DNA from: Sphaerodactylus townsendi
Taxonomy: Eukaryota
Reading direction: 5' to 3'
Assembly: GCF_021028975.2 (NCBI RefSeq)
Contig: NC_059425.1
Coordinates: forward strand, 16,182,001-16,246,000
Length of the DNA: 64,000 nt
How positions within the stretch are numbered: the stretch's first letter is position 1; the number at the start of each line of letters is the position of its first letter. A program made the position numbers and the translations under genes. A model generated the notes under the pieces. That model did no database searches and was not told where the DNA came from. It saw only the letters and a list, made by a program, of their open reading frames with translations. Shown here piece after piece: positions 1 through 64,000 of the stretch.

Positions 1-169
1 ACCATTTGGCAATGCTTATACTGTCCATTGATGCTGGTCAGCCCATCCAGAAACTTTCCTCATTGGCTGAGCTTGCAGACCTCTCTGAATTGTATTCTTG
101 ACCTTCAAAGGTTGAAGATGGTGATGAAACACAATATATTTTTACAAGCTTAATGCTTCTTCCTCTCAG

Positions 170-294
170 TTGCTGGAAACAAAAGAAAGATTTCACCACT
201 CTGGTGAAATGCTCTCCTGGCTGCGGAATACGTATCGATCTTTTCCTTATTTGAACTTCCTCACCCCGGATGAAAAATGCATTCATTGTACCAG
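170..294 (+). other. Candidate internal coding exon of an unidentified upstream gene (LLETKERFHHSGEMLSWLRNTYRSFPYLNFLTPDEKCIHCT)
   Basis: Pyrimidine tract and acceptor cttcttcctctcag|TTG, donor AG|gtaacc, and one open frame across 125 bp. No protein family recognised. Confidence 0.25.
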
Positions 295-1063
295 GTAACC
301 CAAACTTCTTGCTTGGTGACACTGGCAACAGCTTTATTGTTTCTGGTATTGACGTCAAGCTAACTTCCCCAATACACAGCCAGGGGATCACTGACCTCAT
401 GAAGTGGTTCTTCCTGTGGTGTAGGAGATGTGTGGCATAGGGGGTGAAAGGTTGAGTTAGGATCCGGAAGCCCTGAGTTCAGATCCCCACTCAGCCATGA
501 AGTTCTCTTGGACAGTCCACTTTTCTTGAGAGGATTGGACAGAATGGAAAGCCAAGAAAATGTTGCCTGGAGAGGTTGGTTGTTTGAGACACAGGAACAC
601 ATGAAGCTGTCTTATTCTCAGCCAGACCCTTGGCCAATAATGTCTGCTCAGACTGGCAGCTGCTCTCCAGGCTCTCAGATGGGAAGCCTTCTCATCTCTT
701 GATCCTTAACTAGAGGGGTTCTGGCTCCAAGCTATGAATATGAGAATGAAGTTTCTCTCTTCCATAGAGAGCTCTGGGCTATCAGTGGCACTATGGCCAG
801 GCCATTATGAGAATGGATGGCTCCAGGCAACAGATGGAAAAATAAGAATGTTAGGAGTAGAAATGGAACCCTGCAGCTATCTCCTTGGAAAAGCGAGTGA
901 TAGAGTTAGACAGGATAAGGACATCCCCCAAAGCATGCAGGGTTCGTTCATTATTTTCAGTGGGTCTCCGAATGCCCTTCCAGCCCATTTGAAATATTTA
1001 ACAATCCCCACCTATGGCCAAACCTTTTTACAAGCCAGGATGAATGTGCTCCCCTCAGCCACT

Positions 1064-1152
1064 TTATTTATTTATTTATTTATTTATTCATTCATTCATT
1101 CATTCATTCATTCATTCATTCATTCATTCATTCATTCATTCATTCATTCATT
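1064..1152. repeat. (TTTA)n(TTCA)n microsatellite, probably the tail of a minus-strand L2-type element
   Basis: Direct repeat followed by cgatttctataccaccgc, which resembles the L2 3' end at 20817-20890. Confidence 0.85.
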
Positions 1153-1604
1153 CTTTCGATTTCTATACCACCGCATCCCCGAGGACAGACATTGCAGAAG
1201 TGGATGGAGAGAGCTTGAGACACTGGATTGAGACACTGGATAATCCCATCTTGTTTTGCCCATTGTATAATCTATATGGAGCAAAATGCTCCATTTCCAA
1301 TCCTGAGAGATTTAGGATTTGTTGATACAACTAAGTTGGTACCCTTTAAACTAAAAAGTTGAGGATCCAAGGAGCCAGGATGGAATTCTTCTCAGTGGTG
1401 ATTACTTGGAAGAAAAAGAAGAATTTTTAAAGATGGAATTAAGAAAATGTATAGGGTTAGTCTCAAATTTAGAAATAAAATTGAATTTAAAATACATGGA
1501 CGTATATACTAGTAGTAGTTAAGAATTAACTAACTTGAGATCTTGGGTCAAGTGAGTCCACCACTAAAGATAATGGTGGACTCTCCATTATCTTTAATGG
1601 TGGA

Positions 1605-1890
1605 GTGGAGTAGTGGTTAAGAGCGGGGAGACTCTAATCTGGAGAATTGGGTTTGATTTCCCACACCTCCACCTGAGCAATAGACTCTTATTTGAGGAAC
1701 TGGATTTGCTTCCCTGCTCCTCCACATGGAGCCTGATGGGTGACCTTCGGCTAGTCCTGGTTCTTCATAATGTTCTCAGCCCCACCTAATTCACAAGGTG
1801 TCTGTTGTGGGGAGAAAAAGAGAGGGAGTTTGTAAGCCCCTTTGAGTCTCCTTACAGAAGAGAAGGGAGATATACATCCAAACATTTCTC
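1605..1890 (+). mobile_element. tRNA-derived SINE (Squam3-like)
   Basis: A-box-like tagtggttaagagc, B-box-like ggtttgatttccc, and body cagccccaccta..tcacaaggtgtctgttgtgggg shared with more than 10 copies in the window. Confidence 0.85.
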
Positions 1891-2382
1891 CATAGTTAGA
1901 GATGACAAGGATTGAACGTGAGACTTTCTCCATGCCAACGAAACACACTACTACAGAGCTACATCTTCTCCCCTGAGGAGGAAACATGTAATAGAAAACC
2001 AGGGTATCACAGTCCCGTCCCTGTGTTCATCTGTGAAATGTCTGTGGGTTTGCATTCCTTCATCAATGACCTGAAAGAATTCTGGAAGTCCAGAGGGGAA
2101 AAGAGAGATTTGTGTTTGTGCCTGAAGGCGTTAAAAAAAATATCAATTGGCCATTGAGACCACTCAGGGATTGTGAAGAGCATTCTCAGTGATTTCCTGG
2201 GTAATTCCCCTGGGCATCGGGTGCCTGGAAATTCTTGTCCTGCCCTTTTGGACTGCAGAATAAATTCTGCGGAGAAGCTGCTGAGCTCTCGCAGTTGCAG
2301 AAGTGATTCACCCAGGAAAGAAGCCTAGATCCAGCTGAACCTGTCGAGTCCTTCCTTCCTGTGTTTTCTGCATTCACCCACC

Positions 2383-2446
2383 ATGGCGATCCTGCACGCC
2401 CTTCTCATCATCCTTGTGGGCTCACTGGGGACTCTGGCTTTGCAAG
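2383..2446 (+). CDS. PTX-A exon 1, signal peptide MAILHALLIILVGSLGTLALQ
   Basis: Strong Kozak ccaccATGG, 21 mostly hydrophobic codons plus 1 nt, donor G|gtaggt. Same 64-bp phase-1 architecture as the other genes and as CRP/APCS. Confidence 0.9.
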
Positions 2447-2733
2447 GTAGGTGCTGGTTTGGGCTATAGGAACAAATGAAGCCCAGAAGAGCCAAAGAGG
2501 TGTAGATTGCAACGGGGTGTGTGTGGGGGCGTTGTTCCTAAGGAGGTGTACAGAAAGAACAGAGGTGGAGATTCCCTAGCATCGTGTCTAGACTCTAGGA
2601 GTAAAAATCTGCACCTGAGGGAAAGTTGTGCTTGAAAATTCCTGTTCCCCTCTGATATGAGGCTCCAGCTGATCCACTGAAATTGCCCAATCACAATCGG
2701 TACTGGTTCATCTTGTGGAGAAATGCTTTAGAC

Positions 2734-3244
2734 CAGTGGTGGCGAACCTATGGCACGGGTGCCAGAGGTGGCACTCAGAGCCCTCTCTGTGCGCACGCGC
2801 AAACAGAGTCACCCCCCCTCACATCTAGGCTGGCATGGGCTGCTGGGCTCGATTATTAGCATTAAACCTAAGATCGAGTTTTGGGGAAGCAGTCTAGGTA
2901 ACCCTGTTAAGTGCTGTTAAACCCCGCTGATTTTCATGCAAAGTACTAAAGCGCAATCCTTTACCTGGGAGTAAGCTCAGTTGCTGGCAATGGAGCTTGC
3001 TTCTGAGTAAACCCTCCTAGGGTCGTGATTCACCCGTTGGAAGAGTTGCACGGTTGCTTCAAAGCAAAGCCATCGACTACCACCGAGCTTACTCCCTAGT
3101 AACGCACGCCTTGGAGCCAACCATTTTTTTCTAAACTAAAACCTCAGTATTCAGGTTAAATTGCTGTGTTGGCACTTTGCGATAAATAAGTGGGTTTTGG
3201 GTTGCAATTTGGGCACTTGGTCTCGAAAAGGTTCACCATCACTG
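2734..3244. mobile_element. Non-autonomous hAT (Charlie-type) DNA transposon in the PTX-A intron
   Basis: TIRs cagtggtggcgaacct / aggttcaccatcactg and perfect 8-bp TSD CTTTAGAC (2726-2733, 3245-3252). Confidence 0.9.
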
Positions 3245-3454
3245 CTTTAGACTGTCTCAGATAAAGATGTTAGTAAGATCAGTTGAGGGGCAGCGGTCAA
3301 GGATATTGTGCGCTTCCACATTATAATATAGTCCCGAACAAATTTGAACATTATCATCCATTTCTATGTGGTGCCTTTGTCAAAACCATTGTTGTGTGCA
3401 TTACTGAGCATGGTACTTTGATACAAGAGCGTGAATGCCAAACTTTATTTTTAC

Positions 3455-3700
3455 TTTCAAGCAGATGTGGCTTTGGTCTGGTATTTTTTGCTCCTAACAT
3501 TTTGCCCGCGTCTATAGTTGGCATCTTCAAAGGCGTGTCATGGCAAGATGTAATAAAAACACACATTTCACAGTGACTTGCCGCTGAAGATGGAAGCCAT
3601 AAATGCGGGCAAAACACGAGGAGCAAAAACTTCTAGACCACAGCCACACAGCCTGGAAAACCCATAACAAAGTTCATTCTGGCTGTGAAAACCTGCGACA
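3455..3700. mobile_element. Inverted pair of Penelope-like pseudo-LTRs (degenerate hammerhead motifs) in the PTX-A intron
   Basis: ttttgctcctaacat..ggcatcttca arm facing a ctgaagatg..ggagcaaaaact..cctggaaaaccc..gtgaaaacctgcgaca arm. Confidence 0.7.
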
Positions 3701-4344
3701 TTATATCTTAATGTTATTCTGATAAATACACAAGCATGTCCCGCTTTTAAAATTTCTAGAGTACTATAGCTTTCCAACCATTTTCAGAGAACCAAACTTC
3801 TAAACATGACCAAGATTAGAGATCACATACCTGCTCCTTTTACAACTAAACTTCATTCAGGTGTATTGTTGAAGATTTTCATGGCTGGAATCACTAGGAT
3901 GTTGCGGGTTTTCCGGGTTGTATGGCCATGTTCCAGTAGTCTTTTCTCCAGATTAGAGTCTTAACCTGTCCTGGACTGCCAGTCTCACAGAGCGTTGGGT
4001 TCCAGCTGATAGGAGGCACAGATGCAAGAAAGGGATGTAAGAGAGCAGTCTTACTCTGAGTCCAGAGAAAAAGTCATAGCAGGTCTGTTAAGAGGCAGTG
4101 AAGGGTCTAAGAGAGGTTAGGTCAGGCAATGACTGGGGGGGGGGGCGGCTGTAGGCAGGAGGGCACCTGGAGGAGATATTGCCCCTGGGTGCCATTTCCT
4201 TTCATACATTTCTGGTCATACACCACAGTCCCGGTTTGGCTATGGCGCCACCAGGTAGGCTGTGCAAACAAAAATAGTCTTGCAAAAAATAGCATTGCGA
4301 CACTGCGTGCTATGTGTATCATGATCCCTGATTGCCTGAGACTA

Positions 4345-4558
4345 CATCTATGGCTACCAATCTTGATCCTCCTTGATCTCAGATTGCAAATGCCTTAGCA
4401 GACCAGGTGCTCGGGAGCAGCAGCAGAAGGCCACTGCTTTCACCTCCTGCAAGTGAGCTCCCAAAGGCACCTGGTGGGCCACTGCGAGTAGCAGAGTGCT
4501 GGACTAGATGGACTCTGGTCTGATCCAGCAGGCTCGTTCTTATGTTCTTATGTTCTTA
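4345..4558 (+). mobile_element. CR1 LINE 3' fragment
   Basis: tatggctaccaatcttga (YGYQS*) plus a 3' UTR closely matching the larger CR1 copies, and (TTCTTATG)n tail. Confidence 0.9.
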
Positions 4559-4952
4559 CATTGTGATGAAGCAGAACCCATCACAATGAGCAAAAATGGC
4601 TCTGAAGCATCTGCACAGTACATTAACAGGCCCAAGAACAAAACAGGTTTGATGGGAGTCTTTCCATGAACATTTTGGTCCCCCTCCAAAAGCTGTCATT
4701 TGGAGCTGAAAAATGTTCACTTGCAAACACTTGTCTGTATTAAAAAGGATCCCTGATTGGCTGGCCCGTGCAAGCGGCCGCCTTGATCTGCAGTGTTCTA
4801 CACTGTGTCTCTATGAACTGGAACAAAGTATCTGCCTCACACGCTTGCAAGTGCCAGACAATCGGGGATCCTTCTCAAAGGCAGTCAGCCGGTCTCAGAA
4901 CCAGCTAACTTGACGATGCATGGAAACTATTATTTTCTGGCTTCTTTTACAG

Positions 4953-5587
4953 ACCTTGAAAGGAAGATCTTGATTTTCCCAGAAGCAACCAACACAGCTC
5001 ATGTTGTTTTGAGGGCTACGAGTCAGCAGTCTTTGACCAGCTTCACTGTGTGCCTCAAATCCTACACAGACCTGAGCCGTGCCTACAGCCTTTTCTCTTA
5101 CGCCACCAGAAAGTCTGACAACGAGTTCCTTATCTTCAAACCCAAACCCAACCAATACAACTTGTATGTGGGGGGATCCATCGTGACCTACAGTGTAGCA
5201 GACAATCGAGTCCCCAAACCACAGTGGGAGCATATTTGCATGAGTTGGGAGTCTGCCACAGGAATAGTGCAGTTTTGGTTGAATGGGGAAAGCTTGCCCC
5301 GCAAGGGTATGAAGAAAGGTTATACTATTGGTTCTGAAGCTTCAATCATACTCGGGCAGGAGCAGGATTCCTTTGGAGGTGGCTTTGACATCAACCAATC
5401 CTTTGTAGGCGAGATTGCAGACCTGTATTTGTGGGGTCGAGTGCTTTCACCGGAAGAACTGGTCCTCGTTGGCAACGGTGGTCACCTTTCTGACTACTTG
5501 ATCGATTGGCGATCCCTTAATTACGAAATCAAAGGCTATGTGGTGGTTAAGCCCTCCCTGTTTCACTCCTACAGAACCCCCATGTAA
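4953..5587 (+). CDS. PTX-A exon 2, short pentraxin (CRP/SAP/mucosal-pentraxin-like) domain; spliced product 232 aa
   Basis: Acceptor cttttacag|AC, signature HICMSWES, FTVC cysteine, DNE motif and LGQEQDSFGGGFDINQSFVG Ca2+ loop. Open to TAA. Confidence 0.96.
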
Positions 5588-5801
5588 CTCTGCAAAACAC
5601 AGAGAACAAGGTGGGGGGAGGGGAGGATCATAATTACCATAACTAATGTTTCTGCATGGTAATGAGACGGCATTTCTAAGGCTATTTTCCTGGGAGTTAA
5701 GTCCCGCAGAATACCACAGGACTTACTTCTGAGTTGACCCGCTGTGGCTTGCTCTTTTAGTCCTCGATCTGTTTGTTCAAACACATAAACCTGTCTTCTT
5801 C

Positions 5802-5807
5802 AATAAA
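5802..5807 (+). terminator. Polyadenylation signal of PTX-A
   Basis: AATAAA about 215 bp after the stop, followed by a T/GT-rich tract. Confidence 0.7.
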
Positions 5808-6437
5808 ATATTTCATGTTCTCCCTGTGTTCTGCCTTTCCTTGACATCTTCAACAGTCCAGGCAGGAAGGAGAGATGTAGAATTCCTCCTGAGTCAGTCA
5901 ACAGGCCAGACAGGGAAGACTGTGTTTTGTTGGTTTTGTGGTAGTCTTTCCTATGAGCAAAAACTACCAGACTAAAGTCACACAGCCTGGAAAACCCACA
6001 ACACCTAGTTGATTCAGGCTGTGAAAGCCTTCGACTGTATAGAAAGGGAAGATTTTTGCCTTAGATCTCCTTAAGGCAGGGGACACATTTTGCACAAGGA
6101 GAAGGGCTGCATTTTAGAGGGCTTCCACACTTGCATATAATTACTCTGAGCTCCAAGAGACAGGTGTGATATTCCGTTGCTCCATTATCCCCATAACCCT
6201 GCAGGTTGACCATCTGTTCTCCCCAAGGTGTCCTGTACCCATCCCTGCTTAAATGAGGCAGGAGGAAATGAAGAGGGAGGGACATTGATGTCAGAATGCC
6301 CTAGGAATCCTCCAAAGCTCTATGGCAAAACTGTGGAGTTTGGGGGAGTTCCTAGAGTACCCTGACATCAATTGATACTTTTTGTTTGTTTAATTTCTAG
6401 GCTGCCCTTCTCTAGACATGTCAGGACAACTTACAAC

Positions 6438-6840
6438 CAGAGGCGTATGGATGGGAAATGGTGCGTGGAGACAACCCCTTCTCCTAGTCCCCCCCCCCCA
6501 GCCTCTGTGCAGGCCGGAAGGGCCTGGGAAGGCTGGCACGGAGGCCGGGGGCGGGGCTCAAGGGGCGGGCTGCCCACTGCCAAGCTCCACCCCCAACCTT
6601 CATGCAGGCTAAACCCTGCTCCCACCCCCAGCCTCCGTGCAGGCTCGGTGGCAGGCTGGCAGGGCCTGGGGAGGGGCTGGGGAGGGCTGCATGGAGCCTG
6701 GGGGTGGGGCTCCACCATGGCAGGCAGCCTAGGAGGGCGCCATGGCTGCCCACCTCTGACCCCTGCTCTTTCCCTACCTCCCTGCAGTTGACTTAAAGGC
6801 ATGCGCCCGGGGACATGTCCCTATAGGCCATACGCCTCTG
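6438..6840. mobile_element. GC-rich non-autonomous hAT element
   Basis: TIRs cagaggcgtatgg / ccatacgcctctg and perfect 8-bp TSD CTTACAAC. Confidence 0.9.
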
Positions 6841-7657
6841 CTTACAACCATATAATAAGTGAAAAAAAATCAATAAAACCATCACTTCAGTCCCGTTTTA
6901 AAATTTGACGGCTAAAACAACCAATGACCCCCAATACCAACATATATCCACAAGACAGTATAATGAAGGAAGCCAAGGGGAAAATGGAAGGGGAAGGAAG
7001 GGGAAAGCCTTGCTTGCCCTCAACCATAGGCCTGGTGGAACAGCAATTACAAATCTGTAAATGTCTCAGAAGACACCATATATTACAATAATACATATTG
7101 GTTCATGCATGGAGGAGAAAAGATTGGGAATGGTATGGAAGAGTCGTGAAGCGGTAGACTGACTTCTGCAACTTCAGACTGCTAGAGGTGCATTTTCAGT
7201 TTTATTTGGAGATGCCAGCAAGTGAACCTGGAACTTTTGGCATGCGAAGCAGAAGCGCTATCAGTGAGCCATGACCCTTTGCCATTTACTCAGGTCTCCT
7301 CTATTTGATTCCTCTGAGGAGTGTGAATTGCAAGAAATACTGCAAAATACTTCAAAACACAGCCCTGTGAGTCAGAAATTCCGGCCTATGAAGGGATAAT
7401 TTACCACCATTAGGACAAACCACAAATAAGTACCTGTTGAAGGCGGGACTGAAGCATTTGTTTATAAGGCTCTGACAACACCATCCACTGACCATTGCTG
7501 ACAATTTTATCTGAGGTACTTTGGAATTGATGAATCATTTGCTTTAGAAATATTTCCTCCATTCAACATAAATATTCATAAAGAATCCAGCTGCATGAGG
7601 CCGAGGGTCCACTATTTTCAGCTCAGTATTTTCTCTCAGTGGCCAAACAGATGCAAC

Positions 7658-7794
7658 CAGTTGGTGGGATTCAGCCGGTTCGCACCACTTCGGCAGAACC
7701 AGTTGTTAAAATGGTGCTTGTGAACAACCAGTTGTTAAATTATTTGCATCCCACCACCGGAACCAGTTGTTAAATTATTTGAATCCCACCACTG
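7658..7794. mobile_element. hAT MITE (cagtggtgggattca family)
   Basis: TIRs and 8-bp TSD gatgcaac/gatgcatc. Second copy at 26589-26724. Confidence 0.85.
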
Positions 7795-8394
7795 GATGCA
7801 TCCCCAGAAGGACATGGAGATCAATACCTTCCTCTATTGTGCACCCCAAGTAAATGTTAAAGTGAGATATAGTGACCTTGAACATGGAGATTCCACATAG
7901 CTAGGATGACTGATAGCCATAAGTGGAATTATGTTCCGTGGAAATCTTAATTATTAATTGAGACCTTGGCTTTTGTGGTCTCAAACAGTGTTAAGAAACG
8001 ACAAGCAAATTCCCCCATCCATCTTTGCACCCACTGAAGGAAGGCCCACACACCCTTTAGTTCTAGGTCCTTGCCCCGCTCAAGGAATTTTGGGGGTTGG
8101 AGATTTGTAAATGAGGGTTGTCAATTCCATAGCGAGAAATTCCAGGGGATTTTGGATGGAGCCTAGTAAAGCGGGGTTGGGGATGAGAGGGACCTCAATG
8201 GGATATAATACCATAAAGTCCACCACTCAAAGCAGCCATTTCTTCAGGAGAACTGGAGGTTGGCATCCCTACTGCATGTTGTTATCTCTGGTTTGAGATT
8301 CCTTTGAATTACAACAGAGTGCACAGTGGCAAACCACGGGGCACAAAAGAAAGTCCTAAAGCCAGGCTGTAGTTTCCAACAAGGACTGATTGTC

Positions 8395-8580
8395 GTGAGT
8401 GATTGTAGGTTGGCAGTTTTTGCCCCTAACGTTTCGCTGGCATCTTCAGAGACCTGTCACAGTAAGATGCGTTTCTGTCCAACATGACATGCTCTGAAGA
8501 TGCCAGTCACAGATGTGGGTGAAACGCTAGGAGCAAAAGTTACCAGACCATGGCCACCCAGCCCGGAAAACTCAAAACAG
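8395..8580. mobile_element. Inverted pair of Penelope-like pseudo-LTRs
   Basis: ctaacgtttcgctggcatcttcaga arm facing a ctctgaagatgcc..gtgaaacgctaggagcaaaag arm. Confidence 0.7.
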
Positions 8581-9003
8581 CCAAATTTTTATCCTTGAGG
8601 CAACTCCGTAACAATCTTAGGAACCCCACAGTGTAACTGTGAGCTCCTTCAGGAAATTCCAGTTCTGAGCCAGCTTTCCCCACAATCTCAGCTCTGAGAC
8701 TGGTACAGTCTTTTTTTAAAGCATTCACTAAATTAGCCTGTTTTCCCAGAAGTTAGACTCCGAGTCTCACTGGAGGTAAGTGTCTGGAGATACAAACACT
8801 ATCTGTCCCCGAAATGACAGTTTAACAGATTTCTTCTCCATTCCCCCTTCCCATTTGACCTCTCCGGATGTATTTCTCTCCATAGCTGAAGATGTCAGCC
8901 ATAGATACAGGCAAAACGTCAGGAGCAAAAACTACCAGACTACAGCTACACAGTCCAGAAAACCCACAACAACCAGTTGATTCCAGCTATGAAAGCCTTC
9001 TAT

Positions 9004-9181
9004 CAGTGGCGTACCGCCAAGGGGGCAGCCGTGGGTGGGCGCACGACGCACCGGACGTGCACCCCTGCAGGAGCATGGCGTGGCGGGATGGGGCAGGACA
9101 GGGGTGTGGCAGAGCGGGGGCATGATAGGGGCACGGGGCGCGACCGTGCACTGGGCCCAGTTCCTCCTTGCTCCGCCCCTG
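9004..9181. mobile_element. GC-rich hAT MITE nested in a Penelope pseudo-LTR (8886-9192)
   Basis: cagtggcgtacc..ctccgcccctg with TSD ccttctat/ccttcgat, splitting the gaaagccttcgata end of the pseudo-LTR. Confidence 0.8.
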
Positions 9182-11285
9182 CCTTCGATAATGTAAGAAG
9201 TCTCTCTTAGAGAACTCCATTCTAGATAGGAAAATGAAGCCACAGGTTTTCTCAAAATCTAACTAGCTGGATGGAAAGATGCTGCCCGCATCTCCCCCCT
9301 CACGCTGCAAGATGGACAAGTGTGCAGGCGTGAAGAAGTGTGGTGTGAGAAGAAGCAGGAAGGAAGTTTCCCTGAGAGTAGAAATTGACACACGAGGGAG
9401 AGCAGCAGAGAAAGGGAGCCCAATGTCTTGACCCTTCTCTCTGACACTCCAGTTAAGTCCCCTTTGAGGCAGGAGACAGCGCACAGTTCTTCATTTCCAA
9501 CACTGCAAACATATTGAGGAATAATTTGGACAACCATTAGGTGCCCATTCCATTCTAAGAGTTCCAGGGAGAATCTTCTGGAGTGCATCATGGCCCAAGG
9601 AATAGCAGTGGTGTGGTATCTTGAAGACTAAACACATTATCTCAGCAGCAGATTTTGAGGGTTAGGACCTGCTTGAAAGAAGGGGGATCTTGTCCATGGA
9701 AGCTCATGCAGGAACAAAAGGTTGTGAGTCTATAAGGTCCCATTAGACTCCTGTTTATTTTGCATCCTTGCAAAATGTTCTACCCACCATCAATCTGTGA
9801 TTTAGTGGCCCAACACGTTATGCATTCTCGGTTCATTCCCGGTTCATTCTCAGGCATCTTTGGTTCAGTGATCTCGGTTTACAGGGTGCTGGAGAAGATC
9901 TTTCTCTGCTGAAAGCCCTGGAGAGCTCTCGGATTCACCTTGAATGAGATGGACCACTGATCTGAGTTTGTGGCCCCGTTCACATGTTACAATGAATGCA
10001 TTTACATTCTGCATGTAACTCTGTTTGCAAGAAAGAGCCAACGTGCACTTGAAAAAACAAGGAGTTTCAGCAAAAAACTGTGGTATTGCAAGAAACTTAC
10101 AAGGAACTGTGGTATTTCAGCAAAAACTATGGCAAAAAAATGGCTTCCACCATAGAGTTTTTGGCCAAATCCCAGAATGTCACTGAGGTAATGATGTCAG
10201 TGTATTGATGTTGTTGTTTCTGATGCACACCAGAAGAGATGTCATCGTATTACCTGCATGGGTTGCCTAGGGCTCATTCCTGCTAAGTTCCCCCCTCACC
10301 GGTTACCAAGGAGGACCTGGAAAACCTAGACTTCACCAGCCCACTCCACCCTAACTCTCCAAATATACCAGCCAACTCTACCTCCTATGGTAGTTCAGCC
10401 ACCATCCAATCGTAACATCTGTCACTTACCCATCCAGCGTCCGACTTTCTTAACTTAGATTTCAAAGCGTGATAAACATATGTAAAAAAAAAAACCCCGC
10501 ACATTAATTCTCAGAAATAAAACACACTCAAAATATTTCCATAGCAAAACATTGCAGTGCATTGCCTAGCTTTTCTTTTATTGATATAAATGGCTGAAAG
10601 CAGGAATTGGAAATGTATCTTGTGGGCTGTTTTATTTTATCACAAATATTTGTTTGCACATTTGATTAAATAAAGTTTATTTTGGCCTCCAGCCTAGACA
10701 ACCAAACAGAACGAATTTTGTTTCCTCGTTTATGCCTGGAATTAACCCTCAGTCCTGAGGGGAAATGGTGATATCCCTCCCTCCAGTATCTCTGCTCTTC
10801 TAAGCTGATCAGATGCTGCTCAAGATTTATCAAGTTTTTAAAAGCAAACAATATCCAAAAGGGCAAGATTTCTCACAATGAAATCAATGCTTTCACTGAA
10901 GGACGGCAACGAAAGGTCTATTTGAAAAGACGGTCCCCTATTAATTCAAGAAAAGATCATAAAATGTCCTGGAGTGCACAGGTTATGAATTCACTGGTTT
11001 AAATAAAAAGTACTAAGACTAAAGACAAAAAAAATATTTATATGCACACCCATCATCCAGTAAAGCCAAAAAGGTACTCAACTAGAGTTAAATCCCGATC
11101 TAGATATTGATTGGTTTGGAAAAGGATTTAACTAGGAATGTTCCAGCTGTTTCACGGTCTTTGGACAACTGTTTGAGAATTTAATAACCCCCCTTGTAAT
11201 TATACACGTGCCTGCTCATTTGAGAGTATTCACCCAGAACCATCCTGGTATGCACAGGTAATTGATTCCAGTTATCCCCTATCAC

Positions 11286-11601
11286 TGCCAAAAGCGCGAT
11301 TCACCGGTACATTGATGGTATGGCAACCTTTGGAGTGTATCCCACAGTCCGGCGATGGGTTCAGAATGCATCACGGGCTAAGACTTTTATCTTTGCGCGG
11401 GAGATGAAGCCTCTGTTCCCATGGGAAGCAGGAAGGGGGGATGGGGTGCCTGGTATTATAACCTGGTGCTTCTGGCATGGGGAAAGTGGTCATTCCACTG
11501 CCACTCGCGTACTTTGCCAGGCTTTCTAAGATGTCTTTAATAAATGCAGACTTTTACTACCAGAAGCCTTTTATTTCAAGCGCCTATGGAATTCCCTTAC
11601 A
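11286..11601 (+). repeat. 5' LTR of the Gypsy element
   Basis: TG..CA termini, TATA-like tattataa, AATAAA. Direct repeat of 17625-17935. Confidence 0.88.
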
Positions 11602-14600
11602 TTGCATGTGCAGGAATCTTAATGGTCATCTCATTGCATTCCTGTGCAGGGACCCTCTTTGTGCTCTATGCATGGAGAGGTTGAATTTTACTATGGAAGG
11701 CGCGGTAGCTGACCTCTAAAGAGGTCTTTAATCTTCCCTTCTGGATCTGGAGGAACCAGCAGGAGAACGAGCCTCGCTTTGTGGCTCTTTCCGCCCTGCG
11801 TGATCCAGCACGGAAGTCTTCCTTTACTCTCGCTTGGAACGAGGGATCGGACGCATCAATTACATGGGGACTTCCGTGGAGTCGCTTTGGGGCTTCGTCT
11901 ATGGATCGAAATGCCTGTGGATCGGATTTCTACCTGTTCTCGTGTGGGATTACAAACCCTCAGATGCAACCTGTCATGGAGGAGACGGAAGCTTGACCTA
12001 CCTTTCATGCGGCAACCCAGGAATCCATTGAACGCATTCTCTGGACTTCGTGATTTTGGTGATGCTCCCAAAGAACCACCGTGGGCACAGCATCGTTAGC
12101 CCGGCCCGTCAAAAGGACACCCCGGACTCAAACCTTCGAATTGGGAGGGGTATCCGTATTCTTTCCTACAATCGGACCCCCCATCCGGTCCGTCGACGGC
12201 GTATCAGCATCTGAGGTGCCTCTTTCGGGAGCCACCGCGGTAACGGGCGGCTTCACGGGTGTCTCCGAGGGCTCCGCTTCCTGATGACGAAGAGTCTCGA
12301 GAAGAAAGCCGGCATTCTATCTGGACTGGTTTCCTCTCCCACCGGAAGACTGTTATCATTGAGATGAAGAAATGGCGACTTCGAGATGCCAAAGCGCATG
12401 GCATGGAACGTGAGCAAACGCCAGCTATGGAGAGGAGTGAACGGGCACAAGTTGCAGCAAGATGGCGAAACCCTGCAGAGGGACCGGAACAGCAACGCGA
12501 AAGAAGTCCAGCTTCGAAAGTTGGACCGCGCCAAACGACGCCTCCAACGGCAACCATATGCCCGGAATCTGTCAGTCCGATGATAAAGTCCTGGAACAGT
12601 CCAGACTGGATTTTACAAGCGGCAACGCCAAAAGGCGTTTCAGGTCATGCCGCACTAAAGTGAACTCAATTGAAGCCCTTAAACGGGATCGAACTGCTTA
12701 AATTAGAATGCAGAAAGCTGCTTTGCATGCCGCACTAAGATGCATTGGACTTGCAAGGCGAGGGAGTTTGGAACTGTCCTTGGAGAGGGAACTAAGAGGC
12801 AAAGTGGCACCAGGGGCCGTCAAGTTGGAACCTATAGCTGTTGGGGACTTCGATCATGCCGGGTGAACCAGGGGCCACGCATTCCGGTCCTGCCACCCAA
12901 GCGCTTCAGCGCACCGCAGCCAGCCCCATTCCAGCTCCTGGTACCAACAGCCGCCTGCCCAACCTGCTCAGCCAGCGCAATCCACCTTCCCCAACAGGCG
13001 CTAAGAGTCACGGCGGCCAGCTTCCGCCGCCCCGCTACCAAGTCTTGCTTTTGATGGGACCGCCTCCAAACTTCCTCTACTTCATCTTGCAACTCAATGC
13101 CCATAATTTGGAAGACTATGGATGATCTATACCGGTCTCGAACGCTGAAGTATCACGGACATCGGGCTCAGTCCTAGATGCGTGGACGGCTGCAGAAACA
13201 CTGGTGTCGGACAGGATCGTTTTGATTTGCAGGGATGAGGGACTCTCGACGAACAGTGCCCGTGACGATTCCTCCAAGCCTTGAGATGCGCCAGCTTTCA
13301 AGATCCAGCATACGCTCGAATGAAAGTGCTATCCGCACTCATCAAATCCAGCAAGGCAAACGGCTTGCAGGTAATTTGTCCAGGACCGGCATGGGCGGCT
13401 TGCCTCTCGACTTCCTCCTGAGGGTCTGAACGCGATGAAATCACCTAATACTTCTCGATGCTGTGGATAGCAAGCCACGGAAACGGTGCTTTTAATTCGG
13501 GTTCCTCGCATACCATTGCAGATTGGATCCAGATTTGAGTCTCGGGCGGAAAACGCCCCGTTTGAATATCACGGCTTCGTCAAGGAGTCACCCACTTCAA
13601 AACCACTCACGGGTGTCCACCAAGTCAAGCTTCCTTCCAGCCGCTCCTACCAAAACCACCTCTGAACGCCGCTGTTGCGACTTCTGGGTTGTGCTCTTTT
13701 ACTGGGCGGAGGAGCCAGGTCATTCCAGCCGCCAACTGTCCCAAGAAGCAAAACCAAATCCGCCTCCAGGCCCATCGGCATCTGGGCTTCCGCCGCCTTA
13801 AACCAATTACGCAGAGTCAGGGCCGCCTCCCACTGGCCTTTCGCTCATAAAGCGGTGACCGGTTACGCACCCAGAGGAAGGGGAAGCAGCCGTTCGTCTT
13901 TCTTCAGCCCGCATGGACATGTGGGTCCACTCCCTGACAGCGGTGAGTGAAGGCAAGCGCTCCCATTACCAAGTTCAAGCATTTCCTCTGGCCAACCCCG
14001 CTTAAACACACTCTCGCGTATTATAGCCTCGTCTTGTGGGATTCCGGGTTGCTCCCATCGCTTAATACCGTCCTTAGGTGCAGAGGAGCTAGGTCTGACC
14101 GAATTCCCCTGGTTAAGCCTTATACCATTCACTCCAAATGGGATGGCAGCCCCCTCTGAAACGTAAGCGACCGCCTAATACAAAACACACAGCCGGTTCT
14201 CCTCCCAGCTATACACCGACTCATTGGGAGAAAACAGCTTTCATTTTAGGCCATAGTGGCTAAAACACTCCATAGTTTTGGGCATGCCTTTGGTTGTTAC
14301 ATGAACCAAAAAATTCATTTGGAAGCAGAAAGGATCCTAGAATTCACTGGACCCTCCCCATGGCCGGAGGAACACATGAATTGGGAAGAAAACCTAACGC
14401 CTCCTGACACTCCCCCCCTCTCTGGCTTCCTCCTCAGTGATTGCTCCCATTCTGCATTGACATCCCACCTGCATATCAGGATCTAGCCAGAGTTTTTCAG
14501 GAGCAGGAATGCTAACAATCCGTGCCACCCCACAGAGACACTGACTGGTAAAATTGTCCATACAACCAGGGGGGCGAACTGTCTAAGGAGTAGAATCTAC

Positions 14601-17600
14601 CGCATGAGTCCCAATGAGGAGAAGGTTAACTTCGTGCTTTCTTAGACAAGAACCCGTTGCTTTCCGCTGCCTTCATACGGGCGGTTACCAAACACACAAT
14701 AACGCCAAGCTCCCGCGTTTTTGTTTGTCAAAAGAGAAAGATGGGTTCTACGGGCTTTGCACAGATTATGTCGAGGTCTCACGCGGGGTCTCCTGTCCAT
14801 CAAATATCCTTTTGCCTTTGATCAAGGACCTTAGATGCTTTTCTCGCAAAGGGACGCATTTTTACTAAATTAGACTTGAGAGAAGCTTACTACAGAGTCC
14901 AGAATTGCTGAAGGATATGGAACACCTGATCATGCTTAATACTAAAGTTTGGACAGTTTGAATATTTAATAATGCCATTCGGGTTAAGTGGGGTATCGGA
15001 GCTTTCATGGGTCTCTATCAACGGTTCTCCATGATTTTACTGTACAAAAAATAAGGAGTTGTTGTATATTTAGATGACGCTTTAATTTACTCAAGCCAAA
15101 CTATAGAATAGCATGAAATAATATTGGTCCGAGAGAGTATGTTGAAACGGCTTGCTTGACATAGCTCTCTCTCTTTGCCAAACTCTCCAAATGCTGTTTT
15201 CATCAGGACCTCCAATTGACTATTATTTTCTTAAGTTAATCGATCCTCGCCTCAGGGCTTAAAATGGATCCCAAGCTAAAATTGACTTGAGTCCTCCAAT
15301 GGCTATTCCGCCCCACCAACCTAAAGAACTCCCAGTCGCTTTCTTGGTTTTGTTCAATTTCTATCGTGATTTTATACCCCCAAATTGCTGAGACTGACTC
15401 TCCTCTCACAGCAGGTGACCTCTTACGCACCTGCGGTAAAGATTCACTCTCGTCCATAGCCAAGCCCGGCCCCTTTGTCTGGTCTGAGGAATGTCAAACG
15501 AAGCTCTTTTCAACTGTTAAAATCTCAAGCGCTTACTCACTCGAACCTTATCCTAAAGCACCCGACTCCAGATCTTCCGCTTGTGGTTCACGTGGACGCC
15601 TCGATAAAGCACTTCCAAGGGCAGCTCCTGTTGCAGAAAAAAAATAAAAGATGGTAGACTGGTTCCGCGGTGCTTATTTGTCTAAAAAAATTCTCTGGTG
15701 TCGAACTCAACTGGACTGTGGGAGACAAGGAGAGCTGCAGCCATCAAAGCAGCACTTCCACTTCTGGCGCCACTGGCTGGAGGGGGGGGGCTAAGCACCC
15801 TTTCAAGTTTGGTCGGATCATAAAAACTCTGGCAGCTCTTTTCCACCCCTCAAGATGTCCGCAAAACAACTCTCATGGGCCGCATTTCTTCTCGCTTCTC
15901 TTTTACAGTCCATTTTTTTCCCCTGGGAAAACCAACAAACTGGCTGATCGCTGGCTCATGCCAGCTTCTACCTCGAGAGAGGGTGGAGCTGCCTTAAGCG
16001 AGACATTCCACGCACTGTTCTTTTTTTTCCCTCCCAGTTGGGGTTGGCTGTCACCCGATCTCAAACGCCGTCGGCCCTCCACCCCGCTCCCAGTCTCTGC
16101 CTCTCGCTTTCCCACGGGAATTGAGGAGGCGGGCTGTGCACGAGCCTCCAGCTTACTGAAGGGGGACTCCACCGCGCTTTGGAGAGAATGGAGTTTGGCG
16201 GAGGGGGGACGTTATAGCAGGCCGTGCCTTCCTCCGGCATAAGCAAGTTCTTGGAAGACGTCATCATGCCCCGCCCTTGATGGGCTGGACATTTTGGCTT
16301 TTTGAAAACTCTGCACTTTAGCTCCGCCCGGTAGTTCTTCTGTGGCGCTTAATGCAAAGACATTGAGGCTATGACATTAAAGGCTGTTCGGTTTGTGCAG
16401 AAGCCAAAACCATCCCGAAAGCCCTATGGACTGCTGAAACTTCTCCGGTAGCGCTTCCCGCCTTTGGGAAGTCATCTCCATGGATTTCATTACAGATTTG
16501 TCTAAAAGCCGCGGTTGGGCAACACGGTTTATGGGTGGTGGTAGACTTATTCTCCTAAAGCAAAGCCCATTTTATTCCATGTGTTTCCATCCCTCCAGCT
16601 TCCTAAGTTGGCACGGCTGTTTATTCAACATGTTTACCGTCTCCATTCCAACTTCTCCCCTAAGGTGGTGGTCTCCCATCACGGCCCCCAATTCATCTCT
16701 CAAAGTTCTGAAAGCGTTTTTTGGGGTTGTTGGGAACGCCTCGCCGCCGCCCTACCACGCTCAAAGTGACGGCGTAGACGGAGAGAACGAACCGAACTTA
16801 GAGCAGTATTTACGCGAAAGTTACACCAACTACCACCAAGACAATTGGTGCGAGCTTATTCCGCTTGGCGGATGCATACTTACAACAATCGCGGTTCATA
16901 GTAGCACAAAGAAAACCCCTCTTGAAATTGTTGTCTGAGTCGCTCCTCCTTCGCCGCTGCCACACCTACCAAGCAGCAGCTTTGGACTCCAGAATTTCAA
17001 CACGGGATTTCATCCCTAGCCGAGGGATGGAAGTCGGTCCAGACTGCTCTATACAGCAAGCAAAGGGACTCCCAAAACTGCAAGCTGATATAAACACCCG
17101 CTTCAGATTTCCGCGCAGGGCTCCTGGAATTGTATTTATCTACAAAAAAATCTCTGTGAGATAGCAGTACGATACATAAATTTCTTCCAAACTTCTGGCA
17201 AGAAGATTTGTGGGACTCTTTTCTAGATTACATTAAAGTGATTAATGATGCTCTACTGCCCGCTTAGAATTGCCTTTAACTCTCTTAGTAACATCCATCC
17301 TGTCTTCCATTCCAGCTTGCTCAAGCTGAGGCTCCCGCCTCCCATGCCTGGAGTATCGACTCCGCGAGGAGAGGCTCCCCTCCGACTATTGTTGATGGCC
17401 ATGCCAAGCACTACGAGAAAATTGACAGCTTATCCTGGACTCTCGCTTTAACCGCGAACCGGCTTGTAATATTTAAGGTTTCAGTGGGATATTCCTCTGG
17501 GTATAATCAATGGGTTTATTCCGAAAAACATTGAAGCCCCGCACTCCTTATTGATGCTTTCCCACCGCTTCTTCCACACAGACAACCTGGGGGGGAAGGG

Positions 17601-17624
17601 GCTTTTCTTTAGGGGAGAGGCAGA

Positions 17625-17935
17625 GTAAAAGCGATTCAATGGTGTGTTGATGGTGAAGTAACCTTTGAGTGCATCTCCATGTCCGGGCGATGGGCCAGAT
17701 GCATCGGGCGTAAGACTCTTTATCTTTATGCTGGAGATGAAGCTCTCTCTGTTCCCATGGGGAAGCAGGAAGAGAGGGATGGGGATTGCCTGGTATTATA
17801 ACCTGTGCTTCATGGCGGAAGTGTCACCCTGCACCACTCGCAATTGTACTTGAGCTTTCTAAGATGTCCCTAATAAAATGGACTTTACTACTGCAAAGCT
17901 CCTTTTTTATTTCAAGGCTCATGGAATTCCTTACA
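17625..17935 (+). repeat. 3' LTR of the Gypsy element
   Basis: Follows the polypurine tract aggggagaggcaga and ends ttaca|ATCAC. Confidence 0.88.
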
Positions 17936-18009
17936 ATCACCCTCCGTCTCCAGCTAATTCCCCAACCAAAGTGGAGACCACTGGCTTAGGGTAACGTTTG
18001 CATCTATGG

Positions 18010-18150
18010 CAGGAGTGTCCAACTCTTGTGCTTCAGATGTTCATGGACTACAATTCCCATCAGCCCCTGCTGGCATGGACAATTGGCCATGCAGCAGGGG
18101 CTGATGGGAATTGTAGTCCATGAACATCTGAAGCACAAGAGTTGGACACC
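18010..18150. mobile_element. Palindromic ~140-bp MITE (cagatgttcatggactacaattcccatcagccc family)
   Basis: Near-perfect hairpin. Relatives at 33216-33291, 34677-34817, 57189-57301 and 61787-61927. Confidence 0.85.
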
Positions 18151-18214
18151 ATTGATCTACGCTACGGGAATACCATTCATGATAATTCCCCTAGTGATCG
18201 ATGCTTTTTGGAAA

Positions 18215-18780
18215 ATAACTTGCTAGTGGTCCCTGGTCCTAAAACTATCCAGCTGTCCTCAGCTAGGGCCAGGGCCTTTTCAGCTCTGGCCCCAACCTGG
18301 TGGAACTCTCTGTCTAATGAGATCCATGCCCTCTGGGACATAGTTTAGTTGTTCCACCAGGCATGCAATTGAGGCAACAATGGTTCAGTGGATCATCTGA
18401 CCTTCTTCCCGCCTCCTCCCTCTTTTCTTCCCCTCCCCTCCCTTCCCTTTTCCACTGTTTCCCCTCTTTTGATTCCTTTTCACTTCCCCCTTTTTATTCT
18501 TGTGTTAGCTCCTTAGAGGACCTGTGAATCCTTGGGTCATGCTTGGTCACCTGTTAACCACTGTTATGAACCAGCTCACCACTGAGAATAATCAGTATAT
18601 TGTATATGGTAGGTATGTAATTTAGAATGCCCTCTTTTAAGCTGAATTGGTATTTATAGTTTTAAATTAGGTGTGGTTTTAACATATCTTTACATTGTAA
18701 TGCACTATTGCTGGGAGCCATCCTGAGATTGACTTGATTGGGAAAGGGCAGGATATAAATAAAATAAAATGAAATGAAAT
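18215..18780 (+). mobile_element. L2 LINE 3' fragment
   Basis: LLVVPGPK..ARARAFSALAPTWWNSL C-terminus, 3' UTR ending gggaaagggcaggatataaataaaataaaat. Confidence 0.8.
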
Positions 18781-19213
18781 ACATAAGTAAAATTACCACT
18801 GTGGGAGAGATGTATTTCACTGGTACTCTGTTAATGGTCAGCAGTTAACTTCCCCGATAGACAAAAGGCTGTTCTTGGAGATTTTCTAGCTAGCTTTCAA
18901 TCTGTCTGAGGAAAGTCGCTAATGGAACAAAACAGTTATTTCCCTCCTTTCATCAAGACTAACGGGAAGACTTGTAGGAATCTCTTAAAGGCTGTAAATA
19001 GTAATTTTTCCCCAGATCTGGTCAAGCTGAAGGAAGAGAACTCTGTTTGGACTTGGTGGGAATGGCAGAGAATTCTAGGAAATCCTCCTCAGAGATTGGG
19101 GAAACCCGTCCTTGTTGGGTCTCCATTAGCAGAGCCCCCAATAGGCTGAAGAAAGAAATGGAACTGCAAAAAAGCATCAGACTGAATGATTTCATGAAAT
19201 CCTATCTACCTCT

Positions 19214-19365
19214 NNNNNNNNNNNNNNNNNNNNNNNNNNNNNNNNNNNNNNNNNNNNNNNNNNNNNNNNNNNNNNNNNNNNNNNNNNNNNNNNNNNNNNN
19301 NNNNNNNNNNNNNNNNNNNNNNNNNNNNNNNNNNNNNNNNNNNNNNNNNNNNNNNNNNNNNNNNN
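19214..19365. other. Assembly gap (N run)
   Basis: Run of N. Confidence 1.
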
Positions 19366-19467
19366 CTTTAGCTGGTTGTTGGCCTTCATTACACAATTCG
19401 AGCCTCACCCAGAGGCCTAGGAAGTTGTAATGTATCAGCGTATTATTATTATTATTATTATTATTAT

Positions 19468-20409
19468 ACAAAACAGTTACACACAGCAAGCAAGATCAAT
19501 ATGCTGGATTTTGTATTACATCACACGTCGGACACTTCCCAAGCATCTAGGACTGTGTGAGTGTATCGGTTTTAATAATGCGTGCAGAGCTTCCAGTAGA
19601 AAGTGGCCTTTTGCAGCTGACACATATGGTGATTTTGTCGAAGCCAATTGTTTTTAAGTGCCGCTTCAAGATCCTTTAGGCACTGCACCCAGTGTAATGC
19701 CGATCACCACTGGGACCACCTTTACTGGTTTGTGCCAGGAGTGCTTTGTAGTTCAATCCTTAAGAATCCTCAAGTGAATCGTGTAAGTTTTTCCAGTTGC
19801 TTCTCATCAATCCTGCTGTCACCAGGAATTGCAGCATCAACTATCCACACTTTCTTTTTTCCCACAATCATTGAGGTCCAGGAGTATTGTGCTCCCAAAA
19901 CTTTGTCAGTCCTGAATTCGGAAGTCCCAGAGTAGGAGAACTTTTACGTGGTTCATTTTCAGTGAGCTTTTTTTCAGGTTTGTGGATTCCACCAGTTCTT
20001 TGTATCACAGGCAAGATGGTAGCGTTGTGGCACAAGTTCCAGTGATCGAATCATCTGAGCAACAGTATTATGCCTCCTGCTTGTAGTCCGTCATGCTGAT
20101 CTTCTTGCAGCAGCTAGAGTATGTGATCTATTGTTTCGCTCTGCTTCCTTGCAGGAGTCTGCACTTGGGATCTGTAGTTGACTTTTCAATTCTGTGGCTT
20201 TGATGGCGTTTGTCTCAGAATTGCTTGTTCTTGGGCTGCAAGAACTAAAGCTCTCAGTCTCCTTTTTTCAAGAAGTTCCATTTGTGAGCCACAACCAGGT
20301 TTTTTCCTTGTCAATTTTGTCCTCAATTTTTTCTAGGAACTGTCCATGGAGAGCCTTCTTTTGCCAGTTTTCTCTTCTGCTTTGCAGTGTATTTTTACGA
20401 TATTCACTC

Positions 20410-20410
<1 letters not shown>
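19468..20410 (-). mobile_element. R4/Dong-clade LINE 3' portion with restriction-like endonuclease, embedded in a (TAA)n array
   Basis: Minus-strand reading WQKKALHGQF..WLWLTNG, CCHC-like zinc finger and PD..D/E-type endonuclease region with many indels. Flanked by (TAT)n at 19441-19467 and 20411-20488. Confidence 0.85.
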
Positions 20411-20491
<81 letters not shown>

Positions 20492-20494
20492 TGA

Positions 20495-20764
20495 TACAAA
20501 AACAGTTATACACAGCAAACAAGATCAGTATGCTGGATTTTGTATTACATCACATGTCGGACACTTCCCAAGCATCTAGGGCTGTGTGATGTATCGACGA
20601 ATAATGCGTGCAGAGCCGAGTAGGGTGGCCTTTTGCAGCTGGCATATGGTGATTTTGTCAGCGCCGATTGTTTTTAAGTGCCATCTAAGGTCTTTAGGCA
20701 CTGCACCCAGTGTGCCGATCACCACTGGGACCACCTTTGCTGGTTTGTGCCAGAGTCTTTGTAG

Positions 20765-20766
<2 letters not shown>
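20495..20766 (-). mobile_element. Second, 5'-truncated R4/Dong copy in the same (TAA)n array
   Basis: Homologous to 19468-19750 (LQRLWHKP..VVPVVIGTLGAVP) and followed by (TAT)n at 20768-20816. Confidence 0.85.
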
Positions 20767-20818
<52 letters not shown>

Positions 20819-21118
20819 TCGATTTGATAAACCGCCCTACCCCCGGAGGGCTCAGGGTGGTGTACAACAACAAACAACAATACAATAAAACAAATCGAAT
20901 AGCCCCAGTTAAAATATACAAAACCTTAAAACTATAGCAGCAGTAGCCTTCAATAAATAATTAATAATTATTCTCTGCCCTTTATGACAGTCTCAGAGCG
21001 GGTTACAATAAAGACTGTAATAAAATCCCATGTGATGCAACATAAAACCATAATACAAAGCCAACCCTAAAACCCTAAAACATTCTGGAGTAAAACTCCA
21101 TACCCAACCCTCATTCTG

Positions 21119-21930
21119 TTGATGGAGGGGGGAGCGGTCGCCGCCCCTGCAGCTGTACAGCATTGTTTGGAGGCGGTCGCTGGTTGGTTGCAGCAGAGCA
21201 GGTTAAAACTGAATCCATCGAAGACGGAGATCCTCTGGCTTGACTGCGAGGGGGAGGGGTCACTGGCGCAGACCTCCTCCGTTTGCAGTCTGGGGGTCCA
21301 CCTGGATTTGTCTCTTTCAGTGGAGACCCAGGTGACCCTTACACCCCGGACTGCGTTTTTCCATCTGTGTCAGGCCCGGTGGTTGGCCCCCTTCCTCTCC
21401 CAAGCGGACCTGGCCACGGTGATTCATGCAATGGTCACCTCCAGGTTAGACTGTTGTAACTCGCTCTATGCGGGCCTTCCCTTGCGTTTGATTCGGAAAC
21501 TAAAACTGGTCCAACATGCAGCGGCATGCTTGCTCACAGGGGGCGCCTTTCGAGATCATATTCAGCCTGTGTTGCGCCAGCTGCATTGGCTCCCAGTTGA
21601 ATTCTGAATCATCTTCAAGGTGTGGGTTTTGACCTTTAAGGCCTTACGCGGCCAGGGATCCTCATACCTTTGGGACCGCATTACCCCATATGTCCCTACT
21701 TGGCCTTTGCACAGCAGAGGCCAATTTGTCGGTGGTTACCGCCCTTCAATGATGCGGCTGGCCTCCACGTGGGCCAGGGCCTTTATGGCTCTGGCCCCAG
21801 CCTGGTGGAACACTCTCCCTCCAGCTGTCCGGGCCCTGCGGGATCTTGGTGAATTCCACAGGGCCTGCAAGACTGATTTGTTCCACCAGGCCTCTGGAGT
21901 GACCAGCCTCTGGCAGATACGCCCCTGACC
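21119..21930 (+). mobile_element. L2 LINE ORF2 3' fragment
   Basis: WLQQSRLKLNPSKTEIL, VTSRLDCCNSLYAGLP, LHWLPV and APAWWNTLP motifs, with an internal stop. Confidence 0.9.
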
Positions 21931-22282
21931 CAAATTAAAGCAATGGTTCTTTTTCAACAGCCACCTGGGGTAAGGTGGGGTGGTGGTCTGCTGGCAATAG
22001 CAGCTTCACAGGTTGACCTATCTGCTCAGGACAGAGGCCGTTCCATGGGCCTGTAACTTGATGTTTGACAGCATAGGTAGAATTGCAAAGTGTAGCTCAG
22101 TCAACAGATTAGTCAGTGACGTCCTACCTGTGGGAACATCTACATTGGCGTACTCCCTGGAGTATGGGACGTGTTTATCTTCTGGAAACAAGTTTGCCTC
22201 TCCCCAAAGAAAGTGGACTTTCTCAGAAGGCACCCTTTTGGTCAAATAACCGACTCCTGCCCCACCCTGCTCAGCTCACGGG

Positions 22283-22290
22283 TATATTTT
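22283..22290 (+). promoter_or_regulatory. Conserved TATA-like element (cacgggTATATTTTggaaggg) of PTX-B
   Basis: Same block about 112-127 bp upstream of the ATG in B, C (33492-33499), D (46501-46508) and E (55472-55479). Confidence 0.55.
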
Positions 22291-22397
22291 GGAAGGGCTC
22301 TGTGGCTCCCTCTTGGGAATCAGAGGAGGCTCGGGAGCCAGGCCCGATCGAGCGTCATTTTCCCATCTCCTCTCAGATCATTCTGTGGTTGACCATC

Positions 22398-22461
22398 ATG
22401 AGGAAGATGCTTCTTTCTCTCTTGCTCCTTGCTGGTCTCTGGGGCTCTCTTGCCCAGAAAG
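22398..22461 (+). pseudogene. PTX-B exon 1, signal peptide MRKMLLSLLLLAGLWGSLAQK
   Basis: 64-bp phase-1 exon with donor G|gtgggt, homologous to exon 1 of PTX-C to F. Confidence 0.88.
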
Positions 22462-22944
22462 GTGGGTGCCATTTTCAGCTGCATATGCCAGGGTGTTACC
22501 AGGATAGGTAACTGATTCACCATAAGGTTTTTTTTTAAGTGAGATTGTGCGTTTTTGAGTTTCCGTGGAAGCATGTGCAAAGGATTTGCGCCGGCCTTTT
22601 AAAGATTTTGTTTTCATTTTGAAGCTGTTTTTCATTTTCATTGTATTTGTAACATTCATTTTCATTGCCTAGTTCCATCTCTGGTTTTCTCTCATTGCAA
22701 CTGTCCTCCTCCTCCTCCTCCTCTACCTCTTTCCCCCAATTTTTGTGTGGTGGGGAACTGTCTTGTCTGCTTCCACTGCCGAATAATTGCTCCAGCGTGT
22801 CACTTGGGTGGGAAGAGACCCTCTTCACTTCAGACCCTGTTCACTTCAGACTGAAAATGGCCTGGTGGGAACTATATTTCCCATGAGACCATGGGGCCCG
22901 CAAGGTCTCCTGGGAAGTGTAGTGCCCACCATATAAGAGCTCGT

Positions 22945-23181
22945 CTATCTAATCTGGAGGAACAGGGTTTGATTCCCAGCTCTGCCGCCTGAGCTGTGGA
23001 GGCTTATCTGGGGAATTCAGATTAGCCTGTACACTCCCACACACGCCAGCTGGGTGACCTTGGGCTAGTCACAGCTTCTCGGAGCTCTCTCAGCCCCACC
23101 TACCTCACAGGGTGTTTGTTGTGAGGGGGGAAGGGCAAGGAGATTGTCAGCCCCTTTGAGTCTCCTGCAGGAGAGAAAGGG
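22945..23181 (+). mobile_element. Squam3-like SINE running into an assembly gap (23182-23424); another copy at 23545-23822
   Basis: gggtttgattcccagc B-box and family body sequence. Confidence 0.85.
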
Positions 23182-24013
23182 NNNNNNNNNNNNNNNNNNN
23201 NNNNNNNNNNNNNNNNNNNNNNNNNNNNNNNNNNNNNNNNNNNNNNNNNNNNNNNNNNNNNNNNNNNNNNNNNNNNNNNNNNNNNNNNNNNNNNNNNNNN
23301 NNNNNNNNNNNNNNNNNNNNNNNNNNNNNNNNNNNNNNNNNNNNNNNNNNNNNNNNNNNNNNNNNNNNNNNNNNNNNNNNNNNNNNNNNNNNNNNNNNNN
23401 NNNNNNNNNNNNNNNNNNNNNNNNCACCTGGAGAAAGGTATGATAAGGCGAATATGGGGAACTACATCCCCCAGGGTACGCCAGGGCACAGGGGAGGCCC
23501 GGATAAGAGAAGTTTTATTTTCCACTTGCCTGTTTTTGGAGCCAATGTGGGGTGATGGTGAAGAGCGGTGCAGTTTAATTTGGAAAACTGGGTTTGATTC
23601 CCTGCTCCTCCACATGAGTGGCAGACTCTTATCTGATGAACCGTTTTCCCCCACTCCTCCACATGAAGCTTGCTGGGTGAGCTTGGGTCAGATCCAGTTC
23701 TCCCAGCCCCACCTGCCTCACAAGGCGTCTGTTGTGGGGAGAGGAAGAGAAGGAGTTTGTCAGCCACCTTGAGTCTCCTTACAGGACAGAAAGGCAGGTA
23801 TGAATCCCAACTCTTCTTCTTCAAGGACCTGTCCCCCAGAAGTGGAAGCTGATAAACCTGTGAGGCAAAGTTAAGCGCTGGAAACGGGATGGTGGGAACT
23901 AATTGCCAAGGAATGAAGGAGCCAACCTCTCTGGCATGGCCCCCATCCAATTTCAGCAAAAGAAGATTTTTGAGGCAGCCATTTTGGCAAAGGGTGAAGA
24001 GATGAAACATGGG

Positions 24014-24382
24014 CAGAGGTGGGACCCAGCAGGTTCTCACAGGTTCCCTAGAGTAGGTTACTAATTATTTGTGTGTGCCGAGAGGGGGTTACTAATGGGT
24101 GATTTTGCCACACGATTTTGCCTTAATTACGCCCCTCCTCTCAGCAGTAGCGCACAGAACTTGAAGCAGTCTAGCAGGAGGTGCACCGCGTGCGTGGCAG
24201 CCTGCGCCTGCGTGCATTTGTTTCCCGCCCAAGGACCGGCGCAGCGGCTGCATCCTTGCCACAGCCCCGCCCAGGAATGCCCCGCCCCCATCGTACCCTG
24301 TCCAGCCCCATTGGCGCTACGCCACAGTTTGAATCCCACCACCATGGGAACCTGTTACTAAAATTTTTGGATCCCACCACTG
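24014..24382. mobile_element. hAT MITE in the PTX-B intron
   Basis: TIRs cagaggtgggac / gatcccaccactg and perfect TSD AACATGGG. Confidence 0.9.
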
Positions 24383-24701
24383 AACATGGGGTTGGATGTG
24401 ACTAGGGTTGCCAATTTCAGGTTGGGAAATTCCTGGAGATTTGGTGGGGGGTGTTGAGAGACAACGGGTTTTGTGGAGGGGAGGGGCCTCTGCAGGATAT
24501 AAGGCCAGAGAGCAGCTGTTTTCTCCAGAGAAACTGATTTTGTAGCCTGCAGTTCTAGGAGACCTTCTTGTACCATGTGGAGGATGGGAACCCTAGCTGA
24601 AACAAAATTCCTTTTTGGCAGAGCCATTATCTGCCACCAGTCGTTGTCCAATGGGAAATTTGGATGTTTGAGGTCAGAGGGAGCATGTGAAGAAGTCTGA
24701 T

Positions 24702-25061
24702 CAGAGTTGGGATCCAGCAGGTTCTCACAGATTCCCGAGAGTAGGTTACTAATTATTTGTGTGTGCCAAGAGGGAGTAACTAATTGGTGATTTTGCCGCA
24801 TGATTTTTGCCTTAGTTACGCCCCTCCTCTCAGCAGTAGCGCGCAGAACTTGAAGCAGCCTGCACCTGCATACATTCGTTTCATGCCCAAGGACCGGCGC
24901 AGTGACTGCGTCCTTGCCACAGCCCCGCCCAGGAATGCCCCGCCCCTGGAATGCCCAGCCATGCCCCTGTCGTGCCCCGCCCAGCCCCATTGGTGCTATG
25001 CCACAGTTTGAATCCCACCACCATGGGAACCTGTTACTAAAATTTTTGGATCCCACCACTG
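24702..25061. mobile_element. Second copy of the same hAT MITE in the PTX-B intron
   Basis: Same family with a different perfect TSD, AGTCTGAT, so an independent insertion. Confidence 0.9.
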
Positions 25062-25158
25062 AGTCTGATAGAGTAAAAAACCTAACATTTTTCAACATGC
25101 CTCGTGAAGTGCCCTTCAGGGCTTTCCTGCATATCCCTAACGGCTTTCCCCTCCTCAG

Positions 25159-25787
25159 ATCTCGAAAGGAAGGCGTTCGTTTTTCCAGAGGCATCAAAAA
25201 CGGCGCATGTGGTCTTGAAGCCCACAATGCGACGTCCGTTGACCAGTTTCACTCTGTGCATGAGGTTCCACTCGGCCCTGACCTGCGGCTACAGCCTCTT
25301 CTCTTATGCCACAAAGAGAAACCCCAACGCGATCCTCCTCTTTGTGAAGAAACCCAATCGATTCGATTTTTATTTGGGCGGTAAAGCGGTGCCTTCACGG
25401 TTGCACCAAACTATGTCAACAGCCATGCTGGGAGGCACATCTGCTTGAGTTGGGAATCTTCCACTGGCTTAGTGGAGTTCTGGATCAACGGTCAACCTCT
25501 GGTCCGGAAGAGCCTGAAGAAAGGCCATGCTGTCCCCACCGAGGCATCCGTTATCCTCGGCCAAGAGCAAGATTCCTTCAGAGGTGGCTTCGACATCAAA
25601 GAATCCTTCGTTGGGGAGATCACGGACATGTGGGATCGTGTTCTGTCTCCCGATGAAGTGGGCCAGGCCTGGTATGTTGACGATTTCCCTGGAAATGTAA
25701 TTAACTGGAAATCGTTAAAACTACAAAACCCAAGGTAATGTTATTGTGAAGCCCGCTCTGGCTTCGTTCTACAGAGCTCCTGGGTAG
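25159..25787 (+). pseudogene. PTX-B exon 2, pentraxin domain with frameshifts
   Basis: Acceptor ctcctcag|AT and DLERKAFVFPEAS start. A -1 nt shift near 25391-25393 gives a stop at 25446-25448. Also a 6-nt deletion near 25627 and a +1 A at 25717-25720. Corrected reading gives HICLSWES and ends YRAPG* at 25787. AATAAA at 25935-25940. Confidence 0.85.
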
Positions 25788-26062
25788 ACTTTGCAAAAAA
25801 AACATAAAACGGGCAAAAGCAATTTCCTCAACGTTGCTATATGATGGTTCTGCTAATGCTGCTCATTCTGTTGATTTCAGTCGTTCTCACCAAATGAGAA
25901 AGCTTCCATGAAAACTGTTGATTCTGCATCCTCCAATAAATTTTTAAAGTTTTGGTTGCTTCGTGTCTGTCCTGAATCTACTACTAATCAAGTCCATGTG
26001 GGGGATGGTGGCCTCAAGTTCTAGCATTGTGACATTTGTCCCACGGCATTAGAGGGAACAGA

Positions 26063-26556
26063 GGCCGTTTTCGCACAGCCACGTACATGAACGGTCCTGG
26101 TAACACACGAACGGTCCCGGTAACGAAAGGGAAGATGGCGCCGCGGAGCACCGTTGTCCTATCGAATTACCTTCTCTGTGACCATTTGGTGCATCGCCGA
26201 GGCCAGGGGACACGCCCCCCTGCCCTGTGCGACTGCTCCAGAGTTGCAGGGCAGGGGGGCATGTCCCCAGGCCTCGGTGACGCGCCGGACGGTCACAGAG
26301 AAGGTAGGTCGATCGGGCAAAGGGGGGAGGGATGGCACCTTCCAGACACTGCCGTTCGCACGGCAGCGGCTAGAAGCCGCTGTTTTCCCCAAACCTTGCT
26401 CGGGGAGCGATGTGGCAAAATGGCGGCTTCACGCCACTGGGGAGGAGCGAGGGCGGCGCGACTGCGAAGCAGCTGCGCCCCCCATGCGGACAGCTCCCTG
26501 GGGATGGCGTTTTTGCCGTCCCCAGGGCGCTGTATTTGGCCCGTGCGGAAAGGGCC
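26063..26556. mobile_element. CpG-rich MITE with ggcc..tt.cgcac terminal inverted repeats (PIF/Harbinger-like)
   Basis: ggccgttttcgcacagcc / ggcccgtgcggaaagggcc ends. Family assignment is inferred. Confidence 0.6.
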
Positions 26557-26588
26557 GGAGTATAAATAAAAAATGGTTCCATTGTAAT

Positions 26589-26724
26589 CAGTGGTGGGAT
26601 TCAGCCGGTTCACACCACTTCGGCAGAACCGGTTGTTAAAATGGTGCATGTAAACAACCAGTTGTTAAATTATTTGAATCCCACTACCAGAACCGGTTGT
26701 TAAATTATTTGAATCCCATCACTG
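26589..26724. mobile_element. hAT MITE
   Basis: Same family as 7658-7794, TSD attgtaat/gttgtaat. Confidence 0.85.
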
Positions 26725-27336
26725 GTTGTAATAACATGTTCCAAGATGCCAATGGTAGGTTTGTTTAGCCTCAGTTTGCCTTAAGGCTGTGCAGGACAGG
26801 GAAATGGATTTAACCCTTCAACCTCTACTTGGTTTTGCTTTCTTAGGGTCCAATCTGTGCTGTTCAGGCAACAGTAGCAGTCTGTCACTCAAAGGTGTCG
26901 ACAGTGGTAAAAGGCTAACCTTGTCAACTCTTGAGTTGGGAAATTCCTGGGGATTTGGAGGTGGAGCTGTGGATGTTTGGGGAGGGATCTCTGTGAGGTA
27001 TAATGAATAAGTTCACCCTCCCAAGCCACCATTTTCTCCAGTGGAACTGATGTATGTACTCTGAAGATTAGCTATAATTCCAGGACATCTCCAGTCCTCC
27101 TCCTCTTCCAATGTCTGAAACACAAATAGCCCAGGAACACAGTATCTAAGGTAACAGTTCTTGGGGCAGATAAGTATTGCCTATTATCTATCTAGTACAT
27201 TTTAATTCCATCTGCACGTCACCTAATAGCTGACTGGTCAAACCTCTCTGAAGGTATCTGGAAATGCAGAAAGAAACTAGGAAAGTAACTGGAAGAGAAA
27301 GAATTTTCCATACATTATATGACCAACAGCAGCACT

Positions 27337-27733
27337 TAAGAACATAAGAACAACATAAGAACAAGCCTGCTGGATCTGACCAGAGTCCATCTAGTCCAGC
27401 ACTCTGGTGCCTTTGGGAGCTCACAGGCAGGAGGTGAAAGCAATGGCCTGCTGCTGCTACTGCTGCTCCCGAGCACCTGGTCTGCTAAGGCATTTGCAAT
27501 CTGAGATCAAGGAGGATCAAGATTGGTAGCCATAGATCGACTTCTCCATAAATCTGTCCAAGCCCTTTTTAAAGCTATCCAGGCTAGTGGCCATCACCAC
27601 CTCCTGTGGCAGCATATTCCAAACACCAATCACGCGTTGCATAAAGAAGTGTTTCCTTTTATTAGTCCTAATTCTTCCCCCCAGCATTTTCAATGAATGC
27701 CCCCTGGTTCAATGAATGCCCCCTGGTTCTAGT
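27337..27733 (-). mobile_element. CR1 LINE 3' fragment
   Basis: (taagaaca)n tail and reverse complement of the CR1 3' end. Confidence 0.9.
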
Positions 27734-29059
27734 ATGTATTATTTACTCATGAGCTGTTACAGTGTGCCCTTCTAGCTGCTCTAACTTCTCTGGCCACATG
27801 ATACACTAGTTTTACCTACCATCTGTCTAGTATATTTTAGTTCCATCTGCCTTTCACGTATTGTCTAATCAGCCCGTTAACGTTCCTGCCTCATATCATT
27901 CAACCTACAGAGCCGCTCAAAAATGTCTTCAGGGGTTTTTCCAGCATTAAAGAGAAAAATCTAAATTTAAGGTACACGAGAGGACACCAGCCAAGAGTAG
28001 CTGCATCCTTCTGTCAACCCCTAGCCGGGCTTTAGTGTCTTTAAAGAAGTGGTTCTCAACCTTCCTAATGCCACGACCCTAGGACCCTGCAATTCTAGGA
28101 TCCTTTTCACAAGTGTGGCCGCCAAGCCCGGATCCCCCCCCCTCCATCCCAATTTCTGCATTTTATTCATTTTGTCTAAGTGCCGACCTTTCCGTTTGCC
28201 TTTTGTTAGCTTTGGAAAAGCTTTCAAATCTATCAAGGTCGTTTTGAATGTTATACAGTCCTCCTAAGCTGCTGGCTGTCTCTCTCAGGTTTGTGGCATC
28301 CACAGATCTGAGGGAACGTCCACTCGGTTTGAACTAGATGTGACATTTTTTTAACCTGCGGGTCCTCCTGACTTCTCATTGCCTGCACATAGTAGTTGTG
28401 TGAACCAGTTCTTTAGCACTGTAGGGGCCTGAATTGGTTTGGGCCCTTTATGCAGCCGGGAAGCTTGCGGGAGGGTTCAGCCTCCCGCTGTAACGTTCCT
28501 GGGGTCCAAAACAGAGATTAAAAGAATAAGGAGAAGTTCAACCAGTTTTAACCTAAGAAACACCTCCAACAAATTCAAACATTCTCAATTAACCAAATTG
28601 CCTACTTCAAGGTGTGACCTTAGGGAAGGTCTTCAAATTAACACACTAGATTATTATAAGGGAATATCCTGAAAGTATAAATGCTATCGCAACACCCTCA
28701 TTCCATTTTGTGAGGATGAAATGGAAGAGAGGGGAACAATGTAAGCCACTTCGGGGGAAAGATGAGACATAAACGAGGTAAATATATTTTTAAATTATTG
28801 AGCCAAGACCATCATTCTTTCACTTTTCATCCACCATTGATCTCATACTCAGTTTACTTGGGCATTTGAAAAATGAGCAGCAACACAGGAGAAACATAAT
28901 GGCAGTCAAGAAAGTTGAAAATCCCTTGAGACAAACTTCACCACCCTTGATGTACACATGTTCCATCTCACTGTTACCTCTGCTTTAAAAAAAAGATTTA
29001 GAGAGAGTATGGAAATCTTTACAGTCAAACTTGACACAAGCATACATACCACAGTCAGG

Positions 29060-29255
29060 CAGAGCTGGAGCGAGGGGAAACTGCGCCTGGGGCACTCATG
29101 CATCCTGCACCCCTGCCATGCCCTCACCATGCCCTGCCATGCCCCCATCCCCCCACCTGCTCCCACCATGCCCCGGAATGCCCTTGCCACCCCCCTGTCC
29201 TGGCACACGCCTGGGGGGTCGCACACACCCCTGGCCCCTTGGCGCTACGCCACTG
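29060..29255. mobile_element. GC-rich hAT MITE
   Basis: Ends gcgctacgccactg, perfect TSD CAGTCAGG. Confidence 0.8.
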
Positions 29256-29738
29256 CAGTCAGGAATTCTGGTACATACCCTTAATTCATCAAAAAATATA
29301 TTTCCCCAGTTTGCTTTATATCTTTCCAAGCATGTTACCTTAGAGTTAGAGCAGGGAGTGTGGCCTTAGAAATAAAGTCCACACAACTGACGTTTCGGAG
29401 AGAAATAGAAGTCCTTTATTGTCAGGGAACTATGTACCACAAGAGGAGAGGCTAAAAGAACGTTCTAGCTATCTATCCAGGCCAGGATGGAGATAGATTG
29501 CTTAGACAGCATCTTGCCCTCATAGCGGGTTAGACCAAGAAGGTGGAAGGGAAGGAGGTTAATTGGAAGGAAGGAGAATCCCTGAGGATAACAGAGTCTG
29601 GGGAGGAGGGAGGGAGTATTGTAAATGCAATGGGGTTACATCTGGGTTATCACCCATCTGAGTTATCACATCTGGCATTACTGATCTCCAGGCAACAGAG
29701 ATAAGTTCACCTGGAGAAAACAGCCCATTGGAAAGTGG

Positions 29739-29741
<3 letters not shown>

Positions 29742-29820
<79 letters not shown>
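29742..29820. repeat. (TCAA)n microsatellite
   Basis: Direct repeat. An inverted copy with the same flank lies at 39631-39800. Confidence 0.95.
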
Positions 29821-31289
29821 CTAATCAATAAGTCAATCAAACCTCTATTGGCATATTGACACCATGCCATAAAGTAAATAAAACCAGACTTAAAAATGAG
29901 ACACCTGGAAATCTTGTAACCTCATAGTGATTGAAAAGGACTTTGCCACAAACCAGTATCCAAAGGTCAACGATCCAGCGGCAGCAGTGACTAACCTCAG
30001 AAAGGTTAGTATAACTAGCAAGAAGTGAATCAATTATGGACTTGTGTAAATTGACATAGAAATCACAATGGAAAAGAACACGTGGAATACATTCAATGCT
30101 TTGGTTTCCACAGGGACATCATCTCTTTTGATCAGTTCCTGGGTCTTTCTCTGAGAAGACTGCAGAGGGAAGAACATTTAATTTGGCAAGCGTAAAAACT
30201 TATTGTGAGGAAGGTGGATTCAATGGCATTATATTCCACCGAAGTCCCTCCCCTCCATGAATCCCAGTTTCCTCAGGCCCCACCCCCTAATCCCCAGGTG
30301 TTTCCCAACCCAGAGCTGGCAAACCTAAAGAATGTGTTGTTGTCACAGAATGGCACACAGCTGAAGTTTGCCACCGATGGGATTTGGCTTCCCGGAATCT
30401 ATTCCACCTTCCTTTCCTCCTGCCTTAGTACTGGAACAGGCAAGGTGCCATTTTGACGGCCACCGCTCTGGTTTCAGGGCCTGACTGGAGTCAGCCTAAA
30501 GCACCCTTCCTTCCCACAGCTAATCCTCTCTTTAGTAGGGTTCCAAACCTCCAGATGGCACCTGGAGATCTGCTATTACAACTGATCTCCAGCTGACCAA
30601 TTTCAGTTACCCTGGAGAAAATGGCTGCTCAGGAAAGGGGACTCTATGGCAATATACCATGATGAAGTCCTTCTTTTCACCAAACCCCACCCTCTCCTAG
30701 GCTTCATCCCTAAACTCTCCAGGTATTTCTCAAGCCAGAACTGGCAAACCTAATCTTTGGTCAAGGTGTGCCCTGACATGCGGCCGCATTTGAGGCAGTA
30801 AGAACCTAGCGTGGGCGGAGCCCTGTTGTATTTCTATAGTTGGCTAAAGTGAAAACTGAGGCAGGATTTTCTAAAACAATATGAATGACAGGAGTGTCCA
30901 CTGGGACTAAGGGAGGTGCCTGAAGGATCACTGGATATATTGGGAGCCTGCAATAGGGGTGGTGATTTGATAAAACCAAATCACTTTAAACATCCCAAAA
31001 AAGTAATATTGGTTTTTTCGGGTTTTTAATTGACCAATAAGCCAAATAGCCATGGTGCCCCAAAAGCCGAACATGTTTCAGATTTTTCTGTGTGTTGAGG
31101 GAGAGCTTCAAATGAATACAGGACTCTTTTCCATCATTCAGTTGAAGCTCTCTCCACCATGGTTTCCCAGGTCTACGTGAAAAAGAAGAGCTTGCATTTA
31201 TACCCCAGCTTTTTCTCCTGTATGTAGTCTCAAAAGGGCTTGCAAACTCCTTCCCTTCCTCTCCCACAACAGACACCTTGTGAGGAAGG

Positions 31290-32735
31290 TGGAGCTGAGG
31301 GGGTTCTGAGAGAACTGAGACTAGCCCAAGGTCACAATACCAGAAGGATGGTATCCCGGAAGGTCATCCAGAAGACTTCATGTGCAGGGAAACAAATCTA
31401 ATTCACCAGAGAAAAATCTGCTGTTCATGTGGAGGAGTGGAGAATCAAACTCGGTTCTCCAGATTTCAGTCCACTGCTCTTAACCACCACATCACACTTG
31501 ACCTGGGAAATGGGAGTGCAGAGCTTCAACTGAATGCTGGCCTCCAATCCAACCTTCAGCTGAAGCTATCCCCCCTGTTGGTGGACATACATTATTAGCA
31601 GAGTTTAACAGATACCGAGTATGTGTTCCTGCATTGCAGGAGGTTGGACTTGATGGCCCTTGTGGTCTCTTCCAACTCTATGATGCTATGATACCAATAA
31701 AGACCCAGATACTAGTGAGTTGCTCAGTATAAAGGTTTGTTAGCTAAAAGGGCAGAGTAACCATCAAGAAAAACAATACTGCACTGTACGTGTGCTGAGA
31801 CAGCAGTAGCCAGAAGAATTCTGGCCCATCTCTTAACTCGGTAAATACTTTCAAGGAGCATATTGCTTGCTGTTTACACTTTACAACAATGTCAACAAAG
31901 TTGAGGACTATAATAAGAACAGCAGTTCCAAGGAAAAGACACATTTACTGACCTCAGACAGAGCTGCTTCCATTCCAGTTCCTAGCTCCCATATTGTCCT
32001 AAGCTGATCCTGTTTTTTGTCAGGAGTGGCACCTGCCTCCTTCCAACCTCAGACCAGGAGGCGCCAAGAGCCACATCTGGGCTAGGGGGAAATTGGTTTG
32101 GCTGGGGCGAGAGTGTGAATGCTGACTTTGTATGTAATCACCTGTTTAAATGTAATGGATCTTTTGTTCTGTATCAATGCACGTAGAAATGTAGATAACT
32201 AGGGCACCCCTGTTGGGCTCCGGATGGGACGAGGGAGGTCTGGACGCCATGGGGACAATCCGCCAGGAGGCTATCGCTGTGCCCTTGGGATTCTTGCTTT
32301 CCACAACAAAGTCTTTCACACCTCGTTGTTCCCACGTTCTCTGTACTGGAGGGAGGGGGGAGTTGGAGGAATCGGTAAGGGATAAAGGTTACTGTACAAG
32401 CCAGGATCTTTAGATTTGGCTTTCTGAAGCTGAGTGCCTGGGCCAACCCAATGAAGACTTCTGATTCCAAACTCTAGACCTAATATTGTTAGCCCCTTGA
32501 GTAGCTATTATTGACTAAGCTACGCCTACTTCTGGCTACATAGCAGCCACATTACGATTATATAAAGCATCAAGGTTATTTTTCAGCAACACAGTAGAGT
32601 TTCCTTTTAAAGGATGTCATTGAGGACTCAACTTTGATGTGGATTTTCAATAGAGGAGTAGTGAATTTAGCATTACAGCCAAGGACTTTTTGGCCAGATT
32701 ATGGATAAGCTGACTAAACAGCAATTAAGGGGTTT
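31290..32735. repeat. Upstream arm of a segmental duplication; inverted copy at ~56680-58320
   Basis: Long unique-sequence matches in reverse complement, e.g. aaccttcagctgaagctatcccccctgttggtggacatac. Confidence 0.9.
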
Positions 32736-32740
32736 TTTTT

Positions 32741-33200
32741 GTGTTGTCGAAGGCTTTCACGGCCGGAATCACTGGGGTGCTGTGTGGTTTCCGGGCTGTA
32801 TGGCCGTGTTCTAGCAGCATTCTCTCCTGATGTTTCGCCTGCATCTGTGGCTGGCATCTTCAGAGGATCTGATGGAAGGAATGGAAAGCAAGTGGAGTAT
32901 ATATACTGTGAGGTCAAAAGGTGAGGCCATCTGAATAGAGTAGCCTGGCATGTGAGTCACAGAGAAGTCTGTAGCATGGGAGTAACAATGAAGATAGCAA
33001 GGTCAATAGGTGAATGCATCTGAATAGAAGTATCCTGGTCTTTGTTCCCTTTGATTGCTATAGTCTATAGTTGTCCTGTGTTTGTGTGGAGCTGATCAGT
33101 CACTGTCTTGATTCTAGAGTTTTTCAACACTGGCAGCCAAATTCTGTTCAGACTACACAGAGAAGCCATTGACGAACAGAATTTGGCTGCCAGTGTTGAA
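32741..33200 (-). mobile_element. Penelope-like element 3' fragment with pseudo-LTR and minimal hammerhead motif (32824-32868)
   Basis: gtgttgtcgaaggctttcacggccgg terminus. Minus strand reads CUGAAGA-UGCCAGC..GCAGGC-GAAAC-AUC. An inverted LHREAI (GIY-YIG C-terminal) piece lies near 33150. Confidence 0.8.
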
Positions 33201-33618
33201 GAAATGTGACTAGTCCAGGGGTCTGCAGCCAATTGGCCATGCTAGCGGGGGCTGATGGGAATTGTAGTCCATGAACATCTGCAGACCCCTGGACTAGTCA
33301 AAGTTCACCCAGCAGGAATGTAGGAGTGCTGAAACACATCTGGTTCACCAGGTAAACCCCTGCCACTCAGGTGGAGAAGTGGATAATCTCCAGAATCTCC
33401 AGAATCCACCTGCCTGTAACCACAACAGGACGCTGGCTTTATTCAGTAAATAAATACTGAATAAAGTGCCTCACCCTTCTCAGTTCACGGGTATATTTTG
33501 GAAGGGCTCTTCAGCTCCCACTTCAGAATCGGCCTGTAAAGGGGACAAGACACTGAGCAACCCTCACGTCTTGGACGCTGCTCCATTTTTTACTTCGATC
33601 CCTCTGGAATTGGCCATC

Positions 33619-33682
33619 ATGCGGAAGATGCTCCTCTCTCTCCTCCTCCTCGTCAGCCTGGTGGGCTCTCTCGCTCTGGAAG
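33619..33682 (+). CDS. PTX-C exon 1, signal peptide MRKMLLSLLLLVSLVGSLALE
   Basis: 64-bp phase-1 exon, donor G|gtgggt. Confidence 0.92.
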
Positions 33683-33944
33683 GTGGGTATCATCACAGTA
33701 GGACAAGAGCCTCCACATGCTTCAGCCGAAGCATCTAGATTTGACTCCAGTAGAACATTAGATGCCAATAATAATTTAAGGGAACGAGCGTACAAGAGAT
33801 CTAGCAGACTCATAGAGATGGATTGTTGAAGGCTTTCACAGTCAGAATCAATGGGCTGTTGACAGTGTTGAGAGATTTCTGGTCCATGTGGCCGTAGTCT
33901 GGTAGGTTTTTTTGCTCCTAACATGATACCTGCATCTATACCTC

Positions 33945-34207
33945 ATAACCACATTAGCTTTAAAAGGGGCTTGGATAGATTTATGGAGGAGAAGTCAATT
34001 TATGGCTACCAATCTTGATCCTCTTTGATCTGAGATTGCAAATGCCTTAACAGACCAGGTACTCGGGAGCAACAGCTGCAGAAGGCCATTGCTTTCACCT
34101 CCTGCATGTGAGCTCCCAAAGGCATCTGGTGGGCCACTGCGAGTAGCAGAGAACTGGACTAGATGGACTCTGGTCTGATCCAGCTGGCTTGTTCTTATGT
34201 TCTTATG
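33945..34207 (+). mobile_element. CR1 3' fragment nested in a Penelope pseudo-LTR pair (33822-34447) in the PTX-C intron
   Basis: CR1 3' end with ttcttatg tail splits the gcatcta|tggctggcatctt pseudo-LTR. Confidence 0.85.
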
Positions 34208-34676
34208 GCTGGCATCTTGGGATGCATGTCAAGACAAGGTAAGATTATCTCTATGGTATGGTGTGGAGTGATTGTGTGGTGCGATACCTCTTTTGTGTAT
34301 CTCACTCTTCACCCATGTGTGAAAACAGAAACCCCATGACACAATCACGGGATGCACATCTTACCACGACACGCCTCTAAAGATGCCAAGACACCTTAGC
34401 CACAAAAACTACCAGATCAGGGCTACGTATCCTGGAAAACCCTCAGCTGCCCACACAGCTTCTGAAACTGAAAGCATTTTCCTTAAACAAAATTATGCAG
34501 TTTTGAGTTTCTGTCTGGAGATGTTTGTCTTGCTGGGAATGAGCCCTCTCCTCCCCCTCCCCATTTTCATGGTTGCATTTAATCCTTCTCGTCCACCCAA
34601 CAGCATGTGCTGTGTGCTATGAGGTGACTGGTTTGGTTGACTCTGCGACTGGGGGCCAGGCTAGGTTAGGCTAGTG

Positions 34677-34817
34677 CAGGGGTCTGCAACCTGCGGCTCT
34701 CCAGATGTTCATGAAGTACAATTCCCATCAGCCCCTGCCAGCATGGCCGATGCTGGCAGGGGCTGATGGGAATTGTAGTTCATGAACATCTGGAGAGCCG
34801 CAGGTTGCAGATCCTTG
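34677..34817. mobile_element. Palindromic hAT MITE in the PTX-C intron (same insertion as 61787-61927 in PTX-F)
   Basis: Perfect TSD GGCTAGTG. Same site and same variant TIR (atccttg) in PTX-F; absent in D and E. Confidence 0.9.
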
Positions 34818-35035
34818 GGCTAGTGGCAGAAGAATGTGGCCAGTTAGGCAACAGGTGGGTTGGAAGAGAATCCCTCTCTTGTTGGGGGGAAGGGAAATCA
34901 TTAATTCATTTGCCCTCTGAATTAATATATATTCTCAATCAGCAAGCAAATGTTTTTCACAAAAGACCCTCTGGGACATGACCTCTCTTGCAGAATGACA
35001 GTTTTGCCCAACCCTGATTCTCTTTCCCTCCGCAG

Positions 35036-35661
35036 ATCTGGAAGGGAAGGCATTGGTTTTCCCGGAAGCATCAGACACAGCCCATGCACGCTTGAACGTC
35101 ACGATCCAGCAGCCCCTGTCGAGCTTCACCCTGTGCCTAAGATACCTCACAGAAATAAAGCGCACCCAAACCCTTTTCTCTTACGCAAGCAAGAGGACTG
35201 ACAACGAGATAGCTCTCGACAGATACGATCTGGGTTACCAGCTTTATACACAGGGGCTTACCTATGCAGACTTCAAGGTTCCGGAAATATTAACCAGCAA
35301 CTCTCTTGGGGAGCACGTTTGCGTAAGTTGGGAGTCTGCCACAGGCTTAGCTGAGCTCTGGGTGAACTGGAGGCCCTTGGTCCGGAAGAGCTTGCAGAAA
35401 GGCCACTCCGTCATGGCTGAAGGATCCATTGTTCTTGGACAAGACCAGGATAATGTTGGAGGGGGCTTTAACATCAACGATTGCTTTGTAGGGGAGATCA
35501 CAGACGTGTACATGTGGGACCGTGTTCTGTGCCCCGACGAGGTGGTCCATGCCTTTCACAACCACCCTCTTCCAGGCTACCTGATCAACTGGAGATCACT
35601 GAGTTACAGCATTAAAGGCTATACCAAGCCTGCCTTGTTGTCTGCCTGCAGAACTGGGTAG
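35036..35661 (+). CDS. PTX-C exon 2, short pentraxin domain; spliced product 229 aa
   Basis: Acceptor ctccgcag|AT, HVCVSWES, DNE, GQDQDNVGGGFNINDCFVG. Open to TAG. Confidence 0.94.
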
Positions 35662-36685
35662 GGGTTGCAAATAACTCACTGGTCTATGAAGGTGGGGAGG
35701 GGAGAGCAAGTTAACCGAACATTTCTGCATGGTAATTCAATACATAGATTCTGCTCTACTAATCTGGGATAACAGTGTAGTAACTGTAGTCATTATAGTA
35801 GCCATTGTACTAATGCAGCATAGCTATTCCCTTGCTAATCTTTTCCTGATGAGTTTGCAAGGTGATGGAGAGTATTAAAGCATTCTTTTAAAAACAAAAC
35901 TGTCAGTGAACTCTGTTTGCTCTAAGTTCCTTTCATCTTGGACAGTTTAATGCAGGGGTTACAGAGAAATTATATTAATTGCTTTTTAACGGTGCTTCAG
36001 AGTTGATTGGCCTTCTTATCTTGCTATATCGGATATAACTCTTATACCCTTGCTAATTGGCTCATTCTGCACTTGTTGATCATTTCATAGTTGGTGGAGA
36101 ACCAGTCACTAGTCTAGATCGTAATCATGGGATCATGACAGAACAGATTTTGAAAAGAAATATGACCAACCTTTTTCTATAAATACACAGTGATGTCATA
36201 ACCAAATCAGATTTCTCCGAAGTCTCAGAAGATGAGGTGAAGTTTCTGGGTATGTAACTTGGGCCTTTTGATAATGCCTGAACTACCGACTGAAAGCTGG
36301 TTTGCTTTTTAAAGAGGAAGAAGAGTTGGTTTTCATGCCCTGCTTTCCTCAATCTTCAAGGAGTCTCAAATCAGCTGACAAATTCTTTTCCCTTCCCTTC
36401 CTCGCAAGAGACACCTTGTGAGGTAGATGGGGCTGAGAGAGTTCTGAGAGAACTGTGACTGGCCCAAGGTCACTCAGCAGGCTTCATATGGAGGAGTGAG
36501 CAATCAAACCCAGTTCTCCAGATGAGAGTCCACAGCTCTTAACTACTCCCAACACGATGGCTACAAACTGTTATTCACTATATTGTGATTAAACAATGCT
36601 AGGAAGCTTGATCAATTTTAGCACTTATTTTTTCAGTAATTGTAAGGTTAATTTTCACAAGCTTTTATTTCTTACTGTCTTGCGT

Positions 36686-36691
36686 AATAAA
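36686..36691 (+). terminator. Candidate poly(A) signal conserved downstream of PTX-C, D, E and F
   Basis: AATAAA at the homologous position in all four duplicates (minus strand 43694-43699, 48900-48905, 59499-59504). Confidence 0.45.
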
Positions 36692-37198
36692 GAGAACACT
36701 ATCTTTTCTCAACACAAGTCTCTACAAGATTTCAGACTGGTTTGCTGGTTAGAGTTCAAAGAACTGTGCTCGCCCCTTACTTATTTGTATCATCACAGTT
36801 AGACTGAAAATCATCTTTTAATAGACAGAGGCTGGAGAATTCTGCTGCCAAACAGTTTGTATAAGGAGAACCTTTGGGGATTGTTCAGTCTGGATTCTCT
36901 GATTGGATGCGGGAGTGGAATCTCTCATTATGCCAATGCCCACCAATCACAGAGTGGGATGCTGGGGTTGCCCCTGGTTAACTGCATATGGATCGTATCA
37001 GCCAATCACAGCCAACCTCAGCACATCTCACACAGGTAGAGCAGTCTTCTAATGAAGCCCCAGGTGAAGCCACAGGAGGCCAGTTTTTCAAAGTGTGAGG
37101 CCTCTGGTTTTTAATTTAAACTGGGAAAGTGATCAAGACCTATATCAAAGCATGTATCCACAGAGGTATTGAAGGTCGACAGGTATATTTGTATATAA

Positions 37199-37737
37199 TC
37201 TATATATATAAAAATGGAGCCATGCGTTTGTTGCTTAGCGCTTAACCCCGCACCTGCTGGGCCAAACGCCCTGAAAATTTCACAGACACTTATTCATTCA
37301 CCCAACTGTGTTCTTACGTACCTCCCGCTGTCAGACAACACACCTGAGCCAGGTAAAACATCTTTTTCCTGGCGCACCAGGCCATGAAGCTGCCTGTGTG
37401 TAACTGTCACCCTTAGAATGTTCGTGCCCTTAGAATGTTCGCTCAGGTGGCCAGATATGAGCAGTGAAAACAGTACATAGGCAATAACTCAAGTGGAAAT
37501 GTAATACATGCACACACACACACACACACACGAGGGAGAGGGGAGGGAGGGAGGGGGAGGGGTGGCATGCAAAGGAAAAGAGGGAGGGAGAGGGAAGGGA
37601 CGGAGGGGGAGGCATGCAAGGGAGGGGAGGGGAGGTGGCCGGGGATGGTTCTTCTGGAGTGGAGGAAAATTGACCTGAGCAGAGAAACTGTCCTGAGGAG
37701 GGAGATTGCCACAGCAACGCATGGCCAGGTCCGCTAG
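37199..37737 (+). mobile_element. Non-autonomous Helitron
   Basis: A|TCtatatatata 5' end, GC-rich subterminal segment, CTAG|T 3' end, no TSD. Shares an internal module with the 47550-48735 Helitron. Confidence 0.75.
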
Positions 37738-38687
37738 TTTCAGCTAAATTCGCGTTTTGCAGACAAGAGCTAAAGCTGCTAACATATGATAGGTCAATTG
37801 GATCTGCTCAAGTCTCCACCTAGTGTTTGTCTATGATGCGTAGGAGTAGTTTGACACAAGACTTGCATCTAACATATTTGGTTTTTCACAGGTATTTACT
37901 ATTTCAGCCAAATTCGCGTTTTGCAATCCTGTGCTAAAACTGTTAACATATGATAGGCCAAAGGGATCTGTTCAAGTCTCCACCTAGTTGTATATAATTC
38001 TGTTTGCTGAGTAACAAGCAGAATCTAGCTTTGTGCACAACTTTAAAATAAGAACAGTTATCTTGTTAAAGACCAGCCTTTTAACCTCAGAAATCGTAAA
38101 CAAAAGACCTTTGCTTATAGTAAGAGAGAAATGGATTATATACATATAAGAATCACATGCATCAGTACATTCACAGTTCATCATTTGGTTACGATTTGGT
38201 TACCGTAACAAGCATCGCTTACAATATTTAACTTTCAGTCAGAGGCTTTTACGCAGAACACTCAACAACATCATTCCTCAGCAGAGACAGGGAGCTAACT
38301 GTTCCCAACTGTCACTTTTAGAATGTTTGTTGAGATCTCCCAGAATTCCGTGCTGCTGCATGCAAGGCTGTAAAATCCAACAGGTAGAGCATCCCAATCG
38401 CAAGATGCCATAGTCCCTCTGTACACGGCTCTGGTCTGGCTGTGTTCTGTTCCCCAAGTAAAACAATCTTTGATGCCCTGTACTTGGCCAGAACAGAGTG
38501 GGAGACTCTCAAGCAAGGTGTAACAGTTTTTTTTTTAAAAAAAGGTTTATTGCTTAGAAGAATTGAGGCCCTAACTCCTCCCAGGGTCTGACTAAGATAA
38601 GGTACTTGCTTGACTGGAACAACTTGAAGCTTGAGACTTTTATTCTTTCTTGACTTCTTCCAAGAAAGTCCACTTTGTCTGTGCTTC

Positions 38688-39549
38688 CAGGGGCGTAATG
38701 CCCATTGGGCAAGGTGGGCAGCTGCCCAGGGCACCACTTTGTGGGAGGGGGGGCATCAAAATGTAGGGTTCATTTTGGGATATTTTTAGTGGTTTTCCCT
38801 TTTTGGCCTGCAGGGGGTGCAGTTTTTAGGCTAGCGGCACCAAAATTTCAGCGTATCATCAGGAGACTGTCCTTATGCTATCCCCCCACGTTTGGTGAGG
38901 CTTGGTTCAAGGAGTCCAAAGTTATGGACTCCCAAAGGGGGTGCCCCCATCCCCCATTGTTTCTAATGGGAGCTAATAGGAGATGGGGGCTACAGTTTTG
39001 AGGGTCCATAACTTTGCCCCCCCTGAACCAAACTGCACCAAACCTGGGGGGGGGGTATCATTAGGGCAGTCTCCTGATGATACCATGAAAGTTTTGAGAC
39101 TGTGCCTTCAGAAATGTGCCCCCCCTGCAGCCTGCAACCCCCATTGACAGCAAGGCAGAAAACTCAATGCAGAACAAAGATTCTTGGGCAAATTTCTGGG
39201 ATGTTTCTGCAGGGGGTGCATTTTTGGATGTATCAGCACCAAAATTTCAGGATATCATCTGGAGACTGTCCTGATGGGACCCCCCAAGTTTGGTGCAGTT
39301 TTGGACCCTCAAAAGGGTAGTCCCCATCTCCTTAGCAAAGAATAAGGGATGGGACACCCCTTTTGAGGGTCCATAACTTTGGACCCCCTAAACCAAACTG
39401 CACCAAACTTGGGGGGTCCCATAAGGACAGTTTCCAGATTACCCTGAAATTTTGGTGCCAGTACATCCAAAAATGTGCCCCCTGCAGGAACATCCCAGAA
39501 ATTTGCCCAAGAATCTTTGTTCTGCATTGAGTTTTCTGTATTGCTGTCA
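38688..39549. mobile_element. hAT-like element (caggggcgtaat start) with a long internal inverted repeat
   Basis: 39145-39300 is the reverse complement of 39390-39549. Right end replaced by a CR1 tail. Confidence 0.6.
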
Positions 39550-39630
39550 TAAGAACATATGAACTAGCCTGCTGGATCAGACCAGAGTCCATCTAGTCCA
39601 GCACTCTGCTACTCACAGTGGCCCACCAGG

Positions 39631-39699
<69 letters not shown>

Positions 39700-39807
39700 C
39701 CACCTTCCAATGGGGCATTTTCTCTAGGTGAACTTATCTCTATTGCCTGGAGATCAGTAATGCCAGATGTGATAACTAGATGGGTGATAACCCAGATATG
39801 ACCTCAA

Positions 39808-41960
39808 AGAACATAAGAACATATGAAAGAGCCTGCTGGATCAGACCAGAGTCCATCTAGTCCAGGACTCTGCTACTCGCAGTGGCCCACCAGGTGCCTT
39901 TGGGAGCTCACATGCAGGATGTGAAAGCAATGGCCTGCTGCTGCTGCTGCTGCTGCTCCCGAGCACCTGGTCTGCTAAGGCATTTGCAATCTCAGATCAA
40001 GGAGGATCAAGATTGGTAGCCATAGATCGACTTCTCCTCCAGAAATCTGTCCAAGCCCCTTTTAAAGCTATCCAGGTTAGTGGCCATCACCATCTCCTGT
40101 GGCAGCATGTTCCAAACACCAATCACACGTTGTGTGAAGAAATGTTTCCTTTTATTAGTCCTAATTCTTCCCCCCACCATTTTCAATAAATGCCCCCTGG
40201 TACTAGTATTGTGAGAAAGAGATAAAAATTTCTCTCTGTCAACATTTTCTACCCCATGCATAATTTTATAGACTTCAATCATATCCCCCCTCAGCCGTCT
40301 CATCTCCAAACTAAAGAGTCCCAAACGCTGCAGCCTCTCCTCATAAGGAAGGTGCTCCAATCCTTCAATAATCCTCGTTGCCCTTCTCTGCACTTTTTCT
40401 ATCTCTTCGATATCTTTTTTGAGATGTGGCGACCAGAACTGAACACAGTATTCCAAGTGCAGTCGCTCCACGGCTTTATATAAGGGCATGACAATCCTTG
40501 CAGTTTTATTATCAACTCCTTTCCTAATGATCCCCAGCATAGAGTTTGCCTTTTTCACAGCTGCCATGCATTGAGTTGACATTCCCATGGAATTCCCATG
40601 GACACTTGTAGCGTGTATGTGAAGTTTGGATTTTTTGCCCCTATGTGCATCACTTTTCATTTTGCTACATAGAATAGAATAGAATAGAATAGAATAGAAT
40701 AGAATAGAATAGAATAGAATAGAATCTTTATTGGCCAAGTGTGATTGGACACACAAGGAATTTGTCTCCGGTGCATATGCTCTCAGTGTACATAAAAGAA
40801 AAATACATTTGTCAAGAATCATAAGGTACAGCACTTAATGATTGTCATATAGGTCTAGTAAGCAATCAGGAAACAATCAGTAGTAATGAAAACATAAAAT
40901 GTAAAATCATAAAATAAAATAAAATAAAATAAAATAAAATAAAATAAAATGTCAGCACAGGCTATAGTCATACAGTCATAAGTGGGAGGAGATGGGTAAT
41001 AGGAATGATGAAAAAAGTAGTGCAGTAATTATATAATAAGTATATAATAAATAGTTTAACATTATCGAGGGAATTATTTGTTTAACAGAGTGATGGCATT
41101 CGGGAAAAACTGTTCTTATGTCTAGTTGTCTTGGTGTGCAGTGCTCTGTAGCAACGTTTAGAGGGTAAGAGTTGAAACAGTTTATGTCCAGGATGCGAGG
41201 GGTCAGTAAATATTTTCACAGCCCTTTTTTTGACCCGTGCAGTATACAGGTCCTCAATGGAAGGCAGGTTAGCAGCAATTGTTTTTTCTGCAGTTCTGAT
41301 TATTCTCTGAAGTCTGTGTCGATCTTGTTGGGTTGCAGAACCAAACCACACAGTTATAGAGGTGCAGATGACAGACTCAATGATTCCTCTGTAGAACTGT
41401 ATCAGCAGCTCCTTGGGCAGTTTGAGCTTCCTGAGTTGGCGCAGAAAGAACATTCTTTGTTGTGCTTTTTTGATGACATTTTTGATATTAGGTGACCATT
41501 TTAGGTCATGAGATATGATGGAGCCTAGAAATTTAAAGGTCTCTACTATTGATACTGTGTTGTCTAGTATTGTGAGAGGAGGTAGGATGGGAGGGTTTCT
41601 CCTGAAATCTACCACCATTTCTACGGTTTTAAGTGTGTTCAGTTCTAGATTGTTCCAGTGGCACCACGAGGCTAGTTGTTCAACCTCCCGTCTGTATGCG
41701 GTTTCATCGTTGTCTCGAATGAGACCAATCACTGTTGTATCATCTGCAAATTTCAGTATTTTAACAGTATTTATTACAGACATTGAACTGCATTTGCCAT
41801 TTCTTAGCCCACTCACCTAATTTATCAAGGTCCGTTTGGAGCACTTCACAATCCTTTGCAGTTCTCACCACCCTACATAATTTGGTATCATCTGCAAATT
41901 TGGCCACCACGCTACCCACCCCTACTTCCAGGTCATTTATGAATAGGTTAACGAGCCCTG
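39808..41960 (-). mobile_element. CR1 LINE 3' portion interrupted by a Rex1/Babar insertion
   Basis: NLFINDL..KFADDTKL (41761-41979 ORF) continues as HLEYCVQFWSP..RRLRGDMIEVYK..YGYQS (40007-40670), then the 3' UTR. Confidence 0.93.
40671..41779 (-). mobile_element. Rex1/Babar-clade LINE 3' fragment
   Basis: KFADDTTVIGLI..NDETAYRREV..LELNTLKTVEMVVDFRR..KKAQQRMFFLRQL, (TTCTA)n tail at 40671-40725, apparent TSD ACAT (40667-40670, 41780-41783). Confidence 0.88.
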
Positions 41961-44752
41961 GGCAACACGTAGCAACCAATCAGATTGCTGGAAAATCGGC
42001 ATGGCTGCAAAGATTCCTGTCTTAGTGTCTTTGAAACTATGCATGCGTGGGATTTTTTTTAGTAACATTTTCTGTACAGATAGACGAAAACAACGCAAAT
42101 TATTTTCAGGAGCTTAACACGCTTGCAGAACGTTATGAAAGGCACCATGCGAAAAAAAAATATGAAAACTGGTCTTTTTAAAACGTCTGCAGAAAAGACC
42201 TTTGTGAGCTTTATTTTCCATCAAGTTCTTGTATTATGAGAGAAAATGTTTTCTCCACTCCATGAATAATTTTATGACTGATAAGCCCCAGACTCTTCAC
42301 CTGAGCCCCTATGAGGAACATGTATGAAAATCATTACCTTTTGTTACGTGACTGGACAATATATGTGGCAGCTCAGAAGACAGAAAACAGAAGAACATCT
42401 TCTGTGTGTGCTCCATTCTGTCCACATCTTTTCGGACATGAGGCTTCCACAACTGCACAGAACACTCCACGTGCGGCCAGAACAGAACAGTGTACAGTGG
42501 GACTATGACATCTTGTGATTTGAATGTTCTACCTCTGTGGATACAGGCTTTGATTCAGGTCTCGATAACTTTCCCAATTGAAATAAAATAACAGAGGCCT
42601 CACACTTTGAAAAGCTGGCATCCAGTGGGTTCACCTGGGGGTTTCATTAGAAGACTGTTCTACCTGTGTGAGATGTGCTGAGCAGTGGTTGGCTGCTAGG
42701 GTGGTCCATAAGCAGGGGGCATCCCCAGCATTCCACTCTGTGATTGGTGGGCATTGGTGTAATGAGAGATTCCAGTCCCGCATCCAATCAGAGGGATTCC
42801 AGTCCCACATCTCATTCCAGAATGAGGGATTCCAGTCCTGCATCTCTCTCTGGGAGATCTCAACAAACATTCTAAAAGTGACAGTTGGGGACAGTTAGCG
42901 CTCTGTCTCTGCTGAGGAATGATGTTGTTAAGAGTTCTGTGTAAAAGCCTCTGACCGAAAGGTAAATATTGTAAACGATGCCTGTTATGGTAACCAAATC
43001 GTAACCAAACGATGAACTGTGAATGTATTGGTGGATGTGACGCTTTGTTCTATGTATATAGTCTATTTCTCTCTCAGCATAAGTAAAGGTCTTTTGTTTA
43101 TGATTTCTGAGGTTAAAAGGCTGGTCTTTAACAAGATGTTCTTATTTTAAAGTGGTGCACAAAGCTAGATTCTGCTTGTTACTCAGCAAGCAGAATTATA
43201 TACAATTATATACAAATATACCTGTCGACCTCCAATACCTCTGTGGATACATGCTTTGATCTAGGTCTTGATCACTTTCCCAATTTAAATTAAAAACCAG
43301 AGGCCTCACACTTTGAAAAACTGGCCTCCTGGGGCTTCACCTGGGGCTTCATTAGAAGACTGCTCTACCTGTGTGAGATGTGCTGTGGTTGGCTGTGATT
43401 GGCTGATACAATCCATATGCAGTTGACCAGGGTCAACCCCAGCATCCCACTCTGTGATTGGTGGGCATTGGTGTAATGAGAGATTCCAGTCCCGCATCCA
43501 ATCAGAGAATCCATACTAAACAATTCCAAAAGGTTCAGTAGCAGATTTCTCCAGTATTTATCTATTAAAAGATGATTTTCTAAATTTGATAATACAAGTA
43601 AGGAGCGAGTTCAGTTCTTTGAATTCTAACGAGCAAACCAGCCTGAAATCTTGTAGAGACTTTTAACTTTTATTGTGGAGAGATATTGTTTACTTTATTA
43701 TACAAGACAGTAAAAAATACAAGTGTGTGCAAATCCCTACTGCTACTGGAAAAATAAGTGCTAAAATGATCAAGCTTCCTAGCATTGCTTAATCGTATTA
43801 TAATGAATAACAGTTTAGAGCCAGTGTGGTGTAGCGGTTAAGAACTACAACTCTAATCTGGAGAACCAGGTTTCTTTCCCAACTCCTACACATGAAGGCT
43901 GCTGGGTGACTTTGAGCTAAACACAGTTATCTCAGAACTCTATCAGCCCTGCCTACCTCACAAAGATACTGGTAGGTCTGTTGTGGGGAGAGGAAGGGAA
44001 GGAGTTTGTAAGCTGTTTTGAGATTCCTTAACGATTGAGAGTCAAGAAGGGTATAAAAACCAACTCTCCTTCCTCTTTAAAAAGCAAATCGGCTTTCAGC
44101 CTGTAGTTTAGGGGTCAGCAAAAAGCCCAAGTTACATATCCAGACATTTCACTTCTGAGACTTCCATCAAGAGAAATCTGGTTTGCTTATGAGGCCAGTG
44201 TGTATTTATAGAAAAAAAAATCAGTCTTATTTTTTCAACATCTGTTCTGTCACAATCACATGATTACTGTCTAGAGACGTGACTGGTTCTTCACCAACTA
44301 TGAAATGATCAACAAGTGAAAATGAGCTGATTAGCAAGTGTATACGAGTTACGTCTGATATAGCAAGATAAGAAGACCAATCTCGTCTTTGAAACTCCAT
44401 TGAAAATCTATCAATCTAATTTTTCTGCAACTAACTGTCCGAGATGATAGTAGCTAAGCAATTAACTATCCAAGATGAAAGTAACTTAGAGCAAACAGAG
44501 TTCACTGACAGTTTTGTTTTTAAAAGAATGGCTGAATACTCTCCAATAGCTTGTCAATTCAGCAGGAAAAAAGATTAGTGATGTAATACCTGAGCTACAT
44601 TAGTACGATGGCTACTATATGGACTACAGTTACTACATTGTTAGTCCAGATTAATAGAGCAGTATCTATGTGCTGAATTAGCATGCAGGAATGTTCAATT
44701 AACTTCCTCTCCACTCCCCTGACTTCCTAGACAAGTGAGTTATTTGCCACCC

Positions 44753-45384
44753 CTACCCAGCTCTTTGGGCAGACAGCAGGGCAGGCTTAACAAGGGCATA
44801 GCCTCTGATGCTGTAACTCAGTGATCTCCAGTTGATCAGGTAGTCAGGAAGAGGGTAGTTGTGAAAGGCAAGGACCACCTCGTCGGGGCACAGAACACGG
44901 TCCCACATATACAAGTCTGTGATCTCCCCTACAAAGCAATAGTCGATGTCAAAGCCCCCTCCAAAGTTATCCTGGTCTTGTCCAAGAACAATGGATCCTT
45001 CAGCCATGACGGAGTGACCTTTCTGCAAGCTCTTCCGGACCAAGGGCCTCCCGTTCACCCAGAGCTCAGCTAAGCCTGTGGCAGACTCCCAACTTACGCA
45101 AACGTGCTCCCCAACCGAGTTGCTGGTTAACATGTCGGGAACCTTGAACTCTACATAGTTACCCCCCAGCATATAAAGATGGTAGGCAATATTGTTTCTG
45201 TTGAGAACAATCTCGTTGTCATTCCTTTTGCTTGCGTAAGAGAAAAAGGTTTGGCGGTGCTTTATTTCTGTGAGGTATCTTAGGCACAGGGTGAAGCTCG
45301 ACAGGGGCTGCTGGATCGTGACGTTCAAGCGTGCATGGGCTGTGTCTGATGCCTCCGGGAAAACCAATGCCTTCCCTTCCAGAT
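44753..45384 (-). CDS. PTX-D exon 2, short pentraxin domain; spliced product 231 aa
   Basis: Acceptor ctccgcag|AT on the minus strand, HVCVSWES, DNE, GQDQDNFGGGFDIDYCFVG. Intact ORF. Confidence 0.95.
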
Positions 45385-45820
45385 CTGCGGAGGGAAAGAG
45401 AATCAGGGTTGGGCAAAACTGTCATTCTGCAAGAGAGGTTATGTCCCAGAGGGTCGGTCGTGAAAAACATCTGCTTGCTGATTGAGAATATCTGTTGATT
45501 CGGAAGGCAAATGGATCAATGATTCCCCTTCCCCCCAACAAAAGAGAGAGATTCTCTTCCAACCCACCTGTTGCCTAACTGGCCACATTCTTGAATCACT
45601 AGCCTGGCCCCCAGTTGCAAAGTCAGCCAAAGCAGTCATTTTCACAGTACAGAGTACATGCTGTTGGGTGGAGGAGAAGAATTAATCGCAACCATGAAAA
45701 TTGTGTGTGTGTGTGTTTGTGTGTGCTCATTCCCAGCAAGAAAAACATCTCCAAACAGAAACTCCAAACTGCATCACCTTGTTTAAGGAAAATGCTTTTG
45801 GTTTCAGAAGCTGTGTTGGC

Positions 45821-45888
45821 GATTGAGGGTTTTCCAGGATTGAGGGTTTTCCAGGATTGAGGGTTTTCCAGGATTGAGGGTTTTCCAG
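45821..45888. repeat. 4 x 17-bp tandem repeat GATTGAGGGTTTTCCAG in the PTX-D intron
   Basis: Four perfect copies. The paralogous introns have a single copy. Confidence 0.95.
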
Positions 45889-46325
45889 GCCTGGTCGTTT
45901 TTGCGACTAAGGTTGCACTGCATCTGGGGCTGGCATCCTCAGAGGCATGTCATAGTAAGATGTGCTTCTCTCTGTGGCATGGGGTGTCTGTTTTCTCCAC
46001 TTCACAATCACTCCACATCGTGCCACAGAGAGAATCTTATCTTCTCACGACACACCTCCGAAGATGCCAGCCATAGATGCAGGCATAATGTTAGGAGCAA
46101 ACACTACCAGACTACGGCCACATGGACCAGAAAGCTCTCAACAGCCAATTGATTCTGACTGTGAAAGCCTTTTCACAATTCATAACTGTATTAGTCTATG
46201 GTAGATCTTTTCTACGCTCATTCCCTTAGAATATTATTGGCACCTAATGTGCTACTGGGGTCAGATCTAGATGCTTCGGCTGAAGCATGTGGAGGATCTT
46301 GTCCCACTGTGTTGATGACACCCAC

Positions 46326-46389
46326 CTTCCAGAGCGAGAGAGCCCACGAGGCTGAGGAGGAGGAGGAGAGAGAGGAGCATCTTCCGCAT
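46326..46389 (-). CDS. PTX-D exon 1, signal peptide MRKMLLSLLLLLSLVGSLALE
   Basis: 64-bp phase-1 exon, donor G|gtgggt. Confidence 0.93.
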
Positions 46390-46669
46390 GATGGCCAGTC
46401 CCAGAGGGATCCAAGTAGAGATGGAGCAGCGCCCAAGGATTGCTCAACGTCTTGTCCCCTTCACAGGCTGATTCTGATGTGGGAGCTGAAGAGCCCTTCC
46501 AAAATATACCCGTGAACTGAGCAGGGTGAGGCAGGATGTTTATTCAATAAGGTCAATTTTAAAGAATATCCCAGATGGGATGTACCCTGGAGAGCAGCTG
46601 GCATCTGGCCGTTGGTTAGTAAAATTTCTTTGACAAAGAGATTCCGTGTAGCAGGGGTCATAAAAAATG

Positions 46670-46958
46670 ACCGAACATTTCTGCATGTTAATTCAATACG
46701 CAGATTCTGCTCTACTAATCTGCGTTAACAATGTAGCAACTATAGTCCATATTGTAGCCACTAATGTAGTGAACTATTACCTCGCTAATCTTTTCCTGCT
46801 GAGTTTGCAAGGTAATGAAAATTATTCAAGCATTCTTTTAAAAACAAAAGTGTCAGTGAACTCTGTTTGCTCTAAGTTCCTGTCATCTTGGACAGTTGAA
46901 TGCAGGGGTTACAGAAAAATTAGACTGATTGCTTTTTAATGGAGCTTCAGAGTTGAGA
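46670..46958 (+). pseudogene. Orphan pentraxin 3'-UTR fragment inverted into the PTX-D promoter
   Basis: Matches 35716-36006 (PTX-C 3' UTR) and the D, E and F UTRs. No coding exon attached. Confidence 0.85.
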
Positions 46959-47549
46959 AACATTTATTCCCCACTCCTCCTCCTGAGTGGCAGAGACTTA
47001 TATGGTGAACCAGGTGTGCATTCCTGCTGGGTGACCTCAGGTCAGTCACAGTTCTCTCAGAACTCTCTTAGCCCCACCTATCTCACAAGGTGTCTGTTGT
47101 AGGGAGAGGAGTTTGTAAGCCACCTTGAGTCTCCTTACAAGAGAGAAAAGTAGGGTATAAATCCAAATTCTTCTCTTCTTCTTCTATAGAGGGATATCTT
47201 ATGATCTACAGCATGACATCTTATGATTTGGATGTTCTACCTCTGTGGATACATGCTTTGATGCAGGTCTTGATCACTTTCCCAGTTTAAATTAAAAACC
47301 AAACAGAGGCCTCCCACTTTGAAAAACTGGCCTCCTGTGGCTTCACCTGGGGTTTCATTAGAAGACTGCTCTACCTGTGTGAGATGTGCTGAGCATTGGT
47401 TGGCTGCTACATTCCTATGCAGTTGACCATGGAGCCCCAGCATCCCACTCTGTGATTGGCGGGCATTGGCGTAATGAGAGATTCCAGTCCCACATCCAAT
47501 CAGAGAATCCAGACTAAACAATTCCAAAAGGTTCTCCTTATACAGACTA

Positions 47550-48735
47550 CTAGCAGGATGCCCATGCTTCGCTACATGGTTTGTAATATGTTTGTAATCT
47601 GTTTTGATTGTATTTGGCTGTAGCGGTCTGGTTAACGTGAGGGTTGGTCGAGGAGTACTTTTTCGCAGCCTGTCTGTTAGCCTTGGGGTGACATTCAGCA
47701 TACTTCCTCTCAGCCTGTCTGTGAATTTTGGGGTGACAGTCCGCATACTTCATCACAGCCTCTCTATGAATTTCGGGGTGACATTCAGCATTCAGTAGAC
47801 CTGTCCATGCATTTTGAATGTTGGCATGAAATTGCTCTCTTTCACCTGGTGGGCTCCAAAAGACATCATGTGGAAGCAGCCGTTGTATTTTCGGGATGCA
47901 GAAAGGAAGTGTTCGGCAATTGGATGCTGATGAGTGAGAAGGCTGTGAAGAGGTTCAGGGTAGGGTTGAAGGGCAGGGAGCTGGACTGTACCGCCACTGC
48001 AGCACATTCCTGGGGACTCATCTCGCCACTTCAGAGCACGACACAAAGCACAGGGTGATTGGAGGCCGAGAGCAATAAACTTGTCTCCACAATAAGCAAT
48101 CTGATGTCCATATGCAAAACCCGACAAATGTTTAGTAGTCCAAGGTGATAGTGTGGTTTGTAATCTGTTTTGATAGTATTTGGCTGTAGTGGTGTTGTTA
48201 ACGTGAGGGTGGGTGGAGGAGTACTTTTTCACAGCCAGTCTGACATTCAGCATACTTTTTTGCAGCCTGTTTGTGAATTTTGGGGTGACATGCAGCATAT
48301 TTCCTCACAGCCTGTCTGTGGACTGATGGGTTTGTTTTCAAATAGGTTCACATGCGTTGTGGAGGGCGGTGGTAGAGTGCAGTTGGTGAAGGACATGAAG
48401 CTGGCTGTGTTTAACTGTCACCCTTAGAATGTTCGTGCAGCATGTCTGTGGACTGAGGGATTGGTTTGCCCTTAGAATGTTCGCGCGGATGGCCAGAGAT
48501 GAGCAATTAAAACAGTAAATAGGTAATAAATCGAGTGGAAGTGAATATTTTGGGAAATCCTTTCTTAGTGAGCACCTGGAATACGTAAGGAACAGATGTG
48601 CCAAATTTCATGTGTGTGGCTTCAGTGGTTTTTGAGTTCTGTTGATGAGTGAGTGAGTGAGTGAGTGAGTGAGTGAGTGAGTGAGTGAGTGAGTGAGTGA
48701 GTGAGTGAGTGGTATTTCGCGTTCATATATATAGA
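47550..48735 (-). mobile_element. Helitron deletion derivative retaining an N-terminal Rep/Hel zinc-finger fragment
   Basis: Minus-strand A|TCTATATA..CTAG|T ends. ORF 47792-48298 reads CALCRALKWRDESPGMCCSGG..RKYNGCFHMMSFG..FMPTFKMHGQVY. Empty site visible in the paralog near 59330-59345. (GAGT)n at 48647-48710. Confidence 0.9.
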
Positions 48736-49929
48736 TTTGGCAGCAGTATTCTCCAGCGTTGGTCTATTAAAATATGACTTTCAGTCTAAAGCTGATGATG
48801 ATACAAATAAGTAAGGGGTGAGTTCAGTACTTTGAACTCTCACCAGCAAACCAGTCTGAAATCTTGTAGAGACTTTTATTGAGAAAAGATAGTGTTCTCT
48901 TTATTATGCAAGACAGTGAGAAAAACAAACATGTGAAAATTAACCCTACAATTTACAATTTATGTAAAAGGAATGCTACAATGATCAAGCTTCCTAGCAT
49001 TGTTTAATCATCAACTAGTGAATAACAGTTTGTAGTCATCGTGCTGGAGGAGTTAAGAGCTGAGGACTCTAATCTGTAGAACTGGGTTTGATTGCTCACT
49101 CCTCCATATGAAGCCTGCAGAATGACCTTGGGCCAGTCACAGTTCTCTCAGAACTCTCTCAGCCCCACCTACCTCACAAGGGGTCTGTTACGGGAAGGGG
49201 AAGGGAAAGAGTTTGTCAGCTGCTTTGTGACTCCTTAAAGATAGAGAAAAGCAGGGTATAAAAACCAACTCGTCTTCCTCTTTAAAAAGCAAACCAGCTT
49301 TCAGCCTGTAGTTTAGGCATTATCAAAAGGCCCAAGTTACATAACCAGAAACTTCACCTCATCTTCTGAGACTTGAGAGAAATCTGATTTGGTTATGACA
49401 TCACTGTGTATTTATAGAAAAATATATCAGTCTTATTTTCTTCAACATCTGTTCTGTCACAATCACATGATTACTATCTAGAAAAGTGACTGGTTCTTCG
49501 CCAACTATGAAATGATCCACAAGGGCAAAATTAACATGTGTATAAGAGTTACATCTGATATAGCAAGATAAGAAGGCCAATCTCAACTTTGAAGCTCCAT
49601 TAGAAAGCAATTAATCTAATGTTTCTGTAACCCCTGCAATAAAAATGTCCAAGATGAAAGTAACTTAGAGCAAACAGAGCTCACTGACAGTCTTGTTTTA
49701 AAAAGAATGCTTGAATACTCTCCATTACTTTTCAAACACAGCAGGAAAAGGTTAGCGATGTAATAGGTATTGCTTCAGTCCTACAGTGGCTACTATATGG
49801 ACTACAGTTAATACGTTGTTAACCCAGATTAGTGGAGCAGAATCTGTGTATTGAATTACCATGCAGAAATGTTCGGTTAACTTGCTCTCCCCTCCCCACC
49901 TTCATAGCCCAGTGAATTATTTGCCACCC

Positions 49930-50561
49930 CTACCCAGCTCTGTGGGCTGACAGTAGGGCAGGCTTAACAAGGGCATAGCCTCTAATGCTGTAACTCAGTG
50001 ATCTCCAGTTAATCAGGTAGCCAGGAAGAAGGTAGTTGTGAAAGGCAAGGACCACCTCGTCGGGGCACAGAACACGGCCCCACATGTACACGTCTGTGAC
50101 CTTCCCTACAAAGGATTGGTTGATGTCAAAGCCCCCTCCAACGTTATCCTGGTCTTGCCCGATAACCACGGATCCTTCAGCACTGACGGAGTGACCTTTC
50201 TGCAAGCTCTTCCGGACCAAGGGCCTCCCGTTCACCCAGAGCTCAGCTAAACCTGTGGCAGACTCCCAACTTACGCAAACGTGCTCCCCAATCGAGTTGC
50301 TGGTTAGTATGTCTGGAACCTTGAACTCTACATGGGTAAGCCCCTCTATATTAAGCTGGTAACCATTATTGCTTTTGTAGAGGGCGATCTCATTGTCAGT
50401 CCTCTTGCTTGCGTAAGAGAAAAGGGTTTGGAAGCCCTTTATTTCTGTGAGGTATCTTAAGCACAGGGTGAAGCTCGTCAGGGGCTGCTGGGTCGTGATA
50501 TTCAAGCGTGCATGAGCTGTGTTTGATGCCTCCGGGAAGACCAACGCCTTCCTTTCCAGAT
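49930..50561 (-). CDS. PTX-E exon 2, short pentraxin domain; spliced product 233 aa
   Basis: Acceptor ctcctcag|AT, HVCVSWES, DNE, GQDQDNVGGGFDINQSFVG. Intact ORF. Confidence 0.95.
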
Positions 50562-50998
50562 CTGAGGAGGGAAAAAGAATCAGGGTTGGGCAAAACTTTC
50601 ATTCTGCAATGGAGGTTATGTCCCAGAGTGTCTGTTGAGAAAAACATCTGCTTGTTGATTAAGAGTATATCTGAATTTGGAAGGCAAATGAATAAATGAT
50701 TCCCTTTCCCCCCCAACAAGAGAGAGATTCTCTTCCAACCCACCTGTTGCCTAAGTGGCCACATTCTTGAGCCACTAGCCCAACTTAGCCTGGCCCCCAG
50801 TCGCAGAGTCCACCAAAGCAGTCATTTCACAGCACAGAGCACATGCTGTTGAGTGGAGGAGAAGAATTAAATGCAACCATAAAATGGAGGTGGGTGGGTC
50901 AAAGAGTGCTCAATTCTGCAAGGCAAACATCTCCAAACAGAAACTGTTGGTATTTTTTCAAGAGTTTGTCACACTTCAATCATGAAAGGGTTAACTGT

Positions 50999-52550
50999 CT
51001 TCCCTGAAGACTAAAAGATGGCCAATGTCACACCAATCTTTAAGAAAGGATCTAGGGGGGACCCAGGAAATTACAGGCCAGTCAGTTTGACATCTGTTCC
51101 TGGTAAATTAGTAGAATCTATCATTAAAGATAAAATTATTAAACATGTAGAAAAGCAAGACCTGCTGAGGAAGAGTCAGCATGGCTTTTGCAGAGGCAAG
51201 TCCTGTCTTACAAACTTACTAGAGTTCTTTGAGGGTGTAAACAGGCATGTGGATAAGGGGGAACCAGTGGACATTGTCTACTTGGATTTCCAAAAGGCTT
51301 TTGACAAAGTTCCTCACCAGAGACTATTGAGAAAACTCAGCAATGAAGGAATAAGAGGGGAAGTCCTCCTATGGATTAAAAACTGGTTGAGAAACAGGAA
51401 GCAAAGAGTGGGTGTAAATGGGAAATTTTCACAATGGAGAGATTTAGGGAGTGGTGTCCCCCAAGAATCCGTTTTGGGACCAGTGCTCTTTAACCTTTTC
51501 ATAAATGACCTGGAAGTAGGGGTGGGTAGCATGGTGGCCAAGTTTGCAGATGATACCAAATTATGTAGGGTGATGAGAACCGCAAAGGATTGCGAAGAGC
51601 TCCAAGCGGACATTGATAAATTAGGTGAGTGGGCTAAGAAATGGCAAATGCAGTTCAATGTAGCAAAATGTAAAGTGATGCACATAGGGGCAAAAAATCC
51701 AAATTTCACATACAAGCCACAGGGGTCAGTGCTATCAGTCACAGACCAGGAAAGGGATTTAGGCGTCTTAGTTGATAGTTCCATGGGAATGTCAACTCAA
51801 TGCATGGCAGCTGTGAAAAAGGCAAACTCTATGCTGGGGATAATTAGGAAAGGATAATAAAACTGCAAAGATTGTCATGCCCTTATATAAAGCAGTGGTG
51901 CGACCGCACTTGGAGTACTGTGTCCAGTTCTGGTCGCCACATCTCAAAAAGGATATGGAAGAGATGGAAAAAGTGCCGAGAAGGGCAACGAGAATGATTG
52001 AGGGATTGGAGCACCTTCCTTATGAAGAGAGACTGCAGCGTTTAGGGTTCTTTAGTTTGGAGAGGAGACGTCTGAGGGGGGATATGACTGAAGTTATAAA
52101 ATTGTGCATGGGGTAGATAATGTTGACAGAGAGAAATTTTTTTCTCTTTCTCACAATACTAGAACCAGGGGACATACATTGAAAATGCTGGGGGGAAGAA
52201 TAAGGACTAATAAAAGGAAACACTTCTTCATGCAATGTGTGATTGGTGTTTGGAATATGCCGCCACAGGAGGTGGTGATGGCCACTAACCTGGATAGCTT
52301 TAAAAAGGGCTTGGACAGATTTATGGAGAAGTCGATCTATGGCTACCAATCTTGATCCTCCTTGATCTCAGATTGCAAATGCCTTAGCAGACCAGGTGCT
52401 CAGGAGCAACAGCCGCAGAAGGCCATTGCTTTCACATTCTGCATGTGAGGTCCCAAAGGCACCTGGTGGGCCACTGCGAGTAGCAGAGAGCTGGACTAGA
52501 TGGACTCTGGTCTGATCCAGCTGGCTTGTTCTTATGTTCTTATGTTCTTA
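50999..52550 (+). mobile_element. CR1 LINE (RT domain to 3' end)
   Basis: ANVTPIFKKG..NYRPVSLTS, YLDFQKAFDKVPH, FADDTKL. Small frameshifting deletions, (TTCTTATG)n tail, apparent TSD ttaactgt. Confidence 0.95.
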
Positions 52551-52661
52551 ACTGTGTGCATCTTAAGTAGTTACTGAGATCCCAGTTTTATGGCCAATCT
52601 ATCGATTAACAATCGATAGATTGTTTGAGCCCTGTTGGGAAAGGGCGGTATATCAAATTTA

Positions 52662-52720
<59 letters not shown>

Positions 52721-52734
52721 CAACAACAACAACA

Positions 52735-53002
52735 AGGACCTACAAATTGAAGTTGAACGATTGTGGCAGAAAAGAACAACAGTAATCCCACTAGTAGTCG
52801 GTGCTCTAGGAGGAATCCCAAGAAATCTTGAAAAACATCTGGAAAGCCTAAACTTGGACAGAACATCAGTCCACATGCTGCAGAAAGCAGCACTTCTAGG
52901 AACTGCACACATTCTACGCAAATACCTCTAATATCCTAGGTCCTTGGGAAGGACTCGATATTCAGAGATGAATTCCAGACACTTGTGCTGTGTTGTTATG
53001 TG

Positions 53003-53003
<1 letters not shown>
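52735..53003 (+). mobile_element. R4/Dong LINE 3' fragment inside (TAA)n
   Basis: KDLQIEVERLWQK..VIPLVVGALGGIP..LQKAALLGTAHILRKYL*, flanked by (TAA)n(CAA)n at 52665-52734 and (TAA)n at 53004-53092. Confidence 0.88.
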
Positions 53004-53093
<90 letters not shown>

Positions 53094-53113
53094 GATCAGG
53101 TAGTTAGACATTG

Positions 53114-53458
53114 TATTGTCTAACACAAACACAGGATGACTATAGACAGTAAACAATCAAAGGGAACAAAGGCCAGGCTACTTCTATTCAGATGCCCTCA
53201 CCTATTGACCTTGCTATCTTCATTGTTACTCACATGCTAATGAGTGAATCCTACTCAACACATGTGAATGTAGGTTGCTAATTGCACCCTTTACTTGTTA
53301 ACAGAAAATGGTTCTTTCCCCCACCCTGGACACTCCAACATTCCACTTGCTTTCCTACTATCAGATCCTCTGAAGCTGCCAGCCACAGATGCAGGCGAAA
53401 CGTCAGGAGAGAATGCTGCTAGAACACGGCCATACAGCCCGGAAACCACACAGCACCC
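53114..53458 (+). mobile_element. Penelope-like fragment with pseudo-LTR and hammerhead motif (53366-53408)
   Basis: Homologous to 32770-33090, with a 13-bp flanking duplication tagttagacattg (53101-53113, 53459-53471). Confidence 0.82.
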
Positions 53459-53901
53459 TAGTTAGACATTGCTTCCATATTAGTGGTTATGCAGTCAGAG
53501 GTTATAAAGTTAACTCTGTCTTCTTTGTTTAAGCTCAAGAGGTAGCAATATGTAACCAAGGGTAGTGCTATAGAAAGGTGTTGTTGTTTTTCCTCTATGT
53601 AACCCCCATGCTAATAGTTAGTAAACTCATTTATACTAAAGCAACTGAGAATCTGTCTTTTCTGTTACTTTGCTAATTTTTCCCTACAGAAATTCCAAAC
53701 TGCTTAATTTTTTTAAAGGGAAAATGCTTTGGGTTTTAGAAGTTGAGTGGGCGGTTGAGGGTTTTCCAGTATGTGAAGCCCTGGCTAAGGTTTCGTTGCA
53801 TCTGTGGGTGGCATTTGTAGAGGCACGTCAGGGTAAGATGTGCTTCTCTCTGTGCCATGGGGTGTCTGTTTTCTCCACCTCACACATGGGTGAAGAGTGA
53901 G

Positions 53902-54816
53902 GTAAACTATGTAGGGTGGTGAATACCACAAAGGATTGCGAAGAGCTCCAAGCGGACCTTGATAAATTAGGTGAGTGGGCTCAGAAATGGCAAATGCAGT
54001 TCAATGTAGCAAAATGTAAAGTGATGCACATAGGGGCAAAAAATCCAAACTTCACATACACGCTACAGGGGTCAGTGCTATCAGTCACAGACCAGGATAA
54101 ACTCTATGCTGGGGATAATTAGGAAAGGAATTGATAATAAAACTGCAAAGATTGTCATGCCCTTATATACAGCAGTGGTGCGACCGCACTTGGAGTACTG
54201 TGTTCAGTTCTGGTCGCCACATCTCAAAAAGGATATCGAAGAGATAGAAAAAGTGCAGAGAAGTGCAACGAGGATGATTGAAGGATTGGAGCACCTTCCT
54301 TATGAGGAGAGACTGCAGCGTTTGGGACTCTTTAGTTTGGAGAGGAGACGGCTGAGCGGGGATATGACTGAAGTCTATAAAATTATGCATGGGGTAGAAA
54401 ATGTTGACAGAGAGAATTTTCTCTCTCTTTCTCACAATACTAGAACCAGGGGGCATTCATTGAAAATGCTGGGGGGGAGAATTAGGACTAATAAAAGGAA
54501 ACACTTCTTCACGCAACGTGTGATTGGTGTTTGGAATATGCTGCCACAGGAGGTGTTGATGGCCACTAACCTGGATAGCTTTAAAAGGGGCTTGGACAGA
54601 TTTATGGAGGAGAAGTCGATCTATGGCTACCAATCTTGATCCTCCTTGATCTCAGATTGCAAATGCCTTAGCAGACCAGGTGCTCGCAGAAGGCCATTGC
54701 TTTCACCTCCTGCCTGTGAGCTCCCAAAGGCACCTGGTGGGCCACTGTGAGTAGCAGAGTGCTGGACTAGATGGATTCTGGTCTGATCCAGCAGGCTAAT
54801 TCTTATGTTCTTATGT
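53902..54816 (+). mobile_element. CR1 LINE 3' portion with an internal deletion
   Basis: ELQADLDKL..RPHLEYCVQFWSP..YGYQS*, 3' UTR and tail. Confidence 0.93.
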
Positions 54817-55083
54817 TAAACAAAACAGATATCCACCACACAATCACTCCACACCTTGCCACAGAGGGAAGCACTTGTCATGAGACGTGCCTCTGAAGAT
54901 GCCACCCACAGATGCAGGCATAACGTTAGGGGCAAAAACTACCAGACTAACTGTATTAGTCCATAGTAGATCTCTTGTACACTCGTTCCCTTAAAATCTT
55001 ATTGGTCTCTAAGCTGCTGCTGGAGTCAAATCTAGATGCTTCAGCTGATGCATGTTGAGGTTTTTGTCCCACTGTGATGACAC

Positions 55084-55271
55084 CAGAGGTGGGATCCAAC
55101 CAGTTCTCACCACTTCTCTAGAAGTGGTTACTAATTTTTTCTGCCGAGAAGGGGTTACTAAAGCAACCTCCCTGCCCAATAGGGACTGGAGGTGCGTGTG
55201 TGCGGCGGCGCCACTGTTTGAATCCCACCACCATCGGAACCCGTTATTGAAATTTTTGGATCCCACCACTG
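55084..55271. mobile_element. hAT MITE 12 bp inside the PTX-E splice donor
   Basis: TIRs cagaggtgggatcca / tggatcccaccactg and perfect TSD GATGACAC. Confidence 0.9.
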
Positions 55272-55283
55272 GATGACACCCAC

Positions 55284-55353
55284 CTTCCAGAGCGAGAGAG
55301 CCCACGAGGCTGAGGAGGAGGAGGAGGAGGAGAGAGAGGAGCATCTTCCGCAT
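55284..55353 (-). CDS. PTX-E exon 1, signal peptide MRKMLLSLLLLLLLSLVGSLALE (two extra Leu)
   Basis: 70-bp phase-1 exon, (CTC)n expansion, donor G|gtgggt. Confidence 0.92.
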
Positions 55354-55890
55354 GATGGCCAGTCCCAGAGGGATCCAAGTAGAGATGGAGCAGCGCCCAA
55401 GAAGCGAGTATTGCTCAACGTCTTGTCCCCTTCACAGGCCGATTCTGAAGTGGGAGCTGAAGAGCCCTTCCAAAATATACCCGTGAACTGAGCAGGGTGA
55501 GGCAGGATGTTTATTCAGTAAGGTCCGTTTTAAAGATTACCCCAGACTGGATGTCGCCTGGAGAGCAGCTGGAATCTCGTCTTTGGTTGGTACAATTTCT
55601 TTGACAAATTCAGAGTCGCAGGGGACATAAGAAATGGCAATAGAACTTGGACAGAGTATCCCCGATGGACAGTCTTCACAGCGGCACCATTTATTTCTCA
55701 GCAAACTCCAAAAAGGGAAGCCCAAAGGGTGTCATGTTGAATTATTTGCTGATCAATCAACTCCAGTCGGCTATTAGAAGACAACAATAACTTGGGAAGG
55801 CGCGTCCTGCTGAAGCAGACCACGGGCCTTTTCCACACAAATTTCCTAAAACTTTTGTAAAATATTTGTAAAATGTTTTCAATCCTCCCT

Positions 55891-56366
55891 TGTAGTCATG
55901 CCCGCGTTGCCCCAAGGAAGAGACGAGACGTGGAGATATCATCTGGTGGAGAGCGCCAGCAGCAGGAAGCGCAGGATTCCGTGATCCTAGCGACTCTGCC
56001 TTGCGCCAGTCTCCCGCATCTTTTATTAGGGTTTCATAAGGGGCGTGTAGAGGGGACGGACAGGCGGGAGAGCGGGAGGTTGGGAGAGCGGGAGAACTGG
56101 AGATCATCATGTGATGCATGATCTCATCAGTCTGCTACGTGCAGGAGGAAGCATCCGCGTCTGGGTCTAATCCTCACCTGAGGGCAAGAGCCCTTTTGTC
56201 CCTTTGTCTGGGGACACCTGGTGACTGTGAGTAAGGCATCTCATGACCTGTGACTCACGGGGGAACGGGGGTTGGGGGAGCGTGTGCGCCCAGAAGGCCG
56301 TAGCCGGCACCGGCATTCCAAGCGCGCTATCTACGGTTCTGCTGGGTTCGCGGGCCCATCCCTACA
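55891..56366 (-). mobile_element. Young solo LTR upstream of PTX-E
   Basis: Perfect TGTAG..CTACA termini, 6-bp TSD CTCCCT (55885-55890, 56367-56372), CpG-rich, AATAAA on the minus strand at 56022-56027. Orientation is inferred from that motif. Confidence 0.85.
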
Positions 56367-59300
56367 CTCCCTTTCAATCAGAGAGCAGCAGTGGCGTACT
56401 GGTTAAGAGCAGGTGTGCCCCCTGGTTTGATTCCCCACTGTGCCGCTTGAGTTGAGGAGGCTTAATTGGTGAACTAGATTAGCTTGTGCACTCCAACACA
56501 CACCAGCTGGGTGACCTTGGGCTAGTCACAGTTCGTGTTCTGTTGTCATGCTGAGCTGTCAGGAGGGTCTGAGCCTACCTTGCAAGGATGGCGGAGAGGG
56601 GTGGTGCTCATAGTCTCTCATTTGAAAACAATCCCAGTTATATTGGCAATAATGCTTCCAAAAAGGAAAATACAAGAAACCCTAATTGCTGTTTAGTCAG
56701 CTTAACCATAACTTGGCCACGACACTCCTCCAAATAGTCCTTGGCTGTAATGCTAAACTCACTGCTCCTCTGGTGAAAATCCACATCAAAGTTGAGTCCT
56801 CAATGACATCCTTTAAAAGGAATCTCTCCTGGGTTGCTGAAAAATAACCTTGAAGCTTTATATAATCGTAATGTGGTTGTTATGTAGCCAGAAGTAGGCG
56901 TGGCTTAGTCAACAATAGGTACTTAAGGGGCTAGTAATGTTAGGTTCTGGACCAGGCCTCTATAAGCGGTTTTGGAATTGGAAGTCTTCATTGGGTTGGC
57001 CACAGGCACTCAGCTTCAGAAAGCCAGATCGCAAGATCCTGGCTTGTACAGTAACCTTTATCCCTTACCAATTCCTCCAACTCCCCCCTCCCTCCAGTAC
57101 AGGGAATGTGGGAACAACGAGGTGTGAAAGACTTTGTTTTGGAAAGCAAGTGTCCTGATGAGCTGACCCCACCCTCAGCCTTCTAGAGCAGGGGTCTGCA
57201 ACTTGCAGCTCTCCAGATGTTCATGGATTACAATTCCCATCAGCCGCTGCCAGCATGGCCAAGCCATGAACATCTGGAGAGCTGCGGGTTGCAGACCCCT
57301 GCTCTAGACCTCCCTCCTCCCATCTGGAGTCCAATAGGGGTGCTTTACTTATCTACATTTCTAAGTCCATTGATACAGAACAAAAGATCCATTAATATAA
57401 GATAGGTGATTACATAGAAGGTCAGCATTCGCACTCTTGCCAGCCAAACCGATTTCCCCCTAGCCCAGATGTGCCTCTTGGCGCCTCTTGGTCTGAGCTC
57501 AGGAGGAGGCAGGTGCCACTCCTGACAAACAGTAGGATCAGCTTAGGACAATATGGAAGCTAGGAAATGGAACGGAAGCAGTTCTGTCGGAGGTCAGTAC
57601 ACGTGTCTTCTCCTTAGAACTGCTGTTCTTCTTATTATAGTCCTTAACTTGGTTGACATTGTTGTAAAGTGTAAACAGCAAGCCATATGCTCCTTGAAAG
57701 TATTTACTGAGTTAAGAGATAGGTCAAAATTCTTGGCAGAGTTACAGCTACTTTTGGCTACAGTTGTCTCAGCACACGTACAGTGCAATATTGTTTTTCT
57801 CCGTGGTTACCCTGCCCTTTTAGCTAACACACCTTTATACTGAGCAACACACTAGTATCTGGGTCTTTATTGGTATCATAAAATCATAGAGTTGGAAGAG
57901 ACCACAAGGGCCATCAAGTCCAACCCCCTGCAATGCAGGAACATATAATCAGTATCTGTTAAACTCTGTTAATAATGTATGTCCACCAACAGGGGGGATA
58001 GCTTCAGCTGAAGGTTGGATTGGAAACCAGCATTCAATTAAAGCTCTGCCATCCCCACTGCCATTTCCCAAGGCAAGTATGATGTAGTGGTTAAGAGCAG
58101 TGGACTGTAATCTGGAGAACCGAGTTTGACTCTCCACTCCTCCACATGAGCGGTAGATTCTTCTCTGGTGAATTGGATTTGTTTCCCTGCCCATGAAGCC
58201 TGCTGGGTGACTTTCTGGTATTGTGACCTTGGGCTAGTCCCAGTTCTCTCAGAACTCTCTCAGCCCCACCTACCTCACAAGGTGTCTGTTGGGGGAGAGG
58301 AAGGGAAAGGAGTTTGCAAGCCACTTTGATCCTCCAGCAATCTGATTGGCTGCTAGGTGTTGCCCAAGCTCTAATTGGATGTATCCATTGCTCCCTGTCT
58401 CTTTCACTTCCATTGGTCGGCGCCCTTTGCTTTTCCCAGCTGTGCAATAGTTCCGGCCTCAGATGAGAGAAGACTTCTGATTGGTGGTGAGTTTCTACAG
58501 TAGACCTGACTGGTCCAACCAATACCTTGCCCTCCTTTTTCTCCAGTACAGTGCAGCACTAACAATACAAAGAATTCCCCATCCCCTATTCTTCTTTAAA
58601 ATAATATATATATTTTAAAATATTATGTTAATAAATATGAGCATCTTTCCTGTCCCCACACAAGTGCCCCATTGTAGCTACCCTTGTGTGCAATGGATAC
58701 ATTCAATTAGAGCTTGGGGAACACTTAGCAGCCAATCAGATTGCTGGAAAAATGTCAGGGCTGCGAAGATTCCTGCCTGTGTGTTGTCGAATCTACACAT
58801 GTGTGAGATTTTTTAAAAAGAAACATTGATTCCCAACTCCTCCACCTGAGTGGCAGAGGCTTATCTGGTGAACCAGATGTGTTTCCTCACTCCTGCATTC
58901 CTGCAGCGTGACCTTGGGCTAGCCACAGTTCTCTCAGAACATTCTCAGCCCCACCTACCTCACAAGGTGTCTGTTGTGGGGAGAGGAAAGGAAAGGAGTT
59001 TGTAAGCCACCTTGAGTCTTCTCTCAAGAGAGAAAAGTAGGGTATAAATCCAAACTGTTCTCTTCTTCTTCTACAGTGGGACTATGACATCTTGTGATTT
59101 GGTTGTTCTACCTCTGTTTATAAAACTGGCCTCCTGTGGCTTCACCTGGGGTTTCATTAGAAGACTGCTCTACCTGTGTGAGATGTGCTGAGCATTGGTT
59201 GGCTGCTATGGTCCATATGCAGCCACAGCACCCCGCTCTGTGATTGGTGGGCATTGGCGTAATGAGAGATTCCACTCCCGCATCCAATCAGAGAATCCAG

Positions 59301-60444
59301 ACTAAACAATTCCCAAAGGTTCTCCTTATACAAACTGTTTGGCAGCAGAATTCTCCAGCGTCCATCTATTAAAAGATGATTTTCAGTCTAAATCTGATAA
59401 TACAAATAAGTAAGGGGTGAGTTCAGTTCTTTGCACTCTAACCAGCAAACCAATTTGAACTCTTGTAGAGACTTTTATTGAGTAAAGATATTGTTCTCTT
59501 TATTATGCAAGACAGTGAGAAATACAAACATGTGAAAATTAACCCTACAATTACTGGAAAAATAAGTGCTAAAATGATCAAGCTTCCTAGCATTGCTTAA
59601 TCATTAAAATGAGTAACAGTTTAGAGCCAGCATGTTGTAGTGGTTAAGAACCCCGGTTGTAATCTGGAGAACCAGGTTTGTTTTCCCACTCCTACACATG
59701 AAGTCTGCTGGCTGACTTAAAGCTAGACATTGATTCCCCACTCCTCCACCTGAGTGGCAGAGGCTTATCTGGTGAACCAGATGTGTTTACGCACTCCTGC
59801 ATTCCTGCAGCGTGACCTTGGGCAAGCCACAGTTCTCTCAGAACTTTCTCAGCCCCACCTACCTCACAAGGTAGGTCCGTTGAAGGGAGAGGAAGGGAAG
59901 GAGTTTGTAGGCTGCTTTGAGATCCCTTAAAGGCTGAAAAAGTGGGGTATAAAAACCAACTCTTGTTCTTTAAAAAGCAAACCAGCTTTCAGCCTGTAGT
60001 TTAGGAAGGATCAAAAACCCCAAGTTACACACCCAGAAATCTCACCCCAAAACCTCACCTCATCTTCTGAGACTTCCATCAAGAGAAATCTGATTTGCTT
60101 ATGGGGTCAGTGTGTATTTATAGAAAAAATATATCAGTCTTATTTTTTTCAACATCTATTCTGTCACAATCACATGTTTACTATCTAGTTAAGTGACTGG
60201 CTCTTCACCAACTATGAAATGATCAACAAGTGCAGAATGAGCCAATTAGCAAGGGTATAAGAGTTATAGCTGATGTAACAAAATAAGAAGGCCAATCTCA
60301 ACTTTGAAGCTCCATTAAAAAGCAATTAATCTAATTTTTCTGTAATCCCTGCAATTAACTGTCCAAGATGAAAGTAACTTAGAGCAAACAGAGTTCACTG
60401 ACAGTTGTGTTTTAAAAAGAATGCTTGAATACTCTCCATTACCT

Positions 60445-60574
60445 NNNNNNNNNNNNNNNNNNNNNNNNNNNNNNNNNNNNNNNNNNNNNNNNNNNNNNNN
60501 NNNNNNNNNNNNNNNNNNNNNNNNNNNNNNNNNNNNNNNNNNNNNNNNNNNNNNNNNNNNNNNNNNNNNNNNNN
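60445..60574. other. Assembly gap in the PTX-F 3' UTR
   Basis: Run of N. Confidence 1.
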
Positions 60575-60762
60575 CCCTTTCTCTCCTGCAGGAGACTCAA
60601 AGGGGCTTACAATCTCCTTGCCCTTCCCCCCTCACAACAAACACCCAGTGAGGTAGGTGGGGCTGAGAGAGCTCTGAGAAGCTGTGACTAGCCCAAGGTC
60701 ACCCAGCTGGCGTGTGTGGGAGTGTACAGGCTAATCTGATTTCCCCACATAAGCCTCCACAG
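60575..60762 (-). mobile_element. 5'-truncated Squam3-like SINE in the PTX-F 3' UTR
   Basis: Reverse complement of 22995-23181. Absent from the C, D and E UTRs. Confidence 0.85.
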
Positions 60763-60936
60763 CGATGTAATAGGTACTGCTTCAGTAGTACAATGGCTAC
60801 TATATGGACTACAGTTACTACGTTGTTATTTGAGATTAGTAGAGCAGTATTTATGGACTGAATTATCCTGCAGAAATGTTCGGTTAACTTGCTCTCCCCT
60901 CTCCGCCTTCCTAGACCAGTGTGTCATTTGCCACCC

Positions 60937-61568
60937 CTACCCAGCTCTTTGGGCAGACAGCAAGACAGGCTTAACAAGGGCATAGCCTCTGATGCTGTAA
61001 CTCAATGATCTCCAGTTAATCAGGTAGCCAGGAAGAGGGTAGTTGTGAAAGGCAAGGACCACCTCGTCGGGGCACAGAATACGGTCCCACATATACAAGT
61101 CTGTGATCTCCCCTACAAAGGATTGGTTGATATCAAAGCCCCCTCCAAAGGTATCCTGTTCTTGCCCGATAACAATGGATCCTTCAGCACTGACGGAGTG
61201 ACCTTTCTGCAAGCTCTTCCGGACCAAGGGCTTCTCGTTCACCCAGAGCTCAACTAAACCTGTGGCAGACTCCCAACTTACGCAAACGTGCTCCCCAACA
61301 GAGTTACTGGTTAATATTTCCGGAACCGTGAAGTCTACTTTGGTAAGCCCCTCTATATAAAGCTCGTAGCCAATATTGTTTCTGTTGAGAAGAATCTCGT
61401 TGTCAGTCCTCTTGCTTGCGTAAGAGAAAAGGGGTTGGATGTGCTTTATTTCTGTGAGGTATCTTAGGCACAGGGTGAAGCTCGTCAGGGGCTGCTGGAT
61501 CGTGGTCTTCAAGCGTGCATGGGCTGTGTCTGATGCCTCCGGGAAAACCAATGCCTTCCCTTCCAGAT
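60937..61568 (-). CDS. PTX-F exon 2, short pentraxin domain; spliced product 231 aa
   Basis: Acceptor ctcctcag|AT, HVCVSWES, DNE, GQEQDTFGGGFDINQSFVG. Intact ORF. Confidence 0.95.
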
Positions 61569-62672
61569 CTGAGGAGGGAAAGAGAATCAGGGTTGGGCAA
61601 AACTGTCATTCTGCAAGAGAGGTTATGTCCCAGAGGGTCTTTTGTGCAAAACATTTGCTTGCTGATTGAGAATATATATTAATTCAGAGGGCAAATGAAT
61701 AAATGATTCCCCTTCCCCCCAACAAGAGAGAGATTCTCTTCCAACCCACCTGTTGCCTAACTGGCCACATTCTTCAGCCACTAGCCCAAGGATCTGCAAC
61801 CTGTGGCTCTCCAGATGTTCATGAACTACAATTCCCATCAGCCCCTGCCAGCATCGGCCATGCTGGCATGGGCTGATGGGAATTGTAGTTCATGAACATC
61901 TGGAGAGCCGCAGGTTGCAGACCCCTGCTTAGCCTAACCTAGCCTGGCCCCCAGTCAGAGTCAACCAAACCAGTCACCTCATAGCACACAGCTCAAGCTG
62001 TTGGGTGGAGGAGGAGAATTAAATGCAACCATGAAAATCGGGGGGGGGGGGGGGCTCATTCCCAGGAAGAGGGAATCTCCAAACAGAATCTCCCAACTGC
62101 ATAATCTTGTTCAAGGAAAATGCTTTGTGTTCAGAAGCTGTGCTGACTGCTGAGGGTTTTCCAGGACGCGTAGCCCTGGTCTGGTTGTTTTTGTGGCTAA
62201 GGTTTTGCTGCATCTATGACCGGCATCTTTAGAGGCATGTCATGGTAAGATGTACTCCTCTCCATCCCGTGGTGTGGAGTGGAGTGATTGTGCCATGGGG
62301 TGTTTGTTTTCACACATGGACCGAAGAGTGAGGTAAACAAAAGAGATATCCCATCACACAATCGCTCCACACTGTGCCACAGAGATGATCTTATCTTTTT
62401 TGTGACATGCCTCCAAAGATGCCTGCCATAGATGCAAGTATAATGTTTGGAGCAAAACCTACCAGACTAGAAATCTCTCAACACTGTCAACAGCTAATTG
62501 ATTCTGGCTGTGAAAGCCTTTGACAATACATAACTGTATTAGTCTGCTGTAGATCTCTCATATGCTTTTCCCTTAAAATATTATTGGCATCTAATGTGCT
62601 ACTGGAGTCACATCTAGATGCTTCGGCTGAAGCATGTGGAGGCTCTTGTCCCACTGTGATGATGATACCCAC

Positions 62673-62736
62673 CTTCCAGGGCGAGAGAGCCCACGAGGCT
62701 GATGAGGAGGAGGAGAGAGAGGAGCATCTTCTGCAT
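62673..62736 (-). CDS. PTX-F exon 1, signal peptide MQKMLLSLLLLISLVGSLALE
   Basis: 64-bp phase-1 exon, donor G|gtgggt. Confidence 0.93.
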
Positions 62737-63478
62737 GATGGCCAATCCCAGAGGGATCCAAGTAGAGATGGAGCAGTGTTGGAGAAGTGAGGATTGCTCA
62801 GTGTCTTGTCTCCTTCACAGGCCGATTCTGAACTGGAAGCTGAAAAGCCCTTCCAAAATATGAACTGAGAAGGGTGAGGCAGGATATTTATGCAGCAATG
62901 TCCTGGGGTAGGTTAGGTATCTGGGAGCAGCCGGCATGTGGTCTCTGGTTACACACATTTATTTGGAGGAGAGGTTCAACGTAGCAGAAACAATAAAAAT
63001 TGTAATGGAAGGGTGAGGTAGGATGTTTATTCAGTACAGTCCTGGGGTAGGTACCTGAGAGCAGCTGGCGTACGTCTCTGGTTACATAAATGCCTTTGAA
63101 AAAGGGGGTTTGACATGGCAGGAACTATAAAAATTGTAATGGAACATAAAAGAAGTATCTCCAGTCCTCACAATGGCAGAGCTGGTTTCTCACACGACAC
63201 TGAAAAGGGAGATCCGAAGGGGGTCATGTTGAACTATTTGTTGATCAATCAACACCAGCTGGCTTCTAGGAGACAAGCATGAATGAGACCACCCGCCTGT
63301 CAATCACTCATGAATGAGACCACCCGCCTGTCAATATCAGTAGTCTTCTTCAACCGGTACCAGCTCTCCATCGTCTTTGGTGAGAAGGTCTTTTACATCA
63401 CTTACTGACTGGTCTTTTTAACTGGAGATATCAGGGATCGAACCTGCGATCTTCTGTATACAAAGTGTGCGAACGCCT

Positions 63479-64000
63479 CATAAGAACATAAGAACAAGCC
63501 AGCTGGATCAGACCACAGTCCATCTAGTCCAGCTCTCTGCTACTCGCAGTGGCCCACCAGGTGCCTTTGGGAGCTCACATGCAGGATGTGAAAGCAATGG
63601 CCTTCTGCTGCTGCTGCTGCTCCTGAGCACCTGGTCTGCTAAGGCATTTGCAATCTCAGATCAAAGAGGATCAAGATTGGTAGCCATAGATCGACTTCTC
63701 CTCCATAAATCTGTCCAAGGCCCTTTTAAAGCTGTCCAGGTTAGTGGCCATCACCACCTCCACCTGTGGCAGCATATTCCAAACACCAATCACACGTTGC
63801 GTGAAGAAGTGTTTCCTTTTATTAGTCCTAATTCTTCTCCCCAGCATTTTCAATGGATGCCCCCTGGTTCTAGTATTGTGAGAAAGAGAGAAAAATGTCT
63901 CTCTGTCAACATTTTCTACCCCATGCATAATTTTGTAGACTTCAATCATATCCCCCCTCAGACGTCTCCTCTCCAAAGAGTCCCAAACGCTGCAGCCTCT
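63479..64000 (-). mobile_element. CR1 LINE 3' portion running off the window end
   Basis: ERRRLRGDMIEVYK..YGYQS*, 3' UTR and taagaaca tail. Confidence 0.93.

What the first reader, a model, noticed from the sequence alone, without database searches (positions are those of the whole stretch)
2383..62736. Six-gene short-pentraxin array: a candidate lineage-specific expansion of secreted pattern-recognition proteins
Seen: six genes with the same two-exon, phase-1 architecture in 60 kb. A is divergent, B is broken, and C-F are close duplicates, with C inverted relative to D-F. Established: humans have only CRP and APCS plus pseudogenes at the locus, while multi-copy pentraxin families are known from teleosts and horseshoe crabs. 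Inference: a birth-and-death expansion in a squamate producing a repertoire of soluble innate receptors. If co-expressed, these could form hetero-pentamers with combinatorial specificity. I do not recall such an array being characterised in lizards, but I cannot search the literature.
Basis: partly seen in the sequence, partly recalled or inferred. Interest (0 to 1): 0.85.

Follow-up and report, generated by a model that had tools for sequence, protein, structure and literature searches.

The report
Gecko short-pentraxin tandem gene array
A real cluster of CRP/SAP-like innate-immune lectin genes in a dwarf gecko: four recent copies stay intact but differ at the predicted ligand pocket; multi-copy pentraxin sets are common in lizards, so this is a well-resolved ordinary case.

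Summary
The window (Sphaerodactylus townsendi, CM037614.2:16182001-16246000) holds six two-exon, phase-1 short-pentraxin genes. A is about 50% identical to the rest. B has two frameshifts. C-F are 80-85% identical in protein, with C inverted. No N gap touches a coding exon.

The cluster is larger than the window: a seventh pentraxin gene ends about 7 kb upstream of it.

Trees show all squamate short pentraxins as one clade, with no one-to-one orthology to mammalian CRP, SAP or MPTX. A belongs to a gecko-wide ortholog group. B is the decayed member of an old gecko lineage. C-F are monophyletic and sister to a single Euleptes gene, so they are a lineage-specific expansion.

C-F cannot be haplotigs, because they differ by 8-18% at the DNA level. 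They are kept intact: exon 2 has no frameshifting indel, against 7-13 indels in about 640 nt of 3' flank.

Their amino-acid differences concentrate 3- to 5-fold in the segments that align to the SAP/CRP ligand pocket, while most Ca2+ ligands are kept. Mosaic site patterns indicate gene conversion.

Expression, read depth and oligomer state could not be tested. Other squamates also carry 3-6 annotated paralogs, so I class this as a new member of a known kind, of moderate interest.

Other first-reader notes on this same window already flagged the variable face, the mosaicism and the Ca-loop changes. I tested them here.

The parts
2255..2280 (+). Gene A: TATA-like block about 125 nt upstream of the ATG
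   Evidence: Alignment of the six 5' flanks; coordinates.
2383..2446 (+). Gene A exon 1: signal peptide, 64 nt, phase-1 donor G|GTAGGT
   Evidence: The model equals public protein P0121.
4953..5587 (+). Gene A exon 2: pentraxin domain with all canonical Ca2+ ligands. Full product 232 aa.
   Evidence: (256 bits to PF00354).
22277..22300 (+). Gene B: TATA-like block
22398..22461 (+). Gene B exon 1: intact signal peptide and donor
25159..25784 (+). Gene B exon 2, an apparent pseudogene. It has a 1-nt deletion near 25391-25393, a 1-nt insertion in an A-run near 25717-25720, a 6-nt in-frame deletion in a conserved strand, and Pro at the Asp58-equivalent position.
33486..33509 (+). Gene C: TATA-like block
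33619..33682 (+). Gene C exon 1: signal peptide
35036..35661 (+). Gene C exon 2: pentraxin domain. Product 229 aa. Pocket residues D, T, Y, D.
   Evidence: (P0003).
44753..45384 (-). Gene D exon 2: pentraxin domain. Product 231 aa. Pocket residues N, M, Y, Y.
   Evidence: (P0001, 100% identical).
46326..46389 (-). Gene D exon 1: signal peptide
46491..46514 (-). Gene D: TATA-like block
49930..50561 (-). Gene E exon 2: pentraxin domain. Product 233 aa. Pocket residues Y, I, H, Q.
   Evidence: (P0004).
55284..55353 (-). Gene E exon 1: signal peptide, 70 nt, with two extra Leu codons. The 4.7-kb intron carries a LINE reverse-transcriptase fragment.
55462..55485 (-). Gene E: TATA-like block
60937..61568 (-). 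Gene F exon 2: pentraxin domain. Product 231 aa. Pocket residues N, I, K, Q. All Ca2+ ligands canonical.
   Evidence: (P0002, RefSeq model identical).
62673..62736 (-). Gene F exon 1: signal peptide
62845..62862 (-). Gene F: TATA-like block, with a 6-nt deletion just 5' of it

Best explanation
The window holds six genes of a cluster of at least seven short-pentraxin (CRP/SAP-family) genes on a chromosome of the gecko Sphaerodactylus townsendi. The cluster was built by repeated tandem and inverted duplication, loss, and occasional gene conversion.

- Gene A is the conserved, canonical member. It has one-to-one orthologs across geckos and all Ca2+ ligands are present.
- Gene B is the decayed copy of a second, old gecko-specific lineage.
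- Genes C-F descend from one ancestral gene after the split from the Euleptes lineage.

Each intact gene should encode a secreted protein of about 210 residues. It has a signal peptide on exon 1 and a jelly-roll pentraxin domain on exon 2, with the signature motif, the conserved disulfide and a double Ca2+ site. By homology it should form a cyclic oligomer that binds ligands through the Ca2+ face.

C-F keep their frame, splice sites, promoter block and most Ca2+ ligands. They differ at every residue that aligns to the SAP/CRP ligand pocket. The likeliest function (inferred, not shown) is therefore a small repertoire of soluble pattern-recognition lectins with four different ligand specificities on one conserved scaffold.

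Shown: gene structures, family membership, phylogeny, selection for intact ORFs, clustering of variation, and mosaicism. Inferred: secretion, Ca2+-dependent binding, different specificities and oligomer state.
For: Family membership:
- PF00354 at 200-256 bits.
- Full-length alignment to solved SAP (E = 8e-57) and CRP (E = 3e-55).
- Both cysteines and the signature motif are invariant in a 35-sequence alignment.

Gene structure:
- Phase-1 two-exon models that equal the public models P0002 and P0121.
- A conserved TATA-like block 121-133 nt upstream of every ATG.

History:
- C-F are monophyletic at 100/99 support and sister to the single Euleptes protein P0005 at 100/99.
- A sits in an 11-member gecko ortholog group at 100/99.
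- B pairs with Eublepharis P0019 at 100/95.
- All squamate genes form one clade, apart from the mammalian, bird, turtle and crocodilian genes.

Real duplicates:
- Duplication units of 1-2.5 kb align at 82-90% identity.
- Exon 2 mismatch is 8-11%, and the 3' flanks differ by 11-18% apart from the poorly aligned F 3' flank near the N gap.

Selection for function:
- Exon 2 has no frameshifting indel. There is one in-frame 6-nt indel.
- The 3' flank has 7-13 indel events per roughly 640 nt per pair.
- No stop codons occur.

Diversification:
- dN/dS is 0.52-1.06 among C-F, against 0.33-0.38 for A versus C-F.
- Mean pairwise difference in the ligand-face segments relative to the rest is 3.2-fold, and 5.2-fold for residues 58-81. 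The same ratio is 0.98 among ten gecko orthologs of A.
- All 6 of 6 pocket-equivalent residues vary (P = 4e-4).
- All 3 of 3 equivalents of the CRP phosphocholine contacts have three or more states among four genes (P = 3e-4).
- Asp58, Asn59, Gln137 and Asp138 are invariant.

Gene conversion:
- The 51 informative sites split 20/16/15 among the three possible topologies and fall in 22 runs (permutation P = 2e-4).
- The end of the C and F introns is 96-98% identical, against 85-94% for the other pairs.
Against: - No expression, protein or binding data exist.
- dN/dS does not exceed 1. The nonsynonymous versus synonymous contrast between the ligand-face segments and the rest is not significant (P = 0.11). 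Locally relaxed constraint is therefore not excluded.
- The ligand-face segments were first delimited after seeing the data. The a-priori pocket list rests on my recollection of the SAP and CRP crystal structures, mapped through the alignment.
- Gene conversion can make old paralogs look like a young species-specific clade.
- The Euleptes copy number comes from annotation only, in a database clustered at 90% identity.
- C and D have lost the Gln148-equivalent Ca2+ ligand, and C, D and E carry Asp at the Glu136-equivalent position. Ca2+ site II may be impaired in some copies.
- B's frameshifts could in principle be assembly errors, because the assembly was 10X Supernova with nanopore gap filling.
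Confidence: 0.7

Rival explanations
1. Redundant duplicates under relaxed constraint. C-F are functional but interchangeable copies (a dosage effect), and the variable loops drift because those positions tolerate change. There is no adaptive repertoire.
For: - dN/dS is at most about 1 everywhere.
- The nonsynonymous versus synonymous contrast between segments is not significant (P = 0.11).
- The same loops are moderately more variable in other gecko-type paralog groups, with ratios of 1.1-2.0.
Against: - The same segments are not more variable than the rest among ten A-type orthologs, where the ratio is 0.98.
- In C-F the excess is 3- to 5-fold and hits all six pocket-equivalent residues, while four of the six Ca2+ ligand positions (Asp58, Asn59, Gln137, Asp138) stay invariant.
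- ORFs are actively maintained.
Confidence: 0.3
2. Old expansion masked by concerted evolution. The four genes duplicated before the Sphaerodactylus-Euleptes split, and gene conversion has since homogenised them within the species. On this reading the lineage-specific clade is an artefact of conversion.
For: - Mosaic, spatially clustered topologies and a near-identical C/F intron tract show that conversion is active.
- Outside the variable segments the proteins are about 91% identical.
Against: - Only one Euleptes protein falls in the clade. The other Euleptes paralogs form their own separate expansion.
- Non-coding flanks as well as exons show 11-18% divergence, so homogenisation is far from complete.
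Confidence: 0.2
3. Assembly artefact. C-F are haplotype copies or false tandem duplicates created by the linked-read and nanopore assembly.
For: The assembly is 10X Supernova with nanopore gap filling and contains N gaps in the region. Read depth could not be checked.
Against: - Copies differ by 8-11% in exon 2 and by 11-18% plus many indels in the flanks.
- They have different intron sizes (938-4,719 nt as printed; 941-4,722 nt after correcting the exon-2 starts) and different transposon insertions.
- One copy is inverted.
- Alleles or assembly duplicates would be near-identical.
Confidence: 0.02
4. Mixed oligomers. Co-expressed C-F subunits assemble into hetero-pentamers, which would multiply the specificities.
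For: - Outside the variable segments C-F are about 91% identical.
- Residues that I recall as CRP inter-protomer salt-bridge partners are invariant in C-F. These are the equivalents of Glu101, Arg118, Lys123 and Lys201, with Glu in all four at the Asp155-equivalent position. This comes from the alignments read against my memory of the CRP structure.
- Limulus CRP is built from several subunit types (PMC6503050).
Against: Nothing was tested. The complex prediction could not be run and co-expression is unknown.
Confidence: 0.15

Closest known systems
Mammalian short-pentraxin locus (CRP, APCS/SAP, MPTX and pseudogenes)
   Same: - The same Pfam family and the same two-exon, phase-1 gene structure.
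- Signal peptide, signature motif, disulfide and double Ca2+ site.
- Tandem arrangement with pseudogenes.
- 42-47% identity to mammalian SAP, CRP and MPTX sequences.
   Different: - No one-to-one orthology. Mammalian CRP, SAP and MPTX cluster together, and all squamate genes form a separate clade, so names such as 'SAP-like' or 'CRP-like' are arbitrary here.
- This locus has more intact copies: six intact genes and one pseudogene.
- A young four-gene burst has pocket residues that all differ.
[quoted passage not shown]
   Same: Lineage-specific multiplication of short pentraxins, with differential properties among the copies (PMC6503050; PMC5446266).
   Different: - This is an independent expansion inside Lepidosauria.
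- The fish families include a second ancient subfamily (group II) and partly three-exon genes. Here all genes are two-exon.
- In salmonids part of the expansion comes from whole-genome duplication, not tandem duplication.
Limulus polyphemus CRP genes and subunits
   Same: Several homologous genes whose products share conserved ends and differ internally. The oligomers are built from several subunit types (PMC6503050).
   Different: - The Limulus genes are from an arthropod and are unrelated by descent at the level of these duplications.
- The Limulus protein forms hexameric/dodecameric assemblies and has three disulfides.
- Mixed assembly is shown for Limulus and only hypothesised here.
Short-pentraxin paralog sets annotated in other squamates (Euleptes, Gekko, Heteronotia, Eublepharis, Lerista, Hemicordylus, Anolis, Pogona)
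   Same: - The same clade and comparable copy numbers, 3-6 per species.
- Independent species-level bursts, for example four Euleptes paralogs and three Heteronotia paralogs.
   Different: - The C-F burst is specific to the Sphaerodactylus lineage.
- Its ligand-face to scaffold variability ratio (3.2 to 5.2) is higher than in the Euleptes burst (1.1 to 1.8) or the Gekko/Heteronotia/Paroedura group (1.4 to 2.0).
- None of these sets has been described in the literature I could search.

Membership tests
Short pentraxins (CRP/SAP family, Pfam PF00354) | Pentraxin domain match above the curated threshold over its full length | tested here: met
   A, C, D, E and F score 200-256 bits against a cut-off of 25 and cover at least 189 of the 194 profile positions. 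They give full-length alignments to solved SAP and CRP at E = 8e-57 and 3e-55. B matches in three frame pieces.
Short pentraxins (CRP/SAP family, Pfam PF00354) | Pentraxin signature H-x-C-x-S/T-W-x-S and the conserved intrachain disulfide pair | tested here: met
   The signature is present in A-F. Both cysteines are invariant in a 35-sequence alignment.
Short pentraxins (CRP/SAP family, Pfam PF00354) | Short form: a product of about 205-210 mature residues with only a signal peptide before the domain, and two coding exons split by a phase-1 intron just after the signal peptide | tested here: met
   Products are 229-233 aa. The A and F models are identical to public annotation. Signal-peptide cleavage was judged by eye only, because no predictor was available.
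Short pentraxins (CRP/SAP family, Pfam PF00354) | Double Ca2+ site: equivalents of SAP Asp58, Asn59, Glu136, Gln137, Asp138 and Gln148 | tested here: inconclusive
   - A and F have all six.
- E has Asp for Glu136.
- C has Asp for Glu136 and Asp for Gln148.
- D has Asp for Glu136 and Tyr for Gln148.

The residue list comes from my knowledge of the SAP structure, mapped through the alignment. Metal binding itself is not testable here.
Short pentraxins (CRP/SAP family, Pfam PF00354) | Cyclic pentameric (or related) assembly | not tested
Short pentraxins (CRP/SAP family, Pfam PF00354) | Secreted plasma or mucosal protein, often an acute-phase reactant made in the liver | not testable with these tools
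The genome paper lists only head and embryo RNA-seq.
Ortholog of mammalian CRP, or of APCS/SAP, or of MPTX | Groups with that mammalian gene to the exclusion of the other two in a phylogeny | tested here: not met
   Mammalian CRP, SAP and MPTX form their own group (SH-aLRT 87). All squamate genes form a separate clade (98) with Sphenodon as sister (92).
Lineage-specific (Sphaerodactylus) expansion | The paralogs are monophyletic and nested within a clade that has a single co-ortholog in the nearest sampled relative | tested here: met
   C-F have 100/99 support, and C-F plus Euleptes P0005 have 100/99. Caveats: Euleptes copy number is taken from annotation only, and gene conversion is active.

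The most novel reading that the evidence does not exclude
C-F form a diversity-maintained repertoire. Selection keeps four different ligand pockets apart on a scaffold that gene conversion keeps homogeneous. A Cys shared by all four, absent from their Euleptes co-ortholog, could link subunits covalently. Co-expressed subunits might then mix into hetero-oligomers. That would give a squamate a combinatorial soluble pattern-recognition system, analogous in logic to the multi-subunit Limulus CRP.
Probability: 0.2. Interest if true: 0.6.

Novelty: new member of a known kind. Interest (0 to 1): 0.35.

Why it matters
Reptile short pentraxins are essentially uncharacterised. A 2019 review notes that no reptile CRP protein has been isolated (PMC6503050).

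This locus gives a clean example with exact coordinates of how squamates build pentraxin repertoires independently of mammals:
- a conserved canonical gene;
- a dead member of an old lineage;
- a young burst whose differences fall on the predicted ligand pocket.

It also shows that the CRP and SAP labels in squamate annotations carry no orthology information.

If the four pockets do bind different ligands, the quartet is a compact natural experiment on how pentraxin specificity is encoded by three or four residues. The finding does not overturn anything known. Tandem expansion of innate-immune lectins with variable binding sites is a familiar pattern.

Tried and rejected
- **Read-based tests.** Read depth, B's frameshifts and expression are therefore untested. 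They were used only in local alignment and local scripts.
- **Hetero-oligomer test.** Complex prediction on C plus F was unreachable four times, so there is no verdict.
- **Structure prediction.** It was not accepted, so fold confirmation rests on sequence alignment to solved SAP and CRP.
- **Seventh gene.** The look-up of encoding contigs for P0125 found nothing on record. The extent of the cluster upstream of the seventh gene is unknown.
- **Literature.** Searches for squamate, lizard or gecko pentraxin expansions, or birth-and-death of pentraxins, found nothing specific.
- It was rerun from stored files.
- **Assembly or haplotype duplication.** Rejected on divergence.
- **Positive selection in the strict sense (dN/dS above 1).** Not demonstrated.
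- **Spliced models.** Searches were done exon by exon by reference. The joined exon 1 plus exon 2 models were checked for frame and length only in a local script and were never sent to a search tool. The public proteins P0002 and P0121 served as the full-length forms.
- **N gaps.** They were not filled or looked up.

Full report
**1. What is in the sequence**

A six-frame ORF list shows five long ORFs with pentraxin-like translations. A tblastn of these against the window finds exactly six exon-2 copies:
- A at about 4.95-5.59 kb, + strand.
- B at 25.16-25.78 kb, + strand, in three frame pieces.
- C at 35.04-35.66 kb, + strand.
- D at 45.38-44.75 kb, - strand.
- E at 50.56-49.93 kb, - strand.
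- F at 61.57-60.94 kb, - strand.

The five intact copies hit Pfam PF00354 (Pentaxin) at 200-256 bits, against a threshold of 25, over essentially the whole profile.

A search with B's signal peptide finds one matching first exon upstream of each of B-F, and A's first exon starts at 2383. Every first exon is 64 nt (70 nt in E, which has two extra Leu codons). Each ends one base into a codon at a strong donor. Every exon 2 follows a polypyrimidine tract and CAG.

Corrected models give products of 232 (A), 229 (C), 231 (D), 233 (E) and 231 (F) residues (with exon-2 starts corrected). The models for F and A are identical to the public proteins P0002 and P0121.

The joined models were checked for frame only in a local script.

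**2. The N gaps**

The gaps at 19214-19365, 23182-23424 and 60445-60574 lie, respectively:
- between A and B;
- inside B's intron;
- 363-492 nt downstream of F's stop codon.

No coding exon or splice site touches a gap, so the gene models do not depend on continuity across them. I did not fill them.

**3. Gene B**

B's exon 1, donor, acceptor and promoter block are intact. Exon 2 reads in frame 1, then frame 3, then frame 1. This reflects a 1-nt deletion near 25391-25393 and a 1-nt insertion in a short A-run near 25717-25720.

B also lacks two residues of a conserved strand and has Pro at the Asp58-equivalent Ca2+ ligand. Its terminal branch is twice as long as that of its sister gene.

The assembly used nanopore gap filling followed by polishing, so sequencing error is not fully excluded. 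Two independent frameshifts together with the other defects make a pseudogene the likelier reading, at about 80%.

**4. Organism and place**

D's exon 2 is 100% identical to a protein of Sphaerodactylus townsendi, and C, E and F also match annotated proteins of that species. Locus look-ups place the window at CM037614.2:16182001-16246000 of GCA_021028975.2.

A seventh pentraxin gene (228 aa) ends about 7.2 kb upstream of the window, on the same strand as A (confirmed by tblastn). It is probably P0125, which is 73-75% identical to A. No pentraxin lies within 10 kb beyond F. The cluster therefore has at least seven genes.

**5. Are C-F real duplicates?**

Duplication units of 1-2.5 kb that include intron, exon 2 and 3' flank align at 82-90% identity. 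Exon 2 differs by 8-11%. The 3' flanks differ by 11-18% with many indels, apart from the poorly aligned F 3' flank near the N gap.

Introns range from 938 to 4,719 nt as printed (941-4,722 nt after correcting the exon-2 starts). E's intron carries a LINE reverse-transcriptase fragment. C is inverted relative to D-F.

Haplotigs or assembly duplicates would be near-identical, so that explanation is rejected.

**6. Phylogeny**

I built two trees:
- a 94-sequence tree covering squamates, tuatara, turtles, crocodilians, birds, mammals and a frog outgroup;
- a 47-sequence tree run with bootstraps.

The results were:
- (a) All squamate short pentraxins form one clade, with Sphenodon as sister. Mammalian CRP, SAP and MPTX group together elsewhere. 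There is no one-to-one orthology, and the 'SAP-like' or 'CRP-like' names are arbitrary.
- (b) A lies in an 11-member gecko-wide ortholog group (100/99), with the upstream seventh gene as a fast-evolving Sphaerodactylus duplicate.
- (c) B pairs with Eublepharis P0019 (100/95) inside a gecko-only clade of 22 sequences (99/90). That clade also contains independent bursts in Euleptes (four genes) and Heteronotia (three genes).
- (d) C-F are monophyletic (100/99) and sister to one Euleptes protein (100/99).

This is the pattern expected for birth-and-death evolution, with a Sphaerodactylus-lineage burst.

Copy number as such is not unusual. Annotation shows 3-6 paralogs in many squamates.

**7. Are C-F kept functional?**

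Among C-F, exon 2 has no frameshifting indel and only one in-frame 6-nt indel. The 3' flank shows 7-13 indel events per roughly 640 nt per pair, and the intron end shows 3-4 per roughly 240 nt in five of the six pairs, with none between C and F. There are no stop codons, and all splice sites are intact.

A conserved TATA-like block lies 121-133 nt upstream of every ATG, including in the 50%-divergent A. Purifying selection on an intact, transcribed ORF is the simplest explanation.

**8. Where C-F differ**

Pairwise dN/dS among C-F is 0.52-1.06, against 0.33-0.38 for A versus C-F.

The 58 variable residues cluster in two segments, residues 41-94 and 140-164 of the mature-domain numbering. There pN/pS is 0.92-1.06, against 0.39-0.55 elsewhere. 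The clustering of amino-acid variability is significant (odds ratio 4.0, P = 1.5e-5). The nonsynonymous versus synonymous contrast is not (P = 0.11).

As a control, ten gecko orthologs of A show a ligand-face to rest ratio of 0.98, so these segments are not intrinsically fast. In C-F the ratio is 3.2, and 5.2 for residues 58-81. Other gecko paralog groups give 1.1-2.0.

Using the alignment to solved SAP and CRP, the following positions all vary among C-F (6 of 6, P = 4e-4):
- the residues aligned with SAP Leu62, Tyr64, Glu66, Tyr74 and Lys79;
- the residue aligned with SAP Gln148, which is also a Ca2+ ligand;
- this set includes the equivalents of the CRP phosphocholine contacts Phe66, Thr76 and Glu81.

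The three phosphocholine-contact equivalents each have three or more states among the four genes (P = 3e-4). The equivalents of Asp58, Asn59, Gln137 and Asp138 are invariant.

The list of pocket residues is from my knowledge of the published SAP and CRP structures, not from a tool.

The four genes thus carry four different pocket combinations:
- C: D, T, Y, D.
- D: N, M, Y, Y.
- E: Y, I, H, Q.
- F: N, I, K, Q.

C and D have lost the Gln148-equivalent ligand, and C, D and E have Asp for Glu136. Ca2+ site II may therefore differ between copies.

**9. Gene conversion**

Across intron end, exon 2 and 3' flank, the 51 parsimony-informative sites split 20/16/15 among the three possible four-taxon topologies. 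They are spatially clustered, falling in 22 runs (permutation P = 2e-4).

The first nine informative sites, at the end of the intron, all join C with F. Those two copies are 96-98% identical there, against 85-94% for the other pairs. They lie 26 kb apart in opposite orientation.

So the family evolves by birth and death plus conversion. Conversion could make the burst look younger than it is. It also makes the persistence of different pocket residues more notable.

**10. Mechanism proposed**

By homology, each intact gene encodes a secreted jelly-roll lectin. It should assemble into a cyclic oligomer and bind ligands through a double Ca2+ site on one face.
- A is the canonical member.
- C-F most likely provide several ligand specificities on one scaffold.

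Secretion, metal binding, oligomer state, expression and ligand differences are inferences. Mixed oligomers remain an untested possibility.

**11. Literature**

Searches found no description of squamate pentraxin arrays. A review of CRP evolution states that genes are present in lizards but that no reptile CRP protein has been isolated or characterised (PMC6503050). The phylogeny it cites used one gecko and two anole sequences (PMC5446266).

**12. Verdict**

The evolutionary inference holds for C-F but not for multi-copy status as such, which is common in squamates and already visible in public annotation.

I class it as a new member of a known kind, of moderate interest. The variable pocket on a conserved, conversion-homogenised scaffold is the part worth a follow-up experiment.

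Other first-reader notes on this same window (s1-751606, s1-751622, s1-751643) named the variable face, the mosaicism and the Ca-loop changes. I tested these here, and they hold at the level described above.

Noticed in passing
L002:1-460 (about 7.2 kb upstream of window position 1, + strand): A seventh pentraxin gene of the cluster (228 aa, probably P0125, 75% identical to A). It is a fast-evolving Sphaerodactylus-specific duplicate of A. Gln and Asn replace the Glu136 and Asp138 Ca2+ ligand equivalents, and Asn replaces the His of the pentraxin signature.
   Followed up: partly
window 35036-35661, 44753-45384, 49930-50561, 60937-61568: All four C-F proteins carry an extra Cys just before the conserved Pro-Asp-Glu, where the Euleptes co-ortholog has Arg and other geckos have Ser, Asp or Tyr. 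C and D have a further Cys next to the Gln148-equivalent position, and C has a third near its C-terminus. Unpaired cysteines could give disulfide-linked oligomers.
   Followed up: no
window 34786-35035 and 61569-61818: The last 250 nt or so of the C and F introns are 96-98% identical, against 85-94% for the other pairs. The two genes are 26 kb apart and inverted. This looks like a recent gene-conversion tract.
   Followed up: partly
window 51018-51857 (+), 41082-41816 (-), 40007-40834 (-), 54106-54639 (+), 21119-21607 (+): LINE-type retrotransposon fragments. PF00078 reverse transcriptase scores E = 3e-31 at 51018-51857, inside E's 4.7-kb intron. There are weaker reverse-transcriptase matches at 41082-41816 and 21119-21607. 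The ORFs at 40007-40834 and 54106-54639 resemble each other but have no Pfam hit.
   Followed up: partly
proteins P0007-P0014, P0018, P0020, P0158 (other geckos): Many members of the gecko-only pentraxin subfamily have Ser or Ala instead of the Asp58-equivalent Ca2+ ligand, whereas C-F and the A-type genes mostly keep Asp. This suggests altered metal or ligand binding in that subfamily.
   Followed up: no
window 55284-55353 (-): E's signal-peptide exon has a 6-nt expansion of the CTC/CTG leucine-codon run, adding two Leu residues.
   Followed up: no
window 47237-48298 (-): Two adjacent ORFs of 168-169 aa between D and E share repeated motifs, and a 45-nt tandem repeat lies at 47666-47791.
   Followed up: no
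window 20411-20489, 20766-20816, 52664-52717, 53004-53093, 1066-1157, 29741-29840: Perfect or near-perfect tri- and tetranucleotide microsatellites, (TTA)n, (ATA)n, (ATTC)n and (TCAA)n, scattered between the genes and in E's intron.
   Followed up: no

Follow-up and report, generated by a model that had tools for sequence, protein, structure and literature searches.

The stretch of DNA analysed here (the window, 64 kb from the gecko Sphaerodactylus townsendi) carries a cluster of pentraxin genes. In particular, the second exon of the gene designated C matches the pentraxin profile of Pfam (PF00354, E=3e-59), and a tblastn search with gene C retrieves five further copies: D, E and F on the minus strand, with 81-83% identity to it, A with 49%, and B, which is frameshifted. 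Genes C, D, E and F each consist of a signal-peptide exon and an uninterrupted second exon, that is, they are intact two-exon short pentraxins, and S. townsendi database entries include their exon-2 proteins without a single letter changed. Passages of a published description of the family (PMC5446266) list, as features of short pentraxins, a signal peptide, the signature H/SxCxS/TWxS, two conserved cysteines and, in lizards, two coding exons. All four genes encode HVCVSWES, an instance of this signature, together with C33 and C95, and the signal peptide was called by eye from the hydrophobic exon 1. The AlphaFold model of the gene C protein (mean pLDDT 83) has human SAP and CRP as its closest structures (Foldseek TM 0.81-0.82 against 1sac and 1b09/1gnh), so that both the PF00354 domain and the pentraxin fold place gene C among the short pentraxins.

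A tree was built from 37 proteins (32 gecko or other-lizard rows from databases or the window, plus outgroups, picked from 120 listed matches), and in it C to F form one clade (100/99) that is sister to one Euleptes protein (100/99), and separate expansions are found in Euleptes, Paroedura, Heteronotia and Gekko. The Euleptes outgroup enters these comparisons at the protein level, and the gene copies compared are those within the window. Gene A (2384-5590, +) is an intact copy as well; it falls in a different, conserved clade, with Euleptes P0037 as its sister, and it retains the equivalents of CRP F66, E138 and Q150. Gene B (22399-25760, +) has a normal-looking exon 1, an exon 2 split over two frames (25161-25370 and 25394-25717) and two codons missing near TD-MW; it is likely a pseudogene. 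For D and E, the UniRef models (P0002 and P0004) have N-termini that differ from the signal-peptide exon in the window, and they likely carry mis-predicted first exons. Runs of N occupy 19214-19365, 23182-23424 and 60445-60574, the last in the 3' flank of F.

Table 1. Features of the four recent paralogs and sequence blocks along gene C (window coordinates).
Feature	Position	Strand	Remarks
Gene C exon 1	33619..33682	+	signal peptide; phase-1 GT donor
Gene C exon 2	35036..35661	+	pentraxin domain; intact frame; 6-nt in-frame deletion near C-terminus
Gene D	44753..46389	-	exon 1 46389-46326, exon 2 45384-44753; opposite orientation to C
Gene E	49930..55353	-	exon 1 55353-55284, exon 2 50561-49930; repeat insertions swell intron
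Gene F	60937..62736	-	exon 1 62736-62673, exon 2 61568-60937
Promoter and exon 1 block	33467..33689	+	C+F|D+E at 6/6 informative sites
3' intron block	34565..34963	+	C+F|D+E at 10/10 informative sites
Palindromic MITE	34677..34817	.	141 bp; 8-bp target-site duplication; common to F (61787-61927)
C-D near-identical tract	34964..35160	+	5' side of pocket segment; 3 differences/197 bp; identical runs 86, 94 bp
Hypervariable pocket segment	35161..35310	+	codons 42-91; no resolved tree; divergence island
Mid-exon block	35311..35495	+	C+D|E+F; includes second calcium loop (CRP 138-150 = codons 136-148)
3' flank block	35662..36420	+	C+E|D+F at 15/22 informative sites

In human CRP, according to passages of a 2019 review (PMC6503050), choline is bound by F66, T76 and E81, and calcium by D60, N61, E138, Q139, D140, E147 and Q150; the abstract of the same review defines a CRP by two of three properties, namely a cyclic oligomer, calcium-dependent phosphocholine binding and cross-reactivity. 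These residues were mapped by HMMER alignment to CRP and by strand positions in the gene C model, with a hairpin register that is uncertain by one, and the choline side then corresponds to codons 59-76. Four calcium ligands (D60, N61, Q139 and D140) are invariant in C to F. Given in the order C/D/E/F, E138 corresponds to D/D/D/E, E147 to N/D/D/D and Q150 to D/Y/Q/Q. On the choline side, the equivalents of F66 are D/N/Y/N, those of T76 are Y/Y/N/Y (T/M/I/I with the register shifted by one) and those of E81 are Y/Y/H/K. On this mapping, none of the four proteins appears to carry the phosphocholine-pocket residues of CRP.

Other features concern the subunit as a whole. Extra cysteines occur at codon 149 in C and D (35482-35484) and at codon 165 in all four genes (35530-35532), and the serine-to-cysteine change at codon 149 is likewise found in Euleptes, Gekko and Zootoca paralogs. 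Gene C has a private 6-nt in-frame deletion at 35625, in the last strand, confirmed with zero differences by a read-derived contig (X4 record 24), and also carries G111W. Since the last strand of CRP presumably forms part of the subunit interface, the gene C protein may assemble differently. In gene E, codon 153 (equivalent to 35494 in C) encodes lysine, with glutamate in C, D and F; this is the position of CRP D155, which we take to form an inter-subunit salt bridge.

The alignment of C to F comprises 1647 gap-free columns (34565-36420 of C; a 27-bp poorly aligned stretch was removed) and 57 informative sites. A previous sequence-only reading of this DNA had proposed that the pairings of the four genes switch along their length and that no single tree fits them. 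Both statements are borne out, as every pairing that it had listed is found in the alignment and each tree is rejected in some block. Specifically, the sites grouping C+F|D+E, C+D|E+F and C+E|D+F number 10, 1 and 0 in the 3' intron, 4, 12 and 8 in exon 2, and 3, 4 and 15 in the 3' flank. The AU test rejects CD|EF (p=0.0035) and CE|DF (p=0.0033) in the intron, CD|EF (p=0.021) and CF|DE (p=0.007) in the 3' flank, and CE|DF (p=0.008) and CF|DE (p=0.0006) in the mid-exon block, the edges of which were picked post hoc; over whole exon 2 only CF|DE is rejected (p=0.030; CE|DF p=0.082). As the intron and flank borders are annotation limits, the conflict between their trees is independent of post hoc edges. 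Moreover, the 57 sites fall into 17 runs (p=1e-5 by permutation; PHI-like p=5e-5), and 34 of them show a minority pattern, against 13-14 simulated on one tree with gamma rates (p=0.0005). In other words, the four genes hold a clustered incompatible signal beyond parallel mutation.

Within exon 2 alone, minority sites number 12 against 4.4-5.1 expected (p=0.0025-0.005), and 7 against 1.8 at third codon positions (p=0.002), with borderline clustering (p=0.07 in the runs test; PHI-like p=0.026, 0.048 and 0.46 at 50, 100 and 200 bp). The excess is non-significant for third positions of amino-acid-invariant codons alone (3 against 1.5, p=0.18) and for first and second positions alone (5 against 2.5, p=0.11), and the protein-level pairings among the four genes are unclustered (8 sites, 6 runs, p=0.66). 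A Sawyer-type fragment test, corrected sixfold, singles out the pair C and F at 34609-35205 (p=0.002) and the pair C and E at 35687-35768 (p=0.006) on silent sites, and the pair C and D at 34986-35161 (p=0.002) on all sites; on silent sites C and D give corrected p values of 0.85 and 1.0, and when mismatches are disallowed one of the six pairs, C and E, is significant. The PHI-like and Sawyer-type tests are our own scripts, distinct from PhiPack and GENECONV, and a set of four sequences yields neither the direction of transfer nor a distinction between conversion and paired crossovers.

The blocks contain tracts of low divergence that belong to different pairs. In the promoter and exon 1, D and E differ at 3 of 209 positions and the remaining pairs at 15-19, whereas immediately within the intron D and E differ at 19 of 113. 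In the 3' intron, C and F differ at 10 of 238 positions, against 25-29 in the other pairs. C and D show 7 differences in the 185 bp of the mid-exon block, and C and E share a 61-bp identical run past the stop codon. Altogether the supported tracts measure 100-450 bp, fall within the promoter, the intron, scaffold codons and the flank, and span divergences from 1.4% to about 12%. The intron tract includes the MITE, which is presumably hAT-like and, judged from contig depth, very high-copy. The copies of C and F are identical at 138 of 141 positions and share non-symmetric end changes; E has a clean empty site, and D is without both the element and a further 10 bp, between two GGCTAG repeats, so that its absence from D could be a later deletion. 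The grouping of C+F against D+E, drawn earlier from the MITE and the adjoining intron, is upheld independently by 10 of 11 neighbouring informative SNPs. As for the further pairings that the earlier reading had drawn from the acceptor ccgcag/cctcag (35032) and PLSS/PLTS (35119), both C+D against E+F, from VEFKVPD (35271 and 35286), D+E against C+F, from VMAEGSIVLG and CFVG (35414-35483), C+D against E+F, and from DVY/DLY (35506, plus the silent 35511), C+E against D+F, each occurs as described.

The pocket segment, so called because it is predicted to line the ligand pocket, behaves differently from the tracts that surround it. It holds the equivalents of CRP D60, N61, L64, F66, S74, T76 and E81, and within its 150 bp each pair of genes shows 21-30 differences; between C and D, 19 of 44 residues differ. 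No tree is favoured there by the AU test (p=0.14, 0.48 and 0.65), and no multi-site tract within it is significant in the Sawyer-type test, which has low power with four sequences. Minority sites number 6 against 2.5 expected on the CD|EF tree (p=0.04) and 4 against 2.0 on the best tree (p=0.16). For C and D, silent divergence is 5/144 in the flanking codons and 6/35 within codons 42-91 (p=0.008); compared with their non-coding background of 149/949, the flanks are low (p=1.5e-5) and the inside is not (p=0.81). A divergence peak, that is, a segment at background level between flanks of low silent divergence, is thus shown for this pair, one of six, on the strength of 11 silent differences. As regards the encoded residues, codons 59-78, a window chosen post hoc, have 20 variable sites among their 40 first and second positions; the non-coding figure is 233 of 1015 (Fisher p=0.0002), and the maximum for non-coding 40-site windows is 17. 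Figures for the six codons equivalent to the CRP pocket are 8 of 12 (Fisher p=0.002), and for the calcium-ligand codons 2 of 14. Pooled dN/dS over codons 42-91 is just 1.06 (dN 0.20, dS 0.19) and third positions in codons 59-78 are variable too (7 of 20), so that relaxed constraint could also account for the pattern. The pocket segment likely diversified mainly through point mutation rather than swapping.

The patchwork of C to F likely arose through ordinary gene conversion. Specifically, we regard it as rather more probable than any other account that conversion homogenises tracts between changing pairs of genes, and that the pocket segment escapes and diversifies by substitution under selection. 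According to this reading, an ancestor of the four genes would have undergone tandem and inverted duplication following the split from Euleptes. Repeated ectopic conversion, in tracts of a few hundred bases, would then have joined differing pairs at differing times, and the span of tract divergences would reflect their different ages. Selection would remove conversions that erase a pocket and favour new pocket residues, and the outcome would be four secreted pattern-recognition pentraxins with differing, probably non-phosphocholine, putative ligands. As a by-product, the C+D block, which takes in the second calcium loop, would occasionally re-pair loop and pocket variants. The earlier conclusion of recurrent exchange between paralogs is supported by three incompatible blocks, by pair-specific tracts of differing depth and by local phase in read-derived contigs.

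Proteins of other geckos show related patterns, with the reservation that these are database models and may be mis-assembled. The two members of a Gekko japonicus pair (P0007/P0013) are identical over the last 99 residues but show 19 mismatches among the 44 residues of the pocket segment, and in their N-terminal halves they group with G. kuhli paralogs (runs p=0.006, protein level). Among four Euleptes paralogs the grouping switches once (p=0.037, protein level). A Paroedura picta pair (P0021/P0029) is identical over 61 residues, including all 44 of the pocket segment, and differs at 27 of 124 beyond, which indicates that the pocket is sometimes included. One Gekko pair, compared at the protein level, shows a tract in which paralogs resemble each other more than their orthologs. 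Recombination among gecko pentraxin paralogs thus looks recurrent and looks able to fall on either side of the pocket.

The sequence-only reading had gone further, and had proposed that recurrent short-tract conversion or unequal exchange shuffles binding segments and generates new specificities, as in MHC-like families, a view that would make such tracts the chief source of these. In its favour are the excess of incompatible sites in exon 2 alone, the Paroedura pair with its entire pocket segment in common, and several shared residues: the derived M126, L133 and C149, around the second calcium loop, are common to C and D, V140 to C and E, and D83 to D and E. Gene E has the equivalents of D138 and N141 as in C and D, and Q150-S151 as in F. 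In addition, E-type contigs of two public read sets (X1 and X4) have F's letter at 35276 (K80T) between the E letters at 35271 and 35286, an allele that is not in the window; at this one site, micro-conversion or recurrent mutation may be responsible. Changes of the S151C, E138D and V/L157 type, however, recur in other lizard and gecko paralogs, so that the sharing of single sites is cheap, and the protein-level pairings do not cluster. Two of the motifs on which the proposal was built lie in the pocket segment. The pairing of C+E at IAL..YQL exists, but IAL amounts to a single nucleotide (35213), next to which C and E carry different letters (35211 and 35214), and this does not make a tract. 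The pairing of D+F at LNRNNI is real too, but it is largely ancestral: Euleptes has FRNNI, and with this outgroup RNNI of D and F is the ancestral state and C and E were altered separately. Over codons 59-78 the longest run identical in any pair is 21 bp, largely ancestral, and the pocket-segment differences are mostly private amino-acid changes. Since most of the tracts with support fall elsewhere than in the pocket segment, neither the shuffling of binding segments nor the origin of new specificities by tract exchange is shown. As the main process we consider it unlikely; the shuffling of segments possibly survives as a secondary effect.

A second alternative, which we judge improbable and less well placed than the previous one, is that the patchwork goes back to one-off structural events, i.e. 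hybrids made by unequal crossover or by inversion between inverted copies, with no ongoing conversion. The three large blocks would need just four breakpoints, with one unbroken gene, two with a single switch and one with a double switch. The layout of the cluster also speaks for such events. C is inverted relative to D, E and F; its far upstream DNA is matched only by E (31230-32738 against 58329-56674, inverted) and its far downstream DNA only by D (37985-38344 against 43208-42849, inverted). At the promoter of D, a 3'-flank remnant in + orientation (46670-47548) begins exactly where the homology of the D upstream region to E stops (46669), with more flank pieces of opposite orientation behind it; it may be a rearrangement junction or a lost fifth copy. 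With such scars present, crossovers probably contributed. A crossover with C, on the other hand, would invert the intervening DNA rather than simply yield a hybrid, and the low-divergence tracts are internal, with an edge at either end, as with D and E at the intron border or with C and D, which are close only in the sequence flanking the pocket. Repeated conversion would account for short, bounded tracts of differing depth more readily than would a handful of crossovers that make hybrids. The introns themselves differ in length (about 4.7 kb in E, 1.1-1.4 kb or less in C, D and F), and another small element, likewise with a target duplication of 8 bp, sits just past the splice donor of E (about 55085-55275, -).

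Very little speaks for a star tree, in which near-simultaneous duplication and parallel mutation at fast sites dispense with any exchange: it accounts for individual pocket-segment motifs and agrees with the non-significant excesses at silent and at first and second positions, but parallel mutation would not cluster as the 17 runs do, would not reach 34 minority sites and would not place in two genes a MITE with common end changes, so that it is rejected for the unit as a whole.

Equally remote is an artefact of assembly, in which the consensus mixes reads of similar paralogs. Contigs of four public runs were compared over 34770-35900 (X1 and X2 come from one study, X4 from another), and 23 pieces from X1, X2 and X4, among 32 listed of about 30,000, were compared with the window genes by substitution count, and letter by letter for the difference rows listed (40 of 192). 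Seventeen of the 23 match one window gene's count exactly and the other six are within one. E-type contigs of 338 bp (X1 record 1) and 277 bp (X2 record 9) carry D+E-type intron and E+F-type exon letters together, X1 record 7 crosses the stop codon of E, and X2 record 14 and X4 records 21 and 22 (E- and D-type) span C+D|E+F and C+E|D+F sites. Consequently, short-read contigs from two studies repeat the local patchwork of E and D, where a consensus artefact would have undone the earlier reading; besides, 1-4% of sites remain different within the homogenised tracts. On the other side stand the N gap in the 3' flank of F, identical runs between C and D, as long as 94 bp, across which short-read contigs give no phase, long-range phase that contigs do not bridge for C, D and F, and the circumstance that one compared run may be the source of the window assembly. 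On balance, a mosaic made by assembly is unlikely. Two further observations in the contigs were set aside. X2 record 10 (34860-35096, about 2x single-copy depth, F-like with G at 35032) resembles a fresh homogenisation of C and F, but contig building may merge or drop similar paths; and the three sequence types of X1 against four in X2 (34860-35550, no F type) resemble copy-number variation, but contig filtering could explain them.

Repeated conversion around a diverging pocket can be compared with systems already described. C to F share with the short pentraxins CRP and SAP the signal-peptide exon plus one domain exon, the HxCxSWxS motif, the two cysteines, the fold and D60/N61/Q139/D140; they differ in being four recent paralogs in which the F66, T76 and E81 equivalents are replaced throughout, E138 is kept only in F and Q150 only in E and F, and extra cysteines are present. 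Human red and green opsins, in passages of PMC3924837, likewise combine homogenised paralogs with a functional segment that remains diverged, whereas C to F are four copies with changing partners and 3-4% residual divergence, and show the pattern for one pair only. Avian TLR2A and TLR2B, as described in passages of PMC3125219, are paralogous receptors of innate immunity whose N- and C-terminal parts have undergone conversion, unlike the centre; in their case several species and very small p values are involved, against the DNA of one genome and protein-level hints in other geckos here. MHC, plant R-gene and immunoglobulin conversion (passages of PMC3924837) also concern clustered immune paralogs that swap sequence, but there conversion makes new binding-region haplotypes, whereas C to F, in one genome, have no significant multi-site pocket tract. 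By analogy, C to F are closer to the divergence peak of opsins and TLR2 than to MHC conversion.

The evolutionary process is thus a textbook one, and the pentraxin family is a new instance of it; a search of titles and abstract beginnings, covering few subscription journals, turned up nothing on conversion between pentraxin genes or on pentraxin clusters of geckos. For reptiles, passages of the 2019 review (PMC6503050) state that CRP protein had not been isolated from any species. A young set of four genes in which all pocket residues differ, with probable conversion around them, points to the codons that most probably determine ligand specificity, and C to F constitute a small natural panel for binding assays. 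Moreover, gene trees and orthology calls of reptile CRP/SAP-like genes vary with the part of the gene that is used. The short pentraxin family is commonly viewed as one or two conserved genes. A bolder possibility, to which we give a low probability, is that the short pentraxins of geckos might be a germline-diversifying repertoire, with new pockets driven by selection, pocket and calcium-loop halves re-paired through recombination in several gecko lineages independently, and mixed rings of combinatorial specificity. If true, homogenised scaffolds would allow the paralogs to co-assemble into such rings.

Follow-up and report, generated by a model that had tools for sequence, protein, structure and literature searches.

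Human SAP (APCS; structures 1SAC and 1GYK), human CRP (1B09 and 1GNH) and the CRP proteins of zebrafish are the closest described counterparts of the gecko proteins reported here. SAP binds phosphoethanolamine, the pyruvate ketal of agarose and amyloid in a Ca2+-dependent manner. Residues L62, Y64 and Y74 have been assigned to its ligand pocket (PMC4118831), and L64, F66, T76 and E81 to that of CRP (PMC13698038; PMC6503050). Gln150 of CRP, the counterpart of Gln148 in SAP (PMC4118831), is a ligand of the second calcium site (site 2) and has been called pivotal for ligand recognition (PMC13698038); site 1 is described as the more critical calcium site of human CRP (PMC5784126). When calcium-site mutants of human CRP were produced in COS-7 cells, none was reported to be secreted except D60A and E147A, the latter with unaffected calcium binding and secretion (PMC5784126). 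Q150A appears among such COS-7 mutants in the supplement of a further study, and E138D, Q150D and Q150Y are absent from the mutant list in file 2 of that supplement (PMC8956723).

As with the genes described below, the short pentraxins CRP1-7 of zebrafish have expanded locally in tandem (PMC5446266). According to a 2019 review, CRP had yet to be isolated as a protein and characterised in any reptile (PMC6503050), and a literature search for expansion or selection of reptile or gecko pentraxins, which covered titles and the openings of abstracts and included few subscription papers, retrieved no paper on the present cluster. The surprise is nevertheless modest, because RefSeq already contains predictions of these genes and fish are known to have local expansions of pentraxins. 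We consider it somewhat probable that four of the loci, C to F, encode Ca2+-dependent short pentraxins with diverging ligand pockets and, in paralog D, a weakened second calcium site. Differing mainly at pocket positions, these four form a small natural panel in which to ask what residues determine the specificity of pentraxins and whether they can do without the second calcium site.

A tandem array of short-pentraxin genes

The window, i.e., the whole 64-kb stretch of DNA that was analysed, contains a tandem array of six short-pentraxin loci, all of them CRP/SAP-like. Loci A (2383-5587), B (22398 to about 25786) and C (33619-35661) lie on the forward strand, and loci D (46389-44753), E (55353-49930) and F (62736-60937) on the reverse strand. 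Each is composed of a signal-peptide exon of 64-70 nt, a phase-1 intron with GT/AG borders and a single domain exon, and exon 1 is correctly oriented at all loci. The first exons are located at 2383..2446 (A, ending in a phase-1 donor), 22398..22461 (B) and 33619..33682 (C) on the forward strand and at 46326..46389 (D), 55284..55353 (E) and 62673..62736 (F) on the reverse strand; the corresponding domain exons occupy 4953..5587 (A), 25159..25786 (B, end approximate), 35036..35661 (C), 44753..45384 (D), 49930..50561 (E) and 60937..61568 (F). RefSeq holds models of 229-232 aa for A, C, D, E and F, named either 'CRP-like' or 'SAP-like', and the exon-2 protein of paralog C is 100% identical to a UniRef entry labelled Sphaerodactylus townsendi.

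Each of these five proteins contains a single Pfam PF00354 domain (200-258 bits at a cut-off of 25), and all intact paralogs carry the HxCxS/TWxS signature of short pentraxins (PMC5446266), as HVCVSWES or HICMSWES, together with the two core cysteines, one of them in an FTxCL context. An AF2 model of paralog C, calculated without metal from a 93-row alignment, reached a pLDDT of 91.6, and Foldseek returned SAP (TM 0.91) and CRP (TM 0.89) as its best matches. Resemblance to human SAP extends to the two-exon gene with a signal peptide, 42% sequence identity and the C36-C97 pair. All five belong to the short-pentraxin family, and as judged from their residues they have neither the pocket of CRP proper nor that of SAP proper.

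Locus B is likely a pseudogene. A frameshift near 25,390 leads to a stop codon at 25,446-48, upstream of the calcium-binding loop at 25,559, so that the loop is out of frame as assembled; exon 2 in addition has lost 6 bp of a core strand near 25,626 and is shifted in frame once more near 25,716. The first-pass annotation had treated B as one of several remodelled paralogs in which PNA replaces DNE and Glu replaces the last Gln of the loop. These replacements can indeed be read from the letters, but the supposed 'E150' lies outside any translated frame of the assembly, and as the frame is broken ahead of the loop we rejected B as a remodelled paralog. With short runs of bases right beside them, both frameshifts may stem from errors of assembly, an explanation that applies less easily to the 6-bp deletion.

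Fragments of retrotransposons with reverse-transcriptase-like open reading frames, which we take to be CR1/LINE-like, are present at 39807-41961, 51015-52554, 54000-54817 and 63479-64000. They sit between the pentraxin copies and in introns, some are 87-93% alike, and they could promote unequal crossing over between the copies. In sequencing run X6, which stems from a relative, up to 6-7 different contigs per place in exon 2 aligned to 35036-35661, a variety that hints at a larger array or at more alleles in that relative and is not a measure of copy number. None of the 15 joints listed for the aligned contigs, a further 326 lying outside the listing, connects exon 1 with exon 2, which says nothing against transcription because contigs are unable to demonstrate absence.

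The calcium-binding loop

The loop of paralog C (35437..35484, forward strand) translates as GQDQDNVGGGFNINDC, with D138 encoded at 35443-45, D150 at 35479-81 and C151 at 35482-84. Re-translation reproduced the loops of A, C, D, E and F as they had first been given, and alignment to human CRP (1b09) and SAP (1gyk) bore out the CRP residue numbering that is used throughout. In paralog D, the codon for Y150 is found at 44941-39 on the reverse strand. The loop of C does not look like an assembly artefact. Such an error is unlikely because a 325-nt contig of run X4 covers 35262-35586 with one differing letter and because about 41 of 132 depth units of run X1 carry the bases specific to C at 35454 and 35470; one contig of run X5 differs from C over 35423-35548 by seven letters, the same number as D, and adds count-level support only.

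Of the calcium ligands at positions 60, 61, 138, 139, 140 and 150, D60, N61, Q139 and D140 are retained by all five intact paralogs, in agreement with human CRP and with D58, N59, Q137 and D138 of human SAP; in paralog C, D60 and N61 are located in strand E (35200..35220, forward strand). The ligand set is complete in A and F (E138 and Q150). Paralog E differs by D138, and paralogs C and D combine D138 with D150 and Y150, respectively, so that relative to SAP E136 is replaced by Asp in C, D and E and Q148 by Asp or Tyr in C and D.

The exchange of Glu for Asp at position 138 had been proposed to alter or remove a calcium site, a proposal that is not borne out by the distribution of this residue. 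Among 138 homologs, a set from which six rows representing the proteins of the window itself and four proteins longer than 330 aa were excluded, position 138 is Glu in 71, Asp in 65 and Lys or Gln in one each. Fifty-five of the 65 D138 homologs have Q150, and D138 is combined with D60, N61, D140 and Q150 in 28 homologs. On a 143-row tree column 138 changed at least 24 times, close to the median column (22 changes), and N61, Q139 and D140 changed once each. In a set of diverse pentraxin domains, 273 of which (out of 285) have residues at these columns, D138 occurs in 85. Furthermore, the loop of a zebrafish CRP chain (4pbo) reads GQDPD, i.e., it contains Asp at 138; this peptide belongs to the better conserved stretches of CRP1-7, and 4PBP is described as the +Ca2+ form of zebrafish CRP5 (PMC6336239). 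CRP5 is a group II fish protein with about 34% identity, is trimeric in crystals and keeps Q150 in the solved chain. On these grounds E138D was rejected as a site-breaking exchange, and an easy misreading is corrected: in the pentraxins of sauropsids, GQDQD is no less normal than GQEQD. Small effects on affinity may still arise, Asp being shorter than Glu.

Position 150 presents a different picture, with Gln in 120 homologs, Glu in 8, Asn in 4, Asp in 3, Lys in 2, Arg in 1 and Tyr in none. Among the 273 diverse domains, D150 was found in 14 (in 7 of the 273 together with D138) and Y150 in 7, at least 5 of which are non-acidic at 138. D150 recurs in lacertids: the Podarcis proteins P0073 and P0099 acquired it independently, and P0073 also shares the D150-C151 pair of paralog C. 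The suggestion that exchanges of Gln150 harm a calcium site thus applies in part. Q150Y plausibly weakens site 2 of paralog D, but D150 of paralog C, though shorter and charged, likely keeps an oxygen ligand, so that, as far as the residues tell, weakening of the second calcium site is likely in paralog D alone. Since Q150A belongs to a class of mutants reported as non-secreted, Y150 might also impair the folding of D.

It had further been suggested that E138D together with Q150D or Q150Y deletes a calcium site and leaves C and D with Ca2+-independent binding. The published role of Gln150 in site 2 and the lack of Y150 among the close homologs speak for this idea, as do the mostly non-acidic partners of Y150 in diverse domains, the additional replacement of D147 by Asn in C (D147 is present in paralog D) and a report that Limulus CRP binds membranes without Ca2+ (PMC6503050). 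We nevertheless regard it as improbable, since D138 is about as common as E138 and occurs in a +Ca2+ structure, site-1 residues are intact in every open paralog and D150 is still an oxygen donor. Moreover, human E147A was harmless to calcium binding and secretion, and loss of other ligands blocked secretion (PMC5784126), so that complete loss of calcium would more likely result in a misfolded protein than in a Ca2+-independent one. Outside the window, protein P0146, labelled Sphaerodactylus townsendi and at best 74% identical to paralog A, belongs to the clade of A and has GQQQN, i.e., E138Q plus D140N. Because both bridging carboxylates are gone, it is a better candidate than C or D for true loss of a calcium site.

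For C to F as Ca2+-dependent pentraxins, we envisage that site 1 (D60, N61, Asp or Glu138, the carbonyl of Q139, and D140) would still bind Ca2+ and anchor the loop, and that an anionic group of the ligand would dock on the metal, with the walls formed by residues 64, 66, 76, 81 and 150 choosing what fits. In paralog C, D150 would likely retain the oxygen ligand for the second calcium and lose an amide contact, and together with D66 it would render the pocket more acidic. In paralog D, Y150 would remove the amide oxygen from site 2 and likely add an aromatic wall.

Ligand pocket and phylogenetic position

The pocket, which the first-pass annotation did not consider, appears from the residues to be changed to a larger extent than the loop. 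In the order C, D, E and F, position 64 is Ala, Val, Ala and Leu, position 66 is Asp, Asn, Tyr and Asn, position 76 is Tyr, Tyr, Asn and Tyr, and position 81 is Tyr, Tyr, His and Lys; positions 76 and 81 were mapped by pairwise alignment to SAP and CRP, as in this region the multiple alignment is off by one residue. For comparison, L64 is present in 117 and Phe or Tyr66 in 116 of the 138 homologs. Paralog F has a canonical loop, yet N66 in the pocket. All four pocket positions vary among C to F as opposed to 57 of 200 sites overall (P = 0.006), a test that involves four sites only, the names of which were looked up after the alignment had been viewed. The seven calcium ligands are not enriched in variable sites (3/7, P = 0.32).

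The combination of F66, T76 and E81 that serves phosphocholine binding in human CRP is found in no paralog (A has F66 only), which makes CRP-type phosphocholine binding by C to F unlikely; the RefSeq label 'C-reactive protein-like' for paralog C is accordingly not backed by its pocket residues. With regard to SAP, the set L62, Y64, Y74 plus Q148 is not complete in any of C to F. A comes closest with Leu, Phe, Tyr and Gln and has a conserved SAP-like domain. Tyr at SAP position 74 is shared by A, C, D and F, and the aromatic Y64 of SAP is replaced by Asp or Asn in C, D and F (by D66 of strand E in C). C to F are likely secreted, Ca2+-dependent pattern-recognition proteins, and their specificities likely differ.

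A tree was calculated for 45 rows chosen out of about 145 proteins, comprising gecko rows and 11 outgroups. Paralog A belongs to a conserved clade of 11 gecko rows (support 100/99), apart from C to F, which form a four-row clade of their own (100/99) with a single Euleptes protein, P0006, as sister. This group falls within a clade of 23 gecko rows that varies at positions 60, 66, 138 and 150; the relatives of C to F among geckos and lacertids are predicted proteins termed CRP-like, SAP-like or mucosal pentraxin-like. With mutual identities of about 82-85% and dS values of about 0.08-0.18, C, D, E and F are, on this tree, a recent four-copy expansion, a feature that human SAP does not share. 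P0006, the closest outside relative found, has F66, E138, Q150 and S151, so that the changes in C to F would postdate the split from Euleptes. Within the 23-row clade D60 is replaced by Ala, Ser or Tyr in 15 rows, and N61, Q139 and D140 never change; the variability of D60 fits the tolerance of D60A reported for human CRP.

Branching inside the recent clade is (F,(E,(C,D))), with support of 97/84 for C plus D and a weaker 95/64 for C, D and E. From this order, E138D would have preceded the changes at 150 and 151. Stepwise remodelling of the loop, as originally envisaged across all paralogs, thus stands for the recent clade, but A as a member of another clade and the broken B are not steps of it. 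The 24 informative nucleotide sites among C to F are distributed over three groupings (12 for CD, 8 for CE and 4 for CF), and V142 is common to C and E but not D, a mosaic that indicates gene conversion or homoplasy.

Selection, lesions and extra cysteines

Among C to F, pN/pS reaches 1.02 in a middle segment of 50 codons, as against 0.71 for the loop (16 codons) and 0.55 for the 143 remaining non-loop codons, the last value pointing to persisting purifying selection. An M1a/M2a comparison with our own code gave nominal P values of 0.005 on 204 codons and 0.014 on 194 codons, with codons 64, 81 and 150 among those of the fast class, and segment-wise trees picked post hoc gave a nominal P of 0.006. 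As the observed ratio was also attained in 5 of 53 null simulations run with a mosaic tree, the signal of positive selection is only suggestive and not robust. The overall omega of 0.77 also fits relaxed constraint.

This leads to birth-and-death decay, according to which C, D and E would be spare copies under relaxed selection and gene conversion that have gained no new specificity, and in which the changes at 150, 151 and 155 and in the pocket would be early steps towards pseudogenes like B. Besides the broken neighbour, the omega value, the failed simulation control, the mosaic of informative sites and the non-secretion of human calcium-site mutants, several possible lesions are in line with it. 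In paralog C, a 6-bp in-frame deletion at about 35620-35626 (forward strand) has removed two residues from the last strand and occurs in none of the 138 homologs. It appears to be real, because the insertion that the other paralogs carry is missing from about half the depth of runs X1 and X5; the AF2 model of C still has a strand at this place. In paralog E, K155 (50103-50101, reverse strand) replaces a residue that is Glu in 138 of 138 homologs. As D155 is listed, along with R118, among the pentamer-assembly residues of human CRP (PMC8956723), E may assemble differently or fail to do so; R118 is kept in all paralogs. Finally, R47, present in 134 of the 138 homologs, is altered in D, E and F. 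W113 of paralog C has parallels in 8 of the 138 homologs.

On the other hand, the reading frames, signal peptides and GT/AG splice sites of C, D, E and F are all intact at the dS values given above, the low pN/pS beyond the middle segment and the loop indicates ongoing purifying selection, the changes concentrate at pocket positions, and both core cysteines are retained along with D60, N61, Q139 and D140. We therefore judge decay to be possible, though on the unlikely side, and favour C to F as Ca2+-dependent pentraxins with diverging pockets. An extension of this reading, more doubtful still, would see gecko short pentraxins as a fast-evolving germline receptor repertoire, shaped by repeated lineage-specific duplication and diversifying selection on the pocket walls, in which paralog D would be a natural one-calcium pentraxin whose Tyr150 takes the place of the second metal site and offers a new microbial ligand an aromatic wall.

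The loops of A, E and F contain an N-Q-S sequon that is missing from C and D, exactly as first described. A sequon of this type (N149-x-S151) is present in 58 of the 138 homologs. It was lost in C and D through the S151C exchange (TCC to TGC), which is also seen in 8 of the 138 homologs, and its loss was consequently rejected as an independent step. Paralog C retains N-D-C at this place, and N-x-C is a weak, non-canonical sequon. C, D and E have a further N-x-T sequon at exon-2 residue 21.

Human SAP does not share the extra cysteines 151 and 167 of the gecko proteins. A new disulfide involving C151 is unsupported, since in the ten rows that contain C151 no non-core cysteine column is occupied more than twice; C151 and C167 occur together only in C and D. 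The cysteine at CRP position 167 (35530-35532 in C) is common to C, D, E and F and absent from all 138 homologs, and paralog C has an additional C-terminal cysteine at 35647-35649. C167 and the C-terminal cysteine are possible candidates for inter-subunit disulfides.

What the first reader, a model, noticed from the sequence alone, without database searches (positions are those of the whole stretch)
35150..35310. Hypervariable ligand-binding face among otherwise near-identical paralogs C-F
Seen: the segment after DNE differs sharply. C is IALDRYDLGYQLYTQGLTYADF, D is IVLNRNNIAYHLYMLGGNYVEF, E is IALYKSNNGYQLNIEGLTHVEF and F is ILLNRNNIGYELYIEGLTKVDF. A second patch reads EIK-RTQTL / HRQTF / GFQTL / HIQPL. 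The HVCVSWESATGL..LVRKSLQKGHSV framework is almost invariant even at synonymous sites. Established: this segment carries the phosphocholine pocket of human CRP (F66, T76, E81; Y64, Y74, K79 in SAP). By manual alignment, position 66 is D/N/Y/N, 76 is Y/Y/N/Y and 81 is about Y/Y/H/K. Inference: diversifying selection for different non-phosphocholine ligands. Homologous segments lie at ~45110-45270, 50290-50445 and 61295-61455.
Basis: partly seen in the sequence, partly recalled or inferred. Interest (0 to 1): 0.85.

Follow-up and report, generated by a model that had tools for sequence, protein, structure and literature searches.

The report
Variable binding pocket in gecko pentraxins
Four neighbouring copies of a blood-borne pattern-recognition gene (a CRP/SAP-type pentraxin) in a dwarf gecko differ mostly in the short stretch that forms the ligand pocket, while gene conversion keeps the rest of the protein alike; this fits copies tuned to different targets, but positive selection is not proven.

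Summary
The window is Sphaerodactylus townsendi chromosome DNA carrying a tandem array of short pentraxins.

**Observation: confirmed.**
- Copies C-F are intact two-exon genes, 82-85% identical overall.
- In the 23 residues after the DNE calcium motif they are only 43-57% identical.
- Nucleotide divergence peaks at 0.21 there, against about 0.05 in the flanks.

**Location on the ligand site: supported.** Of 12 human CRP residues that contact phosphocholine in crystals, 9 vary among C-F, against 49 of 197 other positions (p=6e-4).

**Diversifying selection: suggestive only.**
- Site-model tests are non-significant (p=0.14-0.05).
- A 42-codon binding-face set has omega 2.4 (nominal p=0.04). The other 167 codons have omega 0.46.

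**The "invariant framework" is gene conversion.**
- Segment trees conflict strongly.
- In pairs C-D and E-F, synonymous divergence is several-fold higher in the island than in its flanks. The island therefore kept old divergence that the flanks lost.

Neither the CRP nor the SAP pocket residue set is retained. This is a new member of a known kind, of moderate interest.

The parts
33619..33682 (+). Copy C exon 1: start codon, signal peptide, phase-1 GT donor
35036..35661 (+). Copy C exon 2: complete mature pentraxin domain, open to the stop codon
   Evidence: Pfam PF00354 200 bits.
35161..35307 (+). Copy C divergence island (codons 42-90 of exon 2).
35209..35277 (+). Copy C hypervariable core (codons 58-80). 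Three beta-strands carry the equivalents of CRP L64, F66, S74, T76 and E81.
35306..35412 (+). Homogenised framework (HxCxSWxS signature onward). No differences among the four copies over 35306-35345.
35443..35484 (+). Copy C second calcium/ligand loop (residues 155-168). Variable at the E138, E147, Q150 and S151 equivalents.
44753..45384 (-). Copy D exon 2, intact
45113..45259 (-). Copy D divergence island (core 45143-45211)
46326..46389 (-). Copy D canonical signal-peptide exon 1, not used in the public gene model
49930..50561 (-). Copy E exon 2, intact
50290..50436 (-). Copy E divergence island (core 50320-50388)
55284..55353 (-). Copy E candidate signal-peptide exon 1, about 4.7 kb upstream of exon 2
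60937..61568 (-). Copy F exon 2, intact
61297..61443 (-). Copy F divergence island (core 61327-61395)
62673..62736 (-). Copy F exon 1 (signal peptide)

Best explanation
C-F are four functional, secreted short pentraxins produced by a tandem expansion in the Sphaerodactylus lineage.

**Shown.**
- Repeated gene conversion between the copies keeps the scaffold alike: the N-terminal strands, the HxCxSWxS core and much of the intron and flanks.
- A roughly 145-nt island has not been homogenised.
- The island encodes the loop before the DNE strand and the three beta-strands after DNE.
- By homology to CRP and SAP, these elements, together with the second calcium loop, form the calcium-dependent ligand pocket on the recognition (B) face.

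**Inferred.**
- The pocket-lining residues have been replaced differently in each copy, while the core metal ligands (the D60, N61, Q139 and D140 equivalents) are kept.
- The four protomers should therefore still bind through calcium but prefer different, non-phosphocholine ligands.
- Selection for different pockets most likely both speeds amino-acid change there and removes conversion tracts that would erase the differences.
For: **The genes are maintained.**
- All four have intact exon 1, a GT donor, an AG acceptor and an open exon 2.
- The CDS has 114 substitutions and only 1 indel, which is in frame. Noncoding flanks have 25 indels for 276 substitutions.
- Omega for the 167 codons outside the binding face is 0.46, below 1 at p=0.003.

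**Gene conversion is shown.**
- The best tree is CD|EF for codons 1-37 and for codons 93-165 (by 18 lnL units in the latter). It is CE|DF for codons 166-209.
- CF|DE-type sites occur in the intron.

**The island is older than its flanks.** Synonymous divergence for C-D is 0.19 inside against 0.03 outside. For E-F it is 0.26 against 0.07. Both give p of about 0.015.

**There is excess amino-acid change even at equal age.** For C-E, pS is 0.20 inside against 0.17 outside, but pN is 0.16 against 0.05.

**Omega estimates.**
- The core has omega 2.18.
- The binding-face set has omega 2.42, nominal p=0.041.
- Heterogeneity against the rest gives 2dlnL=25.3, p=3e-6.

**Link to the ligand site.** 9 of 12 a priori CRP ligand-contact positions vary, p=6e-4.

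**Not simply the family's most variable region.**
- The island ranks 45th of 185 windows by entropy across 86 other pentraxins.
- C-F pairs put 29-39% of their differences there, against a median of 14% for between-species pairs.

**Fold is kept.** In the three strands, positions in the register opposite to the pocket residues (in the AlphaFold2 model's strand assignment) are mostly conserved (4 of 10 vary). Positions in the pocket register nearly all vary (9 of 10), p=0.057.
Against: - No test shows omega significantly above 1 without a post hoc choice of sites. The core against omega=1 gives p of about 0.15, M1a/M2a p=0.14 and M7/M8 p=0.15.
- Counting gives pN/pS of about 1. That is what complete loss of constraint on a surface patch would give.
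- Only four sequences were available, with no outgroup DNA.
- Expression could not be checked.
- Three-dimensional clustering rests on sequence homology to CRP/SAP and the model's strand pattern. It was not measured on coordinates.
- Several replacements hit positions that are nearly invariant in the family and could mean decay instead of new function. Examples are R61 to H or G and E172K in copy E. The calcium ligands also change, to N164 and D167 in C and Y167 in D.
- High mismatch density alone can stop conversion tracts at the island without any selection.
Confidence: 0.55

Rival explanations
1. Relaxed constraint without adaptive change. After duplication the copies became redundant. The exposed pocket surface drifts neutrally (omega about 1) while the fold is kept. 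Conversion tracts miss or stop at the island by chance, or because its mismatch density blocks heteroduplex formation.
For: - Island pN/pS is 0.6-1.4 by counting.
- The ML omega of the core does not differ significantly from 1.
- Site-model LRTs are non-significant.
- Changes occur at positions nearly invariant in the family, and at calcium ligands in C and D.
Against: - The point estimates of omega are 2.2-2.4.
- The variation falls specifically on crystallographic ligand-contact positions. It does not fall on the family's most variable region, residues 179-208.
- All six pairs keep the island diverged despite several independent conversion events around it.
- The same concentration of differences recurs in close paralogs of other squamates.
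Confidence: 0.28
2. The island sequences are old lineages, or were imported from pentraxin donors outside the window. On this reading the divergence was not generated in these four genes and says little about recent selection on them.
For: - Synonymous divergence is raised in the island.
- Copy D's island is as similar to the Euleptes orthologue (57%) as to any S. townsendi paralog.
- Sub-blocks are shared between copies: D-F 92% over 37 nt, and C-E and E-F 86-87% over 45-50 nt.
Against: - No other donor exists in the window or in 8.7 kb beyond its end.
- Copies A and B are unlike the island.
- Most island differences are private to one copy.
- Whole-protein trees make C-F monophyletic with 100/99 support, although conversion can create that signal.
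Confidence: 0.12
3. Assembly artefact: collapsed or duplicated haplotypes, or sequencing errors, mimic paralogs with a variable patch.
For: The assembly has N gaps nearby (19214-19365, 23182-23424, 60445-60574).
Against: - The copies differ by 10-17% in noncoding DNA.
- They have different repeat insertions, orientations and intron lengths.
- The differences are substitutions that keep the reading frame.
- The public record matches the window at 100%.
Confidence: 0.02

Closest known systems
Human C-reactive protein (CRP; PDB 1B09)
   Same: - Same family and fold. HMMER E=1e-53 to the 1B09 chain sequence (8e-55 to the full-length CRP chain 8wv4), full-length alignment.
- The DNE calcium motif, the QxD of the second calcium loop, the HxCxSWxS signature and the disulfide cysteines are present.
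- The two-exon gene has the signal peptide on exon 1.
   Different: - The phosphocholine pocket is not kept. F66 is D/N/Y/N and E81 is Y/Y/H/K (copies C/D/E/F); the T76-equivalent position is Y/Y/N/Y, the Tyr of SAP Y74 in C, D and F.
- E147 is N in C. Q150 is D in C and Y in D.
- There are four tandem paralogs, where humans have one gene.
Human serum amyloid P component (SAP; PDB 1SAC/1GYK)
   Same: - E=2e-51, with an alignment through the island that needs only single-residue gaps.
- The D at the E147 position in copies D, E and F is SAP-like.
- Y74 is retained in C, D and F.
   Different: The SAP pocket triad L62/Y64/Y74 (PMC4118831) is complete in none of the copies. L62 is A/V/A/L and Y64 is D/N/Y/N (copies C/D/E/F).
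Zebrafish CRP1-7 and salmonid CRP-like multigene sets
   Same: They are lineage-specific multigene sets of short pentraxins, with isoform-dependent ligand binding and antiviral activity reported (PMC6969114, PMC6503050).
   Different: - The fish genes belong to a different vertebrate lineage, so any expansion there would be separate from the gecko one; this was not tested here.
- I found no report of a conversion-homogenised scaffold around a protected pocket island in the library searched.
- No reptile pentraxin protein has been characterised (PMC6503050).
Limulus CRP genes
   Same: Three homologous genes encode subunits with identical N-terminal (44 residues) and C-terminal stretches and a variable middle. 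The subunits co-assemble into one oligomer (PMC6503050).
   Different: - These are arthropod genes forming a double hexamer, with glycosylation and three disulfides.
- The relation of the variable middle to the pocket was not examined here.
Close pentraxin paralogs in other squamates (Gekko japonicus P0007/P0013, Euleptes P0008-10, Ahaetulla, Pogona)
   Same: Within-species paralogs also concentrate their differences in the same 23-residue window. The share is 50% in the G. japonicus pair and 27-29% in the others, against a median of 14% for between-species pairs.
   Different: - Only proteins were compared, so there are no DNA, dN/dS or conversion analyses for them.
- The pairs are not independent, so the p-value (0.0009) is indicative only.
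Conversion-homogenised gene clusters with protected variable regions (MHC peptide-binding region, clustered protocadherins)
   Same: The population-genetic pattern is the same. Conversion homogenises the framework, while recognition residues stay diverged with raised dN and raised linked dS (own knowledge; PMC1852091 and PMC12674619 appeared).
   Different: - The protein families are unrelated.
- Here the variants are four fixed paralogs, not alleles or dozens of variable exons.

Membership tests
Short pentraxins (Pfam PF00354; CRP/SAP family) | Full-length match to the Pentaxin profile above the curated cut-off | tested here: met
   C, D, E and F score 200, 212, 215 and 218 bits against a cut-off of 25. 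Profile positions 1-189/194 are covered.
Short pentraxins (Pfam PF00354; CRP/SAP family) | Pentraxin signature H-x-C-x-S/T-W-x-S and the conserved disulfide pair (CRP C36/C97) | tested here: met
   HVCVSWES is present in all four copies. C52 and C114 (P0001 numbering) are invariant, as in all 91 aligned relatives.
Short pentraxins (Pfam PF00354; CRP/SAP family) | Two-exon gene: signal peptide on exon 1, a phase-1 intron, and the whole mature domain on exon 2 | tested here: met
   All four have an ATG plus hydrophobic leader, a G|GT donor, and a polypyrimidine tract with AG acceptor. I built no joined model. The full-length proteins used were database entries P0001-P0004.
Short pentraxins (Pfam PF00354; CRP/SAP family) | Double calcium site (CRP D60, N61, E138, Q139, D140, E147, Q150) | tested here: inconclusive
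   The D60, N61, Q139 and D140 equivalents are invariant. Position 138 is D/D/D/E, 147 is N/D/D/D and 150 is D/Y/Q/Q (copies C/D/E/F). E and F look complete, while C and D are altered.
Short pentraxins (Pfam PF00354; CRP/SAP family) | Cyclic pentamer with separate recognition and effector faces | not tested
   Only a monomer was modelled (pLDDT 89.5).
CRP in the strict sense (calcium-dependent phosphocholine binding) | Pocket residues F66, T76 and E81 | tested here: not met
   Position 66 is D/N/Y/N. Position 76 is Y/Y/N/Y by the SAP-anchored alignment, or T/M/I/I by the CRP alignment. Position 81 is Y/Y/H/K. Residue roles are from PMC6503050 and PMC9832874.
SAP-type recognition | Hydrophobic pocket L62, Y64 and Y74 | tested here: not met
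   The positions read A/V/A/L, D/N/Y/N and Y/Y/N/Y. No copy has all three. The pocket definition is from PMC4118831.
Recognition region under diversifying (positive) selection | dN/dS significantly above 1 at the variable sites | tested here: inconclusive
   - Core omega is 2.18, not significant.
- The binding-face set has omega 2.42, nominal p=0.041, with a set chosen partly post hoc.
- M1a/M2a gives p=0.14 and M8a/M8 p=0.054.
- NG86 pN/pS is 0.6-1.4.
Tandem gene family under concerted evolution | Conflicting phylogenies along the gene and tracts of near-identity between different pairs | tested here: met
   The best topology changes between segments, by up to 18 lnL units. Informative-site patterns switch from CF|DE to CD|EF to CE|DF. 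Near-identical tracts occur in C-D, E-F, C-F and C-E.

The most novel reading that the evidence does not exclude
The array may work as a germline 'constant scaffold plus variable pocket' system.
- Gene conversion would keep the protomer interfaces of the four genes interchangeable.
- Selection would protect a 145-nt cassette that encodes alternative calcium-site pockets.
- Co-expressed protomers could then mix into heteropentamers with combined specificities, as the three Limulus CRP subunits do.
- The same cassette appears to diversify repeatedly in independent squamate pentraxin expansions.

Nothing here tests co-expression or mixed assembly.
Probability: 0.12. Interest if true: 0.7.

Novelty: new member of a known kind. 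Interest (0 to 1): 0.45.

Why it matters
No reptile pentraxin protein has been isolated or characterised (PMC6503050). This array gives four natural variants of one scaffold that differ mainly at crystallographically defined ligand-contact positions. That makes it a compact test set for how pentraxin pockets set specificity. It is also a clear small example of gene conversion and local divergence acting together in an innate immune recognition gene. The pattern recurs in close paralogs of other squamates. If that holds up, diversification of this pocket after duplication may be a general rule for the family. It does not overturn current views. Lineage-specific expansion and diversification of soluble pattern-recognition proteins is expected.

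Tried and rejected
- **Expression and reads.** No expression or read-level check was made, and read laying was not used.
- **Structure search.** Model coordinates are not exposed to scripts. Mapping onto the B face therefore rests on sequence alignment to CRP/SAP, published contact lists and the model's strand pattern.
- **Outgroup DNA.** The closest orthologue (Euleptes, P0005) is not on record. No outgroup codon analysis or polarised substitution count was possible.
- **Software.** PAML, HyPhy and GARD are not installed. I wrote GY94 M0/M1a/M2a/M7/M8/M8a with per-segment trees and checked it on simulated data.
- **Site models.** These gave no significant positive selection.
- **Strand periodicity.** The test for pocket register against opposite register is borderline (p=0.057), and omega for those 10-codon sets is uninformative.
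- **Donors.** A search for the island elsewhere in the window and in 8.7 kb beyond it found only the four paralogs.
- **Further copies.** None lie beyond the window end.
- **'Generally most variable region' idea.** Rejected. The island ranks 45th of 185 windows by family-wide entropy.
- **Pseudogene reading of the whole genes.** Rejected, on the indel deficit and omega 0.46 outside the pocket.
- **Complex prediction.** Not used. A mixed-pentamer prediction between 82%-identical protomers would not discriminate.
- **Joined models.** I made no joined exon 1 plus exon 2 model.

Full report
**What the window is**

The translated exon at 35036-35661 matches, at 100%, a Sphaerodactylus townsendi protein (P0001). 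Its paralogs are P0002 (D), P0004 (E) and P0003 (F). P0003 is encoded on chromosome record CM037614.2 of assembly GCA_021028975.2, and that locus overlaps the window at 100%.

A tblastn of copy C against the window finds six pentraxin domains:
- A at 4955-5590 (+), 49% identical to C.
- B at about 25161-25717 (+), split over two frames.
- C at 35036-35661 (+).
- D at 44753-45384 (-).
- E at 49930-50561 (-).
- F at 60937-61568 (-).

No further copy lies in the 8.7 kb beyond the window end.

**The observation**

All four copies have the features of working genes:
- An open exon 2.
- A canonical signal-peptide exon with a G|GT donor.
- A polypyrimidine tract with AG acceptor.
- Full-length Pfam Pentaxin matches of 200-218 bits.

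The full-length proteins used for alignment and folding were database entries P0001-P0004.

C-F are 82-85% identical over the mature domain. By region:
- 43-57% in residues 77-99 (P0001 numbering).
- 86-100% in residues 20-56.
- 83-88% in residues 100-226.

At the DNA level, mean pairwise divergence peaks at 0.21 at 35209-35298 and drops to about 0.05 on each side. The intron and 3' flank show 0.10-0.17.

The C-D pair shows the sharpest edges: 1 difference in 180 nt, then 33 in 144 nt (35162-35305), then 2 in 148 nt. All six pairs have no difference over 35306-35345.

'Otherwise near-identical' is somewhat overstated. A second variable cluster sits in the calcium loop (residues 155-168).

**Where the island sits in the protein**

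HMMER aligns copy C to human CRP chains (E=8e-55 for the full-length chain 8wv4, 1e-53 for 1B09) and to human SAP (E=2e-51) over the whole domain. An AlphaFold2 model built from a 91-sequence alignment has mean pLDDT 89.5. It places residues 75-82, 85-90 and 94-99 in three consecutive strands.

The alignment to SAP, which needs only single-residue gaps in this stretch, gives these equivalences (copies C/D/E/F):

| Human position | C/D/E/F |
|---|---|
| SAP L62 / CRP L64 | A/V/A/L |
| SAP Y64 / CRP F66 | D/N/Y/N |
| SAP Y74 / CRP T76 | Y/Y/N/Y |
| SAP K79 / CRP E81 | Y/Y/H/K |

The HMMER alignment to CRP itself shifts position 76 by one residue.

Published structures define the sites:
- F66, T76 and E81 form the phosphocholine pocket of CRP (PMC6503050).
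- L62, Y64 and Y74 form the SAP pocket. D58, N59, E136, Q137, D138 and Q148 are its metal ligands (PMC4118831).
- Table EV1 of PMC9832874 lists 12 CRP residues that contact phosphocholine or a mimic: D60, N61, L64, F66, S68, S74, T76, E81, E138, D140, E147 and Q150.

Taking that list as an a priori set, 9 of 12 positions vary among C-F, against 49 of 197 others (one-sided Fisher p=6e-4). The three invariant ones are the core metal ligands D60, N61 and D140.

Across 87 other pentraxins, position 80 is F or Y in 73 sequences, and the Euleptes orthologue has F. Asp or Asn there in C, D and F is therefore a derived, radical change.

Here it reads R/H/G/H. From the hairpin register of the model, this patch should lie next to residues 82-84 on the same sheet. 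That is an inference, not a measurement.

**Is it selection?**

PAML and HyPhy were not available. I implemented GY94 codon models with a separate four-taxon tree for each of four segments. The code recovers known parameters from simulated data.

Whole-gene results:
- M0 omega is 0.78.
- M1a against M2a gives 2dlnL=3.88 (p=0.14).
- M7 against M8 gives p=0.15.
- M8a against M8 gives p=0.054.

Regional results:

| Site set | Omega | Test |
|---|---|---|
| Second patch, 9 codons | no synonymous change | 2dlnL=4.6 |
| Binding face, 42 codons (residues 61-65, 77-99, 155-168) | 2.42 | nominal p=0.041; set chosen partly after seeing the data |
| Remaining 167 codons | 0.46 | below 1 at p=0.003 |

The binding-face set and the rest differ at p=3e-6.

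Counting (Nei-Gojobori) gives island pN/pS of 0.6-1.4 across pairs.

Simulation under the nearly-neutral model with the fitted trees expects 13.5 amino-acid and 7.4 synonymous changes in the 23-codon core, against 25 and 4 observed (P of 0.003 or less). The window-scan-corrected P is 0.005. That rejects 'average constraint'. It does not reject 'no constraint'.

In short, the pocket evolves about five times faster at replacement sites than the scaffold, with point estimates above 1. Four sequences cannot separate positive selection from full relaxation.
- The dN/dS criterion is undecided.
- The B-face criterion is passed, by homology.
- The binding criterion is untestable here.

**Gene conversion**

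The best tree changes along the gene:
- CD|EF for codons 1-37.
- Nearly star-like for codons 38-92.
- CD|EF for codons 93-165, better by 18 lnL units.
- CE|DF for codons 166-209.

Informative sites in the intron favour CF|DE, and those in the 3' flank favour CE|DF.

Synonymous divergence for C-D is 0.19 in the island against 0.03 in the flanks. For E-F it is 0.26 against 0.07. Both give p of about 0.015. The island therefore kept old divergence that the flanks lost. It is not a burst after a conversion event.

For C-E, the flanks are as old as the island (pS 0.17 against 0.20). Replacement divergence is still three times higher in the island, 0.16 against 0.05. So both processes contribute: homogenisation of the scaffold and faster replacement in the pocket.

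Selection may keep conversion out of the island, or the island's mismatch density may block it. The data cannot say which.

**Are the genes alive?**

Noncoding parts of the duplicated unit carry 25 indels for 276 substitutions. The coding exon carries one indel for 114 substitutions, a 6-nt in-frame deletion in C. With omega 0.46 outside the pocket, this rules out four drifting pseudogenes.

**Wider context**

A protein tree puts C-F together (support 100/99) with a single Euleptes sequence as sister (100/99). Copy A groups with a conserved set that has one or two members in each gecko. Conversion could inflate the monophyly of C-F.

The island is not the most variable part of the family. It ranks 45th of 185 windows by entropy. 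The top region is residues 179-208.

The share of differences falling in the island window, which is 11% of the length, is:

| Comparison (pairs 75-95% identical) | Share in the window |
|---|---|
| Between-species pairs | median 14%, 90th percentile 21% |
| Within-species paralog pairs of other species | median 19% |
| Gekko japonicus pair P0007/P0013 | 50% |
| Six S. townsendi pairs | 29-39% |

Pocket-focused divergence after duplication may thus be recurrent in squamates.

Literature searches found no paper on pentraxin gene conversion or on reptile pentraxin expansions. One review states that no reptile CRP protein has been characterised (PMC6503050).

**Verdict**

- The placement on the ligand pocket is supported.
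- 'Diversifying selection for non-phosphocholine ligands' is the most likely reading (about 0.55) but is not demonstrated.
- Relaxed constraint is the main rival (about 0.28).
- This is a new member of a known kind: a lineage-specific expansion of a soluble pattern-recognition protein with a diversified binding site and a conversion-homogenised scaffold.

Noticed in passing
window 22398-22461 and 25161-25717: Copy B has a canonical signal-peptide exon. Its mature domain is split over two reading frames, with a second shift near the C-terminus. It lacks two residues in the ITDVYMWD motif and has PNA in place of the DNE calcium motif. It is probably a pseudogene. An N gap (23182-23424) lies in its intron.
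   Followed up: partly
window 46326-46389 and 55284-55353: The public gene models for D (P0002) and E (P0004) start with non-canonical N-termini that lack a signal peptide. Canonical signal-peptide exons with GT donors lie upstream. For E the exon is about 4.7 kb away, with repeat insertions in between, and its leader has two extra leucines.
   Followed up: partly
window 34671-34823; also 61781-61927, 18031-18133, 57183-57307: A roughly 150-nt nearly perfect palindrome (MITE-like element) sits in the intron of copy C. Related copies lie in the intron of F and elsewhere in the window.
   Followed up: no
window 33955-34207 and at least six other places (e.g. 4346-4552, 27349-27577, 39812-40070, 52295-52544, 54576-54815, 63479-63733): A roughly 250-nt interspersed repeat, 82-94% identical between copies, is scattered through the array. 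It includes the introns of C, E and F.
   Followed up: no
P0001 residues 168, 184 and 223 (window about 35482-35484, 35530-35532, 35647-35649): All four copies carry an extra cysteine at residue 184, where relatives mostly have Ser. C and D have another at residue 168, next to the calcium loop. C has a third near the C-terminus. Unpaired cysteines could give extra intrachain or interchain disulfides.
   Followed up: no
copy E, window 50044-50046 (P0001-equivalent residue 172): Copy E has Lys where all 87 aligned relatives have Glu (FVGE to FVGK). It also has D180G and the longest branch in the tree. From memory, the human equivalent (CRP D155) makes an inter-protomer salt bridge. If so, assembly of E may be altered. 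This is unverified.
   Followed up: no
window 35625-35630 region (copy C C-terminus): Copy C alone has a 6-nt in-frame deletion that removes two residues (GYALVKP becomes GYTKP). It is the only indel in the four coding exons.
   Followed up: partly
proteins P0007 and P0013 (Gekko japonicus); P0008-P0010 (Euleptes europaea): Other gecko paralog pairs show the same concentration of differences in the strands after DNE (13 of 26 differences in the G. japonicus pair). This suggests a recurrent pattern worth a family-wide codon analysis.
   Followed up: partly
window 4955-5590: Copy A is the most canonical pentraxin of the array (Pfam 258 bits). It groups with a conserved gecko SAP-like set, next to an Euleptes sequence, unlike the C-F clade.
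   Followed up: partly
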